Source: Patescibacteria group bacterium
GTDB lineage: Bacteria > Patescibacteriota > Patescibacteriia > 2-02-FULL-49-11
Assembly (NCBI GenBank): GCA_041645165.1
Contig: JBAZQN010000005.1
Location: 19,832-83,831, forward strand
Direction: 5' to 3'
DNA length: 64,000 bases
Shown: positions 1 through 64,000 of the stretch, piece after piece
Layout of the letters: the number at the start of each line of letters is the position of its first letter
How positions within the stretch are numbered: position 1 is the stretch's first letter
Program-made: the position numbers and the translations under genes
The notes under the pieces: model-generated
Seen by the model: the letters and a program-made list of their open reading frames with translations, nothing else
The model's database searches: none
Told to the model about the DNA's origin: nothing

Positions 1-131
1 TGTTTTGTCCATATGTTTAAGTAATAAATTCGGATGAAAAAGATAAAATATTTCATCTACTTGGTATAAGAATTTTTAGGAGATACTATGTAATGAATCG
101 TTGATATACAGACTAAATGTATACTGCGCGG

Positions 132-923
132 TTATCCTTTTGCCATCATGGTGCGGAAGAGGACGACGAGGGGGTCGCCCTTTTTGCGTTGGAGGAGCGA
201 GGGCGTGATCTCAAGCGTGGGAGTGTCGAGGATAAGGCGGGGGTATTCCTTGGTGAGGTTGAGCGCGTTTTCAAACACATAGGCGAGCGGCATAAGGCTT
301 TCCTCATTTTTGTAGAATATATTTTTACCCTCTACTTTTTTAAAATACTTCCGGTAAAAAGCGCGCAAGGTCTCCACCGAGCCGGTGAACGGAGTTTCCG
401 GGGGCACGATGTGATGGGCGCAGATGACTATTTTGGGATCCAATAGCTCAATGTTCTTTTTTGTCTTGTCTAATACGCCCGAGACCTCGGAATCAGACTT
501 TGGCATCGGAAGGAATATGATGTCAGGATGCCCGATTTCCGCGCACTGCTCTTCGGTGAGCTCGTGGGCATTGTCGGCAAAATGCGCGAGGCGTACGCCA
601 TCGACCGTATAGTGCCACGCGATATTGATATCGCCTGCCCATTCATAGATCACCGTCCCGCGCAGGTCGAGATTAGGAAAGGGATTGCTGTGGGTTTTGG
701 TAGGAGGCGCATGATAGAGCCAGCTGCCGGGCGCATAGGAGTGGTCTGCGTCCGGCTCGGAAGAGAGCACGATATTGGCTCCCATAGGCTTCCCCTGAAA
801 TTCGTCAGGGAATTGGGGGCCGAGAGAATACTGCGGATCATTGCTGAAGGGGTCAATAAGAATGCGGAATCCTTGATTATTTTCTATGAGAAAGCAGGAG
901 AGGCCGATGAAGTGGATGGTCAT
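132..923 (-). CDS. Metallo-beta-lactamase-fold metal-dependent hydrolase
   Basis: 263-aa ORF with an MBL-like His/Asp-rich motif (SEPDADH) and overall fold-like pattern; family assignment by eye. Confidence 0.55.
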   Translation of the reverse strand: MTIHFIGLSCFLIENNQGFRILIDPFSNDPQYSLGPQFPDEFQGKPMGANIVLSSEPDADHSYAPGSWLYHAPPTKTHSNPFPNLDLRGTVIYEWAGDINIAWHYTVDGVRLAHFADNAHELTEEQCAEIGHPDIIFLPMPKSDSEVSGVLDKTKKNIELLDPKIVICAHHIVPPETPFTGSVETLRAFYRKYFKKVEGKNIFYKNEESLMPLAYVFENALNLTKEYPRLILDTPTLEITPSLLQRKKGDPLVVLFRTMMAKG

Positions 924-976
924 AGGTCATGGAACATGGAACATATATCATAGAACATATAACATGGATCATGGAA
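921..976. repeat. Heptamer tandem array (CATGGAA-like, about 7 units)
   Basis: catggaa catggaa catatat catagaa catataa catggat catggaa read directly. It is nearly identical to the array at 1611-1665 and an inverted version sits at 2098-2160. Confidence 0.8.
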
Positions 977-1610
977 TTGGCGGTGAATCGGGGGGCCTTT
1001 TTTGCTTTCTTTTACGCGCAATATATAGTAAGAGGGAGAGGAGGGAGAGTGAAGCGTAGTTGAGTATCATAAACCATGACGTAGCCCATGCGATGCCGTT
1101 GAATTTCCATTCAGAGAAAGGCCAGAGGAAGGGAGTTGGGTAAAAGGCAAAAGAGTGGGTAGGAATGTCGGAAAGGATATGGAGAAACCAACCGCCTATT
1201 TCCCAAGGGATGCGTTTGTAGATTATCCAAATAAATGCCAGACATAGAAAAAATACGAAAAGACTGTGGCTGTAATTATAAAGGAGGGTGGCAAGTTGTA
1301 CGGTCCAGTGTGTTGCGGCAGGTGATGGTGCATGTGGCGCGGGCGGGCCTATGCGGGGAACTGAATCGCCGAACAAGGGACCGAGAATGAGCCACGCGAA
1401 AGGAATGCTGAACGCGAAGAGATCAGGAAAAAATCCCCAGAATGCGGCGAGCCAAGGGCTCACCGCCGCGGATTTACGCAGATCGTCTCGCGAGCCCATA
1501 ACGCGGATCAACGCGGAATTGTTTGATTGATGTTTTGTGAGATTGTAGGATTTGGCAGCAGCGGCTGCCCAAAGACCGTGGGCGAGGGTGTCCATAAGAT
1601 CATGGAACAC
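969..1610 (-). CDS. Hypothetical polytopic membrane protein
   Basis: 213-aa hydrophobic ORF with a GTG or ATG start inside or adjacent to the heptamer repeat array. Confidence 0.45.
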   Translation of the reverse strand: MFHDLMDTLAHGLWAAAAAKSYNLTKHQSNNSALIRVMGSRDDLRKSAAVSPWLAAFWGFFPDLFAFSIPFAWLILGPLFGDSVPRIGPPAPHAPSPAATHWTVQLATLLYNYSHSLFVFFLCLAFIWIIYKRIPWEIGGWFLHILSDIPTHSFAFYPTPFLWPFSEWKFNGIAWATSWFMILNYASLSLLSLLLYIARKRKQKRPPDSPPIP

Positions 1611-1708
1611 GTATCATGGAACATGGAACATATATCATAGAACACATAACATGGATTATGGAACATGGAGCATGGAGCATGTAGCACATAACATTGTTCA
1701 TGAGACAG
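1596..1708. repeat. Heptamer tandem array (CATGGAA-like, about 15 units)
   Basis: Period-7 units of the form CATGGAA, CATATAT, CATAGAA, CACATAA, CATGGAG, and so on, filling the intergenic space between two minus-strand genes. Confidence 0.8.
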
Positions 1709-2084
1709 GTTTGGCATGAGAAGTGTTTTTAATTCCCTCAATAGTGGTCCATAACATAGCACCAATTTCATCTGCGAGTTTCATTGACGTTTGAAAATCT
1801 CCTTCAGTCATATAGTTCTCTTTCTTAGAAAATTCAAGTAGATATCTCGATTCTTGAAGGGAACCATATGACATTTCTAAGAAGTTTCTATATACGGTAT
1901 CACGGTTCCGTGCGAATCCTTCGACATAGTTGAGGATTACTGAGAGAGCAGCGCGCCGCAATTGTGAGGTGACGCCGTAAAGCTCCTCATGAGGAAATTT
2001 TTTTGTAAGTGCATATACAAAATGAACATATTCGTCCATCTTTTGTCGGAGTTTCTGATGGAACATTTCATTATTGTATGGCAT
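1698..2084 (-). CDS. Four-helix-bundle protein (23S rRNA intervening-sequence protein family)
   Basis: 128 aa. Motifs FPHEELYGVTSQLRRAALSV..NYVEGF match the TIGR02436/PF05635 four-helix-bundle family. Confidence 0.7.
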   Translation of the reverse strand: MPYNNEMFHQKLRQKMDEYVHFVYALTKKFPHEELYGVTSQLRRAALSVILNYVEGFARNRDTVYRNFLEMSYGSLQESRYLLEFSKKENYMTEGDFQTSMKLADEIGAMLWTTIEGIKNTSHAKPVS

Positions 2085-2097
2085 AGTGGTTTTAATT

Positions 2098-2160
2098 AAT
2101 CAATGAGCCATGTTCTATGTTTCATGTTACGTGTTACATGCTTTATGTTATATATTCATT
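2098..2160. repeat. Inverted copy of the CATGGAA-type heptamer array
   Basis: catgttctatgtttcatgttacgtgttacatgctttatgtt is the reverse complement of the heptamer-array pattern. It lies just upstream of the 4HB gene start. Confidence 0.6.
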
Positions 2161-3410
2161 CCGGTATAGAGGGGATGCGCGTCGGTGAGGTCAGTAACTT
2201 TTTTGCGCACGCGATCCTTCTCTTCTTCGTTATCCCTGTTCTTCAAGGTGCGGACAATCAGTTCCGCGATGGCCTGCATTTCCGGTTCAGTGAATCCCCG
2301 CGTGGTGAGCGCGGCAGTACCGATCCGTAAGCCAGACGGATCCATAGGTTTGCGCGGGTCGAAAGGAATCATGTTTTTATTGGTATAGATTCCCACGCTA
2401 TCGAGCGTTTTTTCCGCTTCTTTTCCTGTAATTCCAAGCGTAGTAAGGTCGAGAAGCAAGAGGTGATTGTCGGTGCCGCCGGAGACGAGCCGTATGCCGT
2501 AGGAGGCGAGTGCAGCGCCCAAGGCCTGGCAATTTCTCACGATTTGCGCGGCGTAACTTTTGAATTCCCCGGTCATCGCTTCACGGAAGCAGACCGCTTT
2601 TGCGGCGATCACATGCTCCAGCGGCCCTCCTTGCATACCCGGCATAACCGCCTTGTCTATTTTTTCCGCATATTCCTTTTTTGAAAGAATAAATGCGCCG
2701 CGCGGGCCGCGCAAGGTCTTATGAGTGGTTGAGCTCACCACATGCGCATAGGGGACCGGAGAAGGATGCACCCCGCCGGCCACGAGCCCAGCAATGTGCG
2801 CCATGTCTACCATGAAGAGTGCGCCCACTTCATCCGCAATTGCGCGAAATGCGGTGAAGTCGATAGTGCGCGGATAGGCAGTGTATCCCGCAAGGATCAG
2901 TTTCGGCCGTTCGCGCAAGGCAATGGCGCGCACCTCATCCATGTCAAGCGTTTCTGTGTCGCGGCGCACGCCATAGGGGATGAAGCGGTAGAATTTGCCG
3001 GAAAAATTTACTGGGCTTCCGTGCGTGAGATGTCCGCCCGATGCGAGGTCCATGGCGAGGACCGTATCGCCCAGCTCAAGCAGCGCAAAGTATGCTTCCA
3101 TGTTCGCGCTCGAGCCGGAGTGCGGCTGCACGTTTGCGTGTTCCGCGCCGAACAATTGTTTAGCGCGCTCGCGCGCAAGGTTTTCTACCACGTCAATCCA
3201 TTCATTGCCGCCATAGTAGCGCTTGCCCGGATAACCCTCGGAATATTTATTCGTGAGGCAGGAGCCCATTGCTTCCAGCACGGCGGGCGAGGTGTAATTT
3301 TCAGACGCGATCATCTCTAAGCCCTGGCGCTGGCGTTTCAGCTCTCCTTGCATGGCATTGCTTAATTCTTCGTCTTGTTGGGTGAGGGTGGTAAAGGAAG
3401 GCATAATCAA
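2148..3410 (-). CDS. glyA: Serine hydroxymethyltransferase
   Basis: 420 aa with full-length SHMT signature ([14 protein letters not shown]..., the PLP region [11 protein letters not shown]). Confidence 0.95.
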
Positions 3411-3756
3411 ATAAGTTCAAAGTTCAAAACTCAAATGTCAAAACTGTATGCGATCGGTGGGTAGTGTCTTGTTGTATCGGAATTTTCCGCCGAAGGCGGA
3501 TCTGCCTCTGGCACGACAATCTTTTCGCGTACGTCAGCGTAAGGTCGGCGTAAGCCTGCCCGCCATAGCCTTGATGAAAATACGCTGCGTCAACTGAGAA
3601 CAAACGATACGCTGTGTTACTCTCATTGATTGTTAGCAGGTTTGGCAGGCGGGTCCGCGATTAATGCCGAAGGCTTAATTTAATTACAACATAGTTTAAT
3701 ATATCGTTAAAATCTGCTAGAATTTACTGTATCACGTATTACCTATATTACCATAT

Positions 3757-4881
3757 TTGTTTATGCGTACGCGACTCATATTCAATATCGCTATCATGGG
3801 AATAGCAGCATTATTGCCTTTTTTTGTATATGCGAGGGGAGACGCGGTGGTGATCTCTGCGGATGAGAACGTGCGGGGCGATGTCGTGCGCATGGGGAGC
3901 ACGGTGCGGATCCTCGCGCCCGTGGACGGTGATGTGATAGTCGCGGGCGGCACTGTAGAGATCGCGGGGCCGGTCACCGGTGACGTGATTGCCATAGGGG
4001 GCGAAGTGCGCATCACGTCTGATGTCGGCGGGAGCGTGCGTGTGGCAGGCGGCACCGTGGAAATTTCAGGCAGCGTCGGCAGGGGCGTGTCCGTGGTGGG
4101 CGGAAGGGTGCAGCTTTCTGATGCATCGGAAGTGGGGTGGAGTATGACCGCGTTCAGCGCAGATGTGGCAATCAATGGGCGCGTGGGGCGCGATGTCCGT
4201 GTGTATGGGGGATCGGTGGCGGTTGCCGGAGAGATAGGAAGGGATCTAACGGTCTACGGCAGGAGCGGCGATCGCGTGACGCTTGAGCCGACCGCAATCG
4301 TGCATGGAGCAATGGATTATACTTCCCAAGAGCCTGCCGCTATCCGCGACGGCGCCGTCGTGGAAGGGGAGATGCGGTTCCACCAGATTTCAAGAGAGAG
4401 CGCCAAGGCCGCATTCGCGGCCCATGCCATTGCCAGCCTTATCCGATTGTTCGGTTTGATTGTGGTGGGACTCGTGCTCATTACGCTTGCCCCGAAGGCC
4501 ATCGAGGTATTAGGTGAAAGGAAAAATGTGTGGACATTGAAAGGAGCGGGGTGGGGGCTGGTATGGCTCGTGCTCCCTCCTTTAGTCGCCCTCGCACTCC
4601 TGTTTACGCTCATCGGCGTGCCGCTCGCGCTTATCCTTGCGGCGCTATGGGCGGTAGGTTTGTATTGCGCGCAGGTCATCGTGGCGTTTACCCTTGGGAA
4701 ACTACTTTTGGTGGATGTATTGAAATCAGAAGCCTCCCACAGGTTTTTCTGCCTCGCGGCTGGCGCCGCGGTATGGATTGCGCTTGTCTCCATCCCGATG
4801 ATAGGATTGATGATCGGACTGGTGGGTACTATTCTAGGGCTCGGAAGCATGGTGGGGTATTTTAGAAAAGGTACTGCATAA
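3757..4881 (+). CDS. Membrane protein with bactofilin-like (polymer-forming) Gly/Val-rich repeat domain and C-terminal multi-TM region
   Basis: Signal or anchor sequence, then repeated GDV..GG.V.I.G.V motifs, then about 4 TM helices. Family assignment is tentative. Confidence 0.45.
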   Translation: MFMRTRLIFNIAIMGIAALLPFFVYARGDAVVISADENVRGDVVRMGSTVRILAPVDGDVIVAGGTVEIAGPVTGDVIAIGGEVRITSDVGGSVRVAGGTVEISGSVGRGVSVVGGRVQLSDASEVGWSMTAFSADVAINGRVGRDVRVYGGSVAVAGEIGRDLTVYGRSGDRVTLEPTAIVHGAMDYTSQEPAAIRDGAVVEGEMRFHQISRESAKAAFAAHAIASLIRLFGLIVVGLVLITLAPKAIEVLGERKNVWTLKGAGWGLVWLVLPPLVALALLFTLIGVPLALILAALWAVGLYCAQVIVAFTLGKLLLVDVLKSEASHRFFCLAAGAAVWIALVSIPMIGLMIGLVGTILGLGSMVGYFRKGTA

Positions 4882-5010
4882 TAAGAGCGTAATGCAATTC
4901 AGTGTATTTCCGTGTAGGATTCAGTTTTTTCAGTGAGAAAAGTTTTTCACACTGAATGCACACGGAAGCATGCACTGAAACGACACAAAAATCGAACTAC
5001 TACTGTTTAC

Positions 5011-5242
5011 TATACTCAATTGCTATTCAAATTCCGATTCCATCGTCATTCCCGCCCCGTATCACGGTACGGGGCAAACCATGGCCTCGCGCAGGCGGGG
5101 CTCCGGCGGGAATCCAGACGCCGTCCTCGACCGAGATCGGGGAACACCAAAAGAAAATCGATGTTTTGTTTGTTTTTTATGTCTGGATTCCAGATCTCGG
5201 TCTGGAATGACAATCGGAATTAGGTTAGCAAGTTAGTATAAT
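5011..5242 (+). mobile_element. MITE-like repeat, copy 1 (subfamily A)
   Basis: Shares termini tatactcaattgctattcaaattccgat... and ...tctggattccagatc.cggtctggaatgacaatcggaat.gggttggcaa.tagtataat with the copies at 43284-43492 and 56272-56474. It has internal GC hairpins and imperfect terminal inverted repeats (attccgatt...tcattcc / ggaatgacaatcggaat). Confidence 0.8.
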
Positions 5243-7453
5243 ATGATTTCTCGCACATTGCAGGTCGCGCAATTAAGGAAAGAATTTGAAGATGCGGTGG
5301 AGAGCGCCACGCCCGAAGAAGTGAAGAGGGGGCGTTTGTTTGATTTGGATCAGGAGGGTGAAATCCGCGTGACACTGACCAAGGACCTGGTTGAGCGACT
5401 AGGCTTGAAAGCGTGGCTCGCGAATTACCGCGAGGAAGCATCGCACTCCACCGGCGGCATCCGCGGCCCGCAAAATATCAAATATTGGTGGGATTGGCGC
5501 TTCCCGCTCAATGGGCTGGGGGTGGCGCTTGCCACCATAGCAAAAGCGCAGGTTGTGCGGCAGGATGTGGGCGCGCGCAAGATCAGGAAAATCCTCGGGG
5601 GAGAGGTGCGCTATAACACCGCCGCCTATATGGATCTGATTGCGCGAATTGAAGCGGCGCTCGACATCGAAGTGCATTGTGTCCCGGGCAGGAAGACCTT
5701 GCCCATTTGGCTCGCGTCATTCCTCACGTTTATGCTAGATTATGACGGAGGAGAGTATGTGACTTCCTCGCACGGCATTTCCAGCAAGATTGCGACCAAG
5801 GATTTGAACAATGAAGGAGGGCAATTCATGCCCGAGATATCCCTCCGGTTTGTGGATGAAATAGAACGCATCATTCATGAAGCTGAAACTGACCCTAAGG
5901 GCCTTACCATTACCTTGGCGCCGCGCAAAGACTCTCGCATTATTGAGGATGTGGAAGGGATTCCCGCGTACCTTGCATATTTGCGCACAAGCGTTGCCAC
6001 TCCTGAAAATATTGCACTTATTACGCAAGCGACCGGACAAGGATTTACCGCCCTGTTTGATTTTATCGGAGGTTGCATGCAGCGGACCATGGAGCCGCTC
6101 CTTGAGCAGCTTGGGGTGGCGGGCGCGTTCCGCTGGCATCATGGGGAGGAGGACCCTTTTTTCCATGGGGTGGGCAAAACACACAGGCTGAATCCGCAGA
6201 CAGGTAAAGAGGAGTATTATGATTACTCATGCGATACGACCCTCATGGACGTAGTGAAGACCTTGGGGTACGAAGAAACGCTCCGCGGCAAGCCTGTGGG
6301 ATTTCCCGTATTCATCACTGATCCGGACGGCGATCGGCTGGTGCTTGCAGAAGTGCAGGATGCGCAGAGGGTATCGGAATTGGATGAGCTCGGCATTGAT
6401 TATATTCCTTTAGATGCGGGGAAAGTCCTCGTCATCTTTATGCCCAACCAGTCTTTTTTCATGACGTTTGATTTCCATGCGCGAAGCTTAAAAGCTTCAG
6501 GGTGTTGGGGCGACCACGACCGATTTATGATAAAGACTACGCTTTCCGCGGCGTTCTGGGATGAATGGGCTGCAGTAAGCCGCGTGGCGGTGGTGAACGT
6601 CCCGGTGGGTTTCAAGGAAATATCCCATGTCATGAAAAAGGTGGAAGCGCAGTTACACACAAGCGCAGACCGACGCAGACTGAATACGCAGACCGACGCA
6701 GACGATATTCTAGTGCGCGATATATATGGGAAAACTATTAATCTTGGCAAAAATCCACGGCTGCTTTTTGGCGGCGAGGAAAGCGGCGGCATGATTATCG
6801 GCCCGGAAGAGCTGGTGGCAAGCCGTGCGGGCAGGCGGGCGATCGCCATGCGGGAGAAGAGCGCGGGAGAAGCGTCCATTATTACCGCAGCGCTCGCTAC
6901 TCATTTGTTTTTAGCGAAGAAGACTTTCTTGGATTATTATGTGAGCATTTTGGAAGAGTATCACATACGTTATCGCTATAATGTCCGCGGCCAAGTCGCT
7001 TATTACAATGAGAGCGAACCTGATCCGGTGAAGCTCATGAAGGCAAAACAGGGAGGCGAGCGGGTTCGGGACAAGAATGACACTTACTTTTTAACGCTAG
7101 CCGTAGCCAGAAAAGAAGGGCTCATCACCGTGGCGCACGCGCGTGAAATATTGAGTGAAGCCTTTCCGCATCTGCAGTTCCACAATTTGGTTGATGTGCG
7201 TTTTGTCGGGGACGGCACCATGATGGTGTTTGAAGACAAATCAATTGAGGTGCGCAAATCAGGCACGGATGCGAAAACGCGCGCCGCGGCATTTGGGGTT
7301 CATAGGGAAGAGTGCCAGCGCTACATGGACGCGTTCTTGCATTATCTCGGCGACATCACGCCCGCCTATGCGCGACTGATACCGGACGCGTATCGCGCGC
7401 AGGTTCCCCAAAAGGCAAAAGAATTGTATATGCAGTACTTGCGGGAGGATTAA
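5243..7453 (+). CDS. Alpha-D-phosphohexomutase superfamily protein (phosphoglucomutase/phosphomannomutase-like), unusually long
   Basis: All four family motifs are present: STGGIRG (cf. GTSGLRG), TSSHG (the active-Ser loop, cf. TASHNP), DPDGDR (metal loop) and GGEESGG (sugar loop). At 736 aa it is longer than typical PGMs. Confidence 0.6.
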   Translation: MISRTLQVAQLRKEFEDAVESATPEEVKRGRLFDLDQEGEIRVTLTKDLVERLGLKAWLANYREEASHSTGGIRGPQNIKYWWDWRFPLNGLGVALATIAKAQVVRQDVGARKIRKILGGEVRYNTAAYMDLIARIEAALDIEVHCVPGRKTLPIWLASFLTFMLDYDGGEYVTSSHGISSKIATKDLNNEGGQFMPEISLRFVDEIERIIHEAETDPKGLTITLAPRKDSRIIEDVEGIPAYLAYLRTSVATPENIALITQATGQGFTALFDFIGGCMQRTMEPLLEQLGVAGAFRWHHGEEDPFFHGVGKTHRLNPQTGKEEYYDYSCDTTLMDVVKTLGYEETLRGKPVGFPVFITDPDGDRLVLAEVQDAQRVSELDELGIDYIPLDAGKVLVIFMPNQSFFMTFDFHARSLKASGCWGDHDRFMIKTTLSAAFWDEWAAVSRVAVVNVPVGFKEISHVMKKVEAQLHTSADRRRLNTQTDADDILVRDIYGKTINLGKNPRLLFGGEESGGMIIGPEELVASRAGRRAIAMREKSAGEASIITAALATHLFLAKKTFLDYYVSILEEYHIRYRYNVRGQVAYYNESEPDPVKLMKAKQGGERVRDKNDTYFLTLAVARKEGLITVAHAREILSEAFPHLQFHNLVDVRFVGDGTMMVFEDKSIEVRKSGTDAKTRAAAFGVHREECQRYMDAFLHYLGDITPAYARLIPDAYRAQVPQKAKELYMQYLRED

Positions 7454-7475
7454 CAATATTTTCTGGTGTGTTGTT

Positions 7476-8963
7476 ATGGCATTAAGTGCATATTTGGAGC
7501 ATATCTTGAAAGACGCGGAGGAACTCCCACCCGCACGGCCTTATATAAATCACGCGGTGGCATTTAAACAGCCAGTGACGCCGCGCGAGAGGGCAGAGGC
7601 GCTTGAGAAGGCGGGCCTTAATGTCTTTTTTTATCCCGCAGCATTGATAAACGGCTGCGACCTCCTGTCCGATTCCGGGACCGGTGCCATGACGAATGAG
7701 CAGTGGGCGTCGCTCCACTACGGAGATGAAGCGTACGGCTCCAACCAAGGGTATTTTCTTTTGCGGGAACAAGTGCGCCATACGTTTGGAGATTTATTTT
7801 TCAATAATCTCACTGGCAGTTTCAACGCGTTCCTCTTCCATCAGGACCGGGCGGCCGAGTGCGCGCTGTTCACCCAAATAGGGAAACTTGGCACGGGGTT
7901 GATTATTCCCAGCAACGGCCATTTTGACACGACGCACGCGAACATCGAGGCGAATGGCATGCGCGCGCTTAATTTATTTTCTCCCGCACTGAAGCGCAAA
8001 GAGGATTCGTCCGCGTTTAAGGGCGACATGGACACGGAGAGGTTCATACAGTTGCTGGAGGAGTCGCGCGCGAAGGTGCCGCTCGTGTACCTTACCATTA
8101 CGAACAATACCGGCGGCGGACAGCCGGTATCGCTTGGCAACATTGCGGAAGTGGCCCGCATCGCCCATGCGCAGGGAATTCCCCTCTTTTTGGATGCGTG
8201 CCGTTTTGCGGAAAATGCCTGGTTTATACAGCAGCGCGAGCCAGGATACCGCGAGAAAGCCATTCCTGATATTGTCAGAGAAATATTTTCATACGCGGAC
8301 GGCTTTACCATCAGTTTCAAGAAAGACGGGCTGGCAAACATGGGTGGGGGATTATTTTTAAAAGAAAATGGGCTTTTTGTCCGAAAATATCCCCGTATGT
8401 CCGACGCGCTCACCAATCATCAGATTCTCACGGAAGGGAATCCCACATATGGCGGGCTTTCGGGGCGCGATATCATGACGATCGTCGAAGGATTGAAGAC
8501 GGTGGTGCGGCAAGAGTATCTTGATTACCGGACATCGCAGGTGCAGGCGTTCGGGGAACATATGAAAGAGTTGGGTCTTCCCGTGCTCACCCCCGCCGGC
8601 GGGCATGCGGTGTATATGGACATGACGGAATTTTTTTCTGATACCCGGATGCGACACGAGGATTTCGGCGGTATCTCGTGTACCGCGCTGCTGCTTGCCG
8701 CCTATGGACACCGCGCGTGCGAGCTTGGCGATTTCGCGTTTGGGTCGTATGATACGGTAGCGGGGAAAGACAATTTCCCGGAAGTAAATTTCGTGCGCTT
8801 CGCAGTGCCGCGCTTGCGCTATGAGCGGGAGGATTTGGAAGCGGTTGCGGGCGCGGTGAAGGCGCTCTATGACCGCCGCGACGAGATGCCTCCCGTGCGG
8901 GTCACCTATGGCCGCGATCTCCCTTTAAGGCATTTCAAAGCGCGGTTTGAGTTTATTGATTAA
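7476..8963 (+). CDS. Tryptophanase / tyrosine phenol-lyase family beta-eliminating lyase
   Basis: 495 aa with motifs DSGTGA, GDEAYGS, TNNTGGGQPVS, DACRFAENAWFI, PTYGGL and GGHAV aligned to E. coli TnaA. Confidence 0.8.
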   Translation: MALSAYLEHILKDAEELPPARPYINHAVAFKQPVTPRERAEALEKAGLNVFFYPAALINGCDLLSDSGTGAMTNEQWASLHYGDEAYGSNQGYFLLREQVRHTFGDLFFNNLTGSFNAFLFHQDRAAECALFTQIGKLGTGLIIPSNGHFDTTHANIEANGMRALNLFSPALKRKEDSSAFKGDMDTERFIQLLEESRAKVPLVYLTITNNTGGGQPVSLGNIAEVARIAHAQGIPLFLDACRFAENAWFIQQREPGYREKAIPDIVREIFSYADGFTISFKKDGLANMGGGLFLKENGLFVRKYPRMSDALTNHQILTEGNPTYGGLSGRDIMTIVEGLKTVVRQEYLDYRTSQVQAFGEHMKELGLPVLTPAGGHAVYMDMTEFFSDTRMRHEDFGGISCTALLLAAYGHRACELGDFAFGSYDTVAGKDNFPEVNFVRFAVPRLRYEREDLEAVAGAVKALYDRRDEMPPVRVTYGRDLPLRHFKARFEFID

Positions 8964-8991
8964 GAATATGAACAACTAAGACTAGAATTGT

Positions 8992-10104
8992 ATGGTGACC
9001 CGGAGAGAATTTCTAAGTGGATTATTCAGCCCGCATGGTGAAGAAGAGAAATCAGCTCCTTCATTTGAGAAACCTGTGGAACCAGAAATGGCGGAGCAAA
9101 GATTATTCGAGCGTGATACGTTTACCATCAATGATAAGAGAGTGGAATTTTACGGCATTGTGCATGATATTAAATTACCAGAAAGGTACTGGAAAGTTTT
9201 GGAGGACGCGATACAACGTGCATCTATAGTGGTACTAGAGTATGCGCCTCAAGCGTCAGGGTTATATGACCGTTCGTTCATAGCTAAACACAGAGAGTCT
9301 CTCAAGAAGTATTTTCCGGACTTCGCTGAGCTTGAGGATATAAGCGACCAGGAGATTTTTGAAGCCTTGATCCGAGAACCATCTCTTCACTTTTATCGTG
9401 AAATGGAAAATCTTGCCGCACGGCACAAGAAGCGCATCGTCACGATCGATCCGCACCTGTTAGCGCATGAGAAGATCCATGAACTGTATAAAACCGATCA
9501 GAAGGCGGATCTTATTAAGTCGCTTGGCATGGTTGGCGGTGCTACGGGAGTGCTTCTTTCCGCGATATTGCGAAAAAAATTGATAGGAGAGCACGTACGC
9601 GGCGAAAATGGTGAGAATAAAAAAGAAGAGGACTCCTCTTCAACTTACACACGGAGGCGCTTCCTTGACACCACGCTTAAGGCTGGTATTGGTATCTCTG
9701 CTACGGTAGGAGCATTGAGCACCCTTTCAAAAGGGGCGCAGATACTTGGCCATCCTGAGTACGGCAAGAAATTGGGATATGACGATCAGTTTGTCGGACG
9801 CGAGGAGAATCCATTGGGAGCTTTCTTGTATGATGAAGTTGATTTTAAAGATGTCATGATTGCGAAAGGGATGGATGAAGTGACTCAACATATGCACGCG
9901 GAAGACGAAGAGGCGGCCATGATTTATGGTTTCTTTCACAAAACTGGAATCGGCCATTATTTACGTTCGCCTCGCGAGCGAGCGGCACGAGAGCAGTTGT
10001 ACGCACCCTATAAGGGCGCCGTTGGGCCGCATAAATTGCGGATGTATGAATACGATGGTACAAAAGAGGAATGGAGGAAAATAGAAGAGAGGAATATCAC
10101 ATAA
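8992..10104 (+). CDS. Hypothetical protein (Tat-like RREFLSGL N-terminus; second RRRFLDTTLKAG motif mid-protein)
   Basis: 370-aa ORF in a lower-GC stretch with no family I can assign. Confidence 0.4.
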   Translation: MVTRREFLSGLFSPHGEEEKSAPSFEKPVEPEMAEQRLFERDTFTINDKRVEFYGIVHDIKLPERYWKVLEDAIQRASIVVLEYAPQASGLYDRSFIAKHRESLKKYFPDFAELEDISDQEIFEALIREPSLHFYREMENLAARHKKRIVTIDPHLLAHEKIHELYKTDQKADLIKSLGMVGGATGVLLSAILRKKLIGEHVRGENGENKKEEDSSSTYTRRRFLDTTLKAGIGISATVGALSTLSKGAQILGHPEYGKKLGYDDQFVGREENPLGAFLYDEVDFKDVMIAKGMDEVTQHMHAEDEEAAMIYGFFHKTGIGHYLRSPRERAAREQLYAPYKGAVGPHKLRMYEYDGTKEEWRKIEERNIT

Positions 10105-10713
10105 ATGAAATGCCCCTCCGGGGGATACCCGAAGGGCGTGATTGAGGGAAGTATAGCATTGGGAGCTGAACGTATGCAAAAACGACTGAACAACTACGCA
10201 TTCATCGACAGCCAGAATGTAAACCGTGCGGTAGAGGAGATGGGGTGGCAGCTTGACTTTAAGCGATTTCGTGTCTATCTGCGAGAGAAGTATGGCGTAA
10301 CACGAGCATACTTATTCTTGGGGTATCTTCCTCATCAAGAGAATATGTATCGTTCCTTGCAAGCATACGGTTATGTGTTAGTATTCAAGCCAGTACTCCC
10401 GCGCCGCGATGGAGATGTAAAGGGGAGCGTGGATGCGGAGCTCGTGCTCCAGGCGATGATTGACTATCAGGAATATGAACAAGCGGTGATCGCGACGAGC
10501 GACGGCGATTTCTATTGTCTCGTGAAATACCTCTATGAACGACACAAGCTCATGCGGCTCCTGGTACCCAATCGGTATAAGTATTCTGCGTTATTGCGGC
10601 GTGCGGCGCCCTCGGGGCACGCGATCGCCTTCATGAATGATCTGCGGCATCGCGTTGAATATACAAAACACCTCCGGCAATTACCGGAGGTGAGAATCGG
10701 GGGGTCTACATAA
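10105..10713 (+). CDS. NYN-domain (LabA-like) protein
   Basis: YAFIDSQNV...GSVDAELVLQAM...ATSDGDF matches the NYN/PF01936 pattern, and it is a paralog of the 32357-32851 ORF. The real start is probably the internal Met (MQKRLNNYAF, about 10174). Confidence 0.65.
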   Translation: MKCPSGGYPKGVIEGSIALGAERMQKRLNNYAFIDSQNVNRAVEEMGWQLDFKRFRVYLREKYGVTRAYLFLGYLPHQENMYRSLQAYGYVLVFKPVLPRRDGDVKGSVDAELVLQAMIDYQEYEQAVIATSDGDFYCLVKYLYERHKLMRLLVPNRYKYSALLRRAAPSGHAIAFMNDLRHRVEYTKHLRQLPEVRIGGST

Positions 10714-10787
10714 AGACGAAACTTCATGCGTGCCCTACCCGTGGTGATTCTCGCTATCAGTATATATTAACATTATCCTTTGTCAAG

Positions 10788-11558
10788 ATGTTAGGTATTC
10801 TTTCATCAGGTTTGGGAGGGTTGCTATTTGCCCGCGAGCTCGCACAGCATGCCGCGGATGCCGGCTTTCTCTATTGGGGCGATACGGCGCACGGGCCGTA
10901 TGGGTCGCGTTCGGTGGAGCAAGTAAGCATATGGGTGCGGGAGGGTTTAAAATTTTTGGAAAAAAAGGGAGCAGAGGTTATTGTGGTGGCTTCGGGAGAC
11001 GCATCAGTCGCGTCGCGATTTGCAGATCCGCGGAAATCAACGACGCAGATGTATCCGGAGGTGAATGTCCCTGTGATTGACTATTGGGATGCGCAAATCA
11101 AGGCGGCGCTTGCTGCCACAAAGAAAAAAAGAGTGGGGTTTTTCGGGTCGCGATTGGTGACGGAGCGCACAGGAATGTTGGGACTGGAACTGCAGGGAGT
11201 GGCGGTATTGAAAAAAGCAGTGGCGGCGCTCGCGCCTTTAATTCTTGAAGGCGAGGAAGCGCGCGGAGAAACGCGCCGTTTAGTGCGCGCGCATTTGCAG
11301 TGGTTCAAGACCCAGAATATTGATGTGCTGATTCTGGGGTCAATGCATTATGTCCGCGTGTTCGATGATATTCAGGCAAAGATGGGGAAGAGGGTTACGG
11401 TCATTAATCCGGTACGGGCGCTCCTCGATTTATTCGTCGCAATGGGGGTTTCTTCCAAGGGGGGAACGCGTCAATTTTTCCTTACTGATATCACGCCGCG
11501 GGACCTTGATATTGCCGGTGCGTGGTTTGGCAGAGGGGTGCACTGTGAGAAGGTATAA
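10788..11558 (+). CDS. Glutamate racemase (MurI) homolog with catalytic Cys->Ser substitutions
   Basis: Aligns to MurI (SSGLGG vs DSGVGG; GPYGSRS vs FPYGEKS; VIVVASGDAS vs IACNTAS; LGSMHY vs LGCTHF). Both catalytic Cys positions and the Asp10 position are Ser. Confidence 0.6.
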   Translation: MLGILSSGLGGLLFARELAQHAADAGFLYWGDTAHGPYGSRSVEQVSIWVREGLKFLEKKGAEVIVVASGDASVASRFADPRKSTTQMYPEVNVPVIDYWDAQIKAALAATKKKRVGFFGSRLVTERTGMLGLELQGVAVLKKAVAALAPLILEGEEARGETRRLVRAHLQWFKTQNIDVLILGSMHYVRVFDDIQAKMGKRVTVINPVRALLDLFVAMGVSSKGGTRQFFLTDITPRDLDIAGAWFGRGVHCEKV

Positions 11559-11676
11559 GAACACTGTCATCATTTTTCTGCGTACGTCCCAGTCATTCGA
11601 CCACAGTTATGCAACGTGGCAGGCGGGGCAGGCAATATTTGATGACAGTTTGGATTAATATTATTATTGAGATGAT

Positions 11677-12480
11677 ATGAAAAAAAGAGATTGTAGTATC
11701 GGTTTTATCGGTTTCGGGAGGATGGGGTCGATTTTGGGCAGCGCGTTGGTGGAAAGCGGCTGCGCGCGTCCGGGGGAGATCGTGGTATTTGAAAAAGACC
11801 GGAGAAAGAGGCGGATATTGAAGCAGTTTGCGTTGGCGGATTCTGCGCAAGAGGTAGTGGATCGCGCGAAGGTGATATTCGTGTGCGTGCGGCCTTTGGA
11901 GGTGCGAGAGGTGGCGAAGAGCATTGTGATAAAGAAAAACACAATTATTATTTCGATCGCGGCGGGCGTCAATCTTGCGATGCTGCAGCGGATGTTTGGC
12001 AGGTCTGTAATGAGGGTTATTCCCAGCTATACGCAGAAAGCACTATCTGGAGTATTGCTCTATTGCCATGCGAAAGGCTTGAGCCGGCAGAGTGTGGGGG
12101 AAATCCTGAAACTTTTAAAGTGCATTGGAGAACCGATTCAAGTGCCAGAAAAGCTGTTAGAGATAGCCACTGACCTTTCAAGCTGCAGCCCTGCATTCTG
12201 GGCTTTTATGGCAGACACGTTCGTGAGAGAAGCAACACGGCTGGGATTATCGAATGTGCTTGCCCAGCGCATAACCACTATGGCCATGCTTGGGACTTCA
12301 AAAATACTTGTGCAAGAATCACACTTGGAACGCGTTATTGACCATGTTGCCACGCCCGGCGGCATCACGCGGGAGGGCATCGAGGCGCTCGAGAAAGAGT
12401 TTCCGCATACGGTGAAGGAGATTTTTCGTGTTACGGGGAAGAAGTATGCGTTATTGCGGAAGAGGATTGAACGTCTGTAG
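11677..12480 (+). CDS. proC: Pyrroline-5-carboxylate reductase
   Basis: Rossmann IGFIGFGRMG N-terminus and the ProC C-terminal dimerisation motif ATPGGITREG. Confidence 0.8.
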   Translation: MKKRDCSIGFIGFGRMGSILGSALVESGCARPGEIVVFEKDRRKRRILKQFALADSAQEVVDRAKVIFVCVRPLEVREVAKSIVIKKNTIIISIAAGVNLAMLQRMFGRSVMRVIPSYTQKALSGVLLYCHAKGLSRQSVGEILKLLKCIGEPIQVPEKLLEIATDLSSCSPAFWAFMADTFVREATRLGLSNVLAQRITTMAMLGTSKILVQESHLERVIDHVATPGGITREGIEALEKEFPHTVKEIFRVTGKKYALLRKRIERL

Positions 12481-12556
12481 CGTCGGAGCTCGTCTCCGAC
12501 CTCATGGGTGGCAGACAAGCTGCCACGCTACAATTATTGTCTTAATTTAGGCGGGT

Positions 12557-13390
12557 ATGAAAATTTCCGTGAACGGAAACATAGTCCTCCAAAAAGACGC
12601 GTTCATCACCATCGCCGATAAGGCAGTGTGGTACGATTTCGGCGTGTATGAAAATATCAAGGTGCTGCAAGGGACGCTCATGTGGCCGGAAATGCACATG
12701 AAACGGCTGTTCACCTCGGCAGAGGTAATAGGGCTTGAGCTTGGCGAGACGGAAGAGACGCTTCTGCGGTGGGTGTGTGAGTATGCGGAGGCATTGAAGC
12801 TGAAAGACCATATAATTAAAGTGTGCGCCTACGGCGATGCCGACAAAAATACCCGCGCGACCGTGTATCTGTTTGCCATAGGATTAACATTTTATCCCGA
12901 CCAGTTCTATGCCAAGGGCGTTGCGGCCATTACATTTGCAGGGGAGCGCAATTTGCCGAATGCTAAGTCAATGGATACGCTATTGAATTTTCTTGCATTC
13001 AGGGAGGCGAAAGCAAGGGAAGCGTTTGAAGCGCTTCTGGTAGACCATGAAGGCGACATACGCGAAGGATCGCGGTCAAACCTCTATATCGTTGAAAAAG
13101 GAATAGTCATTACGCCGCCGTTATCAGACGTTTTGGAAGGTGTCACGAGGATTTTGGTACTTAAATTGCTTAAAGAGAATGACATTGCCCTTAAGGAAGA
13201 ACGAATATCAAAAAGCCGCCTGATGGCGGCAGATGAAGTGTTTGTGACGGCAACAAGCTCCAACGTGATGTCGGTGGTGGAAATTGACGGTAAAAAAATC
13301 GGTGCGGGGACGCCGGGAGAAGTCACGAAAAGAATAATAAAGCTCTATCGCGAGATGCAGAAAGAATATCTTAGGAGTAAGAGTTCCTAA
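12557..13390 (+). CDS. Class IV aminotransferase (branched-chain / D-amino-acid aminotransferase family)
   Basis: 277 aa, with fold-type IV pattern (YEGIKV-like N-terminus, E-G-S-N-F region). Confidence 0.75.
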   Translation: MKISVNGNIVLQKDAFITIADKAVWYDFGVYENIKVLQGTLMWPEMHMKRLFTSAEVIGLELGETEETLLRWVCEYAEALKLKDHIIKVCAYGDADKNTRATVYLFAIGLTFYPDQFYAKGVAAITFAGERNLPNAKSMDTLLNFLAFREAKAREAFEALLVDHEGDIREGSRSNLYIVEKGIVITPPLSDVLEGVTRILVLKLLKENDIALKEERISKSRLMAADEVFVTATSSNVMSVVEIDGKKIGAGTPGEVTKRIIKLYREMQKEYLRSKSS

Positions 13391-13422
13391 ACATCCGTGC
13401 CATACTTTCATACGTAACGATC

Positions 13423-13818
13423 TCAATCAATGAGATTTTTTTGTTTTAGGTCATCAAAGAGGAGAAGGCTCGCGGGGGTCGTTTTTGATTTTTGGGCGTA
13501 GTTGAAGTAGTCACATTGAGCAACTTCATTACTTGGGGTGGGGATGCCATTAAAGTCCGCAGTATAGCAGGTGAGGCGAACAAAGGTGTCGATAGGTTTG
13601 CCGTACGCTTGCGCCTGAAAGGTGCCATAGTAACGGATACTTGAAGGAACGAGGTCGAGATTCAACTCTTCTCTCACCTCACGTATAAGCGTTTGTTCAT
13701 CTGATTCTCCCGCAAAGCGTTTACCTCCCGGCATGAACCATGCGTCCTTACCTTTACTCAAGGTGACAAGGATTTTTTTGTCCTTGAGATGAATCCAAGC
13801 GAGTTTGTCTATTATCAT
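13423..13818 (-). CDS. NUDIX hydrolase
   Basis: Nudix box GGKRFAGESDEQTLIREVREELNL. Confidence 0.8.
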   Translation of the reverse strand: MIIDKLAWIHLKDKKILVTLSKGKDAWFMPGGKRFAGESDEQTLIREVREELNLDLVPSSIRYYGTFQAQAYGKPIDTFVRLTCYTADFNGIPTPSNEVAQCDYFNYAQKSKTTPASLLLFDDLKQKNLID

Positions 13819-13857
13819 ACAATAGGTTTTAAACCCTTCTTTATTTCCATGATTGGT

Positions 13858-14757
13858 TTACTGTCCGCCGAGGATGAGGGGAAGGCCTTCGTTGCCTGCG
13901 CCGATGACGATTACTTTTGCATTCGGCGAGCTGGCGAGTTTTTCCGTCGCCTCAATGCCTTTCCATTTCAAGAGCTCGGCGCTTATTCCTTTCGCCACGA
14001 TGTTCTGGAAATCAGAAATGCCTTGCGCTTCGATGCGTTTGCGCTCAGCTTCCTGCTTTTCTTTTGTCAACACAAATTCCATCCGCTGACTGTCCTGCTC
14101 GGCGCGGAGCTTTTCCTCGATTGATTCAGTAAGGCGGGCGGGTAAGCCCACGCGCCGGAGCGGCGTGGATTCGACGGTGATACCGCGCGGCGCGACAATA
14201 TCCTGAAGTTGTTGGGTGATATGCACCGCGAGCTCTTCCCGCACAGAGGTGTAGAGCGCTTTAGCATCATACGCGGCGGTCACCCCGCGGCTTACGGAAC
14301 GGAATTGCGGTTCAAGGATAATGGCAGCATAGTTCGACCCAACGCTTTTATACACTTCCGTCGCTTTCTCGGGATTAAGGTGGTACAAGGCGCTGATCTC
14401 CAATTGGACCGTGAGGCCTTCTTTTGACGGTACGTCCAGCAACTCTTTGATTTCTTGGGTCTTTACGGACATTTTTATTATTTTCGCCATGGGATTTACG
14501 GGGAAATTAATTCCCGCCTGCAGGATGCGTCCTGATACATTTCCGAAAAAATCAATAACTCCCACGTTTCCCGCAGGGATAAGGGCAAAGCACGACAATA
14601 CGAGCAAGAGGCCGCCTACTACGAACGCGTTAATCTTCAGCGCGTTGGTAAATTTTATCACAGGAAGAGGATAAGGGGACACCGTGCCTTTTGGCATTTT
14701 ATTAAGAAATGTAACGAGTATTCCTGCGCCGAGTAATATAAGTGCGATCCAAAACAT
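13858..14757 (-). CDS. SPFH/band-7 (prohibitin/HflC-like) membrane protein
   Basis: N-terminal TM helix, band-7 core, and a coiled-coil C-terminus rich in E/K/R. Confidence 0.75.
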   Translation of the reverse strand: MFWIALILLGAGILVTFLNKMPKGTVSPYPLPVIKFTNALKINAFVVGGLLLVLSCFALIPAGNVGVIDFFGNVSGRILQAGINFPVNPMAKIIKMSVKTQEIKELLDVPSKEGLTVQLEISALYHLNPEKATEVYKSVGSNYAAIILEPQFRSVSRGVTAAYDAKALYTSVREELAVHITQQLQDIVAPRGITVESTPLRRVGLPARLTESIEEKLRAEQDSQRMEFVLTKEKQEAERKRIEAQGISDFQNIVAKGISAELLKWKGIEATEKLASSPNAKVIVIGAGNEGLPLILGGQ

Positions 14758-14800
14758 ATATGGTAAGTTAGTAATGAATAAATAAATTCGACGTTAGAAA

Positions 14801-15808
14801 TTATCCGAAATAATCTATTTTCATTTTTTCACGGACAAGCGCCATTGTCATTTTTGCCTCTTGCAGGGCGCGCGCGGTTCCTGTGCGAAGAATATCATCG
14901 ACAAGCGCGGGATCCTTTTCATACTTCGCGCGCCTTTCTTGGATGGGCGAGAGGAACGCGCTGATCTCCTTAGCCAGTTGTTCCTTGAAGGCGGCGTAGC
15001 TCTGAAGGTGCGCGAATTCCTGTTCAATGGTTTTTATGTCCTTGCCCGTGACGAGCTTATAATACGTCATAAGGTTTGCTATTTCCGGTTTTTTCTCGGG
15101 GTCATATTTGATTTCCGAACCGCTGTCGGTCTTCGCGGTTTTTATTTTATCTTTCACGATTGTGGCGTCGTCAGAGAGGTATATCGCGTTATTCAGTGAT
15201 TTGCTCATTTTCCTGCCGTCGAGCCCTGCGAGCCGCCCGAGCAAGGAAATTTTTGCTTCCGGGAGGGGGAAGACATCGCCGTAGATGGCATTGAATTTTT
15301 CTGCAATTTCCCGTGTCTGTTCAATCATGGGCAGCTGGTCTTCGCCTACGGGTACGAGATGGGCGCGGCAGAAGAGAATGTCGGCTGCCTGGCTGATGGG
15401 GTAGCCCAAAAATCCATAGGTTACCTTGCCTCCCTTGAAGAGGTGCCCTTTCTCTTGGATTTCCGTTTTCACTGTAGGGTTTCTCTGGAGCCTCTGCAGC
15501 GTGACAAGATTGGAAAAGAAAACGGTGAGCTCGGCGATTTCCGGTATGAGCGACTGGATGAAGAGCGTCGCGCGCGAGGGATCTATGCCCACGGCAAGAT
15601 TGTCCATTACCACTTCCCGGACATGCTGGCGCACGTATTCAGGATGGTTGAAGTTGTCGGTGAGGGCCTGCACGTCCGCGACCATGATAAACGTGTCGTA
15701 AGCATCCTGGAGACTGACGCGATTGGCAAGCGATCCGGCATAATGTCCAAGATGCAGTTTGCCGGTCGGCCGGTCGCCGGTGAGGATCCTCTTCTTAGGA
15801 GTAGGCAT
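14801..15808 (-). CDS. trpS: Tryptophan--tRNA ligase
   Basis: TGDRPTGKLHLGHY (HIGH) and KMSKS motifs; 335 aa. Confidence 0.95.
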   Translation of the reverse strand: MPTPKKRILTGDRPTGKLHLGHYAGSLANRVSLQDAYDTFIMVADVQALTDNFNHPEYVRQHVREVVMDNLAVGIDPSRATLFIQSLIPEIAELTVFFSNLVTLQRLQRNPTVKTEIQEKGHLFKGGKVTYGFLGYPISQAADILFCRAHLVPVGEDQLPMIEQTREIAEKFNAIYGDVFPLPEAKISLLGRLAGLDGRKMSKSLNNAIYLSDDATIVKDKIKTAKTDSGSEIKYDPEKKPEIANLMTYYKLVTGKDIKTIEQEFAHLQSYAAFKEQLAKEISAFLSPIQERRAKYEKDPALVDDILRTGTARALQEAKMTMALVREKMKIDYFG

Positions 15809-15819
15809 AGGTCAATTAA

Positions 15820-15912
15820 GACGGATAAGTCTGATAGGTCCGATAAGACGGATAAGTTGAATAGGGCGGATAAGTATGATGAGCCTGATAAGTCGGATAG
15901 GTCTGATAGGAC
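15820..15912. repeat. Ten tandem 9-bp repeats (consensus GGATAAGTC) filling the rnj-trpS intergenic space
   Basis: ggataagtc tgataggtc cgataagac ggataagtt gaatagggc ggataagta tgatgagcc tgataagtc ggataggtc tgataggac. The array ends 12 nt before the trpS ATG (minus-strand sense CUUAUCN units). Confidence 0.85.
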
Positions 15913-17910
15913 TTATACTTCGATGATCACGGGGAGGATCATCGGCCGGCGCTCGGTGCGCTGGAAGAGGAACTGTCCGATTTCATTCCGCACCTTGTCT
16001 TTCAGGTAGACTTCGTTGGCCGGCTGACGGGGATCGCGGTCTTTGAGGATTTGTTTCACCTTCATCCTCACGTCTTCGATCAGCGCTTTTGATTCTTTTA
16101 GGTAGACAAATCCGCGGGAAATAATGTCAGGATTATGGACCAAGTTTCCGGTGCGCGAATCAATGGTCGCGATGAGCACCAGCATGCCGTCCTCCGACAT
16201 GATTTGCCGGTCTCTAAGCACCACTTCCGACACGTCGCCCACCCCCAAGCCGTCCACAAACACGTAATCAGTAACGACTTTTTCGTTGAGGATGCGTCCG
16301 CCGCGCGCGGTGAATTCTACGACGGAGCCGTTATCAGGTATGAAAATGTGGTCTGCGGGGATCCCCACTTGCTGCGCGAGCTTTGCATTCATTTTTAGGA
16401 ATGAATGGTTTCCGTAAATGGGGATGAAGTTCCGCGGTTTCACCATGGTATAGAATGCTTTCAGGTCTTCCTGCCGGGCGTGCCCTCCCGCATGGATATC
16501 CATCATTTGGTAATGGATGACTTCGGCGCCTTCGCGGTAGAGGCCGTCAATCAGGCGTTGTACCGAGCGTTCGTTTCCCGGAATGACCGAGGAAGAGAAC
16601 ACGACGGTATCTCCGGGTTCGATGTGCAGATAGCGGTGTTCGCGGTTTGCGATGCGCATGAGCACGGCGTTATCCTCGCCCTGTGCGCCGGTGCAGAGGA
16701 TGACGATCTTGTTTGGGGCGTAATTTTTCATCTCTTTGGGAGTGATGAGCGTGCCCCGTTTTATCTTCATATAGCCGAGCTCTTTCGCAATCTCAAGGTT
16801 GCTCTTCATGCTGAAGCCTTCCACGATGATATGCTTGCCCGATTTCTCCGCCGCAAAAATGATTTGCTGGATGCGGGAAAGGAGCGAGGCAAAGGTGCCC
16901 ACGATCATTCTGCCCGGGGCTTTCGCCACGATGTCTTCGATGTTGGATTGGATCTCTCCCTCGGTGAGCTGTTTGCCGGGCTGGGAGGCGTTGGTAGAAT
17001 CGGCGAGCACGCAGAGGACATTTCTGTGCCCGAGCGCCATAATTTTATCCATATCCGTAGGGGTGAGGCTGTTGGGATCCGGATCAATTTTGAAATCGCC
17101 AGTGTGTACGACTGGCCCTAGGCCCATGTCGAGCACCACGCCCAAAGATCCCGGCACATTGTGGGATACCGCGAAGAAGTCTATGTGGAACGCGCCAAGT
17201 GTTAAGCGGCTGTCGTGCGTGATCGTTTGCAGCCTTAAAGGGGCGGTATGGAAGTCATCCTGGCGTTTGCGGATTATGCCGAGCGTCAGGTCTGAGCCGA
17301 AAATGACAGGGTTGCCCAGCTTATGGATAAGGTGAGGGATGGCGCCGATATGGTCATAGTGGCCGTGGGTGATGATCACGCCGCGTATTTTCTTTTCTTT
17401 TCCCTTGAAATAGGAAATGTTGGGGATGATGTAATCAATGCCCGGCATGTCTTCTTCGGGGAATTGGAGGCCCATGTCGACGATGACAATATCGTTTTTC
17501 GTTTCAAAAGCGACCATGTTGCGGCCTACTTCTTCGCAGCCCCCTATGGGGATAATGCGCAGGCTTTCAGGGCCTGCGCGGCGTGCAGCGCCCATGGTCA
17601 TGGGGCGAAGCGGCGCAAGTGCAGGACGCCGCAATGGTTCTCTCACGGGAGCGGTCGGTGGCGGAAGTGCGGTTCTGCGCGCGTTGGCAAAAGCGAGCCT
17701 GGGAACAGGACGCCGGCCGCGCACGAAACGCCGCCTTGCGGGAGACGCACTTTTTGATGGCGCATGTGCGGGCGTTCCCCGGCGTGAGCCAAGGGGAGCG
17801 CGTGCATCTGATGCAATGCGCGATTGGTTTGTTGTTGGTTGCATGGATTCGTTGGTTATAAGTAAATAAGAAAGATGATTAAATGGATTAAGGTTATAGA
17901 AATGAACCAT
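15913..17910 (-). CDS. rnj: Ribonuclease J (MBL / beta-CASP), with ~100-aa Pro/Arg-rich N-terminal extension
   Basis: RIIPIGG..VGRNM, ITHGHYDHIG, beta-CASP and C-terminal domain are present. The N-terminal 100 residues are low-complexity, so the true start may be the internal Met (MTMGAARRAG, about 17601). Confidence 0.9.
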   Translation of the reverse strand: MVHFYNLNPFNHLSYLLITNESMQPTTNQSRIASDARAPLGSRRGTPAHAPSKSASPARRRFVRGRRPVPRLAFANARRTALPPPTAPVREPLRRPALAPLRPMTMGAARRAGPESLRIIPIGGCEEVGRNMVAFETKNDIVIVDMGLQFPEEDMPGIDYIIPNISYFKGKEKKIRGVIITHGHYDHIGAIPHLIHKLGNPVIFGSDLTLGIIRKRQDDFHTAPLRLQTITHDSRLTLGAFHIDFFAVSHNVPGSLGVVLDMGLGPVVHTGDFKIDPDPNSLTPTDMDKIMALGHRNVLCVLADSTNASQPGKQLTEGEIQSNIEDIVAKAPGRMIVGTFASLLSRIQQIIFAAEKSGKHIIVEGFSMKSNLEIAKELGYMKIKRGTLITPKEMKNYAPNKIVILCTGAQGEDNAVLMRIANREHRYLHIEPGDTVVFSSSVIPGNERSVQRLIDGLYREGAEVIHYQMMDIHAGGHARQEDLKAFYTMVKPRNFIPIYGNHSFLKMNAKLAQQVGIPADHIFIPDNGSVVEFTARGGRILNEKVVTDYVFVDGLGVGDVSEVVLRDRQIMSEDGMLVLIATIDSRTGNLVHNPDIISRGFVYLKESKALIEDVRMKVKQILKDRDPRQPANEVYLKDKVRNEIGQFLFQRTERRPMILPVIIEV

Positions 17911-17934
17911 TAGTAATATGGTATTGCTTCGCCG

Positions 17935-18030
17935 CGGTTGCCGCCTTTCTTGCTGCGGAACTCGTCCCGCTTCGCGGGACTCAAACAGTCCTCACGGCGA
18001 AATGCGGCAACCCGCGGCTGGTCTATATTT
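17935..18030. repeat. Conserved ~95-nt intergenic element (copy A), possible structured RNA
   Basis: The core ttcttgctgcggaactcgtcccgcttcgcgggactcaaacagtcctcacggcgaaatgcggca is about 90% identical to 50200-50285. It contains hairpin GTCCCGC-TTC-GCGGGAC and copy A has an outer stem GCCGCGGTTGCCGC/GCGGCAACCCGCGGC. Confidence 0.55.
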
Positions 18031-18082
18031 AAAAGGGTTTATCCCCCTGGCATCCCGGGGTGAACCCAAGATTATTAATTCA

Positions 18083-18166
18083 TGCCCAGAGGGAGAGTCG
18101 AACTCCCATGACCTTGCGGTCACATGGCCCTGAACCATGCGTGTCTGCCAGTTTCACCATCTGGGC
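18083..18166 (-). tRNA. tRNA-Leu (anticodon CAG), class II with long variable arm
   Basis: 84-nt cloverleaf by hand: acceptor GCCCAGA/TCTGGGC+A, anticodon stem CATGG/CCATG with loop TTCAGGG, variable stem GACC/GGTC, T-arm GGGAG-TTCGACT-CTCCC. Confidence 0.85.
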
Positions 18167-18265
18167 TTGGATATTTGGAAAAAATATCTGCGTAAATCCG
18201 CGTGAAGGCCAAGCGTGACGATCGGCGTTTATCCGCGGTTAGCGCCGACCGAGGGGAGGCCTAAC

Positions 18266-20092
18266 TTATCTCAATTTCCACTGCGTCTCCACATACCATT
18301 CGTTGATATGGGAGAAGCGGTCTGAAGGAGTGGTGAGTCCTTGCAGGGAAATTCCCTGCACTTTTCTATCGACGAGATAGGAATAATAGGGAGTGAGGAG
18401 GAAGATCGCAGGGCGTTCCTGGATAAGGAGCTGCTGAAATGCCGCGTAGCTCTCGTCCCTCATTTTGAGATCTGTGGTTTTGCGCGCCTCCTCGAGTAGC
18501 TTATCGGCATCGCGGTTGGAAAAGTCTGAAAGGTTCAAGCCCCTCTCGCCGATCCCGGAGGAGTGCCAGAAGGGATAAGGATCAGGATCAATGCCGGTGG
18601 TCTCTCCGATGAGTAGCGCCTGATAGGCGCGCGGCCGGATAATATCCTGCGTGAGCCGCGCGGGATCGACGATCTCAAGATTAGTGCCTACGCCGATGCC
18701 TTGCCACTGCTTTTGGATTATTTCCGCCATGCGATACAACTCCGGTACGTTGAGAGTGGTGAGTCTGATTTGGAGATCTTGTTTTAGGGTCGCATGGTGC
18801 CGTATACTCCCTCCTTCTGGCAGGGTCCAGCCATTCGCTTCGAGCGCCGCGATTGCGCGCGGGGCATCAAAGGGCGTGGAGGTTGCATTCGCGCGGTAGC
18901 CAATGGCGCCGGGAAGCAGGGGGCCGTTGATTAACTCGCCTTGGCCTTGCAGCGCGTCAGCGAGAAGTTGTGAGCGGTCTATGGCAAGAGAGAGCGCTTC
19001 TCGCACCGCGCGAGTCGCGAGGATGTCGTTTTCTTTGGTGTTAAAGAATATAGCGGTATATTGAGGGATTTGCAGGCGATGTTGCGCGAGGCTGCTTCTT
19101 ACAGTGTGCATGTTCTCAAGCGATTCCCGCGAGATGAGTGCGAGCCCGTCGATGATTTTATTTTTTAATGCATTCACCGCGTCTGTGGTTTCTGAATAAA
19201 ATTTTATGGTCAAGGAAGTAATATACGGTGTATGCGGCACTCCTTGCGTGCGCGGGAGGAAAGTATATGAGCGTATCGCGCCGCCGGGGTCTTTGCTCAG
19301 CGATTGGAACTGGTAAGGGCCCACGCTTATCGGTTTGGTATTGAGCTCGGTGAGGAGCGCATGCTTTGGTTCGATATTTGCCCACAGGTGGGAGGGGAGC
19401 AGCCCGAGGGTGAGATTTTCAATGAAAGGGGCGGAAGGGTCTTTGAGCGTGAGACGCGCGGTGTGGCTGCCTATAGTTTCGACCGTGACTTCCTTAAAAT
19501 TCTGCTGCAGAGGGCTGTGGTACTCGGGATTCTGGATCGCCTCGAGGGTAAATTTAATATCTTCGCTCGTGACCGGCTCCCCGTCTGACCACGTGAGGTG
19601 TTCGCGTAGGGTAATGGTGTAGGTCTTCGCGTCCTCGGATACCTCTACTTTTTCTGCGAGATCCGGCTCCGGGATCCCGTGAGCGCCGAAACGGACAATC
19701 CCTGCAAAGAGCAGTTTAGTGAGGTCGCGATCCACTTCATTCGACCCTGCATAGAGGGGATTGAGGTACTGGGGCGAACCTACGATCCCTTCGGTGTAGG
19801 CGCCGCCCACCGCGGGGATGCGGGTAAATACTCTCTGCCAGAGCTGGACTGACATCCACGCGCCCGAGGCAAGGGCGATGAGGAAGAGCATCGCAAATTG
19901 CTTCCGTTCTTGGGCGTTAAGGACGCGAAAAAAATAAGTGAATTGCTTGAGGGAAGGAACACGGCGTCCGGAGAGCTGCTGGATAAGCATGTGATCAATC
20001 GTCGCGCTGGTATGCTGGCGCAACGACCCCAAGACTCGGCGCACGCCAGAGGCAAGAGCAGTTCCTACCCGTCGTAGGTAATTGCGTTTCAT
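18266..20092 (-). CDS. ABC transporter substrate-binding protein, family 5 (peptide/nickel type)
   Basis: 608 aa with an N-terminal anchor and OppA/DppA-like length and pattern. Confidence 0.75.
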   Translation of the reverse strand: MKRNYLRRVGTALASGVRRVLGSLRQHTSATIDHMLIQQLSGRRVPSLKQFTYFFRVLNAQERKQFAMLFLIALASGAWMSVQLWQRVFTRIPAVGGAYTEGIVGSPQYLNPLYAGSNEVDRDLTKLLFAGIVRFGAHGIPEPDLAEKVEVSEDAKTYTITLREHLTWSDGEPVTSEDIKFTLEAIQNPEYHSPLQQNFKEVTVETIGSHTARLTLKDPSAPFIENLTLGLLPSHLWANIEPKHALLTELNTKPISVGPYQFQSLSKDPGGAIRSYTFLPRTQGVPHTPYITSLTIKFYSETTDAVNALKNKIIDGLALISRESLENMHTVRSSLAQHRLQIPQYTAIFFNTKENDILATRAVREALSLAIDRSQLLADALQGQGELINGPLLPGAIGYRANATSTPFDAPRAIAALEANGWTLPEGGSIRHHATLKQDLQIRLTTLNVPELYRMAEIIQKQWQGIGVGTNLEIVDPARLTQDIIRPRAYQALLIGETTGIDPDPYPFWHSSGIGERGLNLSDFSNRDADKLLEEARKTTDLKMRDESYAAFQQLLIQERPAIFLLTPYYSYLVDRKVQGISLQGLTTPSDRFSHINEWYVETQWKLR

Positions 20093-20121
20093 TCTTAGAG
20101 AATTGATTATTGGAGAGAGAC

Positions 20122-20349
20122 TTAGACGTTGGCTTCGATGAGGATCCTGACAATCCCCACTATGAAGAAGAGGACCGCGGTCACCACGGTGGCGATGAAG
20201 ATGAATTTTTCCGCGCCGCGCCGTACGCCGTACACCTCGCCTGATCCGCCAAACGCCATGCCCATGCCGCTTCCGCGCTGCTGGAGCAATACCTCAATGA
20301 TAAGGAGGACCGCCAATATGGCCTGCACAATACTGAGCGTATTGTTCAT
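20122..20349 (-). CDS. secG: Preprotein translocase subunit SecG
   Basis: 75 aa with two TM helices flanking the LLQQRGSGMGMAFGGSGE signature. Confidence 0.8.
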   Translation of the reverse strand: MNNTLSIVQAILAVLLIIEVLLQQRGSGMGMAFGGSGEVYGVRRGAEKFIFIATVVTAVLFFIVGIVRILIEANV

Positions 20350-20555
20350 AACAACAAGAGGAGTATAACACGCACACGTTTAGGCGCCGTAAAAAAATAA
20401 CATATCCAACCTATTGACATTATAGTTCCGGAAAACAAGGCCAAACCTTGTAGTTAAAAGAAATGTTATTTTTTAAGCGCCCTTAAGGAAGTGCGTGAAT
20501 ATCACACTAAATAGAAGATTCTGAATAACGAGAGAATTGTGACATATCTACCCTA

Positions 20556-23033
20556 TCACAAAACACCCCAATGCGTCAAATGCTTGATGAGGATGAACGC
20601 CTTGCGGCTGCCGATTAGGGCGCTTAATTCTTCGCGGGAAACGCGCCGCAGGGCTTCCACCGATCCATAGGTGGTAAGGAGCAGTTGTCTGGTTTTGGGG
20701 CCGATGCTTGGGAGCGCGTCAAGGCGCGAGAGAGTGAGCTGTTTCGCATGGCGGCTGCGGTAGTGAGTGATAGCGAAACGGTGCGCTTCATCGCGCACGC
20801 GGTCAAGGAGGAGGAGCGCGGGGCTGGAGGGAGGTAGTTTAATGATCGTTCGGATTTCTCGTTGCAAAACACGCCAGTCGTTCGGACTGCCCGCAGAAAA
20901 AGACGCGGTTGACTTCCCCAGCGAGGAAGTCACCGCTCGGCTCTCGGCTTCGCTCGCCCCGCCCGGCGGGGCGCCATGCCCGCGAAGCCTCCGAGACGCT
21001 TTTTCTTTCGGGCGATCCTCACTGAAGGAGTTGAGTGTGGATGGTTTTGTAACGGTAATCCTCTCTCTCGTGAGTGTAAAAATTGTCTCACCCGCGCGCG
21101 GTTTTCTTCCTCGCCCCTTTGCAAGGGAGAGGAGAGGGATGTCGAGCGCATATTCGGCAAGCACCGCGTGCGTTGCATTGAGTTGGGGCACGCCGCCGTC
21201 AATGACAATAAGGTCGGGCAACGGCCATTGGTCAGTTTGTCGGTTTGTCGGTTTGTCAGTTGCCAGTTTGTGAGTGGATGAGTGTCTGCGTAAATCCGCA
21301 CTTGATCCGCGTTGACTTGCCTGCGCAGGCGGGTCTGCGACACTATGGGAGAGGCGGCGGCGGAGGACTTCGGCAAGCATCGCAGGATCATTGCTTCCTG
21401 TGACTGTTTTGATGACGAACCGCCGGTAGGCGGAAGGGTGGAGGACGCCCTGCGCGAGCACGGTCATGGCGCCGACCGCATACGATCCTTGGATATTGGA
21501 AATGTCATAGGCTTCAATGCGCGCGGGGGGGAGAGGAAGATGCAGAAGATTTTGGAGCGTCTCAAGGCTCTCGCGCGCCTGCGCAGACGCGCGCGCTTCG
21601 ATGCCGCCGCGGCGCATCAGTTCTTGGCGCGCATTTTCCTGACCCATCAAGATAAGCTTTTTCTTTTTGCCGCGTTTGGGGACTGCCACCATAATGCGCC
21701 CGGGGAGCGGCGAGAGAAGAGGAAGCGCGGTGTATACTTGCGGCGGAATGTCGCCAGTGCGGGCATAGTAGAGGCTGATAAACGCTTCGAGCGCTTCCTG
21801 TTCATTGGCGCCTTCTGCGTGGGCAAGGGGGAATAGGAGCCGTTCAGTGAGCGCGCCGTCACGGATTTTAAAAAGGTTTACCATGAAATGCGCGCCCTCG
21901 CGCGCCGCGCTCATGATGTCATAGGATTCCCTTTTTACGCTCACGATGGATTGGCGGGCGGTGATGGCACGCAGCGCGGCGATTTGGTCCCGCAGTTTTG
22001 CCGCAGATTCATATCGTCGCTCATCCGACTCCCTCTGCATCTGACTTTTGAGTTGCGCAATAAGCGTGCCGTAATGCCCGCGGAAGAAGGGGAGCATGCG
22101 GCGGATGATGCGCGTGTAGTGGGCAGGGCTCACGATGCCGACGCAGGCGCCGGGGCAGCGGCCGAGGTGGTAATTGAAACAAGGGCGAGAAGGGGGATGT
22201 GGTGAAGGCAGAGCACGATCGTTCGCGGCCACACGATTTTCTTGCTGCGGAACTCGATAGTCCGCTCGGGCTATTCTTGGTGAAACACGCCAGTCGTTCG
22301 GACTGCCCGCAGAAAAAGACGCGGTTGACTTCCCCAGCAAGGAAGTCACCGCTCGGCTCTCGGCTTCGCTCGCCCCGCCCGGCGGGGCGCCATGCCCGCG
22401 AAGCCTCCGAGACGCTTTTTCTTTCGGGCGATCCTCACTGAAGGAGTTGAGTGTGGAGGGTTTCATGAGAATATCCCTAGCTGAGGGAAAAGTATTTCGT
22501 CCGCCTATGCGAGAAGGGGAAGAGAAGGAAGAGGGTGGTTCGGTGCAGTACGGGAAGATGCGTTTGGCGAGGCGGAGCGCGGTGTAGGCGTGGCGCGCGG
22601 AAGTGTAGGGGCCGAAGAGAATGGAGTGCGAGCGCTTGGGGAGCAAGGGGCGGCGCACGGTAGAGACGTCAGCCCACGCGCGGTCGAAATCGAATTTTAT
22701 ATAGACGTAGGATTTATCGTCCGCGAGTATGATGTTATAGGGCGGATGGTGGCGTTTGATGAGTTCTGCTTCAAGAAGCAGCGCTTCGGTTTCATTGGAC
22801 ACGAGTATCGTTTCGAGAGAGGCGATGCTGTTCACCATGAGCTGCTTTTGGGGAGAAAGTTTAAGCGAGGGGGCGACGGTCTTTTTTGTCACGCGGAAAT
22901 AGGAGCGGACGCGGCTGAGTAACCGTTTCGCCTTGCCGATATAGAGAATATTCCCCTTCCCATCTCGGAAAAGATATACCCCCGGGCGAGGGGGTAGGGT
23001 GCGCAATTGGTCAAGGAGGCTCTTTGGTGGCAT
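20556..23033 (-). CDS. uvrC: Excinuclease ABC subunit C carrying in-frame repeat-element insertions
   Basis: GIY-YIG (GVYLFRDGKGNILYIGKAKRL), RPCFNYHLGRCPGACVG, the endonuclease domain and (HhH)2 are present. At 825 aa it exceeds the usual ~600 aa because of two identical 60-aa insertions plus a third repeat-derived insertion. Confidence 0.9.
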   Translation of the reverse strand: MPPKSLLDQLRTLPPRPGVYLFRDGKGNILYIGKAKRLLSRVRSYFRVTKKTVAPSLKLSPQKQLMVNSIASLETILVSNETEALLLEAELIKRHHPPYNIILADDKSYVYIKFDFDRAWADVSTVRRPLLPKRSHSILFGPYTSARHAYTALRLAKRIFPYCTEPPSSFSSPSRIGGRNTFPSARDILMKPSTLNSFSEDRPKEKASRRLRGHGAPPGGASEAESRAVTSLLGKSTASFSAGSPNDWRVSPRIARADYRVPQQENRVAANDRALPSPHPPSRPCFNYHLGRCPGACVGIVSPAHYTRIIRRMLPFFRGHYGTLIAQLKSQMQRESDERRYESAAKLRDQIAALRAITARQSIVSVKRESYDIMSAAREGAHFMVNLFKIRDGALTERLLFPLAHAEGANEQEALEAFISLYYARTGDIPPQVYTALPLLSPLPGRIMVAVPKRGKKKKLILMGQENARQELMRRGGIEARASAQARESLETLQNLLHLPLPPARIEAYDISNIQGSYAVGAMTVLAQGVLHPSAYRRFVIKTVTGSNDPAMLAEVLRRRLSHSVADPPAQASQRGSSADLRRHSSTHKLATDKPTNRQTDQWPLPDLIVIDGGVPQLNATHAVLAEYALDIPLLSLAKGRGRKPRAGETIFTLTRERITVTKPSTLNSFSEDRPKEKASRRLRGHGAPPGGASEAESRAVTSSLGKSTASFSAGSPNDWRVLQREIRTIIKLPPSSPALLLLDRVRDEAHRFAITHYRSRHAKQLTLSRLDALPSIGPKTRQLLLTTYGSVEALRRVSREELSALIGSRKAFILIKHLTHWGVL
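20866..21046. repeat. 181-bp palindrome-rich repeat, copy 1, in frame inside uvrC
   Basis: Identical apart from 2 SNPs to 22284-22464. It contains palindromes GACTTCC..GGAAGTC and CGCCCCGCC-CGG-CGGGGCG and encodes KPSTLNSFSEDRPKEKASRRLRGHGAPPGGASEAESRAVTSLLGKSTASFSAGSPNDWRV. Confidence 0.9.
22284..22464. repeat. 181-bp palindrome-rich repeat, copy 2, in frame inside uvrC
   Basis: Second copy 1.4 kb from the first, same reading frame, translated as the same 60-aa peptide inside the UvrC endonuclease domain. Confidence 0.9.
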
Positions 23034-23296
23034 ACTTACCTTATAACGCGTTTCAATCTTCCGCGTGCTTCTGCGTAATAATCAGCGTTCTTCCGCTTCT
23101 AATCTTCATAGAAGCAGACCCACCTGCCAGCGCCTTTGATTATGAGCACACTGTAGTATGATTATAGGTTTAGCGTCACGGTCGCATCTCATATCAGGGG
23201 ATAGGCCATGGCGGGCAGGTATACGCAGAAAGTTAGGCAGATTTACGCAGATATTGAATTACGAATCATAGTGTAACCATTTAACTTTAACGCCTT

Positions 23297-23749
23297 ATGG
23301 ACATTAAAACAATCATGACCAAAAATGTAATTTCCTGTAATCTCGAAACCACGGTGGCGGAGATTGCGCGCTTGCTTTTTGACCACAACCTCACGGGGAT
23401 GCCAGTGGTGGATAAGGCCGGGAAAGTGGTCGGTATTGTGACAGAGTATGACCTCATGAGCAAGAATATGGGGGTGCATATCCCCACCTATATGAGGCTT
23501 CTTGAATCGTTGGGGCAGAGCGAGGTGGGCACGAGGATTCGGGACGAGCTTGAAGCGATCTTGCGCACGACTGCGCGGGAGATTATGACTGACAAGGCAG
23601 TCACGGTGCGTCCTGACAGCACGGTCGAGAGCGCGGCGCTTATTTTCAGTGAACAGCGGATCAATCCATTGCCGGTGGTGGATAAGGCAGGCACGCTCGT
23701 GGGTATTGTCTCGCGTGCGGATATCGTAAAATTATTTAAGAAGAAGTGA
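23297..23749 (+). CDS. CBS-domain pair protein
   Basis: Two CBS motifs (MPVVDKAGKVVGIVTEYDL and LPVVDKAGTLVGIVSRADI). Confidence 0.8.
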   Translation: MDIKTIMTKNVISCNLETTVAEIARLLFDHNLTGMPVVDKAGKVVGIVTEYDLMSKNMGVHIPTYMRLLESLGQSEVGTRIRDELEAILRTTAREIMTDKAVTVRPDSTVESAALIFSEQRINPLPVVDKAGTLVGIVSRADIVKLFKKK

Positions 23750-23777
23750 TCGGACTCTAGGGTATTGTAATCTCTAG

Positions 23778-23812
23778 GCAGGCGGTGTATACTGCCTGCC
23801 GTTTGTTATCCC
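23778..23812 (+). terminator. Putative rho-independent terminator after the CBS gene
   Basis: GGCAGGC-ggtgtatact-GCCTGCC hairpin followed by gtttgttat. Confidence 0.45.
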
Positions 23813-24044
23813 TTCATTTATTCATGGGCCAGGAGTTACTATAGTTGAAACACACAACACATAACCCTCGTAAGTGCTCATGTAAAAATTTTCAATTCTC
23901 AATTTCTCCCCCTACGGGGGATCTCCCGAAGGGGGACAATTTTCAATCAATATCTCAATGTCATAATTTTCAAACATTGAAACATTGATGCATTGTAAAT
24001 TATTTGAAAATTGATGCTTGAAAATTAAAAATTATCAATTTGTT

Positions 24045-27000
24045 ATGGACGCTATTGTCATAAAAGGCGCGCGGGTGCACAATCTCAAAAACATGGACGT
24101 GGAGATTCCGCGCGACAAGTTCGTGGTGCTCACCGGCATCTCCGGTTCGGGCAAATCTTCACTTGCGTTCGACACCATTTACGCGGAAGGGCAGCGCCGG
24201 TACGTGGAGTCGCTCTCTGCGTACGCGCGCCAGTTCCTTGGACTCATGGACAAACCTGACGTGGACGACATCAGGGGCTTATCACCTGCCATTTCCATTG
24301 ACCAGAAATCCGTGTCCCATAATCCGCGCTCGACCGTGGGCACGGTCACGGAAATTTATGATTATCTCCGGCTCCTCTGGGCGCGCGTGGGGCACCCGCA
24401 TTGCCCGCAATGCGGCAGGGAGGTGGTGCGCCAATCCGTGGATCAGATCATCAGCCAGCTCCTGAAAAGCCCGGAAGGCGCGGCGTGCGCCATATTCGGC
24501 CCGGTGGTGCGCGACAAAAAAGGCGAGCACAAAAACGTGCTCAGAGAAATCGCGCGGGCGGGATTCGCGCGCGTGCGCATGGACGGCGCCCTTATGACCT
24601 CTGAAGAAGCGCTGGACGCGGCGATCGACAAGCAGCGCAAACATACGCTCGAGGCGCTCGTGGATGAGATACCAGTCACGCGGACCCTGCGGGAAGAGCA
24701 GGAGCGCGGCGCGCAGACACAAAGCGCGCGTGCGCGCAACGCTGCCGCGTCATTCACCGCGAAGATCAACCTCTACCAGAAGCAGAAAAAGGACATAGCC
24801 TCGATGAGCGAGGGGGGAGAGCGCTCGCGCCTTGCCCAGTCTCTGGAAACGGCGCTTGATCTCGGGGACGGTTTCGTGACCGTGGAGGTGCGTCGCGGCG
24901 AGACATCGGAATCGCTGGTATTCTCCGAGCATTTTGCCTGCCCTGTCTGCGGCGTGAGCCTGCCTGACCTTGAGCCAAGGCTTTTTTCATTCAATTCTCC
25001 GCATGGCGCGTGCCCCGGGTGCACGGGCTTGGGCACCAAGCTTGAGGTTGATGCAGAGCTCGTCATTCCCAATCCAGGGCTTACCATCGCGCAGGGCGCG
25101 ATCCGCCCATGGTCGCGCACAGGCACCAACGCCCCGTGGTACATGAGGATCGTGGAAGGGGTGGCCCATGTGCACGGTTTTTCCGTCCACACGCCCATTA
25201 AAAATCTCACGAAGAATCAATACGACCTCTTGCTCCTCGGCACAGGCGACCGCACGTACAAAATCGATTATGAGAGTGATTCGTTTACCGGAGATTACCA
25301 GACTCATTTTGAAGGAGTGATTCCCAACCTTGAGCGCCGCTACCGCGAGACTGAATCCGACTATATCCGCGCCGAGATCGAGCGCTATATGCGGGTGCTG
25401 CCCTGCCCCGTCTGCGCGGGCAAGCGGCTGAAATCTGCCGCGCTCGCCGTTACGGTGCGCGGAAAATCAATTTATGATGTCACCTCCCTGACTATCGAAC
25501 AGGCGCTTGCCTTTTTCTCAAGCCTCAAAGGTGAGGCTGCGCCTGCCGCACACAGTGCGCGCCGCGCGGCCGTCTTAGATTCTCACAACGACATTCCAAA
25601 TTTTCCGCGCCCATCAGCGTCCGGTCAGCGTGAGTCCGCGACAGACGCCGCGTTAACGGAGCGGGAGCGCACGATCAGCAGCCAGATCCTGAAAGAGATT
25701 TTAGAGCGGCTGAAATTCCTCCTCAATGTGGGGCTCACCTATCTCACGCTCGACCGGTCCGCGTCCACGTTATCGGGCGGCGAGTCGCAGCGGATTCGCC
25801 TTGCCACGCAGATCGGCTCCCAGCTCTCGGGCGTCATCTACATTTTGGACGAGCCGTCGATAGGCCTCCACCAGCGCGATAACGCAAAGCTCATCAAGAC
25901 GCTCAAAAGCTTACGCGATTTAGGGAATACGGTTCTCGTGGTGGAGCACGATGAGGAAACCATCAGGTCCGCGGACTATGTGATCGACATCGGGCCTGGC
26001 GCAGGCGCCCATGGCGGCCACGTCGTGGCTCAGGGCACCCCTCTTCAGGTCGCGCGCCATTCCACTTCGCTCACCGGCGCTTACCTTTCGGGGAAGAAGA
26101 TGATTGATCTGCCTCATGAGTACCGCCGCGGCAACGGCAAGTACCTGGTCGTGAAAGGCGCGCGCGCGTTTAATTTAAAAAATATCAATGTCACCGTGCC
26201 TTTGGGGAAACTGGTGTGCATTACCGGCGTGTCCGGCTCCGGCAAATCCACGCTCATGACGGAAATCCTGGCGAAATCCCTGCTGCAGCAGTTTTGGGGC
26301 GCGCGCGAACAGCCTGCGGCGCATGACGCGGTGCTGGGCACGGAATTTCTGGACAAAGTGATTGTCATCGACCAGTCTCCCATCGGCCGGACGCCGCGTT
26401 CGAATCCCGCGACCTACACCGGCGTCTTTACACCCATCCGCGAGCTGTTTACGCAGGTGCCGGAAGCGCGCATGCGCGGCTACCGGCCGGGCAGGTTCAG
26501 CTTTAATGTGCGCGGCGGGCGGTGCGAAGCGTGCCAGGGCGACGGGCTCGTGCGGATTGAGATGCATTTTTTGCCGGACGTGTACGTGGAGTGCGAAGAG
26601 TGCGGGGGCAAGCGCTACAACCGCGAGGCGCTCGAGATCCATTACCGCGGCAGGACCATCGCGGACGTGCTTGCCATGACCGTGGAGGAAGCCGAGAATT
26701 TTTTCCACGACATTCCGCCCATCCGCGAGAAGCTCACCACACTCACGAGCGTGGGCCTCGGCTACATTACGCTCGGCCAGTCGGCGACGACCTTGTCAGG
26801 CGGCGAGGCGCAGCGCATCAAGCTGTCCTCCGAGCTTTCACGGCGCTCCACGGGCAAGACCCTCTATATCCTTGATGAGCCGACGACAGGTTTGCATTTT
26901 GAAGACGTGAAAAGGCTCTTAGGTGTTTTGCAGAAGCTCGTGGATCGCGGCAATACGGTCCTCGTGATTGAGCACAATCTCGATGTCATCAAGAGCGCGG

Positions 27001-27137
27001 ATTGGATTATTGATCTGGGGCCGGAAGGCGGGGATGCAGGCGGCCGCATCGTGGCGGAAGGAACGCCCAAAGAAGTGGCAAAGATCAAGACAAGCTTTAC
27101 GGGCCAGTATTTGAAGAAAATGTTCATGAAGGAGTAA
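24045..27137 (+). CDS. uvrA: Excinuclease ABC subunit A (with two lineage-specific insertions)
   Basis: [51 protein letters not shown] and both ABC modules are present. The ORF track starts at an upstream TTG (24018), but ATG 24045 matches the canonical UvrA N-terminus. About 90 aa are extra relative to typical UvrA. Confidence 0.95.
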
Positions 27138-27671
27138 AAAGCGACGTTTTTCATTTTTTCTGCGTAAGTCAGCGGTGACGTCTCCGCCAGAGGCGGATCC
27201 GCCTATGGCGTGAAGCGTAAGTCAGCGGTTAGTGCTAGAGGATGACTTGTCAGTTTTTTTAGGCGGGTTTACACTTACCACCAGATGGCCCGTCCTCTCC
27301 ACAATTTAGGTAATAGGTTATCGCAGATCATTTCCCCTGCGCCGGCTTTTGAGTCTTTCCTCGTCCGCCGGTTTTTGTTGCTTTAAGCATTCTCCTGCTT
27401 TTCTGGTTTTTCTCAGCTCACTCAACAGATTTTTGAGAAAGTCGTCCAGAGCATGCATTATCCATCAAAGATAGAGAAAAGTATTACCATTCCGATCAAT
27501 GCGGCCATCAAACTCCTAGAGCGGGGGCAGGTGAGCTTAGCTGGCACCGTTCTTAAGACGCTCGTTGCATACCTTAACGTCCTCGCCGATAAGCATCTTA
27601 TTCCTCAACAAGATGCCATTAATTTTATCCAAACCATCGAGCAGATAAGGAGCTCGTTGTAATTCCAAATT

Positions 27672-28109
27672 ATGAATAAAAATTTTATAAAAATATTATT
27701 AGGGCTTTCTCTGTGCGGTTGTGTTGCGGGTTATATTTTGTGGTTTCCAGAGAAATTCGGAGTTTGTGCTCCTCAGGATCGATTTAGTTGTATTTATCCT
27801 CTGAGCGAACGTATTGGACAACCTCTCTTAATACTTATGTCAGGTTTGAGTATCGTTTCCTTCATATTATTATTTCTTCCAATTGTAATTTATCCCGTCT
27901 GGAAGAAATTTGTTTTTATCATTTCTCCTTTGGTATTATTATGGGTTATTTTTACCCCAGTGCAATGTAGCGGATTATTGGGAGCGTGTTTTGATAAAAA
28001 GCTTACGTCACTGGTGTCTACCGTAATATTCATAATTGGTAGCCTAACTGTATTTATAATTAAGTACATCTCTATCATCCGTGAGAAAAGAAGGGACATG
28101 GATGTATAA
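27672..28109 (+). CDS. Hypothetical small membrane protein (4 TM)
   Basis: Hydrophobic ORF in the AT-rich island. Confidence 0.4.
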   Translation: MNKNFIKILLGLSLCGCVAGYILWFPEKFGVCAPQDRFSCIYPLSERIGQPLLILMSGLSIVSFILLFLPIVIYPVWKKFVFIISPLVLLWVIFTPVQCSGLLGACFDKKLTSLVSTVIFIIGSLTVFIIKYISIIREKRRDMDV

Positions 28110-28245
28110 ATAGAAGACATAATTTAAAAATACTGCCCTATTAAAAAGGCAGTGGAGCAAATACCCCCGCTTCCCACCCCACCGCAGCCATTGCCGCTAA
28201 GGTCAAATAAGCATTCATCGCCACCATCAATAGTATAATAAGCCA

Positions 28246-28527
28246 ATGACAACATTAACAAAGAATAGTCTATATTCAATAATAGTTATTTTACTTGCAC
28301 TAGACATGCTGTTTTGGTATGGAGCTAAAAGAGATATTGAATTTATTACCGATCTAAAAGTTATAATTTTCTTCATCGCGTTTATAGGATTTGCTTTTTC
28401 GTACTACCTCTTATATAAAACGGACATCAAACACAAGGCAGTTTTGAACATTGTCATCACTATCGGCGTGCTCATCAATTTAAGATTCATTTTCCTCTGG
28501 TATATGCTTAAAGATTTTGGATTTTAA
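28246..28527 (+). CDS. Small membrane protein, paralog 1 of a tandem trio (C-terminal ...WYMLKDFGF)
   Basis: 93 aa, about 65% identical to the ORF at 28863-29141. Confidence 0.5.
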   Translation: MTTLTKNSLYSIIVILLALDMLFWYGAKRDIEFITDLKVIIFFIAFIGFAFSYYLLYKTDIKHKAVLNIVITIGVLINLRFIFLWYMLKDFGF

Positions 28528-28570
28528 TAGTAGTTATTTTCAAAGATATCTCCGGAATAATTTGTGTAAT

Positions 28571-28843
28571 ATGAAATATATATCATTGTATTTTTTGATC
28601 ATCATCTTTTTTGCTTTGCATGGAGTCTTTAATGTGGTAAACAAAAACAATATCTCTGAAACACGCCCTTTGTCTTGGTTGTTGATATTTTTAAGTTTTC
28701 TGGGATTTATCTGGGTAGTATACTACACTAAAAAGAATACCCTTCGGTTTAAATATATACCCTATATACTTTCTACTGTTGGTATCTTGCTCGCATTTGC
28801 ACAAGTTATTTTCTGGTACCTATTTAAAGACTTTGGGTTTTAA
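28571..28843 (+). CDS. Small membrane protein, paralog 2 (C-terminal ...WYLFKDFGF)
   Basis: A divergent middle copy. The start is taken at the internal Met (MKYISLYF). Confidence 0.45.
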   Translation: MKYISLYFLIIIFFALHGVFNVVNKNNISETRPLSWLLIFLSFLGFIWVVYYTKKNTLRFKYIPYILSTVGILLAFAQVIFWYLFKDFGF

Positions 28844-28862
28844 ATACAGCGAGGTTGATACT

Positions 28863-29141
28863 ATGGTGATTAAAAGGAAACAGTTATATTTCATATTAAT
28901 CGTCTTACCTGTTTTAGATGTAATTTATTGGTATGGGGATTTTCAGAATATCGAATTTATTACTGATTTATCAATTTTTTGGTTCCTCACTGCGTTCATA
29001 GGTTTTGCTTTTTCGTACTATCTATTATATAAGACGGACATCAAACATAAGGCGATTTTAAACATCGTGATTACCATCGGTTTGGTAATCAATTTCAGTC
29101 TCATTTCCCTCTGGTACATGTTTAAAGATTTTGGGTTTTAA
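28863..29141 (+). CDS. Small membrane protein, paralog 3 (C-terminal ...WYMFKDFGF)
   Basis: Shares FIGFAFSYYLLYKTDIKHKA(V/I)LNIVITIG with paralog 1. Confidence 0.5.
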   Translation: MVIKRKQLYFILIVLPVLDVIYWYGDFQNIEFITDLSIFWFLTAFIGFAFSYYLLYKTDIKHKAILNIVITIGLVINFSLISLWYMFKDFGF

Positions 29142-29172
29142 TGGGTAGTGCATTTATTTAAATAAAAATCAT

Positions 29173-30915
29173 ATGGGAGTTTTTCTTTTTATCTGTGGAA
29201 TGATTGTGTTGATCGTACTGCTCGACTTACGTAGACGGGTAAGGAAGCTGGAGGCGCTGACTCGGCAGTGGGGTGCATCGCCTATTGCCTCACAGCCGCC
29301 GACTGCGGTTACAACGCAGGTAAGTCCTATGTCACCGACCACCGGTGCGCCTAGCCCTGCAGTGCGGCCGGCGCTGTCCGCAGAACCGTCTTCTGATTTG
29401 CTGCACAAATTTGCGGTTTGGCTCAAAGACGACTGGCTGCTAAAACTGGGCGCGTTCCTTATTCTCATCGGTTTCGGATGGCTCGTGACGTACGCATTCC
29501 TCCATGATTGGATAGGGCCGATGGGACGCATCACTCTCGGCATGGTTGCAGGGACCCTGATTCTTATGTTTGGCTGGTGGCGCATCCGTACATTTCTCCA
29601 CCAAGGCAGTGTGTTTCTGGTGCTGGGATCCACGACGATATTGGTCACCCTCTTTGCCGCGCGCGAGGTCTACGATTTTTTCACACCCTTCACCGTCCTT
29701 GCGGTCATGTTTTTAAGCACTGCATTCGTGGCAATGGCTAGCGTGCGGTTCCGCACACCCGCGCTTTCGCTCTTAAGCCTTGCGCTCGCCGGCGTCGCGC
29801 CTCTCCTTACCCGCATGCCGAAGCCGGACTATCCCGCGCTTTTCCTCTATCTCCTCGTGGTCGTGCTGGGAGCGCTCTGGATTGTGGTACTCACCCGTCG
29901 GCGCGAGCTCACGACAGCGGCACTCGTCCTTATCACTTTTTATAGCATGCCGCACTTTCTCGCGTCAGCGTCCTTGCCTGATCAGGACGTGCTGTTGATT
30001 TTTGCATACGCCTTTGCCGCCGTATTTTTCATTGCCAATACGCTCGGCGTTCTCAAGTCGCAGGAGCAGGGCATCGAGGTCGACCTAGTGACTGCCGCGG
30101 GCAGCGGCATGCTCCTGCTTGCTTGGATTGTGCATGCCGCGCAGGACGAGTGGAAGAGCCTTATCATTGCCGCGTGGATGATCGTGTATACTGTGGGGGC
30201 ATTCGCCATATTCAGGATTACCCGGCGGCGACAGCCGATGTATGTCTATGCGTGCGTGGCGATTGTTATGCTTGCCGCCGCGACTGCGGTAGAGCTCGAG
30301 GGCGCTGCGCTGATGATTACCTATACGGTAGAGTGCAGTATTATTTCATTGCTCGCCTACCTAATTCTCCGCGATCTTTCCATTGCGGAGCGTTTAAGCT
30401 GCCTCCTCATTGGACCTGCTCTTTTCTCCTACAAGAACATTTTTTCGCGCGCGTGGAAGACCGGCGTGATCCATGAGGATTTTTTTGTGCTTCTTGTGCT
30501 CGCCATGGCGCTTTCGTTCCTCGGCAGTTTTTTCTGGTTGAAGGGGCGAGAAAGAGGCGCAGGCCATATTTCGGATTATAATCTTATTCTGCTCGTGGCA
30601 GGATCCGCCTACGCCTACCTTCTCATGTGGCGTTCCTTCCATGCCGTGCTCGCTGATGGAGATGTGGCCTCGATGATTGCGCTGGTTGGCTATACGATTA
30701 TCGGCTTGTCCGTTTATATTTACGGGCGCACGCATGAGGTGAAGATACCGCGCATCTACGGCGCCGTGCTATTGGGAATCGTGGTGGGTAGATTGCTCAT
30801 CGTAGAGGTATGGAGCATGGAGCTAACGGGAAGGATCATCACCTTCTTTCTCGTGGGCGCCTTGCTCGTTAGCACCGCGTTTTTAGGGAGAAAGAAAGCT
30901 TCTCCTACCACTTAA
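29173..30915 (+). CDS. Large polytopic membrane protein (possibly DUF2339-like)
   Basis: 580 aa: N-terminal TM plus RRRVRKLEALTRQ helix, a Pro/Ser-rich linker, then 12 or more TM segments. The DUF assignment is from memory of family architecture and neighbourhood, not verified. Confidence 0.45.
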   Translation: MGVFLFICGMIVLIVLLDLRRRVRKLEALTRQWGASPIASQPPTAVTTQVSPMSPTTGAPSPAVRPALSAEPSSDLLHKFAVWLKDDWLLKLGAFLILIGFGWLVTYAFLHDWIGPMGRITLGMVAGTLILMFGWWRIRTFLHQGSVFLVLGSTTILVTLFAAREVYDFFTPFTVLAVMFLSTAFVAMASVRFRTPALSLLSLALAGVAPLLTRMPKPDYPALFLYLLVVVLGALWIVVLTRRRELTTAALVLITFYSMPHFLASASLPDQDVLLIFAYAFAAVFFIANTLGVLKSQEQGIEVDLVTAAGSGMLLLAWIVHAAQDEWKSLIIAAWMIVYTVGAFAIFRITRRRQPMYVYACVAIVMLAAATAVELEGAALMITYTVECSIISLLAYLILRDLSIAERLSCLLIGPALFSYKNIFSRAWKTGVIHEDFFVLLVLAMALSFLGSFFWLKGRERGAGHISDYNLILLVAGSAYAYLLMWRSFHAVLADGDVASMIALVGYTIIGLSVYIYGRTHEVKIPRIYGAVLLGIVVGRLLIVEVWSMELTGRIITFFLVGALLVSTAFLGRKKASPTT

Positions 30916-30920
30916 CCACT

Positions 30921-32099
30921 ATGCGTATGCGTAAATTTTTAAATGTCACCATTTTCCTTATAAGCCTCTGTGCCGTCGGCGTATCTGCGCAACAGGCTTC
31001 CAACCGTGCGCGCACGGAGCTCATGAACGCGTATCGCCAATATAAGGAGGTCAATAATCTCGTGTTGTCTGTGCCCACGGTCGTGGAAGTGTCATTTGCT
31101 GATCAGTACCTTGAACGCGATAATTTTGCGGTGCTTGACCAATTCGCCGGCTCATATGAGCCCTCCTACGTCAGGCAGGAGACGATTGTTGCCGAAAATT
31201 CCTTCAGCATTGCCACGGATAAAATCATTGGAGGAGCATCGCGCATGATTGACGGAGATACGCGGACCTATGCGGAATTCGCACTACCCGAGAATGCACA
31301 GGGAAGCGCGCGGATAATGCTCAAATCCTCGCAGCCGGTGGTTTCATCGGGTCTTACTCTTTTTCTTGACGATCATGTGGCTTTGCCGACTTCAGTAGGA
31401 ATTCGTGCGGTCGTGAATGGCAGCGAGCGTATTGTGGTGGCGGAGCGCAGCATCAATCAGCCTACCATTGGGTTCCCGCGTACGGAGGCGCGGGACTGGA
31501 TCGTCACATTTACCTTTGCGCAGCCTCTGCGTATCACGGAACTGCGTCTCATACCGGAAAATGCCGCTTCCACGAAAATATATAACCTGCGTTTTCTCGC
31601 GCAGCCTCAGCGTACATATCGTATCTACTTCGATCCCGACAGAAACGTGAATGTTCCCGTCGGCGAGACCGGAAATCTCGCGCTAAATAAGGACGTGCTT
31701 GTACTCCCCCTGTTGAGCGCGAATGCGAACCCTCTTTATCGTGCGGCAGACGTTGATGCCGATGGTGTTATTGATACGCAGGACAATTGCGTTGAGATAA
31801 GCAATCGGGACCAGCGCGACATCAACCATAACGGAAGGGGAGATGTATGTGATGACTACGACCGTGATGGGCTGATCAACAGCAAAGATAATTGTCCGGA
31901 AAACGCCAACCGCAGCCAAGCAGATACTGACGGTGATGGGAAAGGAGATGCGTGCGATGCCGAAGAGAGCAGGATTACGGAACGAAATCCATGGCTGCCA
32001 TGGGCAGGGATTGTATTTGCGGCGCTTGTGGTGGCGGTCCTTCTATTCATAACGGTGCGCATGCCGACAGACGACAAGAAACCTCTTCAGAGAAAGTAG
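30921..32099 (+). CDS. Secreted/anchored protein with thrombospondin type-3 Ca-binding repeats (possibly DUF3999-like partner)
   Basis: Signal peptide; DVDADGVIDTQDNCVEISNRDQRDINHNGRGDVCDDYDRDGLINSKDNCPENANRSQADTDGDGKGDACD matches TSP3 repeats; C-terminal TM anchor. Confidence 0.6.
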   Translation: MRMRKFLNVTIFLISLCAVGVSAQQASNRARTELMNAYRQYKEVNNLVLSVPTVVEVSFADQYLERDNFAVLDQFAGSYEPSYVRQETIVAENSFSIATDKIIGGASRMIDGDTRTYAEFALPENAQGSARIMLKSSQPVVSSGLTLFLDDHVALPTSVGIRAVVNGSERIVVAERSINQPTIGFPRTEARDWIVTFTFAQPLRITELRLIPENAASTKIYNLRFLAQPQRTYRIYFDPDRNVNVPVGETGNLALNKDVLVLPLLSANANPLYRAADVDADGVIDTQDNCVEISNRDQRDINHNGRGDVCDDYDRDGLINSKDNCPENANRSQADTDGDGKGDACDAEESRITERNPWLPWAGIVFAALVVAVLLFITVRMPTDDKKPLQRK

Positions 32100-32205
32100 T
32101 ACAGGAATTTAACAGGTGGTGCGATTCTCGAAACGGCTATTTATCTCATGAATAGCCTTTTTGGTTTGGCGTGGCGCGTGCGGGAGCCCCATGTCCATGT
32201 GGCAA

Positions 32206-32240
32206 AAATGCTGTAAATTTGCCACCTTTTTGCTTGATAC
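32206..32240 (+). terminator. Rho-independent terminator (GUGGCAAAU..AUUUGCCAC + CUUUUU) within the 85-bp duplicated module
   Basis: Hairpin plus T-run read directly. A second copy lies at about 32955-32990. Confidence 0.55.
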
Positions 32241-32356
32241 CAGCTGCCTTTTGTGGGATCATGAAGGCAAATGAAAAATATAACATGAGCTAAAATGAGA
32301 ATCTCCCATAGATCCACCAGTTGGCGGAGCAAGTATAATCTTCTATAGTTTATGAT

Positions 32357-32851
32357 ATGGTGTTAAAGGAAAATAATTTTGCCTACATTGACGCGGCAAA
32401 CCTTCACAAAGGAGTTGCGAGCTTGGGCTGGCAGCTTGATTACGCAAAATTCAGGAGATGGCTATTCGAGAAATATGGCGTGCGCGCCGCGTACTTGTTT
32501 ATCGGTTTAATAGCAAAATATAAAGAGCTTTATAAATCTCTGCAAGAGGCGGGGTTTACGCTGGTGTTCAAAGAAGTGGTATATGACGGAGAAGGCAAGC
32601 CCAAAGGGAATTGCGACGCTGATTTAGTATTGCAGGCGACGCGTGACGCCTTTGAAAATAAATTTGATACGGCAGTTATTGTCGCAAGCGATGGCGATTA
32701 TGCGGGACTGGTTAAATTCTTGCAGGAGAAACACAAGCTGTCAGTCATACTGTCTCCCAGCAATGAGAAAAAATGCTCGATTCTTCTTAAACGGACTGGA
32801 GCAAAAATTGCCTATATTAACGATCAGCGCTCCCATTTAGAATTGGCTTAA
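32357..32851 (+). CDS. NYN-domain (LabA-like) protein
   Basis: FAYIDAANLH..GNCDADLVLQA..VASDGDY. It is bracketed by about 85-bp direct repeats at 32193-32278 and 32948-33037. Confidence 0.7.
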   Translation: MVLKENNFAYIDAANLHKGVASLGWQLDYAKFRRWLFEKYGVRAAYLFIGLIAKYKELYKSLQEAGFTLVFKEVVYDGEGKPKGNCDADLVLQATRDAFENKFDTAVIVASDGDYAGLVKFLQEKHKLSVILSPSNEKKCSILLKRTGAKIAYINDQRSHLELA

Positions 32852-33056
32852 AAAGAAAAAGCCCCCGATAGGGACGGCACCCCATAAGGGTCTTTTTCGT
32901 GGTGATGGTTGCAGTATAGCAGGCGTTTACTGAAAGTCAATAGTCCATAAGAGCCCTCTCGCCCATGTGGCCCATTTGCTGCAAATGTGCCACCTTTTTA
33001 CTTGTTACTAGTTGGTTTTTATGGGATCATGAAGGTATGAAAATTAAGGCTTAATT

Positions 33057-35561
33057 ATGCAAAAGGAAGCTAATGCACGATTAAAAATAAACGCCTTACT
33101 CCAAGAGTCCGGCTGGAGATTTTTTGATGATAAAAAAGGCAAAGCCAATATTGTCTTGGAAAATAACGCCAAAATCACAAAACAAGCCATAGATGAATTT
33201 GGCAACGATTTTGAAAAAACTAACAAAGGTTTTATTGATTTTTTACTGCTCGATGAAAAGGGTTTTCCGTTTGTCGTTTTAGAAGCAAAATCGGAAGACA
33301 AAGACCCTCTCGACGGCAAAGAACAGGCGCGCCGTTATGCCCAATCACAAAACGCCCGCTTTATTATTCTTTCAAACGGCAACCTTCATTATTTATGGGA
33401 TGTAGAGCGCGGCAACCCGACAGTTATCATCACTTTCCCGACTTATGAATCCTTGAAGCATTTTGAATCTTTCAAGCCAAGTTTTGCCGCTCTTTCAGAG
33501 GAAAAAGTTGAAAGCGATTATATTGTCCAAACTCAAAATCCAAATTATCAAAAAGACCCGCGCTGGATTGATGAAACTCAAAGGCCGGATTTTATCAAAG
33601 ATCAGGATTTAAAATTTTTACGGCCTTATCAGCTTTCCGCAATTTACTCCTTGCAGAGTTCGGCGAAAAAAGGCAATGATCGCTATCTTTTTGAAATGGC
33701 AACCGGCACAGGCAAAACTCTTATTGCGGGCGGAATAATCAAGCTGTTTTTGAAAAGCGGAAACGCCAAAAGAATTTTGTTTTTAGTTGATCGCTTGGAA
33801 TTGGAAGATCAAGCGTGGAAAAATTTTGTTCGTTTTCTCAAAAGCGATTTTACCTGCGTAATTTACAAAGAAAACAAAGACGACTGGAGAAAAGCGGAAA
33901 TTATCGTTTCCACAGTTCAAAGTTTGTCATTCAACAATAAATACAAAGAGCTTTTTTCACCGACAGATTTTGATTTGTTAATATCTGATGAAGCGCACCG
34001 TTCAATCGGCGGAAATAGCCGGGCAGTTTTTGAGTATTTTGTCGGGTATAAATTAGGGCTTACCGCCACGCCGAAAGATTATCTCAAAAATATTGACCCG
34101 CAAAAAGTCAGCGAGAAAGACCCGCGCGCTTGGGAACGCCGTCAGCTTTTGGATACTTACACGACTTTTGGCTGTCCTTCCGGCGAGCCGACTTTCCGAT
34201 ACAGCTTGCTTGACGGCGTAAAAGACGGCTATCTTGTTAATCCGATTGTCGCCGACGCGAGGACAGAAATCACCACCGAACTTTTATCAGAAAAAGGTTA
34301 TTCCTTAATGGTAGAAAACGAGGAAGGAATTGAGGAAGAACAAACCTTTTTCCAAAAAGATTTTGAGCGGAAATTTTTCTCCGATAAAACAAATCAGATT
34401 TTTTGCAAAACATTTTTAGAAAATGCGATCAAAGACCCGATTAGCGGGGAAATTGGAAAGAGTATTATTTTCTGCGTGAGTCAAAATCACGCTTCAAAAA
34501 TAACGCAAACTTTAAATCAATTTGCTACGGCTCTTTGGCCCGACAAATATAATTCCGACTTTGCCGTGCAGGTTACTTCCAATATTCCCGACTCTCAACA
34601 ATTTCCTATCAATTACGCAAACAATTATCTAAACGGACAAACAAAATGGCTGGCGGGCTATAAATCAAGCAAGACAAGAGTTTGCGTAACCGTCGGCATG
34701 ATGACAACTGGCTACGATTGCCAAGATGTGATGAATCTTTGCCTTATGCGACCAATTTTTTCTCCGACTGATTTTATTCAAATCAAAGGACGCGGAACGA
34801 GAAAATATACTTTCAGCTACAAAGACGCAGACAATGAGCTGATAAAAATAGAAAAAGACACTTTCAAACTTTTTGATTTCTTCGCTAACTGCGAATATTT
34901 TGAGGAAAAATACAATTACGATCAAGTTTTGAAGCTCCCGATTAAAACCGGAACGGGAACAGGCGGCGGCGAGGGCGTAGATATTGATGAAGTAAATATT
35001 TTTAATCCCGACCCGCTCAAAACTTTTTCAGAAATTGCAGTCGGCCTTGCCGGTATGAAAGTTGACTGGAAGTTTTTTGATAAATTTGAATCGGTTGTAA
35101 AAAATGATCCGGTTGTTAAACAAAAATACGAGCAGGGCGATGTCAAAGGAGCGGAAGAATATGTTAAAACCGAAATTTTTGAAAAACCGGAAGATTATTT
35201 CAATTTGGATAAATTGCGAAAATCCGTCAAAGCAGATCGTCGCATTACGCTCAAAGAATTTATTGAAAAAATCTTTGGTGGTATAAACAAATTCAAATCA
35301 AAAGACGAATTGCTTGAAGATGAATTTGAAAAGTTTGTTTCTATCCACAAACCCGAAAATGATAATCTTTTACAAATTAAAAATTTTCTAAAATGTTATG
35401 TTGCAGATCAGGAATTTAGAACAATTATTGACAATAATCAAATCCAACGGTTATACACCTACCCAAGTTTTTCCGCTAATGAACTTAATGAATTGGGTAA
35501 GTATAAAAAGATTGTACCGGAATATGTCAAAGATTATGTTTCCTTAAATACTTTTATGTAA
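33057..35561 (+). CDS. hsdR: Type I restriction enzyme R subunit
   Basis: N-terminal PD-(D/E)xK nuclease (DFLLLDEKGFPFVVLEAKSED) and SF2 helicase motifs (ATGTGKT, DEAH: LLISDEAHRS). Confidence 0.85.
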   Translation: MQKEANARLKINALLQESGWRFFDDKKGKANIVLENNAKITKQAIDEFGNDFEKTNKGFIDFLLLDEKGFPFVVLEAKSEDKDPLDGKEQARRYAQSQNARFIILSNGNLHYLWDVERGNPTVIITFPTYESLKHFESFKPSFAALSEEKVESDYIVQTQNPNYQKDPRWIDETQRPDFIKDQDLKFLRPYQLSAIYSLQSSAKKGNDRYLFEMATGTGKTLIAGGIIKLFLKSGNAKRILFLVDRLELEDQAWKNFVRFLKSDFTCVIYKENKDDWRKAEIIVSTVQSLSFNNKYKELFSPTDFDLLISDEAHRSIGGNSRAVFEYFVGYKLGLTATPKDYLKNIDPQKVSEKDPRAWERRQLLDTYTTFGCPSGEPTFRYSLLDGVKDGYLVNPIVADARTEITTELLSEKGYSLMVENEEGIEEEQTFFQKDFERKFFSDKTNQIFCKTFLENAIKDPISGEIGKSIIFCVSQNHASKITQTLNQFATALWPDKYNSDFAVQVTSNIPDSQQFPINYANNYLNGQTKWLAGYKSSKTRVCVTVGMMTTGYDCQDVMNLCLMRPIFSPTDFIQIKGRGTRKYTFSYKDADNELIKIEKDTFKLFDFFANCEYFEEKYNYDQVLKLPIKTGTGTGGGEGVDIDEVNIFNPDPLKTFSEIAVGLAGMKVDWKFFDKFESVVKNDPVVKQKYEQGDVKGAEEYVKTEIFEKPEDYFNLDKLRKSVKADRRITLKEFIEKIFGGINKFKSKDELLEDEFEKFVSIHKPENDNLLQIKNFLKCYVADQEFRTIIDNNQIQRLYTYPSFSANELNELGKYKKIVPEYVKDYVSLNTFM

Positions 35562-35563
35562 TT

Positions 35564-36592
35564 ATGAAAAAATTACAACCTCAATCACAAATAATTATCT
35601 ATAAAGCAGAAACAGGCGAGACTAAAATCGATGTGCGTTTTGACGGTGAAACAGTGTGGTTAACGCAAAAACTTTTAGCTGAACTTTTTGGCGTTACTGT
35701 TCCTACTATCAATGAACATATTAAAAATGTTTACAAAGAAGGTGAATTAAAGGAAAGCTCAACTATTCGGAAATTCCTAATAGTTCAAAAAGAAGGCATT
35801 CGTGAAGTAGAAAGAGAGATTGATTTTTTTAATCTCGACATGATTATCTCTGTCGGTTACCGTATTAAAAGCTCTATCGCCACAGCTTTTCGTCAATGGG
35901 CAACTTTGCGACTACGCGAATATATTGTCAAGGGCTTTGTAATAGATGATGAACGATTAAAGAATCCCGATCTGCCATTTGATTATTTTGAAGAATTAAC
36001 TCGTCGTATCTCAGAAATACGCGCCTCAGAAAAGAGATTTTATAGAAAAATTACCGACATCTATGCCACCAGTGTTGACTATGACCCGACAGATGAGAAG
36101 AGTACCCTCTTTTTTAAAACAGTTCAAAACAAAGTTCATTATGCGATTACGGGAAGCACTGCGGCAGAGATAATCGCGAGCAGGGTGGATAGTAAAAAAA
36201 CAAATGTAGGCCTCACAAACTTCAGGGGCAGTAAGCCAACAAAAGAAGAAGTTTTGTTTGCCAAAAATTATTTGAGCGAGCAGGAACTTCTCGTTTTAAA
36301 TAATCTTGTCGAGCAATATCTCGTATTTGCCGAAGGACAGGCGATGCAGAGAGTGCCAATGTATATGAAGGACTGGATAGATAAACTCCACGGATTTTTA
36401 CAGATTAACAATAAAGATATTTTGAAAGATGCGGGCAAGGTCTCGCATGAGTTGGCAAAAGAGTTAGCTGAAAAAGAATATGATAAATATTACAAAAAAA
36501 GTTTAAAAGCGCCAAGCAAGGCGGACAGAGATTTTGAGGCATTCGCGAATAAAGCGATGAAACTTGTTAGCAAGGGTAAAAAGAAAAAATAA
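35564..36592 (+). CDS. rhuM: RhuM-family virulence/DNA-binding protein (typical Type I RM locus passenger)
   Basis: The N-terminal IIYKAETGETKIDVRFDGETVWLTQKLLAELFGVTVPTINEHIKNVYKEGEL pattern is characteristic of RhuM. Confidence 0.8.
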   Translation: MKKLQPQSQIIIYKAETGETKIDVRFDGETVWLTQKLLAELFGVTVPTINEHIKNVYKEGELKESSTIRKFLIVQKEGIREVEREIDFFNLDMIISVGYRIKSSIATAFRQWATLRLREYIVKGFVIDDERLKNPDLPFDYFEELTRRISEIRASEKRFYRKITDIYATSVDYDPTDEKSTLFFKTVQNKVHYAITGSTAAEIIASRVDSKKTNVGLTNFRGSKPTKEEVLFAKNYLSEQELLVLNNLVEQYLVFAEGQAMQRVPMYMKDWIDKLHGFLQINNKDILKDAGKVSHELAKELAEKEYDKYYKKSLKAPSKADRDFEAFANKAMKLVSKGKKKK

Positions 36593-36594
36593 TT

Positions 36595-39108
36595 ATGAAT
36601 TATCAAGAAATAAAACAAAAAATAAAAAATTGCCGCAACATTCTTGTTGGAATTGTTCCTAGTCCTGAAGCGCAAGTGCAACAAATCACTATTGCTTTGA
36701 TGTATAAATTTATGGATGATATGGATAAAGAAGCGCAGGAAAAACACGACGCCCCGCCAATGTTTTTTGCCGGCGAATTTGCTAAATATTCCTGGACTAA
36801 ACTTTTGTCGCCACAAGTAGGAAATCAAGAGAGATTAAATCTTTACGCGGAAGCGATTGAAAAAATGAATGAAAATAAAGACATTCCACAACTTTTTAGA
36901 GATATTTTCAAAGGAGCCTTTTTGCCATATCGCAGTCCCGAATCCCTTAGTTTATTTTTAAAAGAAATAAACGGTTTTACTTATGATAACAGTGAAAATT
37001 TAGGCAATGCCTTTGAACATTTGCTTTCAATTATGGGCAGTCAAGGCGACGCGGGGATGTTCAGAACCCCAAGACACATTATTGATTTTATTGTTGACGC
37101 GGTTGATCCGCAAAAAAATGAAAATATTTGCGATCCAGCTTGCGGATCTGCGGGTTTTCTTATTTCCGCCTACAAACACATAATAAACGCAAACACAAAA
37201 GAGAAAAAAGGCGATCTTTTATCGCCGGAAGAAAAGAAAAAACTTATTAAAAATTTTTCAGGTTATGATGTATCGCCGGATATGGTTCGTTTATCAAAAG
37301 TGAACATGTATTTTCATGGATTTCTTGACCCAACAATTTATGAATATGACACGCTTGGGCAAGAGGAAAAATGGGACGAAAGTTTTGATGTTATGCTTGC
37401 AAATCCGCCGTTTATGTCGCCAAAAGGCGGAATACGACCGCATAAAAGATTTTCCGTGCAAGCCAATCGCTCCGAAGTGCTTTTTGTGGATTATATTTTA
37501 GAGCATTTGCGTCCCAAAGGCCGCGCCGGCATTATCGTTCCGGAAGGAATTATTTTTCAATCCGCGACCGCTTATAAAGCGTTAAGAAAATTAATGATTG
37601 AAGACGGACTTTTGGCAGTTGTTTCGTTACCGGCTGGCGTTTTCAATCCATATGCCGGAGTAAAAACAAGCATTTTGTTTTTTGATAATGAAATTGCCAA
37701 GAAAACGAAAAATATTTTATTTCTGAAAATTCAAAATGACGGCTATGACCTTGGCGCGCAAAGACGAGAAATTGACAAAAACGATTTACCTTTGGCTTTG
37801 GAAATTATTAAGAAATACAAAGAGGTTCTTTCCTCCTGTCATTCCGTACTTGATACGGAATCTATAAAGAAAGAGCTGGATTCCCGTTTTCACGGGAATG
37901 ACAAATGGGGAGAAATCGCTCATCTTGTCGCCAAAGAAAAAATCGCCGAAACCGGCGACTACAATCTTTCGGGCGATAGATATAAAGAAAATAATAATTT
38001 TATAAACAGAAAATGGCCAATGGTTAGTTTAGATGAAGTTATTGATTTGAATTTTGGCGTAAGAATAACTAAAAAGAATAGCGAGGGGATAGAATACCCT
38101 GTTTATGGTGGCGGTGGTGAAAGTTTTAGAACCGATACATTTAATAGAGAGGACGAACTTATTATTTCTCGTTTTGCGATGGCAGAATGGTGTGTCCGCT
38201 TTGTAAAAGGAAAGTTTTATTTATTAGATTCAGGATTTACTTTTTCCGTGAAGCCAGAAAAGAAAAATGAAGTATTGAAAGATTATATTGATAGATATTT
38301 TCTTTCAACACAACAAAGGATTTATTCCTGCGCGCGAGGTCATGCCCAGAAAAATCTTGATGTAAAACAATTCAAGTCGCTTAAAATCCCGTTTCCTCCG
38401 ATTGAAGTCCAGAAAAAAATCGTTGAGCAGATTGAAGTTAAGCAAAACGCCATAGATCACGCCAAAGCAATCATCCAAAGTCTAGAGAGAGAGAGACGCT
38501 ATTTTGGTCAATCACTTAGAAAATTAAAAGGTGTTGAGTTGGTGAAATTGGAAAATATTTGTGATGATTTTAGAAATGGAGTTAATTTTTCCAAAGAGCA
38601 AGTAGGAAGAGGCACAAAACTTGTGAATATTAAAGACTTATTTAACGACGGATATGTTGATGTTGAAAATTTGGAACAAGTTGAATTAAAGGATAAAGAG
38701 GTGATAAAAAACACTCTCAAAGACGACGATTTATTATTTGTTCGTTCATCAGTCAAATACGAAGGTTGCGGCTACCCATCTCTTATTAGGGTAGGAAAGG
38801 AAAATATTGTTTTTTGTGGTTTCATTATCAAATGTTCGCCAAATAAAAAGAAGGTTTATCCGAAATATTTGCTGCATCTTTTAAGGTCTGAGGAATATCG
38901 GAATCAAGTTATCATTTTATCTAACCGAGCAAATATAACAAACATATCACAGGATAGAATAAAATCAGTAAAAATTATTTTGCCGTCAATTGAAACGCAA
39001 AAGCAGTTAGCAGATGAGGTAGAAAAAGAGCAAGAATTTATAAATATAAATAAGCAGTTGATTAAAATATACGAGCAAAAAATCGCTGATGTTTTAAGTG
39101 AAATATAG
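36595..39108 (+). CDS. Type I RM methyltransferase-specificity fusion (HsdM N-terminal ~470 aa + two-TRD HsdS C-terminal ~360 aa)
   Basis: N6-adenine MTase motifs (DPACGSAGFL, NPPF) followed by two target-recognition domains with HsdS-type conserved spacers (FPPIEVQKKIVEQIE.., LPSIETQKQLADEVEKE..). Confidence 0.8.
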   Translation: MNYQEIKQKIKNCRNILVGIVPSPEAQVQQITIALMYKFMDDMDKEAQEKHDAPPMFFAGEFAKYSWTKLLSPQVGNQERLNLYAEAIEKMNENKDIPQLFRDIFKGAFLPYRSPESLSLFLKEINGFTYDNSENLGNAFEHLLSIMGSQGDAGMFRTPRHIIDFIVDAVDPQKNENICDPACGSAGFLISAYKHIINANTKEKKGDLLSPEEKKKLIKNFSGYDVSPDMVRLSKVNMYFHGFLDPTIYEYDTLGQEEKWDESFDVMLANPPFMSPKGGIRPHKRFSVQANRSEVLFVDYILEHLRPKGRAGIIVPEGIIFQSATAYKALRKLMIEDGLLAVVSLPAGVFNPYAGVKTSILFFDNEIAKKTKNILFLKIQNDGYDLGAQRREIDKNDLPLALEIIKKYKEVLSSCHSVLDTESIKKELDSRFHGNDKWGEIAHLVAKEKIAETGDYNLSGDRYKENNNFINRKWPMVSLDEVIDLNFGVRITKKNSEGIEYPVYGGGGESFRTDTFNREDELIISRFAMAEWCVRFVKGKFYLLDSGFTFSVKPEKKNEVLKDYIDRYFLSTQQRIYSCARGHAQKNLDVKQFKSLKIPFPPIEVQKKIVEQIEVKQNAIDHAKAIIQSLERERRYFGQSLRKLKGVELVKLENICDDFRNGVNFSKEQVGRGTKLVNIKDLFNDGYVDVENLEQVELKDKEVIKNTLKDDDLLFVRSSVKYEGCGYPSLIRVGKENIVFCGFIIKCSPNKKKVYPKYLLHLLRSEEYRNQVIILSNRANITNISQDRIKSVKIILPSIETQKQLADEVEKEQEFININKQLIKIYEQKIADVLSEI

Positions 39109-39110
39109 TT

Positions 39111-41456
39111 ATGTTTGAAAAAGTAATCAAGCTCAAAAAATTCGGAATATTTCGCGACTTTTCATGGTGTAGTAATACTCCAGATCTTGCTCGATTCAAT
39201 TTGATTTATGGTTGGAATAAAAGTGGCAAGACGACTTTTTCGAGAATATTTTCTACTTGCGAAAAAAAGACGACAGAATTTAACCAATACCCGAAAGACA
39301 AAGAAGGAAATTTGGGCGAATTTGAGATAAAGTTAAATAACGGCACTACAATTAAGCATTTCGATTGCCAAAACGGGACAAAACAAATACGAGTATTCAA
39401 TGAAGATTTTATTGACGAGAATGTGTCATTTGATCCATCCAATCCTAGCAATCCGATTGTTTATGTAAGCGAAGTAGATATAGAGAGTAGTAAAAAGTTG
39501 AAGGAGCTAAGAGGGAAAGCTACACTATTATCTCAAAATTTTGAAGCCTATTTGAAAGCCCGCCAAAAAAGCGAAAAGGCAGAAGATGATTTTCGAAAAT
39601 CCACGGCACGCACTATCAAGGACATCGTCGGCAATCTGAAAGTTAATGATAAATACCGCGACTATGACAAGAGTGGCGTAAAGATAGCAATTGAAAATAT
39701 AGGGATTGATAATTTCACCAAATTTTCTGATGAAGATTTTGAAAAAAAGAAAAAACTTATCGGTGGCGACCCACCCAATAATCAATCACTTTTTTCAAAA
39801 TATGATCTTGGATTTTCATTCAATGGAAAAAATCTATCAAATTTTTCAGACATCCACGATGAAATCGCTACATTACTTAAACGCAAAGTGGTCGCGGAAA
39901 CTATTGACCGTCTAAAAAACGATCCCGAATTAAACAAATGGGCGCAACACGGATTCGAGCTACATAAAAACAAAGATGAAAAGAAAAAGTGTTTGTTTTG
40001 CCAAAATGAATTTTCCGAGGGTTTTTTAGATTTGTTATCAAAACATTTCAGCAACGATTACGAAAAATTACAGGACGACATAACATCGTTGATTCAGGGA
40101 TTAGTTGATCTAAAAAAGGAAAAAATTATAGAGAAAATTTCGGAGCTTTATGCAGATTTACAGAGTGGCTATAAAGATATAGCCAAAAGGCTAAATGGCA
40201 TTGTGGAAGAATTGAATGGCTGGATAGATGAGGTAACAAAAAAACTGAATAAGAAGCACGACAACCCGCTTTCAATGGCGGAAGCGCCAAAATCACCAAA
40301 AGATTTTAAGGAATCCTATGATAAAGCGACTGATGAGTTAAATTCTGTTATTGCTAGCCATAATTTGAAGGTCAGAAATCACGAACAAGAAGTAAAAACT
40401 GCGAAAGAGGAATTAGAGAACCACCTCATTGCCGTTGCTTTAAAAGAACTAGATTATCCAAAAATAAAAGCGGATTATGATTCAGACATTGAAACTGAGA
40501 AAAAAGCAAAAAATGCGGTGGAAGAAAATAATAAACAAATATTAATATTAGAAAAAGAAACATCCAATATCGGAAAAGCTGTTCAAAAAATAAACAAACA
40601 TCTGGAAGAATTTTTTGGAAGAAAGGAAATACATCTTGAATTAGACGACTTCAAAAAGGGCTATGTTATAAAACGCGATGATGATACGGCGCACAATTTG
40701 AGTAAGGGCGAAAAAAATGCCATCGCGTTTTCCTATTTTGTTGTTAAAACCCAAGAAAAAGGATTCAAAACTGATGAAGGAATAATTGTAATTGATGACC
40801 CTATTTCCAGCTTTGATTCCAATTTTATCTATCATTGCTTTTCATTGATAAAAAGTCACTTCAAAGAATCCGAGCAGTTGATCGTCTCGACTCATAATTT
40901 TGAATTTTTTAATTTGGTGAAAGATTGGTTTGAGCAAAAAAACCGGAAAGTAGAGAGCGATAATAAGAAAATTGCGAACGAGTTAGATAAAAAGCCCACC
41001 CCTTGCGAATTTTTTATGATTGAAAATACCGTTGAGAATGAAAAACGGTGCGCCTCAATCGTACCATTGGAAGAAACTTTGAGGAAATTCAAGTCAGAGT
41101 ACCATTTTCTTTTTTCTAGATTGAATCAGTTTATCGCTGCAGGTTCGCCGAACTACGCCGACTTTTACACTATCGGAAATATAGCAAGAAGATTTTTAGA
41201 AATTTACATAAACTTTAAAATTCCAACCACCGGCGACTTAAAAAGCAGGGTTGATCAACTTGATACACAGACAGTAAGTGACACGGAAAAAGATAAGGTG
41301 TATAGATTAATTCAGGAATTTTCGCATGGGCTTGATCCTGTGAGCACGATTGAGCACAAGGACAAAAGCGAGATACAAGGTGCAATTAAAGTATTGCTGA
41401 AAATGGTTGAGGAGTCGGACAATAAGCATTTCGAATCATTGAAAAGTACGTTATAA
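39111..41456 (+). CDS. RloC/PrrC-like coiled-coil ABC ATPase (candidate anticodon nuclease / abortive-infection effector)
   Basis: Walker A GWNKSGKTT, about 350 aa of coiled coil with a CLFCQNEF CxxC zinc-hook-like motif, Walker B IVIDDPISSFD, H-loop STHN, and a C-terminal region with ARRFLE (R-x3-E) and an ...EFSHGLD motif reminiscent of the PrrC nuclease triad. It sits immediately downstream of the Type I RM genes. Confidence 0.5.
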   Translation: MFEKVIKLKKFGIFRDFSWCSNTPDLARFNLIYGWNKSGKTTFSRIFSTCEKKTTEFNQYPKDKEGNLGEFEIKLNNGTTIKHFDCQNGTKQIRVFNEDFIDENVSFDPSNPSNPIVYVSEVDIESSKKLKELRGKATLLSQNFEAYLKARQKSEKAEDDFRKSTARTIKDIVGNLKVNDKYRDYDKSGVKIAIENIGIDNFTKFSDEDFEKKKKLIGGDPPNNQSLFSKYDLGFSFNGKNLSNFSDIHDEIATLLKRKVVAETIDRLKNDPELNKWAQHGFELHKNKDEKKKCLFCQNEFSEGFLDLLSKHFSNDYEKLQDDITSLIQGLVDLKKEKIIEKISELYADLQSGYKDIAKRLNGIVEELNGWIDEVTKKLNKKHDNPLSMAEAPKSPKDFKESYDKATDELNSVIASHNLKVRNHEQEVKTAKEELENHLIAVALKELDYPKIKADYDSDIETEKKAKNAVEENNKQILILEKETSNIGKAVQKINKHLEEFFGRKEIHLELDDFKKGYVIKRDDDTAHNLSKGEKNAIAFSYFVVKTQEKGFKTDEGIIVIDDPISSFDSNFIYHCFSLIKSHFKESEQLIVSTHNFEFFNLVKDWFEQKNRKVESDNKKIANELDKKPTPCEFFMIENTVENEKRCASIVPLEETLRKFKSEYHFLFSRLNQFIAAGSPNYADFYTIGNIARRFLEIYINFKIPTTGDLKSRVDQLDTQTVSDTEKDKVYRLIQEFSHGLDPVSTIEHKDKSEIQGAIKVLLKMVEESDNKHFESLKSTL

Positions 41457-41571
41457 TAAATTTGATGTCCCGCCGTCCGCTCGCCAAAAATTCTGTTTCG
41501 CTCCGCAGGAGCGATGATGTGGAAAGCGTTTCCGCCGTCTTGGTATCAAGACATCAAAGCAAAATAATCTT

Positions 41572-42093
41572 ATGCCAGATGATAATTTAACTACTGAATC
41601 ACCAGCGGCGGAGGTGCCGGTAGAGATGCCGGTGGTGCCAAACGAACCGATTCCGCCAGTCAAAATTCCACCTGTGACACCAAGCGAACCGGTGCCGGCA
41701 TCAGCGCCGCCGACAACGGAAGTGCCGGTTGAGGTTAGCCCCAGTGCCTCGGCAGTAGCTCCAACCGTTGTAACCTCGCCCACGCCGCCGCCCGCGCAAG
41801 CCGAACCAGCGCCTGCCATCGGGTTAGCGCCGGCCGTGAATTTAAAGTCATTGTTGGCGAAGGCCATGGAGACCATCAGATTCCGCAGAAATGCGAAGCT
41901 GGAAAAAATCATGAAATTTGTGGGCGAAAAAGGCTCTGTCACTAATGACCAGGCGCAAATGCTGCTCCGCATTTCCGATGCCACCGCAAGTCGCTATCTT
42001 TTGACGCTCACCCAACAGGGGCGTCTGCGGAGGACCGGCAAGACATCGGGCAGCCGCTATGAGTCGACAGTCGGCTCAAATGGAGGGAATTGA
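41572..42093 (+). CDS. Hypothetical Pro-rich protein with C-terminal winged-helix-like domain
   Basis: N-terminal PxxP-rich low complexity and a C-terminal KIMKFVGEKGSVTNDQAQMLLRISDATASRYLLTLTQQGRL. Confidence 0.4.
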   Translation: MPDDNLTTESPAAEVPVEMPVVPNEPIPPVKIPPVTPSEPVPASAPPTTEVPVEVSPSASAVAPTVVTSPTPPPAQAEPAPAIGLAPAVNLKSLLAKAMETIRFRRNAKLEKIMKFVGEKGSVTNDQAQMLLRISDATASRYLLTLTQQGRLRRTGKTSGSRYESTVGSNGGN

Positions 42094-42304
42094 GCCGATG
42101 GCGATGCAAGAATGAGCGATAGCCGTTATAAAAATTTGGTTTTATTCGGAGAATTGTACTCACATTATAGACATCACATTGAGAAATGGTACTCATCAGC
42201 AGTGTCATGGTGAGCTTGTCGAATCCATACACTGCGGACATCCTTCGACAGGCTCAGGATGACAGTACTACGTCATGATGTGATATCTATAAGCGCAAAA
42301 AATT

Positions 42305-42655
42305 ATGGGCATGGTTGAAAATTTTCGTACGCACGAAGCGTTTATCAAAAGAGAATTAAAACGCGCGCATAGCGACGCGGGGTGGCGGGATTTGTCGGAT
42401 TATCACCACACGCAAATTCAAAATTTCCAGCATGAGCGGCTGGTTCATTTGCTCGTGACCCTGACGTATGCCTTGGTCAATCTGATTGCCCTCGCGATCA
42501 CGCTCGCATTTCCCAGCATTGGCATAGTAATTTTGGACATTATCCTGCTCGTGATGCTCGCGTTTTATGTCTGGCATTATTTTGCTCTGGAAAACGGCAT
42601 TGCGCGGCTGTACCAATTGGACCAAAAAATTATCAAGAAATACCTGGATAGATAG
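42305..42655 (+). CDS. Small hypothetical membrane protein
   Basis: Two TM helices and no identifiable family. Confidence 0.35.
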   Translation: MGMVENFRTHEAFIKRELKRAHSDAGWRDLSDYHHTQIQNFQHERLVHLLVTLTYALVNLIALAITLAFPSIGIVILDIILLVMLAFYVWHYFALENGIARLYQLDQKIIKKYLDR

Positions 42656-42669
42656 CCATAAATCACTTT

Positions 42670-43209
42670 ATGCATTATCATCCCGCAGACACTGAAGGCG
42701 CGCCGCCGCAAGAAGAGATATATACGGGAAATGAAATTATCATCGCAAGCAAGCGGGAAAATGCAAAGATTATTATTGATGAAATTGAACAAAAAATGCA
42801 AGAGCTTGGATGGTTGGAGGATAACGTAAATATTTTTATCACAGCTTTAAGCGAAGCATTAAATAATGCGATCGTCCACGGCAATTTTGGATTGGCGCAG
42901 GCACAATTTTCTGATGATGAAAAATATAGCGATGCGATAAAAGAAGCTGAAGCAAAATGGGGTGAAGTAAAGAAAGTAATCATCACTATTGAAGACATGA
43001 GTTCTACTCATATATCAATGATGGTCACTGACGAAGGAAAAGGATTTAATCATGAAGCGTTGCTTGATCCTAGACAACCAGAAAACTTATTAAAGGAGAG
43101 CGGGCGCGGAGTGTTGATTATGCAAAAACTTGTGAAGGTAGAATATTTAGGTGACGGAAACAAGGTGCGTCTGGAATTGCCACGCGTGGCAGAGGAAACC
43201 GCTCGCTGA
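42670..43209 (+). CDS. GHKL/HATPase_c-domain protein (anti-sigma-factor / RsbW-like ATP-binding protein)
   Basis: N-box ALSEALNNAIVHGNF, then the G-boxes DEGKGF and GRGVLIM. Confidence 0.55.
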   Translation: MHYHPADTEGAPPQEEIYTGNEIIIASKRENAKIIIDEIEQKMQELGWLEDNVNIFITALSEALNNAIVHGNFGLAQAQFSDDEKYSDAIKEAEAKWGEVKKVIITIEDMSSTHISMMVTDEGKGFNHEALLDPRQPENLLKESGRGVLIMQKLVKVEYLGDGNKVRLELPRVAEETAR

Positions 43210-43283
43210 GATTTATTCTCTCATTGCCGCCAGAGGCGGACACAGCGTGCGCTTTGCCGCATGAGCAGAAAATTTATATTACT

Positions 43284-43492
43284 ATACTCGATTGCTATTC
43301 AAATTCCGATTCTATCGTCATTCCCGCCCCGTATCACGGTACGGGGCAGGCTCCAGCGGGAATCCAGACGCCGTCCTCGACCGAGATCGGGGAACACCAA
43401 AAGAAAATAGATTTTTTTGTTTGTTTTTTATGTCTGGATTCCAGATCAGGTCTGGAATGACAATCGGAACTGGGTTGGCAATGTAGTATAAT
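43284..43492 (+). mobile_element. MITE-like repeat, copy 2 (subfamily A)
   Basis: About 90% identical to 5011-5242. Its right end supplies TAGTATAAT 10 nt upstream of the methyltransferase ATG. Confidence 0.8.
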
Positions 43493-43502
43493 TCAAGGGT
43501 AT

Positions 43503-44420
43503 ATGGCCTCAAGAGAATTACATAAAAAGTTGAATGAGCTTCGTGAAGTCTTTGATTTTGAGAAAGTATTATCAATTTCCGCTGATAATAAGTACATTCA
43601 AAAGTATTATAGGGTAAACCAGATACCCTATTCTGTTTTCCATACGCATACAGACCTCATGTATATGGGTATCAGCAGGGATGGCGTATACAAAGAAAGC
43701 GACCTTCTTGCCCATGCGCGTTTTGTTGATGGTTATATAAAGAAATATTGCGCCAAAAAGGTTTTGGAAATTGCCACTGGGCGCGGGGCAAATTCTGCGT
43801 ATTTAGCCAAGATGAATCCAGAAGTCCAGTTTTACGGGATTGATCTCTCGCCCGGGCAATTGGCCTATGCAGAGAAAAGGGGGCGTCGGTTCCCAAATTA
43901 TTTTCCCACGCAGGGCGATTATCATGATTTATCACGATATGCTCCCGATACATTCGACATTGTCTTTGTCGTGGAAGCATTGTGTTATAGCAGGGAGAAG
44001 GAAAAGGTATTAGATGAGGTGTACAGGGTTTTGAAAAAGGGCGGGTATTTTATCATTTCCGACGGCTATAGGAGCGCCTCAAATCTCGATGAAGCGGAAA
44101 AGTTGGCGTGCCGTTTGTGCGAGAGAGGAATGGCGCTTGAGGTGTTTGACACCTATGATGAATTTTTAAGGGTGATAAAATTGAGCAAGTTTTCCATCGC
44201 ACATGAGGAGGATGTCTCAACGTGCATCATGCCTACGCTTTACAAGTTTGAATCCCTCGCGCGTAAATTTTTGAAATGTAAAAGGTGCGCAAAGTGGGCG
44301 CTCATGATTCTCCCCTCTGCGTTTGTAAATAATTTCATCTCTGCCTATCTCATGCCTACCATTGTCAAAGACAGGATTGGCAGCTATTGGATCACGGTAT
44401 TAAAAAAGCAAGGGAGTTAA
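43503..44420 (+). CDS. Class I SAM-dependent methyltransferase
   Basis: Motif I VLEIATGRGANSAYL, post-I GIDLSP, motif IV-like VFVVEAL. Confidence 0.75.
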   Translation: MASRELHKKLNELREVFDFEKVLSISADNKYIQKYYRVNQIPYSVFHTHTDLMYMGISRDGVYKESDLLAHARFVDGYIKKYCAKKVLEIATGRGANSAYLAKMNPEVQFYGIDLSPGQLAYAEKRGRRFPNYFPTQGDYHDLSRYAPDTFDIVFVVEALCYSREKEKVLDEVYRVLKKGGYFIISDGYRSASNLDEAEKLACRLCERGMALEVFDTYDEFLRVIKLSKFSIAHEEDVSTCIMPTLYKFESLARKFLKCKRCAKWALMILPSAFVNNFISAYLMPTIVKDRIGSYWITVLKKQGS

Positions 44421-44447
44421 CCTCATATTTCCTTACATTCGCGATAG

Positions 44448-45089
44448 GTGAATAGCAGATATGTTTTATTTATGGAAATTATTTTGGCTACCCGTAATAC
44501 TGATAAGTTGAAACAGTTCTCCATCTTTTTCAGGGATTTAGGGCTATCGCTTGTGTTGCCGCAGCAGGAGATCAGCGTGGATGAAGACAAGCCGACTTTG
44601 CAAGAGAATGCGGAGAAAAAGGCGCTCGCATATTCTGCATTGTATCCGCAGCAGTTTGTCGTGGCCACTGATGGCGGCATTACAGTTCCCTATCTGGGAG
44701 AACGCTGGAACCACGTGTGGACGCGCAGGCTTTCCGGGCTTGATGCGTCCAGTGTATTCACCGACCGAGAGCGTTGCGAATCACTGCTCGCATTGTTAAA
44801 AGACGCGAAGGGCGATGAGCGCCGCGTATCATGGCGCGAGGCGTATGCGGTCGCGCGCGCAGAGAAGATTATTTTTTCCGAAGAGTTGTCCGGCGCTGAT
44901 GACCAGGGGATGCTTCTGAACCATATTCCTCCTGATTTTCAGGAGAGCGGTTATTGGATTGGTTATCTATGGCACGAACCGCGGTTCAAGAAACATTATA
45001 TGGCGCTCACTGAGGAAGAAAAGAAAACCCGTGACTGCGCCACCGCCCAATTCGTCCGGCTTATAAAGGAAAGGAAAATTTTTGAATAA
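44448..45089 (+). CDS. Ham1/RdgB-like non-canonical purine NTP pyrophosphatase homolog
   Basis: ILATRNTDKLKQF, DEDKPTLQENAEKKA and ATDGGITV resemble ITPase motifs. The likely true start is the internal Met at 44472. Confidence 0.5.
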   Translation: MNSRYVLFMEIILATRNTDKLKQFSIFFRDLGLSLVLPQQEISVDEDKPTLQENAEKKALAYSALYPQQFVVATDGGITVPYLGERWNHVWTRRLSGLDASSVFTDRERCESLLALLKDAKGDERRVSWREAYAVARAEKIIFSEELSGADDQGMLLNHIPPDFQESGYWIGYLWHEPRFKKHYMALTEEEKKTRDCATAQFVRLIKERKIFE

Positions 45090-45155
45090 TTAAATTGCAG
45101 TAATTTTAATTCTCTCATTTGACTCCGTTATACCACGGGACAAGCATGCTGACCC

Positions 45156-45314
45156 AATTCCGATCGTCATTCCAGACTTGATCTGGAATCCAGAAACAAA
45201 AATAAACAAAAACCGATCGATTTTTATGTTTGTTTTGGTTTTCTAGATCCCGCATCTTAAGTGCGGGATGACGGTGAGGATCGGAATTTGAATAGCAATT
45301 GAGTATAACAAGCA
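45156..45314 (-). mobile_element. MITE-like repeat, copy 3 (subfamily B, inverted orientation)
   Basis: Same termini as copies 1, 2 and 5 but a different core (cgcacttaagatgcgggatctagaaaac...). A TTGACA-N17-ATAGGA promoter-like sequence abuts it at 45319-45347, facing the thrC-like gene. Confidence 0.7.
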
Positions 45315-45434
45315 TGCCTGTTGACAAGAGGTAGGTGGTTTGTATAGGATGAGAATAGTCTATGTACCATTGCACCAAGGTCAACGCCATCATTATCAGC
45401 ATTATACTTGTAAGCCCTTTCAAGAGGCCTTGAT

Positions 45435-47378
45435 GTGCATTCGAAATTAATGCGAAACGTCACGAGCCTCCACTCAAAGGGGCTCGATTTCATTTTAAGT
45501 TCTATGCCGCAATCAACGCCCAATGCACCGGACACGGCACTGCTTATGGATTGGCAGGCGCGTTGCCATGAGTGCGGCATGGAGTTTAGCCTGCACGAGG
45601 CGGTCCATCGCTGCCTCCATTGCAAGGGGCCGCTCAACCTTCTTTGCGATTATCAGGAGCTTGCGCGATTCATTAACCAGACTGACTGGAAAGAGTCAAA
45701 CCTGCGCTCCAGCAAATACTGGCGCGCGCTTCCTCTGGGGAATTTCACGCAGATCGTGACTCTGCAGGAAGGTGTCACGCCTTTGAAGCTCCTGTCGAAC
45801 CTTGGGGAGCGGCAGGGCATTAAGCGCTTGTGGGCGAAATTGGAGAGTGAGAACCCCACGGGATGTTTCAAGGATCGCGGGTCGCTTTTGGAAATTTCTT
45901 GGGCCGTGCAGCATGGGTATAAGGCAGTGGTGTGCGCATCCACCGGCAATATGGCCGGGTCGGTCGCGGCGTACGCGGCAAAAGCAGGACTTGAATGCTA
46001 CATTTTTGTGCCAGAGGGAGTGCCCATTGGCAAGCTTTCCATGATTATCGCGTATGGCGCGAAGCCTATTGCAGTCCGCGGAAGCTACAATGACTGTGTG
46101 CGGCTGGCAGAATATTTAGCGTCCGAGGAGGGTTACTTTCTCGCCGGGGATTATGCCCTGCGCGCAGAAGGGAGCAAGACGCAGGCCTATGAAATTATCG
46201 AACAGCTGCACTGGCAGGTGCCAGAGTGGGTGGCGGTGCCCATGGGGAACGGCACGAATCTTTCAGGGATCGCAAAAGGTTTCCAGGATCTTTTAGCGCT
46301 TGGCCTTATTGACCGCTTGCCGAAACTTCTTGGCGTACAGGCGGCGCAATCCTCGCCTATAGTTGAAGCATGGCAGAGGAATGAGGCGAAAGTCATAGCG
46401 TCTGAATCGCTCGCCCAGACCGTGGCGCAAGCGGCAAATGTGGGTAATCCTTTGGATGCCACGAAGGCCTTGAGCGCGATCAGGGAAAGCGGGGGACAGG
46501 CGGTCGCGGTGAGCGAGGAAGAGATTTTGTGCGCGCAGGAAGAATTAAGCAGGGCAGAATCAGTGTTCATAGAGCCGTCGTCCGCGCTTGTCTGGGCAGG
46601 GGTGAAGAAACTGAAAGAACAGGGAACAGTGAACAGTGATCAGAGTATCGTTTTGGTGCTGACAGGCCATGGCTTAAAAGATCCCAAGAGCGTGCTCGTG
46701 AGGGCGGTGGAACCGCCGGTTATCGCGCCCACCGTTGCCGCCTTGCAGGAATTATGGAAGGAGCGGCTGTATGCGCTCACAAAGGTGAGCAAGAGTGAAG
46801 GTATGAAAGTCCTGTGGGATGCGCACACTATCCCTACGGACCTTGGCGTGCGGGCGAAGAAGCTTTTCCATGTCGCGCTGGATAAGGCGCATGAGGAGCG
46901 GCTCGCAATTTCCGTCGCGCAGTTCCATGAGAAAATGCATGAGATGACGCTGCACAGTTTCAATCTCCTCCTTGAAGATGTGACCAAACTCCCGTACGAT
47001 TACCAAGAGATACTGCGGATTGCGGATTTCACCATCCAGGTTCCCCGGCACGCGATGCCGCGCGCCGAGGTAAGCGTGAAGCTCAACGGCGGAACGTACG
47101 AAGGTGAATATGAGGGCGTGGGGCCGGTTGACGCGGTCATTAAGGGCGCAGAAGAAGCGCTTGCCAAATCCCCGCACGGCATTCCCCATGCACTGGTGGA
47201 TTACGACGTGGAGATCGACCGCGGCGGCACCGACGCTATTGTCCGCGTGCACCTCGCGCTTGAGCACCCGAACGGCGCCAAGGTGACCGGCTCGGCGGTG
47301 TCGCCGGACGTCATCACCGCGTCCGTGGTGGCGTTTGAGAGAGCATATAATTTGTTGTATCAAAAGGTGACATCGTAA
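45435..47378 (+). CDS. Threonine-synthase-like PLP enzyme fused to a C-terminal LeuA-type allosteric (LeuA_dimer) regulatory domain
   Basis: N-terminal Zn-ribbon (CHECG..CLHCKG), ThrC PLP motif ENPTGCFKDRGS and a fold-type II core. The C-terminal ~200 aa align to the LeuA regulatory domain (GVGPVDAVIKGAEEAL; LVDYDVEIDRGGTDAIVRVHLALEHPNGAKVTGSAVSPDVITASVVAFERAYN vs E. coli LeuA ..[37 protein letters not shown]). Confidence 0.8.
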   Translation: MHSKLMRNVTSLHSKGLDFILSSMPQSTPNAPDTALLMDWQARCHECGMEFSLHEAVHRCLHCKGPLNLLCDYQELARFINQTDWKESNLRSSKYWRALPLGNFTQIVTLQEGVTPLKLLSNLGERQGIKRLWAKLESENPTGCFKDRGSLLEISWAVQHGYKAVVCASTGNMAGSVAAYAAKAGLECYIFVPEGVPIGKLSMIIAYGAKPIAVRGSYNDCVRLAEYLASEEGYFLAGDYALRAEGSKTQAYEIIEQLHWQVPEWVAVPMGNGTNLSGIAKGFQDLLALGLIDRLPKLLGVQAAQSSPIVEAWQRNEAKVIASESLAQTVAQAANVGNPLDATKALSAIRESGGQAVAVSEEEILCAQEELSRAESVFIEPSSALVWAGVKKLKEQGTVNSDQSIVLVLTGHGLKDPKSVLVRAVEPPVIAPTVAALQELWKERLYALTKVSKSEGMKVLWDAHTIPTDLGVRAKKLFHVALDKAHEERLAISVAQFHEKMHEMTLHSFNLLLEDVTKLPYDYQEILRIADFTIQVPRHAMPRAEVSVKLNGGTYEGEYEGVGPVDAVIKGAEEALAKSPHGIPHALVDYDVEIDRGGTDAIVRVHLALEHPNGAKVTGSAVSPDVITASVVAFERAYNLLYQKVTS

Positions 47379-47381
47379 GAT

Positions 47382-47491
47382 GTCATCCCCGCGAAGGCGG
47401 GGATCTAGAAAACAAAAATAAAAAATAGATCGATTTTGCTGTTTATTTTTTGTCTGGATTCCTGCCTGCGCAGGAATGACAATATTGAAGG
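47382..47491 (+). mobile_element. MITE-like repeat, copy 4 (subfamily B, left arm missing)
   Basis: gtcatccccgcgaaggcggggatctagaaaac...tgtctggattcc..caggaatgacaat matches the copy 3 core and right terminus. Confidence 0.65.
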
Positions 47492-47512
47492 TATTACTTT
47501 GTTATAAATACT

Positions 47513-48415
47513 ATGCAGCCTACCCAATTCATCTGGCTCAACGGTTCATTCGTCCCCTGGCAGGAGGCGAAAATCCACGTCCTCGCGCACGCGCTCCACT
47601 ATGGCACGGGCGTGTTCGAGGGAATCCGCACCTACGCCACGGCAAAGGGCCCTGCGGTTTTCCAGTTGGAGAAGCACCTGGAGCGCTTCCTCTACGGCGC
47701 CTCGTGTTTGCGCATGCAGGTTCCCTATACGAAAGAGCGGCTCGCAGAGGCGGTCGTGGCGACGATACGCAAAAACGACATTAAGGAATGTTACGTCCGC
47801 CCGATCATGTTTTACGGCTACGGCGAACTGCGCGTGAATCCCGCGGGCTGTCCGGTGGACGTCGCGATTGCGGTCTGGCCGTGGGGCGCCTATCTGGGAG
47901 AGGCGGCCATCACGGCGAAAGTGTCCAAGGTCATCCGCATCCACCCGCATTCGTCCGCGACCGATGCGAAGATCACCGGCCATTATGTCAATTCTATGCT
48001 CGCGGGGCTTGATGCCGTTGATGCCGGATACGGGGAAGCCATTCAGCTGGATTATGAAGGTAATATTGCCGAGGGCACGGGCGAGAATTTTTTCATGGTC
48101 AAAAACGGCGTGGTGGCGACCCCGCCGCTTGGCACTATCCTCGCGGGCATAACCCGCACTTCGGTCATCACCCTTGCCCGCGATTTGGGCTACACGGTGG
48201 AGGAGCGCCCTCTTTCCCTTGCGGAAGTGTTGAAGGCGGATGAGTGCTTTTTCACCGGCACTGCGACGGAGATCGCCGGCATCGGGAAGATTGACGACAC
48301 GGAGTTCAAAGACGCCCCAGGCCCGGTGACTAAGAGACTCACTGACGCGTTTAAGACCATCGTGAAAGCGGAAAACGAGAAGTATATGCATTGGCTTACC
48401 TTGGTGAATAAATAA
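47513..48415 (+). CDS. ilvE: Branched-chain-amino-acid aminotransferase
   Basis: 300 aa, fold type IV, with an IlvE-like N-terminus ([34 protein letters not shown]). Confidence 0.9.
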
Positions 48416-48419
48416 TTCT

Positions 48420-50138
48420 ATGTCAGCTTCCTCATTGAAACACCACAGCCAGCTTATGACCGGTTCTCCCGGCACTGCCGACTGGCCCAAAAGGGCCGCG
48501 GCGCGGGCCATGCTAAGGGCGGTGGGTTTTAAGGATCAGGATTTTGAGAAACCCATCATCACGGTCGCCTGTCCCTACACCAACGCCACGCCGTGCAATG
48601 ACCACGTGGACAAGCTCGGGCGTGTTGTGGTTGAGGAAGTGGAAAAGATAGGCGGCAAGCCGTTTATTTTCGGCACGCCGGTGGTAAGCGACGGTGAGAG
48701 CATGGGTACGGAAGGTATGAAGTATTCGCTCGTGTCGCGCGAATGGATTGCGGACAACATAGAAATCATGCAGGAGTCATACATGGCAGACGGCGCGATT
48801 ACCTTGTCAGGATGCGATAAGACGATTCCCGGCGCGCTGATGCCTTTGGCGCGCAACAACAGCATTGGCCTCACGCTCTACGGCGGTTCGATTCACCCCG
48901 GCAGACTGGGTGATAAAGACCTCACCATTGTGAGCTCGTTCGAAGCGATTGGCGCCCATGCGGCGGGGAAGATAAGCGACGAAGAGCTCCACCAGATAGA
49001 ATGCCATTCTTGCCCCGGGGCAGGATCCTGCGGCGGCATGTTTACGGCGAATACCATGGCGTCATCCATCGAGGCGCTTGGCATGTCCATTCCCGGCTCC
49101 TCATCCAATCTCGCCGTGGACAGGCACAACCAAGTGTCTGAGGACAAGCGGAACGACTGCAAAAAAACAGTCACGGCGCTCTTTCATCTTCTTGAGCGGG
49201 GCATCCGCGTTCGTGACATCATGACTAGGCAAGCGTTTGAGAATGCCATTGTCGTGGTGATGGCGCTGGGCGGGTCTACCAACGCCGTGCTCCATTATCT
49301 AGCCCTCGCGCATGAGGCGGGCGTGGAGCTCACGCTTGATGATTTCTCGCGCGTGGCCGCGCGGGTGCCGCTCCTCGGAAATTTTTCGCCTTTTGGGAAA
49401 TATGTGATGGAAGATTTGCACAATATCGGCGGCATCCCCATGGTGATGAAACACCTCTTGCAGTACGGCCTTTTGCATGGCGATTGCATGACGGTGACTG
49501 GCAGGACCGTGGCGGAGAATCTAAAAGACGCGCCGGACTACCCCGAAGGACAGGATATAGTCGCGCGCGTGGATCAGCCGTGTGCGCCGCCGGACCACCA
49601 CATCGTTATCCTCCGCGGCAATCTCGCGCCTGAAGGGGCGGTGATGAAGCTCTCGGGGAAAGGTGTGATGGCGCACAAGGGGCCTGCGCGGATATTCGAG
49701 CGGGAAGAAGATGCGCTTGATGCGATCCTGGAAGGCAGGGTAAAAAAAGGCGACGTGATGGTTATTCGTTTCGAAGGCCCGAAAGGCGGCCCGGGCATGA
49801 GAGAAATGCTTTCTCCCTCTTCCGCGCTCATGGGTGCGGGATTGGGGAAGGAGGTCGCGCTCATCACGGACGGGCGTTTTTCCGGCGGCACGCACGGCAT
49901 CATGGTGGGGCACATCACGCCGGAAGCGCAGACAGGCGGCCCGATTGCGTTCCTCAAAGAAGGGGACATGATTGACATAGACGTCCAAAGACGAGAAATA
50001 AATGTTGAGATAAGCGAAGAGGAAATGCGCGCACGCGCAGCAGTGTGGAAAGCGCCCGCACTGAAATATCAGCGAGGGGTGCTGTGGAAATACGCCACGC
50101 TCGTGGGAAGCGCATCGAGAGGGGCCGTGACAAGTTAG
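48420..50138 (+). CDS. ilvD: Dihydroxy-acid dehydratase
   Basis: 572 aa, IlvD/EDD family ([31 protein letters not shown]). Confidence 0.95.
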
Positions 50139-50199
50139 ACGTGCGTTTATTCGTTGGGAAAACACGTTTCTTTAAGATTCCAACCATATTAGTGTATTA

Positions 50200-50290
50200 T
50201 TCTGCTCGGTCGCACCCCAGTTCTTGTTGCGGAACTCGTCCCGCTCCGCGGGACTCAAACAGTCCTCACTGCGAACTGTGGCACCCCCTC
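50200..50290. repeat. Conserved ~95-nt intergenic element (copy B)
   Basis: See copy A at 17935-18030. It lies in the same orientation, immediately after the ilvD stop. Confidence 0.55.
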
Positions 50291-50324
50291 GCTTTAGGAA
50301 AAGGAGGGAAAGGAGAAAAAATGT

Positions 50325-50780
50325 ATGAACTATGTATCCGCCGAAGGAAGGCAGGGAAGGGTAATGGTAGCTCGGTTTAAGCCCGGACAGGATTTGCGTG
50401 ACGCATTGAATGCTTTTTGCCTTGAGAAGGGGATAAAAGCCGGCTATATTCCGGTACTCTTAGGAGGATTCAAGAATCTCAAGGTGAATGCGATGGCGCA
50501 AGGAGAGGAGGATGACCAACCGCGCACTGTCTTGCGCGAGTACCGCGAGCCTCTGGAATATTTCGGCTGCGGCACGGTTGCATTTGCGGACGGCAAGCCT
50601 TCGATCCATATCCACCTTACTGCGGCGCAAGGGAACCACAACGCGGTCGGAGGGCATCTCGTATCCGGAGAGATCGTCTTTCTAACAGAAGTAGTTATCG
50701 TGGAGGTTGAGGGCATTGTCATGACGCGCCAGAGTGATCCCGAAGTTTTCAATATGCCCCTTTTGCATTTTTCCCATTGA
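50325..50780 (+). CDS. PPC-domain (DUF296) protein
   Basis: GRVMVARFKPGQDL..IKAGYIPVLLGGF..HIHLTAAQGNHNAVGGHLVSGEIVFLTEVVIVE resembles the PPC/DUF296 fold. The start may be at an internal Met. Confidence 0.5.
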   Translation: MNYVSAEGRQGRVMVARFKPGQDLRDALNAFCLEKGIKAGYIPVLLGGFKNLKVNAMAQGEEDDQPRTVLREYREPLEYFGCGTVAFADGKPSIHIHLTAAQGNHNAVGGHLVSGEIVFLTEVVIVEVEGIVMTRQSDPEVFNMPLLHFSH

Positions 50781-50909
50781 TCCCGTTGATAATAAATGAG
50801 ACATGGTTTAATATGAGATGTCCTTTAATCCATAATTCAATTATTTATACAGTTTATATACAACGGGGTTGACATAAAAACCCGGCGGGAGTAGCCTTAG
50901 AATATACCT

Positions 50910-50966
50910 ATGCAAAGTACCGCAACCAATCAGATTTTTAGCGTTGTTATCCTTATCCAGCCGTGA
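50910..50966 (+). promoter_or_regulatory. Candidate ilv leader peptide MQSTATNQIFSVVILIQP (6 of 8 consecutive residues I/V/L)
   Basis: 18-codon ORF read directly. It sits 36 nt upstream of a terminator hairpin and 310 nt upstream of ilvC, which fits branched-chain-amino-acid attenuation. Confidence 0.5.
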
Positions 50967-51002
50967 GGGTGGCCGCTTGCGTATACGCAATACCGTCGCA
51001 GA

Positions 51003-51027
51003 GGCCGCCCGAAAGCGGCCATTTTTT
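51003..51027 (+). terminator. Rho-independent terminator / attenuator hairpin in the ilvC leader
   Basis: GGCCGC-CCGAAA-GCGGCC followed by ATTTTTT. Confidence 0.6.
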
Positions 51028-51276
51028 ATACCAAATAATGGATCGCAGCAATTTTAGGTTTCACGCGTATGTACGCAGAAGCCGTCCGCGTCACCTTTAG
51101 TAATATTTGGCGTTTAGTGCGTATGCGGACGGACGCAGACCCGCCTGCCTACGCCTATGGTCGGGTACGAACGAGAGTAAGGTTATGCATCTAAAGTCAC
51201 AGGTGTATCTCATTCATGAATAGAGGCTATGGCGGGCAGGTCAACGCAGATATGTATTATTTTTTATTTTACTACT

Positions 51277-52326
51277 ATGAAGATTGATTTCGGCGGCGTT
51301 ACGGAAGACGTTGTGACCAGGGATGAATTCCCTTTATCGCGCGCGCAGGAAGCATTAAAGGATGAGACCATCGCGGTGCTTGGCTACGGCGTGCAAGGGC
51401 CGGGGCAATCCCTCAATATGCGCGATCAAGGCTTTCGCGTCATTGTGGGCCAGCGGAAGGGTACGGATTCGTGGGATAAGGCGGTGAATGATGGATGGAA
51501 GCCGGGTGAAACGTTGTTTGAGTTGGACGAGGCCGCTGCGCGCGGCACCATTATCCAATATTTGCTCTCTGACGCGGGGCAGAAGCAGTACTGGCCTGCC
51601 TTGAAGCCGCATCTTACGAAGGGTAAGGCGCTCTGTTTTTCGCATGGATTTTCCATTGTGTACAAAGACCAGACCCGCGTGGTGCCGCCCGCCTGTGTGG
51701 ATGTCATTCTGGTCGCGCCAAAAGGGTCAGGTACGTCCGTGCGCAGGAATTTTTTAAAAGGCAGCGGGATAAACGCGAGCTTTGCGGTGTTTCAGGATGC
51801 GACAGGCCATGCGCGCGACCGCGCGATTGCCTGCGGTATTGCAGTCGGTTCCGGTTTTCTCTTCCCCACCACGTTTGAGAACGAGGTATGGAGCGACTTG
51901 ACCGGCGAGCGGGGTGTGCTCATGGGTGCGCTTGCGGGCATTATGGAGGCGCAGTACAACCTCCTCCGCGCCAAGGGTCATTCGCCCTCTGAAGCGTTCA
52001 ATGAAACCGTGGAAGAAGCTACACAAAGCCTCATCCCTTTGATTGCAGAAAAAGGTATGGACTGGATGTATGCAAACTGTTCGACGACTGCCCAGCGCGG
52101 CGCGCTTGACTGGCGGCATAAGTTCCGCAAGGCAGTGGAGCCGGTGTTCGAAGAGCTCTACAAAAGAGTGAAAGAAGGGAAGGAAACGGAAATCGTGCTT
52201 AAGGCAAACAGCGATCCGCACTACCGCGAGAATTTGAAGAAAGAATTGGACGAAATGAAAAATTCCGAAATGTGGCAAGCAGGCGCGGCGGTGCGCGGAT
52301 TGCGTCCCGAAAACTGGAAAAAGTAG
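51277..52326 (+). CDS. ilvC: Ketol-acid reductoisomerase (class I)
   Basis: IAVLGYGVQGPGQSLNMRDQGF Rossmann N-terminus and a KARI C-terminal knotted domain. The start is set at MKIDFGG (the ORF track begins 48 nt upstream). Confidence 0.9.
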   Translation: MKIDFGGVTEDVVTRDEFPLSRAQEALKDETIAVLGYGVQGPGQSLNMRDQGFRVIVGQRKGTDSWDKAVNDGWKPGETLFELDEAAARGTIIQYLLSDAGQKQYWPALKPHLTKGKALCFSHGFSIVYKDQTRVVPPACVDVILVAPKGSGTSVRRNFLKGSGINASFAVFQDATGHARDRAIACGIAVGSGFLFPTTFENEVWSDLTGERGVLMGALAGIMEAQYNLLRAKGHSPSEAFNETVEEATQSLIPLIAEKGMDWMYANCSTTAQRGALDWRHKFRKAVEPVFEELYKRVKEGKETEIVLKANSDPHYRENLKKELDEMKNSEMWQAGAAVRGLRPENWKK

Positions 52327-52383
52327 AAGCCAGTGTACGCCATCACTATGCCAGTATACGCCGCTTAGTGAGGAGTTTAATTT

Positions 52384-52743
52384 ATGAATAACCACATAAA
52401 ACCCATCGGCCCATATTCAACCGCACGGCGTGCAGGCGATCTCCTTTTCTGTTCCGGACAGATCGGGATTGATGGGTCAGGTGCGCTCGTCGCCGGCGGT
52501 ATTGCGTCGGAGACGCGGCAGGCGTTTGAAAATCTTAAAGAGGCGCTGCGCGAGGAAGGCTTCACTCTTCAGGACGTGGTGAAGGCCACCGTATACCTGA
52601 AGGATATGAACGAGTTTGCGGCGATGAACGCGGTGTATCAGGAATATTTTAATCCTCCGTATCCAGCGCGCGCGACCATACAGGTCGCGGCGCTTCCGAA
52701 AGGCGCGTGTATAGAAATTGAAGCAGTGGCAGTAAAGGGTTAG
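52384..52743 (+). CDS. ridA: RidA/YjgF-family reactive-intermediate (enamine/imine) deaminase
   Basis: 119 aa, PIGPYSTARRAGDLLFCSGQIG...ATVYLKDMNEF..R..A..A. Confidence 0.85.
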   Translation: MNNHIKPIGPYSTARRAGDLLFCSGQIGIDGSGALVAGGIASETRQAFENLKEALREEGFTLQDVVKATVYLKDMNEFAAMNAVYQEYFNPPYPARATIQVAALPKGACIEIEAVAVKG

Positions 52744-52761
52744 GTAATAAAATCATTCATT

Positions 52762-54516
52762 ATGTTATTAACAGGAGGCGAGATATTACTCAAAACTTTA
52801 GTAGACCTCGGCGTCGACGTGATGTGGGGCATGCCTGGGGGCGTGGTGCTGCCCTTGTATGACCATTTTGCGAAATACCCACAGCTTAAACACATCCTTA
52901 TCCGCCATGAACAAGGAGGGGCGTTTGCCGCCGATGGTTATGCGCGGGTGACCGGGAACGTGGGGGTATGCTTGGGCACCTCGGGTCCGGGATCCACAAA
53001 CCTTGTAACAGGGATTGCGGGCGCGTTCATGGATTCCATTCCTTTGCTCGCAATCACCGGGCAGGTTGCCTCGCCTCTGATCGGTTCTGACGCGTTTCAA
53101 GAGGTGGATTCCATAGGCATTACGGTGTCGATCGTGAAACACAGCTTTTTGGCGCAAAGGGCGGAAGACGTGGCAGACATAATCACGACCGCCTATTATC
53201 TTGCCGGGTCCGGCCGCCCAGGGCCGGTGCATGTGGATGTGACTAAGGATGCGCTCATGAACAAAGTTGAGTACCAAAAGGGAATAGTTTTAGCGCTGCC
53301 GGGTTACCGCATCCCGCATATGGACGATCCCGAGATGCGCTCAGCGGTGAAACAGCTTGAAACATTATTAGAAAATCCTGATGCGCGCCCCTTAATCCTT
53401 GCTGGGCACGGGGTGGAGCTTGGCGGGGCGGAAAAGGAACTCTTGGCATTTGCGGAAAAATTGCAGATTCCAGTGGCCAATACGCTCTTGGGAACAGGCG
53501 TATTTCCGCAAGGGCATCCTCTGTATCTGGGATCGGTGGGCATGCACGGCACGGCGCTTGCGAACAAGACGCTGGCAGAATCAAATGTAGTGATCGGCAT
53601 AGGGATGCGCTGGGACGACCGCGTGACAGGCGATTTGAAAAGCTTCAAGAGCGGCAGGCAATTTGTCCATTTCGAGATAGACCCGTCCGAGGTTGGCAAA
53701 ATTATAACTCCCGCAGTAGCTTTCATGGGCAACGTGAAGGATACGCTCTCATCCGCCGTGAGGGAGATGCAAACGCGCGCGTGGCCGAAGTGGCGGCGCT
53801 CCATTGAAGAGTGGAAAGCCGCTTGGCCGCCATTCGCCCTTCCTTATCCGCAAGCTGAAGACGGTCCCATTTCCCAGCCGTGGGCGATCAGCCTGCTTTC
53901 GGAAATGACAAAGGGCGAAGACATCGTGGCATCAGACGTAGGCCGCCATCAGATGTGGGTGATGCGCTATTACCGGTTCCGCCATTCGCACTCGCACATT
54001 TCGCACGGAGGCTTAGGCGCGATGGGATTCGGCGTGCCCGCGGCCATGGGCGCGAAATTTGGCGCGCCGGGGAGGCGCGTGTGGGCAGTGAGCGGCGACG
54101 GCAGCTTTCAGATCAATATCCAAGAACTCGCGACGATTGCGGAAAACAAAGTCGAGGTAAAAATGGTGCTGATGAACGACGGATCGCTGGGTATGGTGCG
54201 GCAGTGGCAGGAGCTTTTCTACGGCTCGAACCTTTCTGCAAGCACTTTTTCAGGGAATCCCGATTTCGTGCGCGTGGCAGAAGCGTATGCCATTCCCGCG
54301 CGGCGCGTGGAGAAAGCTGCGGATTTGCGGCAGGCGTTTGAGTGGGCTATGCAGACTCCCGGGCCGGTCCTTGTTGAGGTGCGGGTTGACCCGCAGGAGC
54401 ACGTCTACCCCATGGTGCCGGCAGGCAAGGGAGTGCATGAGCAGATCATTGTTGACCCTCGACGGGCATTACATGCGGAATCGCACTTGAAATTAAGCGC
54501 GTCAACGAGCGATTAA
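52762..54516 (+). CDS. ilvB: Acetolactate synthase large subunit
   Basis: 584 aa ThDP enzyme (GGAFAADGYARVTG.., GSDAFQEVD, the ThDP-binding GDGSF...N...LG motif). Confidence 0.9.
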   Translation: MLLTGGEILLKTLVDLGVDVMWGMPGGVVLPLYDHFAKYPQLKHILIRHEQGGAFAADGYARVTGNVGVCLGTSGPGSTNLVTGIAGAFMDSIPLLAITGQVASPLIGSDAFQEVDSIGITVSIVKHSFLAQRAEDVADIITTAYYLAGSGRPGPVHVDVTKDALMNKVEYQKGIVLALPGYRIPHMDDPEMRSAVKQLETLLENPDARPLILAGHGVELGGAEKELLAFAEKLQIPVANTLLGTGVFPQGHPLYLGSVGMHGTALANKTLAESNVVIGIGMRWDDRVTGDLKSFKSGRQFVHFEIDPSEVGKIITPAVAFMGNVKDTLSSAVREMQTRAWPKWRRSIEEWKAAWPPFALPYPQAEDGPISQPWAISLLSEMTKGEDIVASDVGRHQMWVMRYYRFRHSHSHISHGGLGAMGFGVPAAMGAKFGAPGRRVWAVSGDGSFQINIQELATIAENKVEVKMVLMNDGSLGMVRQWQELFYGSNLSASTFSGNPDFVRVAEAYAIPARRVEKAADLRQAFEWAMQTPGPVLVEVRVDPQEHVYPMVPAGKGVHEQIIVDPRRALHAESHLKLSASTSD

Positions 54517-54680
54517 ATTAAAATACAAATCTCAAAATGTCACCGCTTTGCGGGATCCCGCTTACCATTGAATACCATCATTAAGGTGCGGGACAGAATG
54601 ACAAACCAAAATTTATAAATTTTACATTTTCATTTTGATTTTTGATATTTGATTTTTGCATTATTTGAATAAGTAAAGTT

Positions 54681-54938
54681 ATGCAATACAATGAGTTCCA
54701 TTTCAAGATTACCCTCGAAGCCATGAATCACGTGGGCGTGATGACGCGCATAACAAATGTGCTGCGAAAGTTCAGCCTGAATATTTATGAATTCAGCGGC
54801 AAGACGCACCCCGAAGACCCAGAGCGCTTTACAATGTATCTTTGGGTAGCAGGCCCCAGAGAAAACTGCGATTATATTTTCAAGAAATTGGAAAAGATTA
54901 TCGATGTGGTGAAGATTGAGTGGAAGGGAGTGAAGTAA
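54681..54938 (+). CDS. ilvN: Acetolactate synthase small (regulatory) subunit, short ACT-only form
   Basis: 85-aa ACT-like domain (NHVGVMTRITNVLRKFSLNIYEFS) immediately after ilvB. Confidence 0.55.
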   Translation: MQYNEFHFKITLEAMNHVGVMTRITNVLRKFSLNIYEFSGKTHPEDPERFTMYLWVAGPRENCDYIFKKLEKIIDVVKIEWKGVK

Positions 54939-55055
54939 ATATGATACCAATATACGAATGTATTCGAATGATGCGAATCACTGCGAATTCGTAGGTATTA
55001 GCCTGCCTGCGCAGGCAGGTATCATTAGTATTAATTAGTTGATTAGTATCATACT

Positions 55056-56246
55056 ATGTTGAAACCCATTCGACCTTTTAGTAAGCGCATAACTAAAATT
55101 GAAGTGTCCGCCATCAAGCAGATGGCGCTGAAGGCTACGGAATACAAGAACGTGGTATCGTTCGGCTGGGGCGTGCCGTCGTTTCGGACAAAAGAGGAGA
55201 TACGGGACGCGGTGCGTGACGCGTTTCAGAATGATCCTCATCTGGATAAATATGCGCCCGTGTCGGGACTTACCAGCTTGCGCGAAAAGATCGCGCGCAC
55301 CTGGCCGAAGCGCTATGGGTTTGAGATCTCGCCAAAAGAAGTGCTCGTGTCTGCGGGCGCTATGGAGGCGATGATGGGATTGATGATGGTGCTTTTCGAT
55401 CCCGGAGACGAGGTGCTCGTGATGGACCCGGGATTCGCGTCGCACATCGAAGAAATGGAAGTGACCGGCCTTGTTCCTTCTTATGTCCATCTGGACGAAT
55501 CAAAGGGATGGGGATTGACGGAGCGCGCGCTTGAGAAAGCAATTTCCAAAAAAAGCAGAGGGATTATCATTATCAATCCCAACAATCCCACCGGCCATGT
55601 ATATGCGCGTGCAGATATTGAGTTAATAGCGCGTTTCGCCGTGCAGCACCATTTGTGGCTTATCGTAGATGAACCTTACGAATACCTGGTATTCGACGGG
55701 AAAAAATTATTCCATCCCCTGCTGATCCCAGAAGCGCGGAATAATGTGATTGCGGTGCACTCTTTTTCCAAGAAATTCGCCATGACCGGCTGGCGCGTGG
55801 GATACTTCGTGGGATCGGAGGAGTTGGTAAAAGAATTCATGAAATTCCACGACAATACGATTGTGAGTGCACCGCGCATTTCCCAAATCGCAGCGCTCGC
55901 CGCGCTAGATATCCCGGACAGCGCGTTTGCGGATGAATTAAAAGAAATGCACGCGCGCAGAGACCTGATCTGCCAATGGCTCGACAGGATGCCGGATCTC
56001 TTCACCTATGTGCGCCCCACTGGCGCGTATTACATTTTTCCGAAAATAATCGCGCCGGGGTTGGATGACGTGACGCTCGCGGAACGCCTCCTGAATGAGG
56101 TGCAGGTCGTGACCACGCCGGGCTCTGCTTTCGGGCCTGTGGGCCAAAATCACCTGCGTCTCACTTTCAGCGGCACGAGAGAAGAAATCAGTGAAGGGAT
56201 GGAGAGGATATCAAAATGGTGGGAAGCGGAAAAAAAGAGAAAATAA
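55056..56246 (+). CDS. Class I/II PLP-dependent aminotransferase (aspartate/aromatic family)
   Basis: NPNNPTGHVY and the PLP-Lys motif SFSKKFAMTGWRVGY. Confidence 0.8.
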   Translation: MLKPIRPFSKRITKIEVSAIKQMALKATEYKNVVSFGWGVPSFRTKEEIRDAVRDAFQNDPHLDKYAPVSGLTSLREKIARTWPKRYGFEISPKEVLVSAGAMEAMMGLMMVLFDPGDEVLVMDPGFASHIEEMEVTGLVPSYVHLDESKGWGLTERALEKAISKKSRGIIIINPNNPTGHVYARADIELIARFAVQHHLWLIVDEPYEYLVFDGKKLFHPLLIPEARNNVIAVHSFSKKFAMTGWRVGYFVGSEELVKEFMKFHDNTIVSAPRISQIAALAALDIPDSAFADELKEMHARRDLICQWLDRMPDLFTYVRPTGAYYIFPKIIAPGLDDVTLAERLLNEVQVVTTPGSAFGPVGQNHLRLTFSGTREEISEGMERISKWWEAEKKRK

Positions 56247-56271
56247 AACGGATTTACGCGGATTATACTCA

Positions 56272-56474
56272 ATTGCTATTCAATTCCGATTCCATCGTCA
56301 TCCCCGCCCCGTATCAAGGTACGGGGCAAGCTCCAGCGGGAATCCAGACGCCGTCCTCGACCGAGATCGGGGAAAACCAAAAGAAAATTGATCTTTTTGT
56401 TTGTTTTATGTCTGGATTCCAGATCCCGGTCTGGAATGACAATCGGAATTGGGTTGGCAAATTAGTATATTATA
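56272..56474 (+). mobile_element. MITE-like repeat, copy 5 (subfamily A)
   Basis: About 90% identical to copies 1 and 2. It lies between the convergent aminotransferase and leuB genes. Confidence 0.8.
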
Positions 56475-57558
56475 CAGATATACGCGGAAATTGAGATACG
56501 ATCAAATCACCCATCGTTTTCGTTCCTACAATTTTATCGTCCGTGGTGGTGGTATCTTTGATATCAAAGGTACGATATCCGCTCTCTAACACCGACGACA
56601 CGGCGCGCCATACGGCATCCGATTCTGTTTTGAGGCCGAACGCGTACTCAAGCAGCATTGCGCCGGAAAGGATGGAGGCGATCGGGTTTGCGATGCCCTT
56701 CCCGGCGATATCCGGCGCCGATCCGTGGATAGGCTCAAATAAACCCACACCCGGCCCAAGGCTCGCGGACGCGAGCAGGCCAAGACTTCCCGCAATTTGC
56801 GATGCTTCGTCGGTCAGGATGTCGCCGAACATGTTTTCCGTGAGGACCACGTCGAATTGGCGCGGATTTTTTATTAATTGCATGGCGGCGTTATCCACAT
56901 ACATATGCGTGAGCGCGACGTCGGAGTAATCGCGCGCAACTTCGTTCACGGTCTCCCGCCAGAGGCGGGAACATTCCAGGACGTTTGCCTTGTCTACGGA
57001 ACGGAGCGTTTTTTTCCTTCTGCGCGCCGCCTCAAACGCCATGCGGGCGATCCGCACGACGGCATCTTTGGTATAGCGCATGGTATCCCATGCTTCGTCC
57101 CGCGCCACGTTTCTGCCCCGCGGCTCTCCAAAGTAAATGCCGCCGACCAGTTCCCTGAAAAATACGATATCCGCGCCTTCAAGGACCTCCTGTTTCAATG
57201 AAGAAGCGTCGAGGAGTGGAGAGAAGAGCCTGATTGGGCGGATATTTGCGAACAAATCAAAATCTTTGCGGATTTTCAAGAGTCCCTGTTCCGGTCTCAC
57301 CGTGGCATGCGGGTCCTGGTCGTATTTCGGCAAGCCCACCGCGCCGAGCAAAATCGCGTCTGTGTCCTTGGCAGCTTCAATGGTTTTTGGCGGCAGGGGA
57401 TCGCCTGTCGCGTCGATTGCCGCAGCACCAATCAACTCATGACGAAAATGGAAATCGTGTCCGAATTTTTCCGCGACCGCTTTCAGCATCTTGACGGTTT
57501 CTGCGGTCACCTCCGGTCCTATGCCGTCACCCGGTAAAACTAAGATATTTTTATACAT
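56470..57558 (-). CDS. leuB: 3-isopropylmalate dehydrogenase
   Basis: ILVLPGDGIGPEV...NLFANIRP..; start set at MYKNILVL (the ORF track extends 60 nt upstream). Confidence 0.9.
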   Translation of the reverse strand: MYKNILVLPGDGIGPEVTAETVKMLKAVAEKFGHDFHFRHELIGAAAIDATGDPLPPKTIEAAKDTDAILLGAVGLPKYDQDPHATVRPEQGLLKIRKDFDLFANIRPIRLFSPLLDASSLKQEVLEGADIVFFRELVGGIYFGEPRGRNVARDEAWDTMRYTKDAVVRIARMAFEAARRRKKTLRSVDKANVLECSRLWRETVNEVARDYSDVALTHMYVDNAAMQLIKNPRQFDVVLTENMFGDILTDEASQIAGSLGLLASASLGPGVGLFEPIHGSAPDIAGKGIANPIASILSGAMLLEYAFGLKTESDAVWRAVSSVLESGYRTFDIKDTTTTDDKIVGTKTMGDLIVSQFPRISV

Positions 57559-57590
57559 ATCAATACGCATCAATGAGATTTTTTCACATT

Positions 57591-57661
57591 GTAGCGTGGT
57601 AGCTTGTCTACCACTCACGATGTCTTATTGTCGGAGGCAAGCTCCGACGCTACTATTCTTG
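57591..57661 (-). repeat. Structured hairpin repeat (GTAGCGTGG...ACGCTAC), copy 1, leuD-leuB intergenic
   Basis: gtagcgtggtagcttgtctaccac...gcaagctccgacgctac is homologous to 61158-61245. It has nested inverted repeats with a long-range closing stem. Confidence 0.55.
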
Positions 57662-58405
57662 TGACTGTCGTTGCTCGAACGCAGCAATCTCCGGCTCAAA
57701 TTTAAGAATATATCCAATCTCATCTACCCCGTCGCGGAGACATGCTTTCACGAACGGATCAATCTCAAAGCGGTAGTCCTTGCCTTTCCAACTCACGGTT
57801 TGCCGTTCTAGGTCAAGGTGCGCTTCTTCTTGCGGACTACCTGCGGCATCTTTATGCATTTGGTCCACGGCCACTTCAGGCAATGAAACGGGAAGAAGGC
57901 CGTTTTTATAGCAGTTATTTTTAAAAATATCGCCGAAGGTAATCGCAATCACGGCCTTGAACCCGTATTCAGAAAGCGCCCAGACCGCATGTTCGCGGGA
58001 AGAGCCGCTGCCAAAATCCCTATGCGCGAGCAATATCCTTGCATTTTTATCCGCCTCCGCAGGAAAACCGCGGGCGTCAGCCCGCGGATGAATGCGGGAC
58101 TGCGGATCCGCCGAAGCCTTGCGCGAAGGCGGCAGGACTGCTACGGCGGATTCCGCCTGATCTCCCTTGAGAGAGATACCGTGGGCGTGAGCCCGCGGAG
58201 TTTCATACAGGGGATTATTGAGAGGAAATTCCGGCCCTGCCTCGCCCTGCGGATTAAACCGCAAATCACGGAATAGATTTTCCCCATAGCCTTCCTTTCC
58301 GGTTGCGATCAAAAACCGCGCGGGTATGATCTGGTCAGTGTCCACGTCGTCCATCAGCAGAGGAACGAGGAGCGAAGAAAAATTTTTGAATGGAGCCTGT
58401 GACAT
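57653..58405 (-). CDS. leuD: 3-isopropylmalate dehydratase small subunit carrying a ~49-aa palindrome-derived in-frame insertion
   Basis: LVPLLMDDVDTDQIIP..and ..ILLAHRDFGSGSSREHAVWAL match LeuD. Relative to E. coli LeuD, the segment RAHAHGISLKGDQAESAVAVLPPSRKASADPQSRIHPRADARGFPAEADK is inserted, encoded by GC-palindromic DNA (ccgcgggcgtcagcccgcgg / ccgtgggcgtgagcccgcgg / ccgccgaagc..gcgaaggcgg). Confidence 0.85.
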   Translation of the reverse strand: MSQAPFKNFSSLLVPLLMDDVDTDQIIPARFLIATGKEGYGENLFRDLRFNPQGEAGPEFPLNNPLYETPRAHAHGISLKGDQAESAVAVLPPSRKASADPQSRIHPRADARGFPAEADKNARILLAHRDFGSGSSREHAVWALSEYGFKAVIAITFGDIFKNNCYKNGLLPVSLPEVAVDQMHKDAAGSPQEEAHLDLERQTVSWKGKDYRFEIDPFVKACLRDGVDEIGYILKFEPEIAAFEQRQSQE

Positions 58406-58407
58406 AT

Positions 58408-59835
58408 TTATTGAATATATTTTCTCACGTCCGTCACCTTGCCTTCAATAGCCGCCACGGCCGCCATGGCAGGGGACATGAGGAGCGTGCGCGCGCCCTG
58501 GCCCTGCCTGCCAATGAAGTTGCGGTTGGATGTGGACGCGCAGTATTTCCCCGGGGGCACGACATCGCCGTTCATCGCGATGCACATGCTGCAGCCCGGA
58601 TCGCGCCATTCGCATCCGGCATTTTCGAATATTTCCTTCAGCCCTTCCGCTTCCGCCTGTTTCTTCACACTTTGCGATCCCGGCACCACGTAGACGATGC
58701 GGCCCGCCGCGATTTTCCCCCCTTTCAGGAATTGCGCGGCGACGCGCAGGTCTTCAATGCGCGCATTGGTGCAGCTGCCGATAAATACATAATCGATGCG
58801 TTGCCCTATGACCCGCTGGCCCGGTTGCATTCCCATATAGTCAAGCGCTTTCTTCACTTCAGGATTCGCGGTGTCATCAGGAATGTGTTCACTCACCTTC
58901 ACGGACATGCCCGGATTGATGCCCCAGGTCACCATGGGCTCGATTTCAGACGCGTCCATCTTCACTTCACGGTCAAACGCCGCGTCCGAATCACCGCGAA
59001 AGGAAAGCCATGTGGCTATTGTCGCGCGTTTTGATTCTTCGGTAGGAAAGGAAATTTTTGAGAGCAGATAATCGACCGTCGTCTGATCCGGCGCGATCAT
59101 GCCGGCGCGCGCGCCCGCTTCAATGCTCATGTTGCACACCGTGAGCCTCTCTTCCATGCTTAATTTTTCTATTGTATTCCCGCGGTATTCCAGAGTGTAG
59201 CCCACGCCGCCGCCCACACCGATCCGCCGGATGATGGAAAGGATGATGTCTTTTGCATACACCCCCCGCGGAAGCTCACCGGTGATGGTGATGGCCATGG
59301 TTTTGGTCTTTTTTTGCAGGAGGCACTGGGTAGCGAACACCTGTTCAACTTCCGACGTGCCGATACCGAAGGCGAGGGCGCCAAACGCGCCGTGCGAGGA
59401 CGTATGGCTGTCACCGCACACGATGGTCATGCCCGGCTGGGTGAGGCCGAGTTCTGGCCCGATGACGTGGACAATTCCTTGCTTGTCGCTCTCAAGCCCG
59501 TAGAGAGTGATGCCTTCTGCGCGGCAATTCTCTTCAAGCGTATTCACTTGTTTCTGCGCATTTCCGTCTTTCCACACTCTTTCGAAGCGTCCCCGCGAGG
59601 GCACCGCATGATCCATGGTGGCAAAGGTGAGATCAGGGCGGCGCACCCTCATTCCGCGCGTTTTTAGCCCCGCAAACGCCTGCGGTGAGGTCACCTCATG
59701 GATGAGATGAAGGTCAATGTAGATGATCGCAGGTTCATTCGGCGCCTGCCCCGTAAGCCCCGCCTTGGCGGGGTCCTTCGGGGCTTCCCGCACCACATGC
59801 GCGTCCCATATTTTGTCGTACAAGGTCTTGGACAT
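58408..59835 (-). CDS. leuC: 3-isopropylmalate dehydratase large subunit
   Basis: Aconitase-family motifs (MSKTLYDKIWDAHVV, GDSHT, CMGPC-like GSCTNAR). The stop overlaps the leuD start. Start set at MSKTLYDK. Confidence 0.9.
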   Translation of the reverse strand: MSKTLYDKIWDAHVVREAPKDPAKAGLTGQAPNEPAIIYIDLHLIHEVTSPQAFAGLKTRGMRVRRPDLTFATMDHAVPSRGRFERVWKDGNAQKQVNTLEENCRAEGITLYGLESDKQGIVHVIGPELGLTQPGMTIVCGDSHTSSHGAFGALAFGIGTSEVEQVFATQCLLQKKTKTMAITITGELPRGVYAKDIILSIIRRIGVGGGVGYTLEYRGNTIEKLSMEERLTVCNMSIEAGARAGMIAPDQTTVDYLLSKISFPTEESKRATIATWLSFRGDSDAAFDREVKMDASEIEPMVTWGINPGMSVKVSEHIPDDTANPEVKKALDYMGMQPGQRVIGQRIDYVFIGSCTNARIEDLRVAAQFLKGGKIAAGRIVYVVPGSQSVKKQAEAEGLKEIFENAGCEWRDPGCSMCIAMNGDVVPPGKYCASTSNRNFIGRQGQGARTLLMSPAMAAVAAIEGKVTDVRKYIQ

Positions 59836-59951
59836 AGCAATGAAAATCCCAAATCCCAATTTCCAATGACCAATAAAATCCAAATGTGAAAATCCCAAAT
59901 TGGTCATTCAGTCATTAATGCATTGGTTGGTCATTGGGGTTTGGGCATTGG
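59836..59951 (-). promoter_or_regulatory. leuA-leuC intergenic region packed with ATTGGTCAT/ATGACCAAT palindromic half-sites and AAATCCC repeats
   Basis: The 9-mer ATTGGTCAT occurs four times and its reverse complement ATGACCAAT once, plus a 10-bp inverted repeat AATGACCAAT/ATTGGTCATT around a 24-nt loop, immediately upstream of the leuC ATG. Confidence 0.45.
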
Positions 59952-61145
59952 TCATTTCTTTGAACTTTGAAATTTGAATTTTGTCATTATATCAATGAGG
60001 TCTTCTTCTTCCACTTCTTTCTTTTCGTCTGCCACGATGAGGAAACGCCGATACGCCTCATCCAGCTGATCGCCTTCCAATGAGAATCCCAATTGCGCGA
60101 GTTTGTGTTTCAGCGCGGCGTGGCCGGAGCGTGCGGTGAGCACGATTCTCGACACGTCCACGCCCACATCCGGCGGATTGATGATTTCATAATTATCCCT
60201 GCTTTTCAATACGCCGTCCTGATGGATGCCGGATGAATGGGCAAAGGCATTTGCGCCTACAATCGCTTTGTTCGGCTGTACCGGAATGCCCATGGTTTTA
60301 GCGATGAGCCTGCTTAAAGAGGCTAAGCGGGAGCTCTCAATCCTGATCTCGAAGCCGTTATCGCGCCGGGTTTTCAGCGCCATCACGACTTCTTCGAGCG
60401 CCGCGTTTCCCGCCCGCTCGCCGATGCCGTTCATCGTCACTTCCACCTGCCGCGCGCCCGCGCGCACGCCTGCCAAAGTGTTCGCGGTCGCAAGCCCCAA
60501 GTCGTTGTGGCAATGGACGCTTACCACGACATTCTCAATGCCTTTCACGCGGTCGAACAGGTATTTTATTTTTTCATACCACTCTTCAGGAAAACAATAG
60601 CCGGTGGTGTCGGGGATATTGACGACCGTGGCGCCCGCGGCAATGACCACTTCAACCATCTGCGCCAAAAACACAGGATCCGCGCGTCCCGCATCTTCGG
60701 CATAGAATTCAATGTCATGGACAAATTGTTTCGCATAGCGCACCGCATCGACGCCTTGAGAGAGCACTTTGTCCCGCGTGGATTTAAACTTTTTTTCAAT
60801 ATGGATATCAGACGAGCCGATGCCGGTATGGATGCGCGGCCGTTTCGCAAAACGCAATGCCTCGACTGCCGCGTCAATGTCTTTGTGCACGGCCCGCGTG
60901 AGCGCGCACACCGTCACGTCGCCCACGGCCTTGGACACCTCGACCACTGACGCGAAATCTCCCGGGCTTGATATGGGGAATCCCGCTTCAATCACGTCCA
61001 CGCTCAGCCGCGCAAGCTCCCGCGCGAGCGCGACTTTCTCTTGCGTGTTCAGCTTCGCGCCCGGCACTTGTTCGCCATCCCGCAAGGTAGTGTCGAAGAT
61101 GTACAGACGTTCTTTGGTTTGGGGTGAAGATGGCATAGTGAGCAT
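59952..61145 (-). CDS. leuA: 2-isopropylmalate synthase, short form lacking the C-terminal allosteric domain (LeuA/CimA/NifV-like catalytic core only)
   Basis: LYIFDTTLRDGEQ, HCHNDLGLATANTL and the TIM-barrel plus subdomain I are present. At 397 aa the protein ends before any LeuA_dimer regulatory domain. Confidence 0.85.
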   Translation of the reverse strand: MLTMPSSPQTKERLYIFDTTLRDGEQVPGAKLNTQEKVALARELARLSVDVIEAGFPISSPGDFASVVEVSKAVGDVTVCALTRAVHKDIDAAVEALRFAKRPRIHTGIGSSDIHIEKKFKSTRDKVLSQGVDAVRYAKQFVHDIEFYAEDAGRADPVFLAQMVEVVIAAGATVVNIPDTTGYCFPEEWYEKIKYLFDRVKGIENVVVSVHCHNDLGLATANTLAGVRAGARQVEVTMNGIGERAGNAALEEVVMALKTRRDNGFEIRIESSRLASLSRLIAKTMGIPVQPNKAIVGANAFAHSSGIHQDGVLKSRDNYEIINPPDVGVDVSRIVLTARSGHAALKHKLAQLGFSLEGDQLDEAYRRFLIVADEKKEVEEEDLIDIMTKFKFQSSKK

Positions 61146-61157
61146 ATTTATTCATGG

Positions 61158-61245
61158 TAGCGTGGCAGTTTATCTGCCACCGATAGGTTACTTGAAGTCG
61201 CAGACAAGCCTGCTTGCGCAGGCAAGCTGCGACGCTACGAATTGG
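61158..61245 (-). repeat. Structured hairpin repeat, copy 2, in the leuA 5' leader
   Basis: gtagcgtggcagtttatctgccac...gtcgcagacaagcctgcttgcgcaggcaagctgcgacgctac. Confidence 0.55.
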
Positions 61246-61283
61246 TTTTGAATTTTAGGATTTCATTTAACTGCGGTAAAGAT

Positions 61284-61308
61284 AAAAAAATCCTCCCCTT
61301 ATGGGAGG
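61284..61308 (-). terminator. leu attenuator terminator (minus-sense CCUCCC-AUAA-GGGGAGG + U7)
   Basis: Perfect hairpin plus a U-run read from the minus strand, 28 nt downstream of the leader-peptide stop and upstream of leuA. Confidence 0.75.
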
Positions 61309-61336
61309 TAATAGGTAGAATTTTGACTACGCAGCA

Positions 61337-61411
61337 TTACTTCCCACCCGGTAATGGAAGGAGGAGAGAAGTAAGGAGAAGCGAGTGAATGGCGGTGGTT
61401 TGATGTGTCAT
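61337..61411 (-). promoter_or_regulatory. leuL: leu leader peptide MTHQTTAIHSLLLTSLLLPLPGGK (7 Leu in 10 codons before the stop)
   Basis: 24-codon minus-strand ORF. Its 3' end (GGGAAGUAAU) can pair with AUUACCUCCC (the 5' half of the terminator) as an antiterminator. The Leu-codon region (CUUCC...) can pair with GGAAG of region 2. Confidence 0.7.
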
Positions 61412-61521
61412 ATTCTTAAGTTTAGGGTATGTCAAATATCCGTTTACGTCAATACATTGTTGTGGATAAGGGCTTTTTATGCTATTTTGACGTGTGAAAG
61501 AAGCGATGGTATTCTTGTAGT

Positions 61522-61824
61522 ATGAAGAATGAAAATTTTCCTCGTGGTTTAAATGATTCATCTTCATCAATCAAGGAATTGACTACTCTACTTGATAAAG
61601 TATCGGAGGGAGAATTAGTCGAAGCATATAATAAAGGACGAGTAGTGCTACAACAAGGGACAGTGCATGATAGTGGTTCACCGCTGAATCTTCACTTGTG
61701 GGGCGTTGAAGGTATAGCATGGGATTCTCAACCATTGAAAGAAAGAATTGAGGAATTGAAAGACGCATTAGAAGAGAAGGGATACCAATTTGATCATGAG
61801 GGAAATATTATTAAATTATCTTAA
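61522..61824 (+). CDS. Hypothetical protein
   Basis: 100-aa ORF in a low-GC stretch with no family assignable. Confidence 0.3.
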   Translation: MKNENFPRGLNDSSSSIKELTTLLDKVSEGELVEAYNKGRVVLQQGTVHDSGSPLNLHLWGVEGIAWDSQPLKERIEELKDALEEKGYQFDHEGNIIKLS

Positions 61825-62524
61825 GTCCATGTTTTCTAAAAAAAGGATTATCGCTATTGCGCTTTTTGCCGTGATCGGCCTATTGGCGGATCGCGTGGCG
61901 GTGAGCGCGGTGTGGGGAGCTAAGGGCCAGACCTTTACGCTCTTGCAGCTGTTTGCGCCGGCAGTGGGCGCATTCCTTGGCGGCGTGAGCGGCGCCGTTA
62001 CCGTATTGTTTACGGAAATCGCGAGTTTCATCATCCAAGGGAAAGAAGTCACCGTGATGAATGTAGTTCGCCTTTTGCCGCTGGTGTGCGCGACATTTTA
62101 TTTTGCCAGCGTCATGCGGCCCCATGGCAAGAAGTCGCGGTGGATTGAGATTGGCGTGCCCGCGCTCGCCATGCTTATCTTTTGGGAACACCCCATCGGC
62201 CGCGCGGTGTGGTACTACGCGCTTTATTGGACCATCCCCATGATTGTATCGCTCACGCCTTTGCGGAAGACCTTGGTGGGGAAAAGTTTAGGCTCCACAT
62301 TTACCGCGCACGCAGTCGGCGGCGCGTATTGGATCTGGGCAACCAATATGGCGGCGCCGCTCTGGACCGCGCTCATTCCGGTCGTCGCCATGGAGCGCGC
62401 GGTGTTTGGGCTGGGGATTGCGCTCACGTTTATGGCGGTCAACCTGTCGCTCTCTCGCCTGCCCTCGGTCCACGCGCTCCCGATCAAGATTCACCATGTA
62501 AGGACAGTTTTTTCACGGGGTTAA
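61790..62524 (+). CDS. Polytopic membrane protein (ECF-transporter S-component-like, about 6 TM)
   Basis: Small hydrophobic protein with S-component-like topology. The start may be the internal Met (MFSKKRII). Confidence 0.45.
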   Translation: MIMREILLNYLKSMFSKKRIIAIALFAVIGLLADRVAVSAVWGAKGQTFTLLQLFAPAVGAFLGGVSGAVTVLFTEIASFIIQGKEVTVMNVVRLLPLVCATFYFASVMRPHGKKSRWIEIGVPALAMLIFWEHPIGRAVWYYALYWTIPMIVSLTPLRKTLVGKSLGSTFTAHAVGGAYWIWATNMAAPLWTALIPVVAMERAVFGLGIALTFMAVNLSLSRLPSVHALPIKIHHVRTVFSRG

Positions 62525-62562
62525 CGGCGGTCGCCTTTTCGATAGAATTAAATTATAATTTT

Positions 62563-63849
62563 ATGCCACCAACAAGCCCCGCACAGCCACAAAATGAGGA
62601 AATGTTAGAACCTCAACCAAAATTTAACACACTGTTAACTATAATTATCTCTGTCTTCGCCACCACCATACTAGTCGGAGCAGGAGTGTATTTTGTCATG
62701 GCGAGAAACAACAGCAGTGGCAATCAGCAAGTATTGGAAACACAGGTTGATTATTTAAATAAAAAAATTGAAGTTTTGGAAAGTCAAAAGCAGGCCAATA
62801 CCGAAGATACTAAAAACATTGTTAATGAAGGCAAAAATGGAGAGCAAGGGAATCAGGATAAATTTGCTGATTGGCAGATTTATCGGAATGAGCAGTATGG
62901 GTTTGAAATAAAGTATCCAAAGGATTTAATTGTTAATCAAACTGATTCAAATATTATTACAATGGGCTCTCAGGCAACACCTTATATAGTCATTGAAAGA
63001 TATCCAAGCAGACAAAACATTGATTTTCAAAGTTTTGTTCAGGAAAAATTAGTAAAAGCTTTTGGTAGTTTATTAGATGTTAATAAAATTAAATGGGCAG
63101 AGTGGGCACATAAAGAAATTTTTGATCAGTATGTTATAGATGTGGAGTTTGAGAATATGGTAGGTGGTTACACCGGCAATGTAATTTGGACTTATTTTGC
63201 GAGAGGAAATTGGGTGTACAGAATATCAGCTTTGCAGGGCTACAATAATATGGACCAAAAGACATTTCAGAACCAAATCATTCCCACCTTTAAATTTATT
63301 AACGGAACCGCCAACTGGCAGACATATAAGAATGAAAATTTGGGATTGGAATTTAAATATCCCCAGGAATTTACTTTAAAACAGAGTGACCATCCTCATT
63401 ATAAGACAGGTAGCTTTTTAGAAGTTCATCAAAGTGGAGCCGAAGTTTGGTCAAGTGATGTGGTTGTTTCAGTCAGACTTGATAATGCTTACTTGGGTAC
63501 AAATTTTCAAAGTGCTTGGCTAACAGTAGCTTATGATTCAGATATTGCCGATTTATCTAACTGTCAGGAGCTACACAGAAACAGAGGAGTAGAAAAAATG
63601 ACTGATAGTCAGGTCGTTAATAGAGTTACTTGGTATAAAGGCGAAACTAGCGGTGTAGCAGCGGGTACGTATGTGAAATCAAAAGTTCATCATACTTTTC
63701 ATAATGATATGTGTTATGAAGTAACCCTGCATCTATCAATTGCTAACATTGGGAACTTTGATCCTACTTCAGGTATAAAAGAAGTTGATGAAAGTGTAGT
63801 TTGGGTAAAGCTGGGAAGTATTTTTTCCACCTTCAAATTTTTAGATTAA
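62563..63849 (+). CDS. Membrane-anchored secreted protein with an internally duplicated domain (W-Q-x-Y-x-N-E-x-x-G-x-E-x-K-Y-P motif twice)
   Basis: Start set at MPPTSPAQ (62563). The upstream 381 nt of the ORF-track call overlap the previous gene in another frame and have different composition. One TM anchor, then Q/N-rich sequence, then two repeats. Confidence 0.5.
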   Translation: MPPTSPAQPQNEEMLEPQPKFNTLLTIIISVFATTILVGAGVYFVMARNNSSGNQQVLETQVDYLNKKIEVLESQKQANTEDTKNIVNEGKNGEQGNQDKFADWQIYRNEQYGFEIKYPKDLIVNQTDSNIITMGSQATPYIVIERYPSRQNIDFQSFVQEKLVKAFGSLLDVNKIKWAEWAHKEIFDQYVIDVEFENMVGGYTGNVIWTYFARGNWVYRISALQGYNNMDQKTFQNQIIPTFKFINGTANWQTYKNENLGLEFKYPQEFTLKQSDHPHYKTGSFLEVHQSGAEVWSSDVVVSVRLDNAYLGTNFQSAWLTVAYDSDIADLSNCQELHRNRGVEKMTDSQVVNRVTWYKGETSGVAAGTYVKSKVHHTFHNDMCYEVTLHLSIANIGNFDPTSGIKEVDESVVWVKLGSIFSTFKFLD

Positions 63850-64000
63850 ATTTTGGCTGACTTAACAAATCGGTTCCAGGTATAACCTCGAGCCAACACC
63901 GTGTTTTAGTGTTTCTGTGCTTTATGTGTTTTATGACTTTATTCCATTACCATTCTTTAAAGTAAAGCAAGTGTTATGGGGTAAATTAAAGGTACTAAAT

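Follow-up and report, generated by a model that had tools for sequence, protein, structure and literature searches.

The question raised by this locus is why, in a genome lacking Shine-Dalgarno (SD) sites, several genes start immediately next to short tandem repeat arrays. The window (the whole 64-kb stretch of DNA analyzed) comes from a Candidatus Uhrbacteria (CPR) host, and an earlier note had described its arrays as gene-specific. In our explanation, which as a whole we favor with moderate confidence, two things are mixed: the arms of a hairpin cassette around a four-helix-bundle (4HB) gene, and leader repeats shared by multiple loci. The relevant features are as follows.

132–923, minus strand: MBL-fold hydrolase gene (PF13483).
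921–976, minus strand: duplicate of the cassette 3′ arm, filling the spacer from the membrane-protein stop to the MBL start; 50/53 identical to 1613–1665.
969–1595, minus strand: YdjM-like membrane protein gene (start ATG at 1595), between two direct TTCCATG arrays.
1596–1697, minus strand: cassette 3′ arm, ∼14 heptamers of the (TTCCATG) type between the 4HB stop and the start of the membrane-protein gene (Tandem Repeats Finder, 1599–1686).
1698–2084, minus strand: 4HB gene, 128 aa (PF05635/TIGR02436, "23S rRNA intervening-sequence protein", S23p).
2085–2147, minus strand: cassette 5′ arm, (AACATGR)-type heptamers filling the spacer from the glyA stop to the 4HB start (Tandem Repeats Finder, 2109–2140).
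2148–3404, minus strand: glyA (SHMT).
3405–3445, minus strand: heptamer array, rich in T, in the glyA leader (TTTTGAC ATTTGAG TTTTGAA CTTTGAA ...).
3737–3757, plus strand: TATTACC x2.5 array, 5 nt before the start of the DUF8173 gene.
15809–15912, minus strand: eleven 9-mers (WCYTATCMG) filling the spacer from the RNase J stop to the trpS start.
21231–21275, minus strand: 8-mer array ACTGACAA x5.8, in frame inside the uvrC linker.
23967–24027, plus strand: CATTGAAA / TTGATGC-type array, ending 17–18 nt before uvrA, whose true start is at 24045.
46617–46643, plus strand: GAACAGT x3.9 (27 nt), within the reading frame of a PALP-family enzyme gene.
59836–59951, minus strand: spacer between a leuA-like gene and leuC, with the inverted array pair CCAATGM ... 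ATTGGKM / GGGATTT.
63901–63935, plus strand: GTGTTTTAT x4 array following the last complete gene, with the next one outside the window.

All of the arrays listed in the earlier note are present. Tandem Repeats Finder agrees, reporting CATG-core arrays at 921–976 (7/21-nt period), 1599–1686 (7/21/35) and 2109–2140 (7), and others at 3413–3445 (7), 15817–15908 (9/18/27) and 59844–59983 (7). The arrays at 2085–2147, 3405–3445 and 15809–15912, and most of that at 1596–1697, are not assembly artefacts, since Logan assemblies made independently from the same sample match these regions base for base. Ten intergenic arrays occupy 429 of the 8,502 intergenic nt in the window; in 100 dinucleotide shuffles, the average was 0.4 arrays and 9 nt, and no shuffle gave more than three arrays. 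The survey of the −60 to −1 regions that the note proposed, carried out here within the 64-kb window, found periodicity (p≤0.01) at 7 of 46 starts and at 0 of 46 mid-CDS controls. The share of intergenic bases lying in arrays is 6.2% in the window, 9.9% among close relatives and 1.4% across 78 non-CPR loci. Within long intergenic regions they hug the start codon (combined p ∼6e-4), as had been claimed. The description of the genome as SD-less is also essentially right: a GGAG-type motif at −5 to −16 occurs in only ∼3 of 48 genes, and 87% of genes in the window have a U-AUG start context. An anti-SD motif is detected in only 48% of Parcubacteria (PMC9297842). The arrays, which form at least eight unit families of 7–9 nt in the window, recur non-randomly against the start codons of a genome without SD sites, and probably sit in 5′ leaders or intercistronic RNA.

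The arrays at 2085–2147 and 1596–1697 are the inverted arms of a hairpin cassette around the 4HB gene. The 4HB protein scores 96.5 bits against PF05635 (cutoff 33.8) and 94.6 bits against TIGR02436, and its sole PDB relative is 2GSC, XCC0516. The 5′ arm is inverted in orientation relative to the 3′ arm. In the predicted fold of the 576-nt 4HB transcript (MFE −145.3 kcal/mol, z −4.67, 0/100 shuffles), a long-range stem joins both arrays, with 2085–2147 pairing with 1611–1680 in the MFE and centroid folds alike; the arm-arm duplex has a z-score of −6.7 (−3.6 with uniform windows). The array at 921–976 is a recent duplicate of the 3′ arm. Regions 924–976 and 1613–1665 represent a single 53-nt TTCCATG module that precedes two different genes, and the true MBL start (ACCTATG) is in register with the heptamers before it. 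All three CATG-core arrays belong to the 4HB cassette, not to the MBL or membrane-protein genes, which had been overlooked. The label "gene-specific" fails at this 53-nt module, and also elsewhere, where the same units turn up at several loci and in several species, and one unit replaces another at orthologous junctions.

Arrays flank the 4HB gene in all seven cassettes examined from groundwater CPR bacteria. Flank-flank duplexes have z-scores of −4.4 to −6.7 in five CPR loci; with uniform windows, five of the seven cassettes score −3.5 to −5.9, versus −2.0 to +1.8 for 15 control genes of the window. Two cassettes (L087 and L099a) fail this strict test; L087 passes once the window is widened, and the stem of L099a is just 12 bp. 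The 4HB stop is followed by the TTCCATG unit in L087, L085 and L099 as well as in the window; the variant in L089 is GTTCCAA, and the TTACATG units of L088 sit further downstream. The 3′ arm has ∼14 units in the window, ∼6 in L087, ∼4 in L085 and 2–3 in the L099–L108 strains. Homologues of the 5′ arm are present in L087 and L085. In relatives, this arm takes in the 4HB start codon (AUGGAAC), and the present start sits in the loop, outside the stem, in the window and L087. Linkage of glyA and the 4HB gene is kept in L087, L085 and L089/L092. L002/L094 lack the membrane-protein gene, and in L001 it is joined to the C-terminus of MBL. CPR-clade 4HB proteins with 62–90% identity to the window protein keep the CATG core in their units. 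Two distant 4HB paralogues (25–35% identical) in one locus carry unlike units, and three solitary arrays nearby are made of the second one's unit, ATTAGAA.

The array-flanked architecture is a property of the 4HB family. When 15 cyanobacterial plasmid cassettes are added to the seven from CPR, arrays adjoin the 4HB gene in 22/22, mostly as heptamers and usually inverted. In this cyanobacterial sample, which is plasmid-borne only, an array is found at the 3′ end in 15/15 and within 90 nt upstream in 11/15 (mostly period 7), and ∼12 of the 15 pairs are visibly inverted; the baseline, from 50 kb of a single plasmid (Nostoc pNPUN02), is arrays near 2/58 stops and 5/58 starts (3–9% of genes). Own-pair energies reach −59 kcal/mol versus a cross-locus mean of −28. 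Several z-scores are weak because dinucleotide shuffles of purine-rich versus pyrimidine-rich flanks also pair well, and the flanks of L113 and L124 are non-complementary or direct. A plasmid search returned 22 records with 4HB matches, 21 of them cyanobacterial and nearly all from heptamer-rich Nostocales. The repeat unit type tracks the 4HB subfamily: CAAACTT/CTTCTGC is common to L113 and L123, which belong to different cyanobacterial orders, and AAAGCT to L121 and L124. In Xanthomonas, a GGGAATC x4 array overlaps the start codon of XCC0516 (supplement of PMC4692102), such that the 4HB-array association was found here in that paper's own supplementary table as well as in the 15 cyanobacterial plasmid loci. 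The conservation of units within a protein clade suggests that complementarity alone is insufficient and that trans-acting recognition fits better.

The likeliest function of the cassette arms would be to form a masking and insulating RNA stem like that of 23S rRNA intervening sequences (IVSs). In the transcript, the 5′ arm would pair with the 3′ arm starting at the stop codon, and the resulting stem would enclose the 4HB ORF, resembling the IVSs from which the family takes its name. The 5′ arm carries the signal at which the host initiates translation (repeats of AGGAG for cyanobacteria and the region of the AUG for SD-less CPR) and the 3′ arm its complement, and the stem would likely mask the cassette's own ribosome-loading site. 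It may also make the insertion a compact, insulated and probably RNase III-cleavable module inside the operon, with arm length drifting in 7-nt steps via replication slippage. No RNase III gene is found within the 64-kb window. The sequences themselves show that the arrays exist, are non-random, lie against starts, are shared among loci and change in copy number, that the flanks are complementary and that the association extends across the 4HB family. Transcription of the arrays, formation of the stem in vivo, its cleavage by RNase III and any effect on translation are what we infer from these patterns.

The leader arrays of glyA, DUF8173, trpS, uvrA and leuC are slippage-prone repeats that correspond, in CPR, to the TAACTGA/STRR heptamers known from Beggiatoaceae, cyanobacteria and Bacteroidetes. 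They belong to a few multi-locus simple-sequence-repeat (SSR) families that occupy leaders and intercistronic spacers, AU-rich and devoid of SD sites, in this Uhrbacteria clade. The 9-mer consensus WCYTATCMG covers 44 units in seven arrays from five related genomes, at four gene junctions. The start codon is in register in 6/7 of these arrays, that of trpS forming a 12th unit (ACCTAT-G). In relatives, the trpS 9-mer also lies upstream of the MBL gene, the membrane-protein gene and one small-protein gene. L001, L094 and L084 have the 9-mer at orthologous junctions where the window has TTCCATG, with AACAATTT plus 9-mer units at the membrane-protein/MBL junction of L084. L094 has a palindromic AATGCAA/ATTTTGA element where the window has the trpS 9-mer, and in L085 the MBL gene overlaps the preceding gene, with no array there. 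The copy number at the trpS junction is 11 in the window, 5 in L093 and 4.3 in L095–L098. Slipped-strand mispairing would create and resize such arrays (4 to 11 units at one junction), which could replace each other at a junction and run in register into the U-AUG start.

The glyA leader array is homologous to arrays in L094 and L001, with 79% identity to L094, compared to 53% at glyA third codon positions. Overall, aligned array parts are 94/85/79% identical versus 72–80/48/53% at third codon positions, although repeat-alignment identity is inflated by the free choice of register. Because unit cores are conserved, recognition by some shared RNA- or DNA-binding factor is suggested by these alignments, rather than a gene-specific role, and the arrays may act as platforms for RNA-binding proteins. 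The true leuC start is near 59835 (MSKTLYDKIWD); therefore, the whole 59836–59951 spacer is repeat, an inverted pair that folds as one long imperfect hairpin (−40.9 kcal/mol, z −1.95). The uvrA array lies within a ∼217-nt insertion absent from L094. A conserved promoter-like site (TTAATA-16-TGcTAGAAT, 3696–3723) is located upstream of the DUF8173 array. At the position of the in-frame uvrC array, L094 has a related array. A TAACTGA-type array was seen once only, in relative L001 (4534–4558). Unit counts were compared between strains, as the note had proposed: four Uhrbacteria strains (99.9–100% identical) have no length change, and ten strains of another CPR lineage (99.7–100% identical) vary in one heptamer unit and a 42-nt VNTR.

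Alternatively, the 4HB protein could be a trans-acting partner that binds its cognate heptamer unit as RNA, ssDNA or dsDNA, with the flanking units serving autoregulation or co-mobilisation, as with RAYT genes and REP/REPIN, and the solitary arrays being further binding sites or ORF-less derivatives. We regard this as unlikely, yet as a serious possibility. The unit co-varies with protein clade at divergences where neutral DNA is randomised, the paralogues in one locus have different units with ATTAGAA recurring in solitary arrays, the plasmid matches come nearly all from heptamer-rich Nostocales, GGGAATC-rich Xanthomonas has an array on XCC0516, and MacGregor suggested that a repeat-binding protein might be the mobile element (PMC4679880). 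However, 4HB genes are far fewer than arrays, of which X. campestris has 186 (PMC4692102), the window has at least eight unit families and a single 4HB gene, and the known partner of the related protein Avd, a reverse transcriptase, is absent here. The same correlation is also expected if cassettes are inherited or transferred whole, with their arms kept by cis constraints. The main proposal of the earlier note, that each array is a gene-specific translation-initiation enhancer replacing an SD site, is very unlikely in our judgment. SD-less starts are indeed abutted by arrays, the units resemble the local start context (YUAUC vs U-AUG), and a like proposal was made for TAACTGA repeats (PMC4679880). 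However, ∼80% of window genes are array-free and have the same AU-rich, U(−1) context, orthologous genes have arrays swapped or absent, copy number varies 2–3 fold, one module serves unrelated genes, and the array upstream of the 4HB gene is in the opposite orientation. Array genes have no folding advantage either: the predicted folding of −45 to +15 is −8.0 kcal/mol for them and −7.7 for other genes, which argues against an unstructured-leader effect special to array genes.

That matching folding would equally suit the view that all arrays are functionless slippage products accumulating where selection allows, which in a compact genome means short spacers, mostly upstream of some gene. One unit can stand in for another at orthologous junctions, some of which have no array (uvrA in L094, MBL in L085); arrays also occur inside coding regions where frame allows (uvrC, the PALP enzyme), and copy number varies freely; heptamers are the commonest long bacterial SSR class, ascribed to polymerase slippage (Mrazek 2007, as relayed in PMC4679880). 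We nevertheless consider this view rather improbable, given the start-proximal bias within long intergenic regions, unit cores conserved between species with saturated synonymous sites, start codons in register, the 22/22 association with 4HB genes against a 3–9% baseline, and flank complementarity specific to these genes. Finally, we find it scarcely credible that the arrays act in phase variation or at the DNA level, for example as promoter spacers, iterons or clusters resembling DnaA boxes. Heptamer SSRs do control hmw expression in Haemophilus (PMC8262952, PMC12721329). One TGTTCCA unit differs in 1/10 near-identical CPR strains; however, classical contingency switching, which the note had also raised, is contradicted by the housekeeping neighbors, by tracts outside ORFs, where 7–9 nt steps upstream of an ATG cannot switch frame, and by the four strains without length change. 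TTATCCGTC has TTATCC in common with the DnaA box consensus, but the CACA half is missing, and a promoter scan found no excess and no site within the arrays. At least eight unit families would also require as many DNA-binding proteins in a probably small genome; CPR genomes are typically ∼1 Mb, and that of the host probably is as well.

The combination we favor, a 4HB hairpin cassette and multi-locus leader repeats, has parallels in known systems. In 23S rRNA IVSs with an S23p ORF (Coxiella, Leptospira; PMC4990558), an ORF of the same family is likewise enclosed by complementary stem-forming termini. The Coxiella ORF lies inside a 28-bp terminal stem cut by RNase III, and the IVS is considered a selfish insertion whose excision makes it tolerable (PMC4990558). 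However, IVSs are located in rRNA helix 25/45, whereas the cassettes here lie between protein-coding operon genes, their arms consist of tandem heptamers and vary in length, and RNase III cleavage is putative. The DGR accessory protein Avd (PF22296 / NF033474) has a homologous four-helix-bundle fold; the 4HB protein is under both curated Avd cutoffs (bAvd, 34.2 < 40; 33.9 < 80) and, unlike Avd, is encoded next to glyA and a membrane protein, with no adjacent reverse transcriptase. Avd binds nucleic acid, and XCC0516 and Avd presumably both form pentamers; 2GSC was deposited with five chains.

In REP/REPIN-RAYT systems, reportedly described by Nunvar in 2010 and by Bertels and Rainey in 2011, one gene also lies between inverted copies of a short repeat dispersed intergenically in the same genome, and gene subfamily matches repeat type. 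However, RAYT is a catalytic Y1 transposase, while we know of no catalytic activity of the 4HB protein; REPs are palindromic units, not tandem arrays, and for 4HB a comparable gene-repeat partnership is hypothetical. STRR heptamer repeats were reportedly also described by Mazel in 1990. In studies on Nostocales and Xanthomonas (Rehm 2015, PMC4692102; Mrazek 2007, as relayed in PMC4679880), STRR/long SSRs are similar dispersed intergenic heptamer arrays of several families, with lengths that differ between related strains and frequent convergent (inverted) pairs (70–75 in Xanthomonas); there, they are taken as G-quadruplex or fingerprinting elements and are not tied to the 4HB family. The TAACTGA repeats (MacGregor 2015, PMC4679880), for which that paper notes no link to 4HB genes, are also tandem heptamers in two to many copies, mostly intergenic and in forward orientation, ending a few nt from starts without a ribosome-binding site. 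Some are in frame inside ORFs, strains differ by 7-nt-step indels, and the genes that follow, some of them housekeeping genes, are unrelated to one another. They consist of one unit, whereas at least eight families of 7–9 nt are found here, exchanged at orthologous junctions in a CPR bacterium.

The window has a G+C content of 49%, and its glyA product shares 91% identity with that of Candidatus Uhrbacteria bacterium RIFCSPLOWO2_02_FULL_49_11 (locus L001) and 87% with its counterpart in a Patescibacteria MAG (L002/L094). Relatives were collected by protein searches and contig look-ups; a metagenome scan with the MBL protein gave one match, a short and distant contig. The genes at the start of the window are as follows:

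132-923, minus strand: MBL-fold hydrolase
969-1595, minus strand: YdjM-like membrane protein, with the conserved N-terminus MDTLAHGLW
1698-2084, minus strand: four-helix-bundle (4HB) gene, PF05635
2148-3404, minus strand: glyA

Because the repeats lengthen naive open reading frames, the starts of leuC (now ~59835), uvrA (24045) and the membrane protein (1595) needed correction, the last being settled by its conserved N-terminus. For annotation, this means that gene starts are blurred by repeat arrays and that naive ORF calling had over-extended these three genes. An Rfam scan of the whole window returned 0 families at the gathering score, and no rRNA lies within the window. In L001, an ORF at 2162-2524 starts with the membrane-protein N-terminus (MDTLAHGLWAA) and runs on into the MBL hydrolase, of which it keeps the C-terminal third. 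This apparent short MBL-like ORF originated either by a lineage deletion or by mis-assembly across repeats, and it was left out of the evidence.

Every array named in the earlier note was recovered by Tandem Repeats Finder, and two independent Logan contigs, assembled from the same sample, match the window exactly over the arrays that they cover. The intergenic DNA holds 10 arrays (429 nt), compared with 0.4 (9 nt) expected from 100 dinucleotide shuffles; head-to-tail units of 5-11 nt, as in the long SSR and STRR classes, thus exceed the expectation from composition. Periodicity (p≤0.01) was detected in 7/46 of the 60-nt windows upstream of genes and in 0/46 mid-gene windows. Arrays occupy 6.2% of intergenic bases in the window and 9.9% in close relatives, compared with 1.4% at 78 unrelated bacterial loci. 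In long intergenic regions they adjoin the start codon rather than being placed anywhere (combined p ~6e-4), with gaps of 0-19 nt between array and start. The array observation is real and statistically solid.

The genome had also been described as lacking Shine-Dalgarno (SD) sites, and SD motifs are indeed almost absent from the window genes, in agreement with the detection of an anti-SD motif in only 48% of Parcubacteria (PMC9297842). The base before the ATG is T in 37 of the 42 ATG-start genes of the window, in 14/16 at L094 and in 10/12 at the related locus L095, and the bias weakens at more distant CPR loci. C at -1 has zero cases in the window, and the region from -2 to -20 is ~75% A+T and G-poor. 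When the window genes were tested for SD or alternative anti-SD pairing, the upstream consensus consisted only of U at -1 and AU-richness. The U(-1) bias fits SD-independent initiation in which U(-1) helps by pairing with initiator-tRNA A37 (PMC10018350). Widespread leaderless transcription would be another source of T at -1, but there is no strong -10 signal at -12 to -7 and C is never the preceding base; pairing between U(-1) and A37 fits better (PMC10018350). In this Uhrbacteria clade it is U-AUG, and not an SD site, that marks a start codon.

What does not stand is the claim that each gene carries its own array. The repeats at 924-976 and 1613-1665 are one 53-nt module present twice, with 50/53 bases identical. 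The trpS 9-mer recurs at other junctions in related loci: at the glyA-membrane protein junction in L001, on both sides of MBL (towards glyA and towards the next gene) in L002/L094, and at the membrane protein-MBL junction in L084. Its consensus, WCYTATCMG, has six nearly invariant positions (44 units in 7 arrays from 5 genomes, at 4 junctions). The families TTCCATG, TTTGAAC and CCAATGA also recur; over the 64 kb of host genome examined, several unit families are dispersed across intergenic loci, as in STRR. At orthologous junctions the unit differs by species. The trpS junction of L094 has a GC hairpin set within a palindromic AATGCAA/ATTTTGA element, and the uvrA array belongs to a ~217-nt insertion that is missing from L094. 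The earlier note was right about the existence of the arrays, their proximity to start codons and the near-absence of SD, but "gene-specific" is refuted.

The arrays with a CATG core belong with the 4HB gene: the flagged region's main arrays are the arms of a 4HB hairpin cassette. The array 5' of the gene (2085-2147) is the inverted form of the array 3' of it (1596-1697), and a long-range stem joining both is predicted in the 576-nt 4HB transcript (z -4.67). This layout is kept in every CPR relative fetched, whose 4HB proteins are identical to that of the window at 90% (L087), 73% (L085), 74% (L088), 69% (L089, L090 and L092) and 62% (L099-L108, ten strains of another CPR lineage). At L085, L089 and L099, the 5' arm includes the 4HB start codon (AUGGAAC), and the complementary 3' arm (GUUCCAU) begins at or just past the stop codon. 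Under one uniform definition, the flank-flank duplexes of 5/7 CPR cassettes are far stronger than those of shuffles; control duplexes around 15 other window genes gave no signal (z -2.0 to +1.8). The number of 3'-arm heptamers after the 4HB stop is ~14 in the window, ~6 in L087 and ~4 in L085, and is 2 or 3 in the L099 group, whose ten strains are 99.7-100% identical. The array at 921-976 is a local copy that took the place of a 9-mer array found there in relatives.

We have moderate confidence in a joint reading of these features, in which the RNA stem would mask or insulate the 4HB cassette, would be a probable RNase III substrate, and would have arms whose length is set by replication slippage. 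If all that the arrangement does is to insulate a selfish cassette in cis by a hairpin, it still shows neatly how an insertion can be rendered harmless within operons. A repeat-binding role of the 4HB protein is the more novel alternative to this RNA-stem mechanism.

The association extends beyond CPR. A tblastn search of a plasmid collection gave 22 records, 21 of which are cyanobacterial. Among the 15 cyanobacterial plasmid 4HB genes read, an array lies at or overlaps the 3' end in all 15 and lies no more than 90 nt upstream in 11, with a period mostly of 7. The flanks are inverse complements at ~12 of the 15 loci, with pairs such as (TCAGGAG)n/(CTCCTGA)n, (GGGGAGT)n/(CCCTACT)n, (AGGGAAG)n/(CTTTTCC)n and (AGGGTGT)n/(CTACACC)n. 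As a baseline, 50 kb of one such plasmid has an array near the stop of 2/58 genes and near the start of 5/58. Arrays abut all 22 of the 4HB cassettes read (7 CPR and 15 cyanobacterial plasmid), and are usually inverted and stem-capable. The cyanobacterial genes are wedged into operons, including CRISPR-cas operons at L110, L122 and L124 (cas6-4HB-cas4 twice and cas10-4HB-cmr3) and a position between nrd genes; at L114 and L121 the 4HB gene is antisense between genes of a single operon.

XCC0516 of Xanthomonas campestris (2GSC) is the sole PDB relative of the window 4HB protein. A study of GGGAATC heptamers lists, in its supplementary table, repeat 15 as overlapping the XCC0516 start codon; that study counts 186 GGGAATC arrays in X. 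campestris and 70-75 convergent array pairs per genome, and does not mention the protein family (PMC4692102). Our full-text literature searches found no paper linking S23p/4HB genes to heptamer repeats, and we found no earlier description of the link. What is added here is a 4HB family abutted by heptamer arrays in CPR and cyanobacteria, plus a single published case from Xanthomonas.

The repeat unit follows the 4HB protein subfamily. CATG-core units accompany all six CPR 4HB proteins that cluster at at least 50% identity, and TCAGGAG/CTCCTGA units accompany all five Nostocales 4HB proteins beginning MRQ. CAAACTT/CTTCTGC is common to L113 (Nostoc) and L123 (Stanieria), and AAAGCT to L121 and L124. 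A distant second 4HB paralogue at the L099 locus (25-35% identical) has ATTAGAA/TTCTAAT instead, and further ATTAGAA arrays occur near it; these and the 186 GGGAATC arrays of X. campestris are the only hints that a 4HB-flanking repeat is dispersed through its genome. The 5' arm holds the initiation signal of the host, with AGGAG repeats in cyanobacteria and the AUG region in the SD-less CPR.

Tandem repeats of heptamers have been on record in cyanobacteria and other bacteria since ~1990 and are used in strain typing; we know of no established purpose for them. The four-helix-bundle proteins named after 23S rRNA intervening sequences are widespread and related to Avd of diversity-generating retroelements (DGRs), and to our knowledge no function is known for those outside such retroelements. 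The evidence joins these two decades-old puzzles and opens direct, cheap tests in the tractable Nostoc PCC 7120 and Xanthomonas campestris. A more inclusive scheme, which we consider rather unlikely, is that PF05635 proteins and bacterial heptamer repeats (STRR, GGGAATC, TAACTGA-like and CPR) form one system. Each subfamily would recognize its own unit, with the gene located inside an inverted pair of its own repeats, as for RAYT and REPIN. Solitary start-codon arrays would be further sites or ORF-less derivatives, acting on mRNA processing or translation start where SD is weak or absent.

The arrays of glyA (3405-3445), DUF8173 (TATTACC, 3737-3757), trpS (15809-15912), uvrA (23967-24027) and leuC (59836-59951) have no linked 4HB gene in the available sequence, and behave like slippage-prone simple-sequence repeats. 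The trpS junction has 11, 5 and 4.3 units in three lineages, with conserved ends, and in-frame arrays are present inside uvrC and a PALP enzyme. These arrays are not simply neutral, since their aligned parts are 94, 85 and 79% identical compared with 72-80, 48 and 53% at third codon positions of the flanking genes, although repeat alignment flatters identity. In 6/7 of the 9-mer arrays, the start codon forms the last in-register unit (WCYTAT-G for WCYTAT-C). Two spacers, that of leuC and that of trpS in L094, consist of inverted array pairs with no ORF. A promoter and terminator scan of 1-4000 gave counts at shuffle level and zero sites inside arrays; its sole useful match, at 3696-3723, is a conserved promoter-like site that precedes the TATTACC array and places it in the 5' leader. 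A unique ~200-nt insertion (3462-3690), with GC-rich hairpins and CGTAAG-type short repeats, separates the glyA leader array from the conserved divergent promoter region common to L001 and L094. At 59958-59983, a CTTTGAA array (x3.7) codes for the last residues (KFKFQSSKK) of a leuA-like protein, in an orientation inverse to the glyA leader unit TTTGAAC.

Several roles for the arrays were considered, and most were rejected. Hypermutable tracts, suggested in the earlier note, are not borne out at strain level in Uhrbacteria, where four strains (L095-L098) have 0 indels; in another CPR lineage a 1-unit change occurs in 1/10 strains. Contingency tracts would be expected within ORFs or between the -35 and -10 of surface or virulence genes, but those here sit in the glyA, trpS, leuC and uvrA leaders, and the promoter scan of 1-4000 has no match inside an array. 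An unstructured landing pad is not a special trait of array leaders: the predicted leader structure of array genes is the same as that of array-free genes (-8.0 vs -7.7 kcal/mol, Mann-Whitney p = 1.0; folding z -0.7 vs -0.3). For a DnaA-box role, the match of TTATCCGTC to the box sequence TTATCCACA is limited to TTATCC. A C-rich, G-poor composition suitable for Rho utilization is found in the 9-mer and TTCCATG arrays, but not in the C-free glyA array or in arrays of divergent regions. The units are contiguous and lack spacers, which argues against CRISPR, and a near-cognate start hidden in every unit has too high a chance expectation for AT-rich 7-9-mers in few families. In the L099-L108 strains, otherwise 99.7-100% identical, a 42-nt VNTR whose unit is a small hairpin (~579-840 of L099) ranges from 2.3 to 6.3 copies, and the second 4HB gene is followed by one or two copies of a 147-nt module.

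Other elements were observed in the window. The uvrC gene (20556-23033, minus strand) contains two copies of a repeat element (20868-21047 and 22284-22463; 178/180 nt identical), both in frame and each adding ~60 residues; they resemble the in-frame palindromic elements of Rickettsia, and L094 and L096 have a related insertion at the first site. A family of GC hairpins (GTGGCAG-loop-CTGCCAC, then GCTAC) is found downstream of genes at 12481-12556, 57588-57649 and 61154-61188; its members may be terminators or REP-like elements. A low-GC region (33057-41456; GC3 ~0.31-0.37 vs ~0.63 elsewhere) carries genes for the R subunit of a type I restriction enzyme, for RhuM, for a methylase fused to a specificity subunit and for an AAA_13 ATPase, and is probably a defence island gained by horizontal transfer. 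The gene at 45435-47378 fuses a PALP (pyridoxal-phosphate) enzyme domain to a C-terminal LeuA allosteric dimerization domain. A MITE-like intergenic family of ~210-240 nt, 84-85% identical (5007-5242, 43279-43492, 56264-56469 and, in reverse, 45147-45307), often ends in TAGTATAAT directly 5' of a start codon.

Among known systems, the closest description is that of the TAACTGA repeats, heptamers of unknown function that end a few nt before starts without a ribosome-binding site (RBS) and show 7-nt indels between strains (MacGregor 2015). The forward arrays here likewise end a few nt from an RBS-less start with their register kept, but no TAACTGA unit is found within the window; a CAGTTAT array (x3.4) inside an ORF of L001 (4534-4558) is the reverse complement of the Beggiatoaceae and cyanobacterial unit. 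The arrays also fit the long SSR class of Mrazek, dominated by heptamers, and the Nostoc and Xanthomonas heptamers of Rehm et al. They differ from MITEs in lacking terminal inverted repeats, target-site duplications and many near-identical copies.

The cassette shares with S23p-bearing intervening sequences (IVS) a PF05635 ORF (96.5 bits against a cutoff of 33.8; TIGR02436, 94.6 bits) and complementary termini, whose predicted stem encloses the ORF. In Coxiella, RNase III cuts the 28-bp terminal stem of such an IVS. However, IVS reside in helix 25 or 45 of 23S rRNA, whereas the window cassette lies between glyA and the membrane-protein gene. Unlike Avd of DGRs, the 4HB protein scores below both Avd cutoffs, and its gene adjoins those of SHMT and a YdjM-like protein rather than a reverse transcriptase with TR/VR. 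In REPIN-RAYT systems, a gene is flanked by its own dispersed repeat. Similarly, the 4HB gene is flanked by inverted repeat copies whose type matches the gene subfamily, with arrays abutting 22/22 cassettes; by analogy, the putative partnership between 4HB genes and their repeats recalls REPIN-RAYT.

Follow-up and report, generated by a model that had tools for sequence, protein, structure and literature searches.

The stretch analysed here is a 64-kb window of an uncultivated Patescibacteria genome. Six copies of a short repeat family are located in the window, as listed in Table 1. The earlier note on this DNA had claimed five repeats; all of them are present, with positions that differ by no more than a few bases from those given there, and the sixth copy (37838–37902) is missing from its list. 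The limits of each copy were refined to the points where the mutual resemblance of the copies stops. According to these limits, the copy reported to start at 56272 is indeed present, but that start is 8 nt too far right.

Table 1. Copies of the repeat family in the 64-kb window and their parts (TIR, terminal inverted repeat; L and R, left and right; unit, hairpin unit).
Feature	Position	Length (nt)	Strand	Parts	Identified by
Full TIR-bounded composite copy	5011–5240	230	+	TIR-L 5011–5038; unit(+) 5045–5117; A/T-rich spacer; unit(−) 5183–5211; TIR-R 5213–5240	Mutual similarity, hairpin-unit scan
Minimal hairpin pair, sixth copy	37838–37902		+	unit(+) 37838–37865; unit(−) 37876–37902	
Full TIR-bounded composite copy	43283–43490	208	+	unit(+) 43317–43367; unit(−) 43434–43461	
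Shorter inverted copy	45140/45150–45307		−	TIR-L 45280–45307, intact; canonical SRM unit(−) 45243–45272; unit(+) 45166–45193; right terminus diverged or truncated	
Bare hairpin pair without TIRs	47382–47480		+	unit(+) 47382–47408; unit(−) 47454–47480	
Full TIR-bounded composite copy	56264–56469	206	+	unit(+) 56297–56347; unit(−) 56412–56440	

The 5011–5240 copy is located at a synteny break relative to the metagenome contig L011, and its right end is 2 nt before the ATG at 5243. Its unit(+) contains nested hairpins and a 22-nt extra module. The 43283–43490 copy lies at the right edge of a low-GC type I restriction-modification island, and the 56264–56469 copy lies between the stop codons of two convergent genes (aminotransferase, stop at 56246; leuB, stop at 56470–56472). 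The 47382–47480 pair, the spacer of which is palindromic and A/T-rich, begins 3 nt after the stop codon of an ilvA-like gene. The sixth copy is in frame inside an HsdM-S fusion gene (36595–39108), where it encodes ..SSCHSVLDTESIKKELDSRFHGND..; the translated copy reads ..LDSRFHGND... Insertion precisely at gene boundaries, as previously described, is true, but it is weak evidence: because genes in this genome are separated by very short spacers, an insertion that is tolerated will always abut genes, and one copy is inside a gene.

The similarity among the copies is far beyond chance. By BLASTN, the 43283 and 56264 copies are 92% identical over 209 nt (E = 6e-81), and the 43283 and 5011 copies are 85% identical over 237 nt (E = 5e-76). 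The 15-mer TCTGGATTCCAGATC and the 17-mer GGAATGACAATCGGAAT occur four times each at 0–1 mismatch, only in the four TIR-bearing copies. When up to three mismatches are allowed, the former gives 14 matches versus a shuffle mean of 1.5, and the latter gives 4 versus 0.29. No ORF is conserved between the copies.

Every copy contains exactly one convergent (+)(−) pair of a hairpin unit, and the window has six such pairs (12 units observed, 0.33 expected in shuffles). The unit has the frame (Y)GTC-AT(T/C)CC-variable stem-loop-stem-GG(A/G)AT-C-(C/T)AG, and an A/T-rich spacer, itself palindromic, usually divides the two units of a pair. The two core subtypes A and B proposed earlier do not hold as separate types, as both are variants of one NTS/SRM-like hairpin unit. 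The CTGGATTCCAG..TCTGGAATGAC palindrome is present as described, but it is the second, inverted unit of the pair. All 22 distinct units have the GTC 5' of the stem and the C directly 3' of it, bases that are reported as critical for the NTS/SRM system (PMC11893778). Stem cells are paired in 99% of cases and covariation is observed in 5 of 8 stem pairs, both in units that had been selected for pairing, so that only the stem diversity is informative. The degenerate SRM pattern taken from PMC11893778 matches the window three times versus 0.16 in shuffles, and two of the three matches are inside copies of the earlier list. The Neisseria 28-mer NTS consensus gives three sites at ≤3 mismatches versus 0 in 100 shuffles. 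Only the canonical variants fit the published SRM regular expression; the commonest unit (stem ATTCCAGA) does not, and neither does the unit with a long loop found in the full copies. The whole element folds into a long single-strand hairpin (z = −5.9 and −6.6). The Rfam model RF02625 (WsnRNA46) matches 47360–47499 over model positions 1–151 with 47.1 bits (E = 5.5e-8), which does not reach the gathering score of 65.3 bits, and no matches were obtained at gathering thresholds. The region 45148–45291 scores 24.6 bits, and the copies other than 47382 score ≤25 bits or show no match.

The imperfect inverted repeats claimed for the termini are 28-nt TIRs (TATACT...AGTATA), complementary at 22 of 28 positions in the 56264 copy. 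They enclose four of the six copies (160–230 nt), and the 47382 and 37838 copies have none. The TIR ends begin with TA, and a TA duplication is indistinguishable from the TIR ends. The adjacent 10-mers of ten copies were compared. They agree at 10/10, 8/10, 8/10 and 7/10 positions in four copies, and at 4–6/10 in the other six. Since the maximum among 90 mismatched flank pairs, which served as the null, is 7/10, direct repeats of 8–10/10 exceed it in 3 of the 10 copies. The perfect 10-bp repeat, ACAAGCATGC, is present at 45140–45149 and 45309–45318 and was read directly from the sequence; the 8/10 cases come from the flank-pair comparison. The 10-mers flanking 56264–56469, TTACGCGGAT and TTATACAGAT, are alike at 7/10 positions. 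In most copies, the flanking repeats are weak or absent.

Mobility of the family was examined at orthologous sites and in metagenome contigs. One relative, the contig L003, is syntenic with the window at about 77% nucleotide identity. Its site orthologous to that of the 56264 copy precisely lacks the element, with zero nt between the two stop codons; this is the only clean empty site. The L003 positions of two other copies also have no element, but divergent flanks confound these comparisons. At the 45140–45307 copy the homology resumes 8 nt outside the element end, in keeping with a mobile family, and the 47382 position is occupied by unrelated intergenic DNA. The 37838–37902 segment is absent from eight homologues. 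Copies with 81–96% identity are found in unrelated flanks in six metagenome contigs (L010, L012, L027, L011, L018 and L041), and the 43283–43490 copy is 93–96% identical to the L010 and L027 copies, which have different flanks. These results bear out the earlier description of a mobile, dispersed family, non-coding and TIR-bounded, and the sequence comparisons support that the family is, or recently was, mobile. The earlier note had named ancient regulatory sequence, conserved at orthologous positions, as the alternative that would count against mobility. As the element is absent at the orthologous 56264 site of the relative, this objection fails.

Ssn is a small (∼94 aa), single-domain GIY-YIG nuclease, which binds and cuts single-stranded NTS/SRM in Neisseria and Wolbachia a few bases 5' of the hairpin, and the typical ssn locus is flanked in the order SRM(+)-ssn-SRM(−) (PMC11893778). 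In the metagenome contigs L042 and L015, a 28-nt unit identical to 45166–45193 is located 2–50 nt upstream of 94-aa GIY-YIG genes, and an inverted unit follows right after the stop codon. A third ssn-like gene with a flanking unit is found in L033. The Patescibacteria contig L043 shows the order SRM(+)-ssn-SRM(−)-SRM(+)-SRM(−), and another ssn gene sits in unit arrays of up to 12 units per 2 kb. These linked ssn-like proteins have 94–95 residues and are assigned by a Pfam GIY-YIG match only. By tblastn, no ssn-like gene was detected in the 64-kb window or in the available flanks of the Uhrbacteria-like contigs.

The elements thus share with NTS/SRM the frame CGTCAT-TCCC-stem-loop-stem-GGGAAT-C-YRG, the same critical bases, strong enrichment and, in other contigs, an identical unit around 94-aa GIY-YIG genes in the SRM(+)-gene-SRM(−) order. 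They differ in that the units form convergent pairs with a palindromic, A/T-rich spacer between them, a 28-nt TIR encloses four of the six copies and sets the limits of the copied unit, one copy is in frame within a gene, the window has no ssn gene, and the host belongs to the CPR/Patescibacteria, a group absent from the main text of PMC11893778. As in the dRS3/NIMEs of Neisseria, short modules form intergenic mosaics near variable regions and include inverted repeats of the ATTCCC-N8-GGGAAT type, with one exact dRS3 match at 37880–37899. Unlike dRS3, most units here have ATTCC(A/T/G) or ATCCC stems instead of ATTCCC, and the host phylum is different. To our knowledge, the outer TATACT...AGTATA repeats have no counterpart in Neisseria. 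The model consensus of Wolbachia WsnRNA46 likewise consists of two inverted SRM-type hairpins around an A/U-rich spacer, but the score here is below gathering, and expression of the element as an RNA is hypothetical. In-frame insertion into a protein-coding gene is also a feature of the Rickettsia palindromic elements, and Rickettsia is among the SRM-rich genomes listed in PMC11893778.

According to these comparisons, the repeat type is already known, and the package (TIR-wrapped pairs) and the bacterial lineage are new. From the sequence, the elements are best described as a MITE-like mosaic of Ssn-related hairpins. We consider it probable that the copies are non-coding palindromic mosaics of Ssn-related hairpin pairs, which have spread within this Patescibacteria (Uhrbacteria-like) lineage. 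The hairpin pair would be the gene-less counterpart of the SRM(+)-ssn-SRM(−) cassette. In this lineage, the 28-nt TIR additionally wraps the pair, and the whole TIR-wrapped unit of 160–230 nt would be what is copied to new sites. The host may encode a cognate Ssn, and the hairpins may act on single-stranded DNA during uptake, replication or repair. Effects on neighbouring genes, such as a 3' transcript hairpin or a −10-like end, would be secondary. Mobilisation may be due to Ssn or to a transposase, so far unseen, that recognises the TIRs. The ends of the copied unit are at the TIRs, 33 nt beyond the hairpins, and not at the reported Ssn cut position; thus, Ssn cleavage alone is insufficient for the element ends. 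A conventional transposase is suggested no less strongly by the TIRs together with the possible flanking repeats of 10 bp. The multiplication mode of NTS/SRM repeats was left open in the Ssn study (PMC11893778).

The strongest competitor is a conventional MITE, that is, an internally deleted insertion sequence, the TIRs of which are recognised by a transposase encoded elsewhere, with a duplication of about 10 bp (or TA) and with the SRM hairpins as cargo or later nested insertions. We regard it as a real possibility, though clearly the less probable one. The boundaries are exactly at the TIRs in all full copies, and the complementarity of the TIRs, the size and non-coding nature of the elements, the perfect 10-bp repeat at 45140–45307, the 7–8/10 repeats at three other copies and the TA at the termini, as in TA-duplicating families, all agree with it. 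Furthermore, all four presence/absence combinations of the modules occur among the copies, which suggests nested insertions. The size class, the TIRs, the TA-starting termini and the many gene-adjacent, non-coding copies are shared with classical MITEs such as the Correia elements and with the Rickettsia palindromic elements. We know of no sequence similarity to the Correia termini. However, a parent insertion sequence, which a classical MITE should have, was not found: no transposase with these TIRs was detected in the window, among fetched loci totalling about 300 kb or on viral contigs, and a 20-mer reaching from the right hairpin unit into the right TIR has 0 matches in 185,579 species-representative genomes. 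The 47382 and 37838 copies have no TIRs, yet they clearly have the same core and are also absent from relatives, and hairpin pairs of this architecture are also found, free of these TIRs, in unrelated organisms.

A more far-reaching form of the Ssn-related reading is tentative and, in our estimation, rather unlikely. In this form, the SRM pair would be a REPIN-like non-autonomous element, SRM(+)-ssn-SRM(−) would be the autonomous form, and Ssn would be the enzyme of an unrecognised ssDNA-based transposition. Like REPINs, the elements are dispersed, non-coding, and composed of two inverted short palindromic units that form a larger hairpin, and a single-copy gene that encodes a small nuclease specific for ssDNA hairpins is linked to them. 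The linked protein is, however, a GIY-YIG nuclease and not an IS200/IS605-type HUH enzyme, and no RAYT was found in Pfam scans of about 30 larger ORFs of the window. The REP head is of the GTAG type, versus the GTCAT head of the units here. The REPIN/RAYT analogy is drawn in the discussion of PMC11893778. If this form were true, the TIR-bounded CPR copies, the clean empty site and the ∼10-bp flanking repeats would be the first visible insertion footprints of the Ssn system.

It is improbable that mainly a role at the RNA or transcriptional level maintains the elements, as a −10 box, as 3' stabilising or terminating hairpins, or as a small RNA like WsnRNA-46. Such a role would fit several positions: TAGTATAAT ends 2 and 12 nt before the ATG at 5243 and the ATG at 43503, the copies L010b and L012a also abut start codons, and two copies begin 3–17 nt past stop codons. 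The host uses no Shine-Dalgarno sequence, which makes short leaders plausible, and the bare pair fits the WsnRNA46 model at E of about 1e-8. However, this Rfam score is under the family threshold, and the promoter donation and the bidirectional terminator that had been proposed were not borne out. The consensus scan detected no outward sigma-70-like promoter in any copy; in the 5011 copy, the best −35-like hexamer is 24 nt from TATAAT, and this TATAAT (5237–5242) lies too near the ATG to act as its promoter element. What is left as a candidate is a lone −10-like hexamer. No hairpin-plus-T-run terminator was detected in any copy, including the 56264 copy between the convergent genes. In the relative, which lacks the elements, the same operon is expressed, and the promoter of the ilvA-like gene (45321–45350), located outside the element, is conserved there. 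One copy is within a coding sequence, both orientations relative to genes occur, and RNA is not a substrate of SsnA (PMC11893778).

Ancient conserved regulatory sequence, or an assembly artefact in place of real dispersed repeats, is very improbable and is already contradicted by the empty site: the copies do fill whole intergenic spacers, and one element is common to L011, L041 and L018 but has its flanks swapped, a possible sign of an assembly chimera, but the 56264 copy is missing from the relative, ENA and Logan data gave independent assemblies of the same window sequence, and the copies differ by 4–15%, so that they are not collapsed duplicates.

Repeats of the NTS/dRS3 type have been known in Neisseria for more than two decades. 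Ssn, the enzyme that partners them, was not described until 2025 (Nat Commun 2025, PMC11893778). With the present analysis, NTS/SRM hairpins are placed in the Candidate Phyla Radiation (CPR), the cells of which have very small genomes and presumably depend on DNA uptake. Short-read assemblies of CPR genomes break at such repeats, and Logan short-read contigs terminate inside the element; once translated, the repeats yield spurious 'hypothetical proteins'. The CPR copies offer what the Neisseria data give less easily, namely discrete, sharp-edged copies and a clean filled-versus-empty site, together with candidate target duplications and an in-frame insertion in a restriction-modification gene. 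Thus, the question of the mobility of these repeats becomes testable.

The earlier note had claimed a repeat family of five copies. The five regions were read and aligned, and they form one family, which is real, recently mobile and MITE-like. By BLASTN, the 43283 copy is 92% identical to the 56264 copy over 209 nt (E 6e-81) and 85% identical to the 5011 copy over 237 nt (E 5e-76). Diagnostic short words are confined to the copies and are far commoner than in shuffled sequence. The element ends, TATACT...AGTATA, were set by where the resemblance between copies stops, in the window and in related contigs. The terminal inverted repeats (TIRs) are 28 nt long, with 22 of the 28 positions complementary. 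In four of the six copies, a hairpin pair is enclosed in these TIRs, and the copied unit stops exactly there. According to folding, the whole element would form a single long hairpin when single-stranded (z about -6). Two optional modules, a 22-nt CCTCGCGCAGGCGGGG-type insert and a GCCGTCCTCGACCGAGATCGGGGAA hairpin, occur among the copies in all four combinations. Therefore, the element is a mosaic.

Coordinates of the element copies and of associated features (window positions unless a contig is named)
Feature	Position	Remarks
Full copy	5011-5240	ends from copy comparison
Full copy	43283-43490	ends from copy comparison
Full copy	56264-56469	ends from copy comparison
Inverted copy	45280-45307 (left terminus); near 45140-45150 (right terminus)	left terminus intact; right terminus diverged
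Fifth copy	47382-47480	core present, termini absent
Shared element, flanks A and B	L011 6964-7168	swapped flanks
Shared element, flanks A and C	L041 4439-4643	swapped flanks
Shared element, flanks D and B	L018 6705-6909	swapped flanks
Type I R-M island	33057-43209	low GC (36-42%); HsdR, RhuM, HsdM-S fusion, AAA_13 ATPase, histidine-kinase-like ATPase domain protein
Two-hairpin motif	12481-12534 (+); 57588-57640 (-); 61154-61200 (-)	GTCGGAGCT.G.CTCCGAC ... TGGCAGA.AA.CTGCCACGCTACAAT

Each copy holds a single convergent pair of hairpin units with the frame GTC-AT(T/C)CC-variable stem-loop-stem-GG(A/G)AT-C-(C/T)AG. When the frame was searched for together with a complementary 8-nt stem, the window yielded 12 units (mean of 100 shuffles, 0.33), and all 12 fall into six (+)(-) pairs. 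The variants are GTCATTCCAGACTTGATCTGGAATCCAG, GTCATCCCCGCGAAGGCGGGGATCTAG and a long-loop unit. The division of the family into core A and core B subtypes is not retained, as both are left-hand units of one frame: core B is the canonical unit, and core A carries further nested hairpins in the loop. The CTGGATTCCAG..TCTGGAATGAC palindrome of the earlier note is the right-hand unit of the pair. In the fetched loci, the stem varies within a constant frame, and five of eight pairs show compensating substitutions; the units were pre-selected for pairing, and thus only the stem diversity is informative, not the percentage paired. The sixth pair (37838-37902) lies in frame within the HsdM-S fusion gene (ORF 36595-39108) of the type I R-M island, and lengthens a variable linker by about 14 residues (..CHSVLDTESIKKELDSRFHGND..). 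This segment is absent from eight homologues, which are up to 84% identical.

Judged by its sequence, the unit frame is that of the Neisseria Transformation Sequence (NTS) CGTCATTCCCGCGMAVGCGGGAATCYRG and of the broader Ssn-related motif (SRM) (Nat Commun 2025, PMC11893778). The published degenerate SRM pattern (PMC11893778) has three matches in the window, against 0.16 expected. Three window sites match the Neisseria 28-mer at no more than 3 mismatches, with none in shuffles, and an exact dRS3 is present at one window site. Cleavage by Ssn, a small GIY-YIG single-stranded-DNA nuclease, is reported to depend on the three bases 5' of the palindrome, and its binding on the C just 3' (PMC11893778); all of these bases are invariant in the units here. 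The segment 47360-47499 aligns to the whole WsnRNA46 model of Rfam in E-value mode (47.1 bits, E 5.5e-8; gathering score 65.3), and at gathering thresholds no Rfam matches were obtained in the window. The WsnRNA46 model consensus is itself such a hairpin pair. Wolbachia is named as SRM-rich (PMC11893778).

The units are linked to ssn-like genes in other contigs. In Pseudomonadati, SRM numbers track the presence of ssn. A gene of about 94 aa encoding a GIY-YIG protein adjoins a unit in three of 39 metagenome loci, which had been retrieved by the hairpin unit alone. In two loci (L042 and L015), an exact match to the window unit 45166-45193 is located upstream of the start codon of the ssn-like gene, at 2 nt and about 50 nt, respectively, and an inverted unit follows the stop codon. 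In a Patescibacteria MAG, the gene of an annotated homologue (P0155) lies between uvrB and dnaG in the order SRM(+)-gene-SRM(-)-SRM(+)-SRM(-). The gene of another identical protein (P0196) lies amid arrays that reach 12 units per 2 kb, and its neighbours vary. Against NCBIfam and PDB sequences, the ssn-like proteins gave generic GIY-YIG/UPF0213 matches only. According to the SRM(+)-gene-SRM(-) order at these loci, the gene-less pair of the window shares the orientation logic of an ssn cassette. No ssn gene was found by tblastn with an ssn-like query in the window or in Uhrbacteria-like loci. Extension of the contig past the window yielded short Logan contigs only (L051 and L052). Arrays were also observed elsewhere. 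In another organism (L028 2157-2278), the unit forms a head-to-tail array with a 46-nt period and identical spacers, and dense same-orientation arrays surround an ssn gene in L057-L066, with up to 12 units per 2 kb and numbers that differ between samples.

A genome scan with the ilvA-like protein gave a single syntenic relative, 'Patescibacteria group bacterium MAG041' (L003), which aligns to window 45315-58710 at about 77% nucleotide identity. L003 has no element at the 56264 site, where the convergent aminotransferase and leuB genes meet stop codon to stop codon (TAG followed by TTA). In the window, a 206-nt element lies between these stop codons, and both reading frames are intact. At the inverted copy (45140-45307), homology to L003 restarts at a conserved TTGACA promoter, 8 nt past the end of the element, and the 47382 site in L003 is occupied by unrelated spacer DNA. 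The 30-nt inner palindrome retrieved the 39 loci in a JGI metagenome scan, and in nine of them unrelated flanks surround TIR-bounded copies, full or partial, with 81-96% identity to those of the window. The empty site and the unrelated flanks indicate that the family is, or recently was, mobile. The alternative of ancient regulatory DNA kept at orthologous sites in relatives is rejected, as the 56264 site is empty in L003. The 5011 site gives no such comparison with L011, in which two neighbouring genes are missing as well. Logan short-read contigs stop within the element, as is expected of a multi-copy repeat. One element has swapped flanks in L011, L041 and L018; the first combination comes from one metagenome and the other two from another, and the exchange is due either to copies having recombined or to a chimeric assembly at the repeat. 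An exact 20-mer spanning the junction of the right unit and right TIR had no matches among 185,579 species-representative genomes.

Target-site duplication, which the earlier note had proposed to analyse, may have occurred: direct repeats in the flanks of some copies hint at it, but the pattern is not shared by all copies. The inverted copy has a 10-bp direct repeat, ACAAGCATGC (10/10). The flanking 10-mers agree at 8/10 in each of the L012b and L027 copies, at 7/10 in the 56264 copy (aligned in codon register) and at 4-6/10 in the other six copies; no more than 7 positions agreed in any of 90 mismatched flank pairs. The 'TACGCGGA' repeat at the 56264 copy was considered as an 8-bp duplication; L003 natively carries the ACGCGGATA motif three times, and this reading was therefore dropped. 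The main rival explanation is that a conventional transposase acts on the TIRs and the hairpins are cargo. The element ends are located 33 nt outside the hairpins, away from the reported Ssn cut position. No transposase was found in the window or related loci. In viral contigs, the TIR pattern gave chance coding-sequence matches only, and the hairpin unit gave none.

The copies had also been suggested to donate promoter -10 elements and, in one case, to act as a bidirectional terminator. Neither proposal was supported by the consensus scans, which in none of the copies detected an outward promoter or a hairpin-plus-T-run terminator. TATAAT at 5237-5242 abuts an ATG, and is separated by 24 nt from its best -35-like hexamer. 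The promoter of the ilvA-like gene is outside the element, and is conserved in L003, which has no element. Several copies, here and elsewhere, abut start codons. As spacers are near zero and a Shine-Dalgarno sequence is not required, such positions may simply be those where insertions are tolerated. The window genes have no Shine-Dalgarno sequences, and the intergenic spacers are very short. Upstream regions are A/T-rich at all window gene starts, and TA..T hexamers often occur slightly ahead of the ATG, by a few bases. These features suggest short-leader or leaderless initiation.

The window is a metagenome-assembled contig, and its sequence is also present in ENA ERZ27249422 and Logan SRR8449827. 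An NCBI 'Patescibacteria group bacterium' MAG protein matches the serine hydroxymethyltransferase of the window at 100% identity, the enzyme of Candidatus Uhrbacteria RIFCSPHIGHO2_12_FULL_54_23 matches it at 81%, and the next named matches are all CPR. Housekeeping genes surround the copies (glyA, RNase J, uvrC, uvrA and the full ilv/leu cluster). The 43283 element lies at the right edge of the R-M island, and the 5011 element marks another synteny break against L011. A complete ilv/leu biosynthesis cluster is located at 45435-61145, and at 45435-47378 a threonine-dehydratase-type PALP domain is fused to a LeuA allosteric domain. CPR/Patescibacteria are generally described as having no amino-acid biosynthesis, and the cluster is thus unusual.

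Other repeats are present in the window. Tandem repeats with a 7-nt period (CATGGAA / CATATAT / CATAGAA) are located at 913-976 and 1579-1705, just upstream of two minus-strand gene starts, and similar heptad-like repeats flank the elements in L010 and L027. All three copies of the two-hairpin motif precede a gene start by 20-40 nt, leuB and a leuA-like gene among them, and the motif could serve the leu genes as a common operator or leader. A second small family (17947-18013 and 50221-50287; 67 nt, 91% identical, with a GTCCCGCTTCGCGGGAC hairpin) is intergenic in both cases, adjoining RNase J and after ilvD. A 201-nt direct duplication (20847-21047 / 22263-22463, 95% identical) lies within one unusually long UvrC frame (825 aa).

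The data show how the copies are built, that their motif is NTS/SRM, that the unit is linked to ssn genes in other contigs, and that insertions are polymorphic. A cognate Ssn in this host, action of the hairpins in single-stranded DNA and the mobilising enzyme are putative. The family is best described as a mosaic of convergent Ssn-related (NTS-type) hairpin pairs packaged in TIRs. A literature search found no publication on such repeats in CPR bacteria. The repeat is of a known kind, here with Ssn-type hairpin pairs packaged in lineage-specific TIRs in a CPR host.

Follow-up and report, generated by a model that had tools for sequence, protein, structure and literature searches.

The window, that is, the whole 64-kb stretch of Patescibacteria DNA that was analyzed, contains a uvrC gene of unusual length. 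The original prediction of an over-long uvrC (825 versus about 600 aa) free of frameshifts and stops is borne out: the ORF listing gives a single uninterrupted ORF of 825 aa on the minus strand, and Pfam recovers all UvrC domains, namely GIY-YIG, UVR, both UvrC RNase H-like domains and HhH. UvrC homologues are shorter, with 115 of the 120 best matches measuring 573-643 aa. The inserts in uvrC, the insert in leuD and the related repeats of the window are as follows.

20556..23033, minus strand: uvrC CDS, 825 aa, intact, with three repeat-derived in-frame inserts (ORF listing, Pfam, homologue comparison)
22283..22463, minus strand: element copy at site 1 (aa 191-250); covariance model match 22279-22453, 142 bits; core GTCTCGGAGGCTTCGCGGGCATGG at 22390-22413
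20867..21047, minus strand: element copy at site 2 (aa 663-722); covariance model match 20863-21037, 146 bits; core at 20974-20997
21225..21332, minus strand: third in-frame insert, aa 568-603 (...PPAQASQRGSSADLRRHSSTHKLATDKPTNRQTDQ), upstream of LIVIDGG; REP-like doublet plus microsatellite
18187..18236, plus strand: intergenic REP-like doublet, TCTGCGTAAATCCGC at 18187-18201 and TCGGCGTTTATCCGC at 18222-18236, adjoining tRNA-Leu
23215..23251, minus strand: intergenic REP-like doublet between the uvrC start and a CBS-domain gene
1468..1517, minus strand: REP-like doublet, exact 15-mer at 1468-1482
27159-27173, 51065-51139 and 56248-56262: further single or double copies of the REP-like motif
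57653..58405, minus strand: leuD CDS, 250 aa (relatives 180-234 aa)
58049..58204, minus strand: leuD insert, 156 nt (52 aa), lineage-specific, a string of small hairpins rich in GCGGAT/ATCCGC

The inserts at sites 1 and 2 are copies of one 181-bp unit that differ at 2 of 181 positions, one change being synonymous and the other altering a single residue. Both are translated in the same frame. The coordinates first proposed for this pair were right to within 1 base, and the shared frame and the 2 differences were given correctly; the 60-aa peptides, which had been called identical, are in fact 59/60 identical (TSSLGK versus TSLLGK). At site 1 the uvrC coding strand is the sense strand of the element. 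Searches of the window with blastn, nhmmer and a covariance model run with filters off returned only these two copies, at 146 and 142 bits in the covariance model, the next best match scoring 10.7 bits. Sequence identity between the copies breaks off sharply at the element ends. The unit folds strongly as RNA (-86 kcal/mol, z = -3.2) and as DNA (z = -5.0). The expectation of a GC-palindromic unit held for the strong fold and failed for the shape, the predicted form being a long hairpin with a three-way junction at its tip and not a simple palindrome.

Both copies interrupt conserved regions of UvrC. At site 1 the flanking motifs are FPYC (aa 160-163) and RPCFNYH (aa 283-289), and the copy separates the cysteine of FPYC, the first in the Cys-rich motif, from the second, in RPCF. 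The site-2 copy lies in the endonuclease domain between LSLAKGRG (aa 635-642) and IKLPPSS (aa 731-737); with LAKGRG..GETIF on one side and IKLP..RDEAHRF on the other, it interrupts the RNase H-like endonuclease domain, and the match of the window UvrC to PDB 2nrt is broken in two around it. In the AF2 model, pLDDT is at least 90 across the conserved domains and drops below 50 only at aa 171-276, 576-599 and 661-718, which are the three inserts. The model places the inserts in predicted disordered loops, in keeping with the surface-loop position that had been proposed. Judging from its sequence, uvrC keeps its reading frame despite the inserts and looks functional.

The third uvrC insert contains the exact 15-mer TCTGCGTAAATCCGC at 21285-21299 and three repeats of the microsatellite GACAAACC at 21231-21257. 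Exact copies of the 15-mer recur at 1468 and 18187, and one with 1 mismatch lies at 23237; allowing up to 3 mismatches, the window holds 12 matches where 2.7 are expected, as many being found in 0/100 shuffles. The shared 15-mer and the intergenic doublet at 18187..18236 support the earlier proposal of a third repeat-derived segment with related intergenic sequence. This insert is considered old because a diverged version of it is common to the relatives P0002-P0005. None of the 119 listed relatives has the leuD insert, not even the closest one, which is 85% identical over aligned columns. Its edges are two copies of a 20-nt hairpin, CCGYGGGCGTSAGCCCGCGG, and its folding z is -4.5. That leuD carries a different palindromic insert was correctly foreseen, although its size is 156 bp and the ~147 bp first given was slightly short. 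The leuD insert and the uvrC element belong to different families; the leuD insert and the third insert of uvrC represent separate events involving short REP-like hairpin repeats of the same genome. The proposal that the inserts in uvrC and leuD derive from repeats, and were not part of the ancestral proteins, is supported.

Copies of the 181-bp unit occur well beyond the window. An exact 35-mer scan of the genome collection gave no match; a shorter degenerate pattern succeeded. The 24-position pattern GTCTCGGAGGNNNNGCGGGCATGG matches at 66 genome loci and 82 metagenome loci, and the family, at ~150 loci, is hosted by Patescibacteria, WOR-3/Stahlbacteria, Omnitrophota, Actinomycetota and others. 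At least 9 loci of one Stahlbacteria MAG have the motif, and nhmmer detects 171 element copies within 1.07 Mb of fetched loci. Most copies are intergenic, among them a window-subfamily copy 3' of folD in the P0003 genome. A scan of viral contigs for the element gave no copy. The element measures 150-330 bp, within the MITE size range of less than about 500 bp, and has no conserved ORF; its 5' half is read in differing frames by different hosts.

The predicted structure is upheld by comparison of 71 diverse copies, in which 30 pairs in four helices are 92.5% paired, compared with 72% in shuffled and 33-47% in slid controls. Two-sided pair changes fill 445 cells, a value matched by 0/500 shuffles. 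All four helices covary, and there is hardly any variation between phyla in the junction strands and in the loop CUCGCUGGG; some copies have a UUCG-type hairpin in place of the conserved loop. G.U pairs exceed A.C mismatches (92 versus 34) and tandem G.A pairs recur, indicating that the uvrC-sense strand is the folding strand. These data show the 181-bp unit to be a long imperfect hairpin that ends in a three-way junction, with a core that barely varies in several phyla. Rfam 15 gave no match at gathering score for the window and 12 loci with canonical copies, and only chance-level matches at E up to 10. The literature searched on the core sequence, CPR MITEs and in-frame repeats contained no description of the element, in agreement with the initial view that it had not been described in such genomes.

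We then consider the copies that lie inside genes. They make up 15-16 of 90 non-redundant full-length copies, and every one is in frame and stop-free. In Patescibacteria their hosts, confirmed by Pfam, are UvrC (two sites), LigA, FolD, and GT2 and PMT_2 glycosyltransferases. The LigA insert lies just upstream of the KxDG adenylation lysine. Indel lengths in these copies are divisible by 3, as with the +15 nt of the relative L003. Four candidate frame-breaking copies were rejected, each lying between different tandem genes, and gene breakage was seen for 0 copies. That the same element is found in intergenic DNA and, in other Patescibacteria, in frame within essential genes unrelated to one another agrees with the proposal that the inserts are repeat-derived and spread into ORFs in the manner of Rickettsia palindromic elements (RPEs). 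Such in-ORF copies are rare rather than rampant, a search with a peptide profile giving 12 matches in 1.84 billion cluster representatives.

The ~8 independent in-ORF insertions are all in sense, with antisense frames equally open, whereas intergenic copies are mostly antisense relative to neighbouring genes. A sense-only rule is not predicted by passive, stop-filtered selfish DNA and hints at an RNA-level or strand-specific effect. As for a link with the replication strand, the folding strand is the C-rich flank strand in 51/69 copies (p = 9e-5), a placement confounded with gene orientation; in-ORF copies split 6 to 4. With regard to the idea that terminators underlie the orientation bias, U-/A-tracts at the hairpin foot were similar on both sides (15 versus 11 of 66).

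Third-position identity of the element is 0.87 in L003 and 0.73 in a second relative, L004, compared with 0.57 and 0.43 for the host uvrC, while amino-acid identity of the element in these relatives is no higher than that of the host UvrC. Conservation is even over all codon positions and lies above that of host synonymous sites. Since the third codon positions of the element have changed less than those of the host gene, the constraint would act on the nucleic acid rather than the peptide. The higher third-position identity could also reflect exchange between genomes instead of constraint.

We examined the age of the uvrC insertions through the occupancy of the two sites in relatives. Site 1 is filled in L003, L004 and L001, whose UvrC proteins are 50-81% identical over aligned columns; the L001 copy is internally deleted and keeps both termini and the exact core 14-mer. 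Site 2 is filled in L001 (UvrC 81% identical over aligned columns) by a window-type copy, inside which lies another copy that differs in its outer stem. A putative site-2 remnant in L004 was not counted, its DNA similarity being no higher than that of shuffles. Inserts at the same sites recur in independent assemblies (two ENA samples, GCA_040757655.1 and a RIFCSP Uhrbacteria MAG). UvrC of P0004, a sister of P0005, is without the element, and comparison of the empty P0004 site with the filled P0005 site did not resolve exact insertion boundaries. UvrC orthologues with the same segments, which had been named as a sign of ancestral sequence, were thus found within the clade and not in unrelated bacteria. 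The uvrC inserts appear to be old yet lineage-specific.

Since sites 1 and 2 are occupied in L001 too, they would have been filled in its common ancestor with the window genome. Because both sites were anciently occupied, gene conversion seems a better explanation than recent transposition for the 99% identity of the window copies. The original prediction had read this near-identity as recent mobility, and recent, independent transpositions into uvrC would indeed account for only 2/181 differences and for identity that stops sharply at the element ends. Moreover, the nested or replaced copies of L001 show that new insertion into an old copy does happen. However, both sites are filled at the same positions in L001, and site 1 also in L003 and L004, so that for fresh hits to fall on both old sites, earlier copies would have had to be lost and new ones inserted at exactly the same places. 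Conversion is simpler, the two homologous 181-bp tracts lying 1.4 kb from each other, and recent transposition is an unlikely explanation.

How the copies move can be approached from their ends. WOR-3-type copies have the terminal inverted repeat TTGCCTACCCCCCA at both ends, and 10-12-bp direct duplications of unique flank sequence surround ~20 of them; in these genomes the core appears to ride in a classical MITE with 10-bp target duplications. Actinomycetota-type copies have another terminal inverted repeat, AACTTTTGCGTT. Window-type copies have just AAAC..CAC / GTG..GTTT at the hairpin foot. No terminal inverted repeats beyond the hairpin itself were found in the CPR-type (hairpin-only) copies, and no target duplication was detectable at either window copy or at other CPR-type copies. 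The same core occurs in at least three chassis, a bare hairpin and two MITEs whose inverted repeats are unrelated. No recurrent transposase or reverse transcriptase lies within 3 kb of copies, and no long matching inverted-repeat pair that could denote an autonomous partner IS was found across the 1.07 Mb of loci. From its distribution we infer that the hairpin-only form is mobile.

Our best explanation, to which we assign a probability of about 70%, is that each 181-bp segment is a copy of a mobile element, small, non-coding and non-autonomous, that is tolerated in frame. In-gene copies would survive just where they are in frame and stop-free; once translated, each would form a surface loop, hydrophilic and disordered, that the host protein can accommodate. 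Both uvrC sites would already have been filled in the ancestor that the window genome shares with an Uhrbacteria-like relative, and gene conversion between the copies, with no fresh jump, would have led to their present 99% identity. The element itself would be maintained at the nucleic-acid level and not at the peptide level. The bare hairpin was most likely moved in trans by an enzyme recognising a folded single strand, as for REPINs and IS200/IS605-derived elements. Several observations sit uneasily with this explanation. The two window copies lie in one gene, which also fits intragenic duplication followed by conversion; core conservation across phyla is far above that usual for MITE interiors; and the ~8 in-ORF insertions are all sense while intergenic copies are mostly antisense.

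A rival reading is that the element is primarily a functional structured RNA, such as a protein-binding module, ribozyme or cis-regulator, with translation a side effect. The uvrC, ligA and folD copies would then be selected as RNA, possible benefits being mRNA stability, mRNA processing or the coupling of repair-gene expression. The near-invariant junction strands and CUCGCUGGG loop, the four covarying helices, the strand-specific fold signature (G.U > A.C, tandem G.A), the third positions conserved above the host rate, the core shared by at least three chassis and the sense orientation of all in-ORF copies despite open antisense frames would fit such an RNA. Yet it has no Rfam match even at E = 10, and its multiple copies and target duplications in WOR-3-type genomes are transposable-element behaviour. 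Intergenic copies, being mostly antisense, would not be co-transcribed in the folding orientation. Furthermore, P0004 UvrC does without the element that its sister P0005 has, the L001 site-1 copy decayed through internal deletion, and some copies have swapped the conserved loop for a UUCG-type hairpin. We consider a primarily RNA function unlikely. Another possibility, speculative and of low probability, is that the three-way-junction core is a new functional nucleic-acid module, either an enzyme-recognised RNA or ssDNA or itself catalytic, and that this module rather than terminal repeats defines a phylum-crossing mobile lineage. If so, it would explain the three chassis, the retention in coding sequence and the one-way entry into genes.

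Removal of the segments by an intron, intein or translational bypass would restore a mature UvrC of normal length. The paired element termini would bring both junctions together, and insertions are known in rRNA genes of CPR genomes; like inteins and self-splicing introns, the element enters conserved regions of DNA-metabolism genes (UvrC, LigA) and gene function is kept. However, the ~8 independent in-gene events are in frame and stop-free with indels in multiples of 3, and splicing is disfavoured because it would need neither frame nor stop-freedom. These constraints indicate that the sequence stays in the protein. Rfam gave no group I/II intron or ribozyme match and Pfam no Hint/intein domain; the 60-aa peptide is low-complexity, predicted disordered and far under intein size (intein Hint at least ~130 aa). 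Removal is therefore highly improbable. We give almost no credence to lineage-specific protein linkers, arising by intragenic duplication under protein-level selection, or to an assembly artefact of a repeat-rich MAG. The low-complexity peptide and the location of both window copies in a single gene would suit either, but the same DNA element is intergenic at most loci and occurs in other genes, its conservation is independent of codon position, and independent assemblies share the same-site inserts.

We compared the element, preferably read as a tolerated mobile hairpin, with known repeats. Bacterial MITEs such as ERIC, BOX, Correia and Nezha also give in-frame fusions (PMC10969869). Like MITEs, the element is small, non-coding, structured and multi-copy with occasional in-gene insertions leading to fusions, and WOR-3-type members share their terminal inverted repeats and 10-bp target duplications. 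Unlike MITEs, window-type (CPR) copies show no target duplication, and their only inverted repeat is the hairpin itself; conservation peaks inside the element instead of at its ends, and a parent IS was not found. With REPINs/RAYT and IS200/IS605-derived PATEs it shares a hairpin that is the whole element, absence of target duplication, strand-specific folding, and a position and orientation bias relative to genes, copies being mostly intergenic and just past stop codons. REPINs, however, are species-specific, whereas the element crosses phyla; the surroundings of the copies showed no RAYT or TnpA gene, and GTAG-type motifs are not evident. The TCTGCGTAAATCCGC doublets of the window are nearer in form to classical REPs than is the 181-bp element.

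The family is a widespread structured repeat with strong covariation that is missing from Rfam, and it could help MAG annotators account for over-long proteins and spurious short ORFs. Its cross-phylum core, several chassis and strict orientation provide a handle on the machinery that moves hairpin-type repeats. The hosts described here include core DNA-metabolism enzymes, with inserts a few residues off catalytic motifs (UvrC Cys-rich motif, LigA KxDG). Selfish DNA within protein-coding genes is a textbook oddity of Rickettsia, whose RPEs were reportedly described by Ogata et al. in 2000.

In its passages on RPEs, PMC10969869 describes short palindromic repeats found between genes and in frame within unrelated housekeeping genes, whose peptide fits the host protein fold, for which no transposase is known, and nearly half of which lie in ORFs in R. 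conorii. The element resembles them as a palindromic non-coding repeat (~100-180 bp) with intergenic and in-frame housekeeping-gene copies and a fold-compatible peptide; the transposase of neither is known. It differs in that in-ORF copies are rare (15-16/90, versus nearly half in R. conorii) and homogenised, that the constraint is on nucleotides and not on a conserved peptide, and that it has a three-way-junction tip, a cross-phylum core and covarying helices. The hosts, which include Patescibacteria, WOR-3, Stahlbacteria, Omnitrophota and Actinomycetota, are unrelated to Rickettsia, and no basis for sequence relatedness was seen. We therefore file the element as RPE-like in behaviour and do not class it as an RPE. 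On this comparison, in-gene selfish DNA would extend from Rickettsia to Patescibacteria, another small-genome lineage.

The uvrC gene of the window is over-long but intact and carries in-frame inserts, in agreement with the original prediction. Pfam places all UvrC domains (GIY-YIG, UVR, two RNase H-like domains and HhH) in a single ORF of 825 aa, whereas 115 of the 120 best homologues measure 573-643 aa. The protein equals exactly a database record named UvrC from a Patescibacteria group bacterium MAG.

20556-23033, minus strand: uvrC, one uninterrupted ORF, 825 aa
22283-22463: element copy at site 1, aa 191-250 of UvrC
20867-21047: element copy at site 2, aa 663-722 of UvrC
aa 568-603 of UvrC: third insert, which includes a short REP-like motif twice, as a doublet read in frame

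The two element copies share one reading frame and differ at two bases over 181 bp, as predicted, but their peptides, described as identical 60-aa segments, differ by one residue. Site 1 lies between cysteines one and two of the Cys-rich motif, which are the Fe-S ligands in E. coli UvrC, and site 2 interrupts the match to 2nrt, the solved C-terminal endonuclease domain. An AF2 model of the window protein reaches pLDDT >= 90 across the UvrC domains and drops below 50 solely at the three inserts (aa 171-276, 576-599 and 661-718), in line with their expected location in loops. The unit folds much more stably than its shuffles (z = -3.2 as RNA, -5.0 as DNA). A covariance model scores the two copies at 146 and 142 bits and the next match at 10.7; blastn, nhmmer and the unfiltered covariance model revealed no further copy in the 64-kb window.

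The unit had been regarded as a palindromic repeat. It belongs instead to a structured, cross-phylum family, for which Rfam 15 holds no entry at gathering score or E = 10 (window and canonical copies) and of which no description was found in the literature searched. Relatives' copies share conserved blocks with a covarying hairpin between them. The block pattern GTCTCGGAGGNNNNGCGGGCATGG occurs at 66 loci among species-representative genomes and at 82 in metagenomes, where ~1 match is expected by chance; 3-4 matches (L036, L050, L062, L067) are weak and partial only. True copies are found in many Patescibacteria classes, in WOR-3 and Stahlbacteria (one MAG alone contributes at least 9 loci), in Omnitrophota, Saganbacteria and Actinomycetota, and in MAGs of Delta- and Gammaproteobacteria. 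Aligning 71 diverse copies, whose junction strands are near-invariant, gave this consensus:

Outer stem: variable
P1: GAAAAGC / G.UCUUUUC
P2: GGCC[GA]GC / GC[GA]GGCC, with tandem G.A, swapped for Watson-Crick pairs in several lineages, the window included
P3: variable hairpin, frequently with a C-GAA-G loop
P4: GCGGCAAUUUC / GAAAUUG.ACCGC, with the conserved loop CUCGCUGGG

Counting 30 pairs in four helices, 92.5% of cells are paired, compared with 72% in a shuffled control and 33-47% in slid controls, and 445 cells have changed on both sides of the pair, a number equalled in 0 of 500 shuffles. G.U pairs outnumber A.C mismatches in the family alignment (92 vs 34), indicating that folding occurs in the strand that has the sequence of the uvrC mRNA. 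C-GAA-G is an unusually stable DNA mini-hairpin. Its presence in P3, together with CGAG opposite CGAG (tandem G.A between C-G and G-C), which recurs 3-4 times in one element (columns 54-55/108-109 of the family alignment A3, P3 hairpins and the P1 base, e.g. L038 5304-5478), suggests that the folded form could be single-stranded DNA rather than RNA. P3 is also a hot spot for extra insertions of 50-150 nt, nested hairpins among them (L006, L009, L055, L071, L106, L129, L144, L152), with no ORF seen inside.

Near-identity of the two uvrC copies had been read as recent mobility, a reading that the relatives speak against. We aligned the window UvrC with P0002 (826 aa), P0003 (777 aa), P0005 (766 aa), P0004 (662 aa) and ordinary UvrCs. 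Kindred peptide inserts occupy site 1 in P0002, P0003 and P0005 and site 2 in P0002; P0004 holds no element copy. The segments are lacking at both sites in the ordinary UvrCs. At the DNA level the element is 77% identical to the window in L003, 77% in L004 and 85% (rearranged) at site 2 of L001, a Uhrbacteria-like relative. L001 site 1 is a copy with an internal deletion that has retained an exact core 14-mer as well as its two termini (AAAACCCTCCGCAG ... GCGTGTTTTT). Since both sites are occupied in relatives, the insertions must predate the split between the window genome and L001. By these alignments the inserts are lineage-specific yet old, and gene conversion, rather than a recent jump, best accounts for the 99% identity of the window copies.

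Third positions were compared with codons threaded on the UvrC protein alignment.

Window versus L003, third-position identity: element 0.87, host uvrC 0.57
Window versus L004, third-position identity: element 0.73, host uvrC 0.43

Amino-acid identity of the element (0.65 for L003, 0.49 for L004) does not exceed that of the host (0.68 and 0.52), and the three codon positions of the element are about equally conserved. A third-position excess without an amino-acid excess indicates that the nucleotide sequence is either constrained or refreshed by other copies. The element is no decaying relic, and selection does not act on the peptide.

We classified 90 non-redundant full-length family copies by ORF context: 69 are intergenic, 15-16 lie in frame and stop-free within long ORFs, and none breaks a gene. 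Four candidate gene-breaking copies were rejected, being located between different tandem genes. Pfam verified the host genes:

NAD-dependent DNA ligase: two genomes, insert immediately upstream of the CELKIDG motif
FolD: three contigs, insert upstream of the Rossmann motif
GT2 glycosyltransferase
PMT_2 glycosyltransferase
UvrC

Among ~8 independent in-ORF events the frame is always preserved and indels are multiples of three, which argues for translation of the element sequence and against its splicing. The sole convincing antisense piece in genes is a 40-nt fragment, spanning the first ~40 positions of the element model, translated in Tgt (tRNA-guanine transglycosylase) of L089 and L141 (aa 89-146 of ORF L141 3756-4982), adjoining the TDSGGFQ motif. 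When 1.84 billion cluster representatives were searched with a profile built from the insert peptide, only 12 proteins matched (E <= 0.001). They comprise the UvrC cluster and short ORFs (71-190 aa); the latter are probably gene calls that span intergenic copies.

Stop-free frames are about as frequent in sense as in antisense, and in-ORF copies are sense in every case. Intergenic copies show the opposite bias, mainly antisense to neighbouring genes (23 antisense vs 7 sense to the right-hand gene, outside WOR-3), and the adjacent gene's stop codon often lies inside the outer stem. The folding strand is on the flanks' C-rich strand in 51 of 69 copies, a count confounded with gene direction. A terminator explanation of the bias was unsupported; the orientation rules suggest a strand-specific insertion step or an RNA-level effect.

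WOR-3-type genomes carry the core within a ~300-bp unit with inverted repeat TTGCCTACCCCCCA, flanked by 10-12-bp direct duplications of unique sequence, features that mark it as a classical MITE. GTCAAG almost always precedes the left duplication (L021 4210-4530 and ~20 similar loci, L014, L018, L020, L056, L058, L080 and L082 among them), pointing to either a target-site preference or insertion into another repeat. Two Actinomycetota loci carry the same core in a ~290-bp unit with another inverted repeat, AACTTTTGCGTT. The Patescibacteria element consists of the hairpin alone; similarity within one subfamily ends at the stem foot, and no target duplication is visible at these copies. The P0003 genome has a window-subfamily copy in an intergenic position 3' of folD, and at L001 site 2 a window-type copy encloses one whose outer stem differs. 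This composite insert (L001 3280-3690, identical in L011, MGER01000078) has the window-type outer stem and termini, with the second element and ~100 nt of unrelated sequence inside; the 826-aa ORF stays open across ~330 nt of it. We found no recurrent transposase or reverse transcriptase near copies, no long element sharing their ends and no copy in viral contigs. That one conserved three-way-junction core is common to different chassis is genuinely odd.

The third uvrC segment has intergenic kin, as had been proposed: perfect copies of its 15-mer are present at 1468 and 18187, and a copy with a single mismatch at 23237. Matches with up to three mismatches number 12 in the window, against 2.7 expected. 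Diverged forms of this insert are common to P0002-P0005. The REP-like motif, TCTGCGTAAATCCGC, occurs in the window mostly as intergenic doublets, usually 22-60 nt apart, intergenic or directly 3' of stop codons; one doublet, within uvrC, is translated.

REP-like motif copies: 1468-1517, 18187-18236, 23215-23251, 27159-27173, 51065-51139, 56248-56262, 21285-21299

The different palindromic insert noticed in leuD was confirmed: 52 aa, with GCGGAT/ATCCGC abundant in its four or five small hairpins (folding z = -4.5), missing from all 119 listed relatives, one of them 85% identical. The hexamer occurs 84 times in the window (~31 expected). Together the uvrC and LeuD inserts indicate that at least two kinds of hairpin repeat entered ORFs of this genome.

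A low-GC island of the window (32000-44000; GC 0.34-0.44 vs ~0.52 elsewhere) is probably a defence island gained by horizontal transfer. Its genes code for a type I restriction-modification set (HsdR-like ResIII; N6_Mtase fused to Methylase_S), along with an AAA_13 protein and one of the RhuM family.

Island ORFs: 33057-35561, 35564-36592, 36595-39108, 39111-41456

On the plus strand, GC skew stays positive nearly throughout the window, regardless of gene direction; if this marks the leading strand, uvrC and its neighbours (13.8-23 kb) are transcribed against replication.

The proposed likeness to Rickettsia palindromic elements (RPEs) holds in behaviour, the element being in frame and stop-free in unbroken genes, but not in frequency: its residence in ORFs is recurrent but rare, which differs from the in-ORF frequency reported for RPEs (PMC10969869). 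The element is a variant of a kind already known, small non-autonomous repeats that survive in frame within genes.
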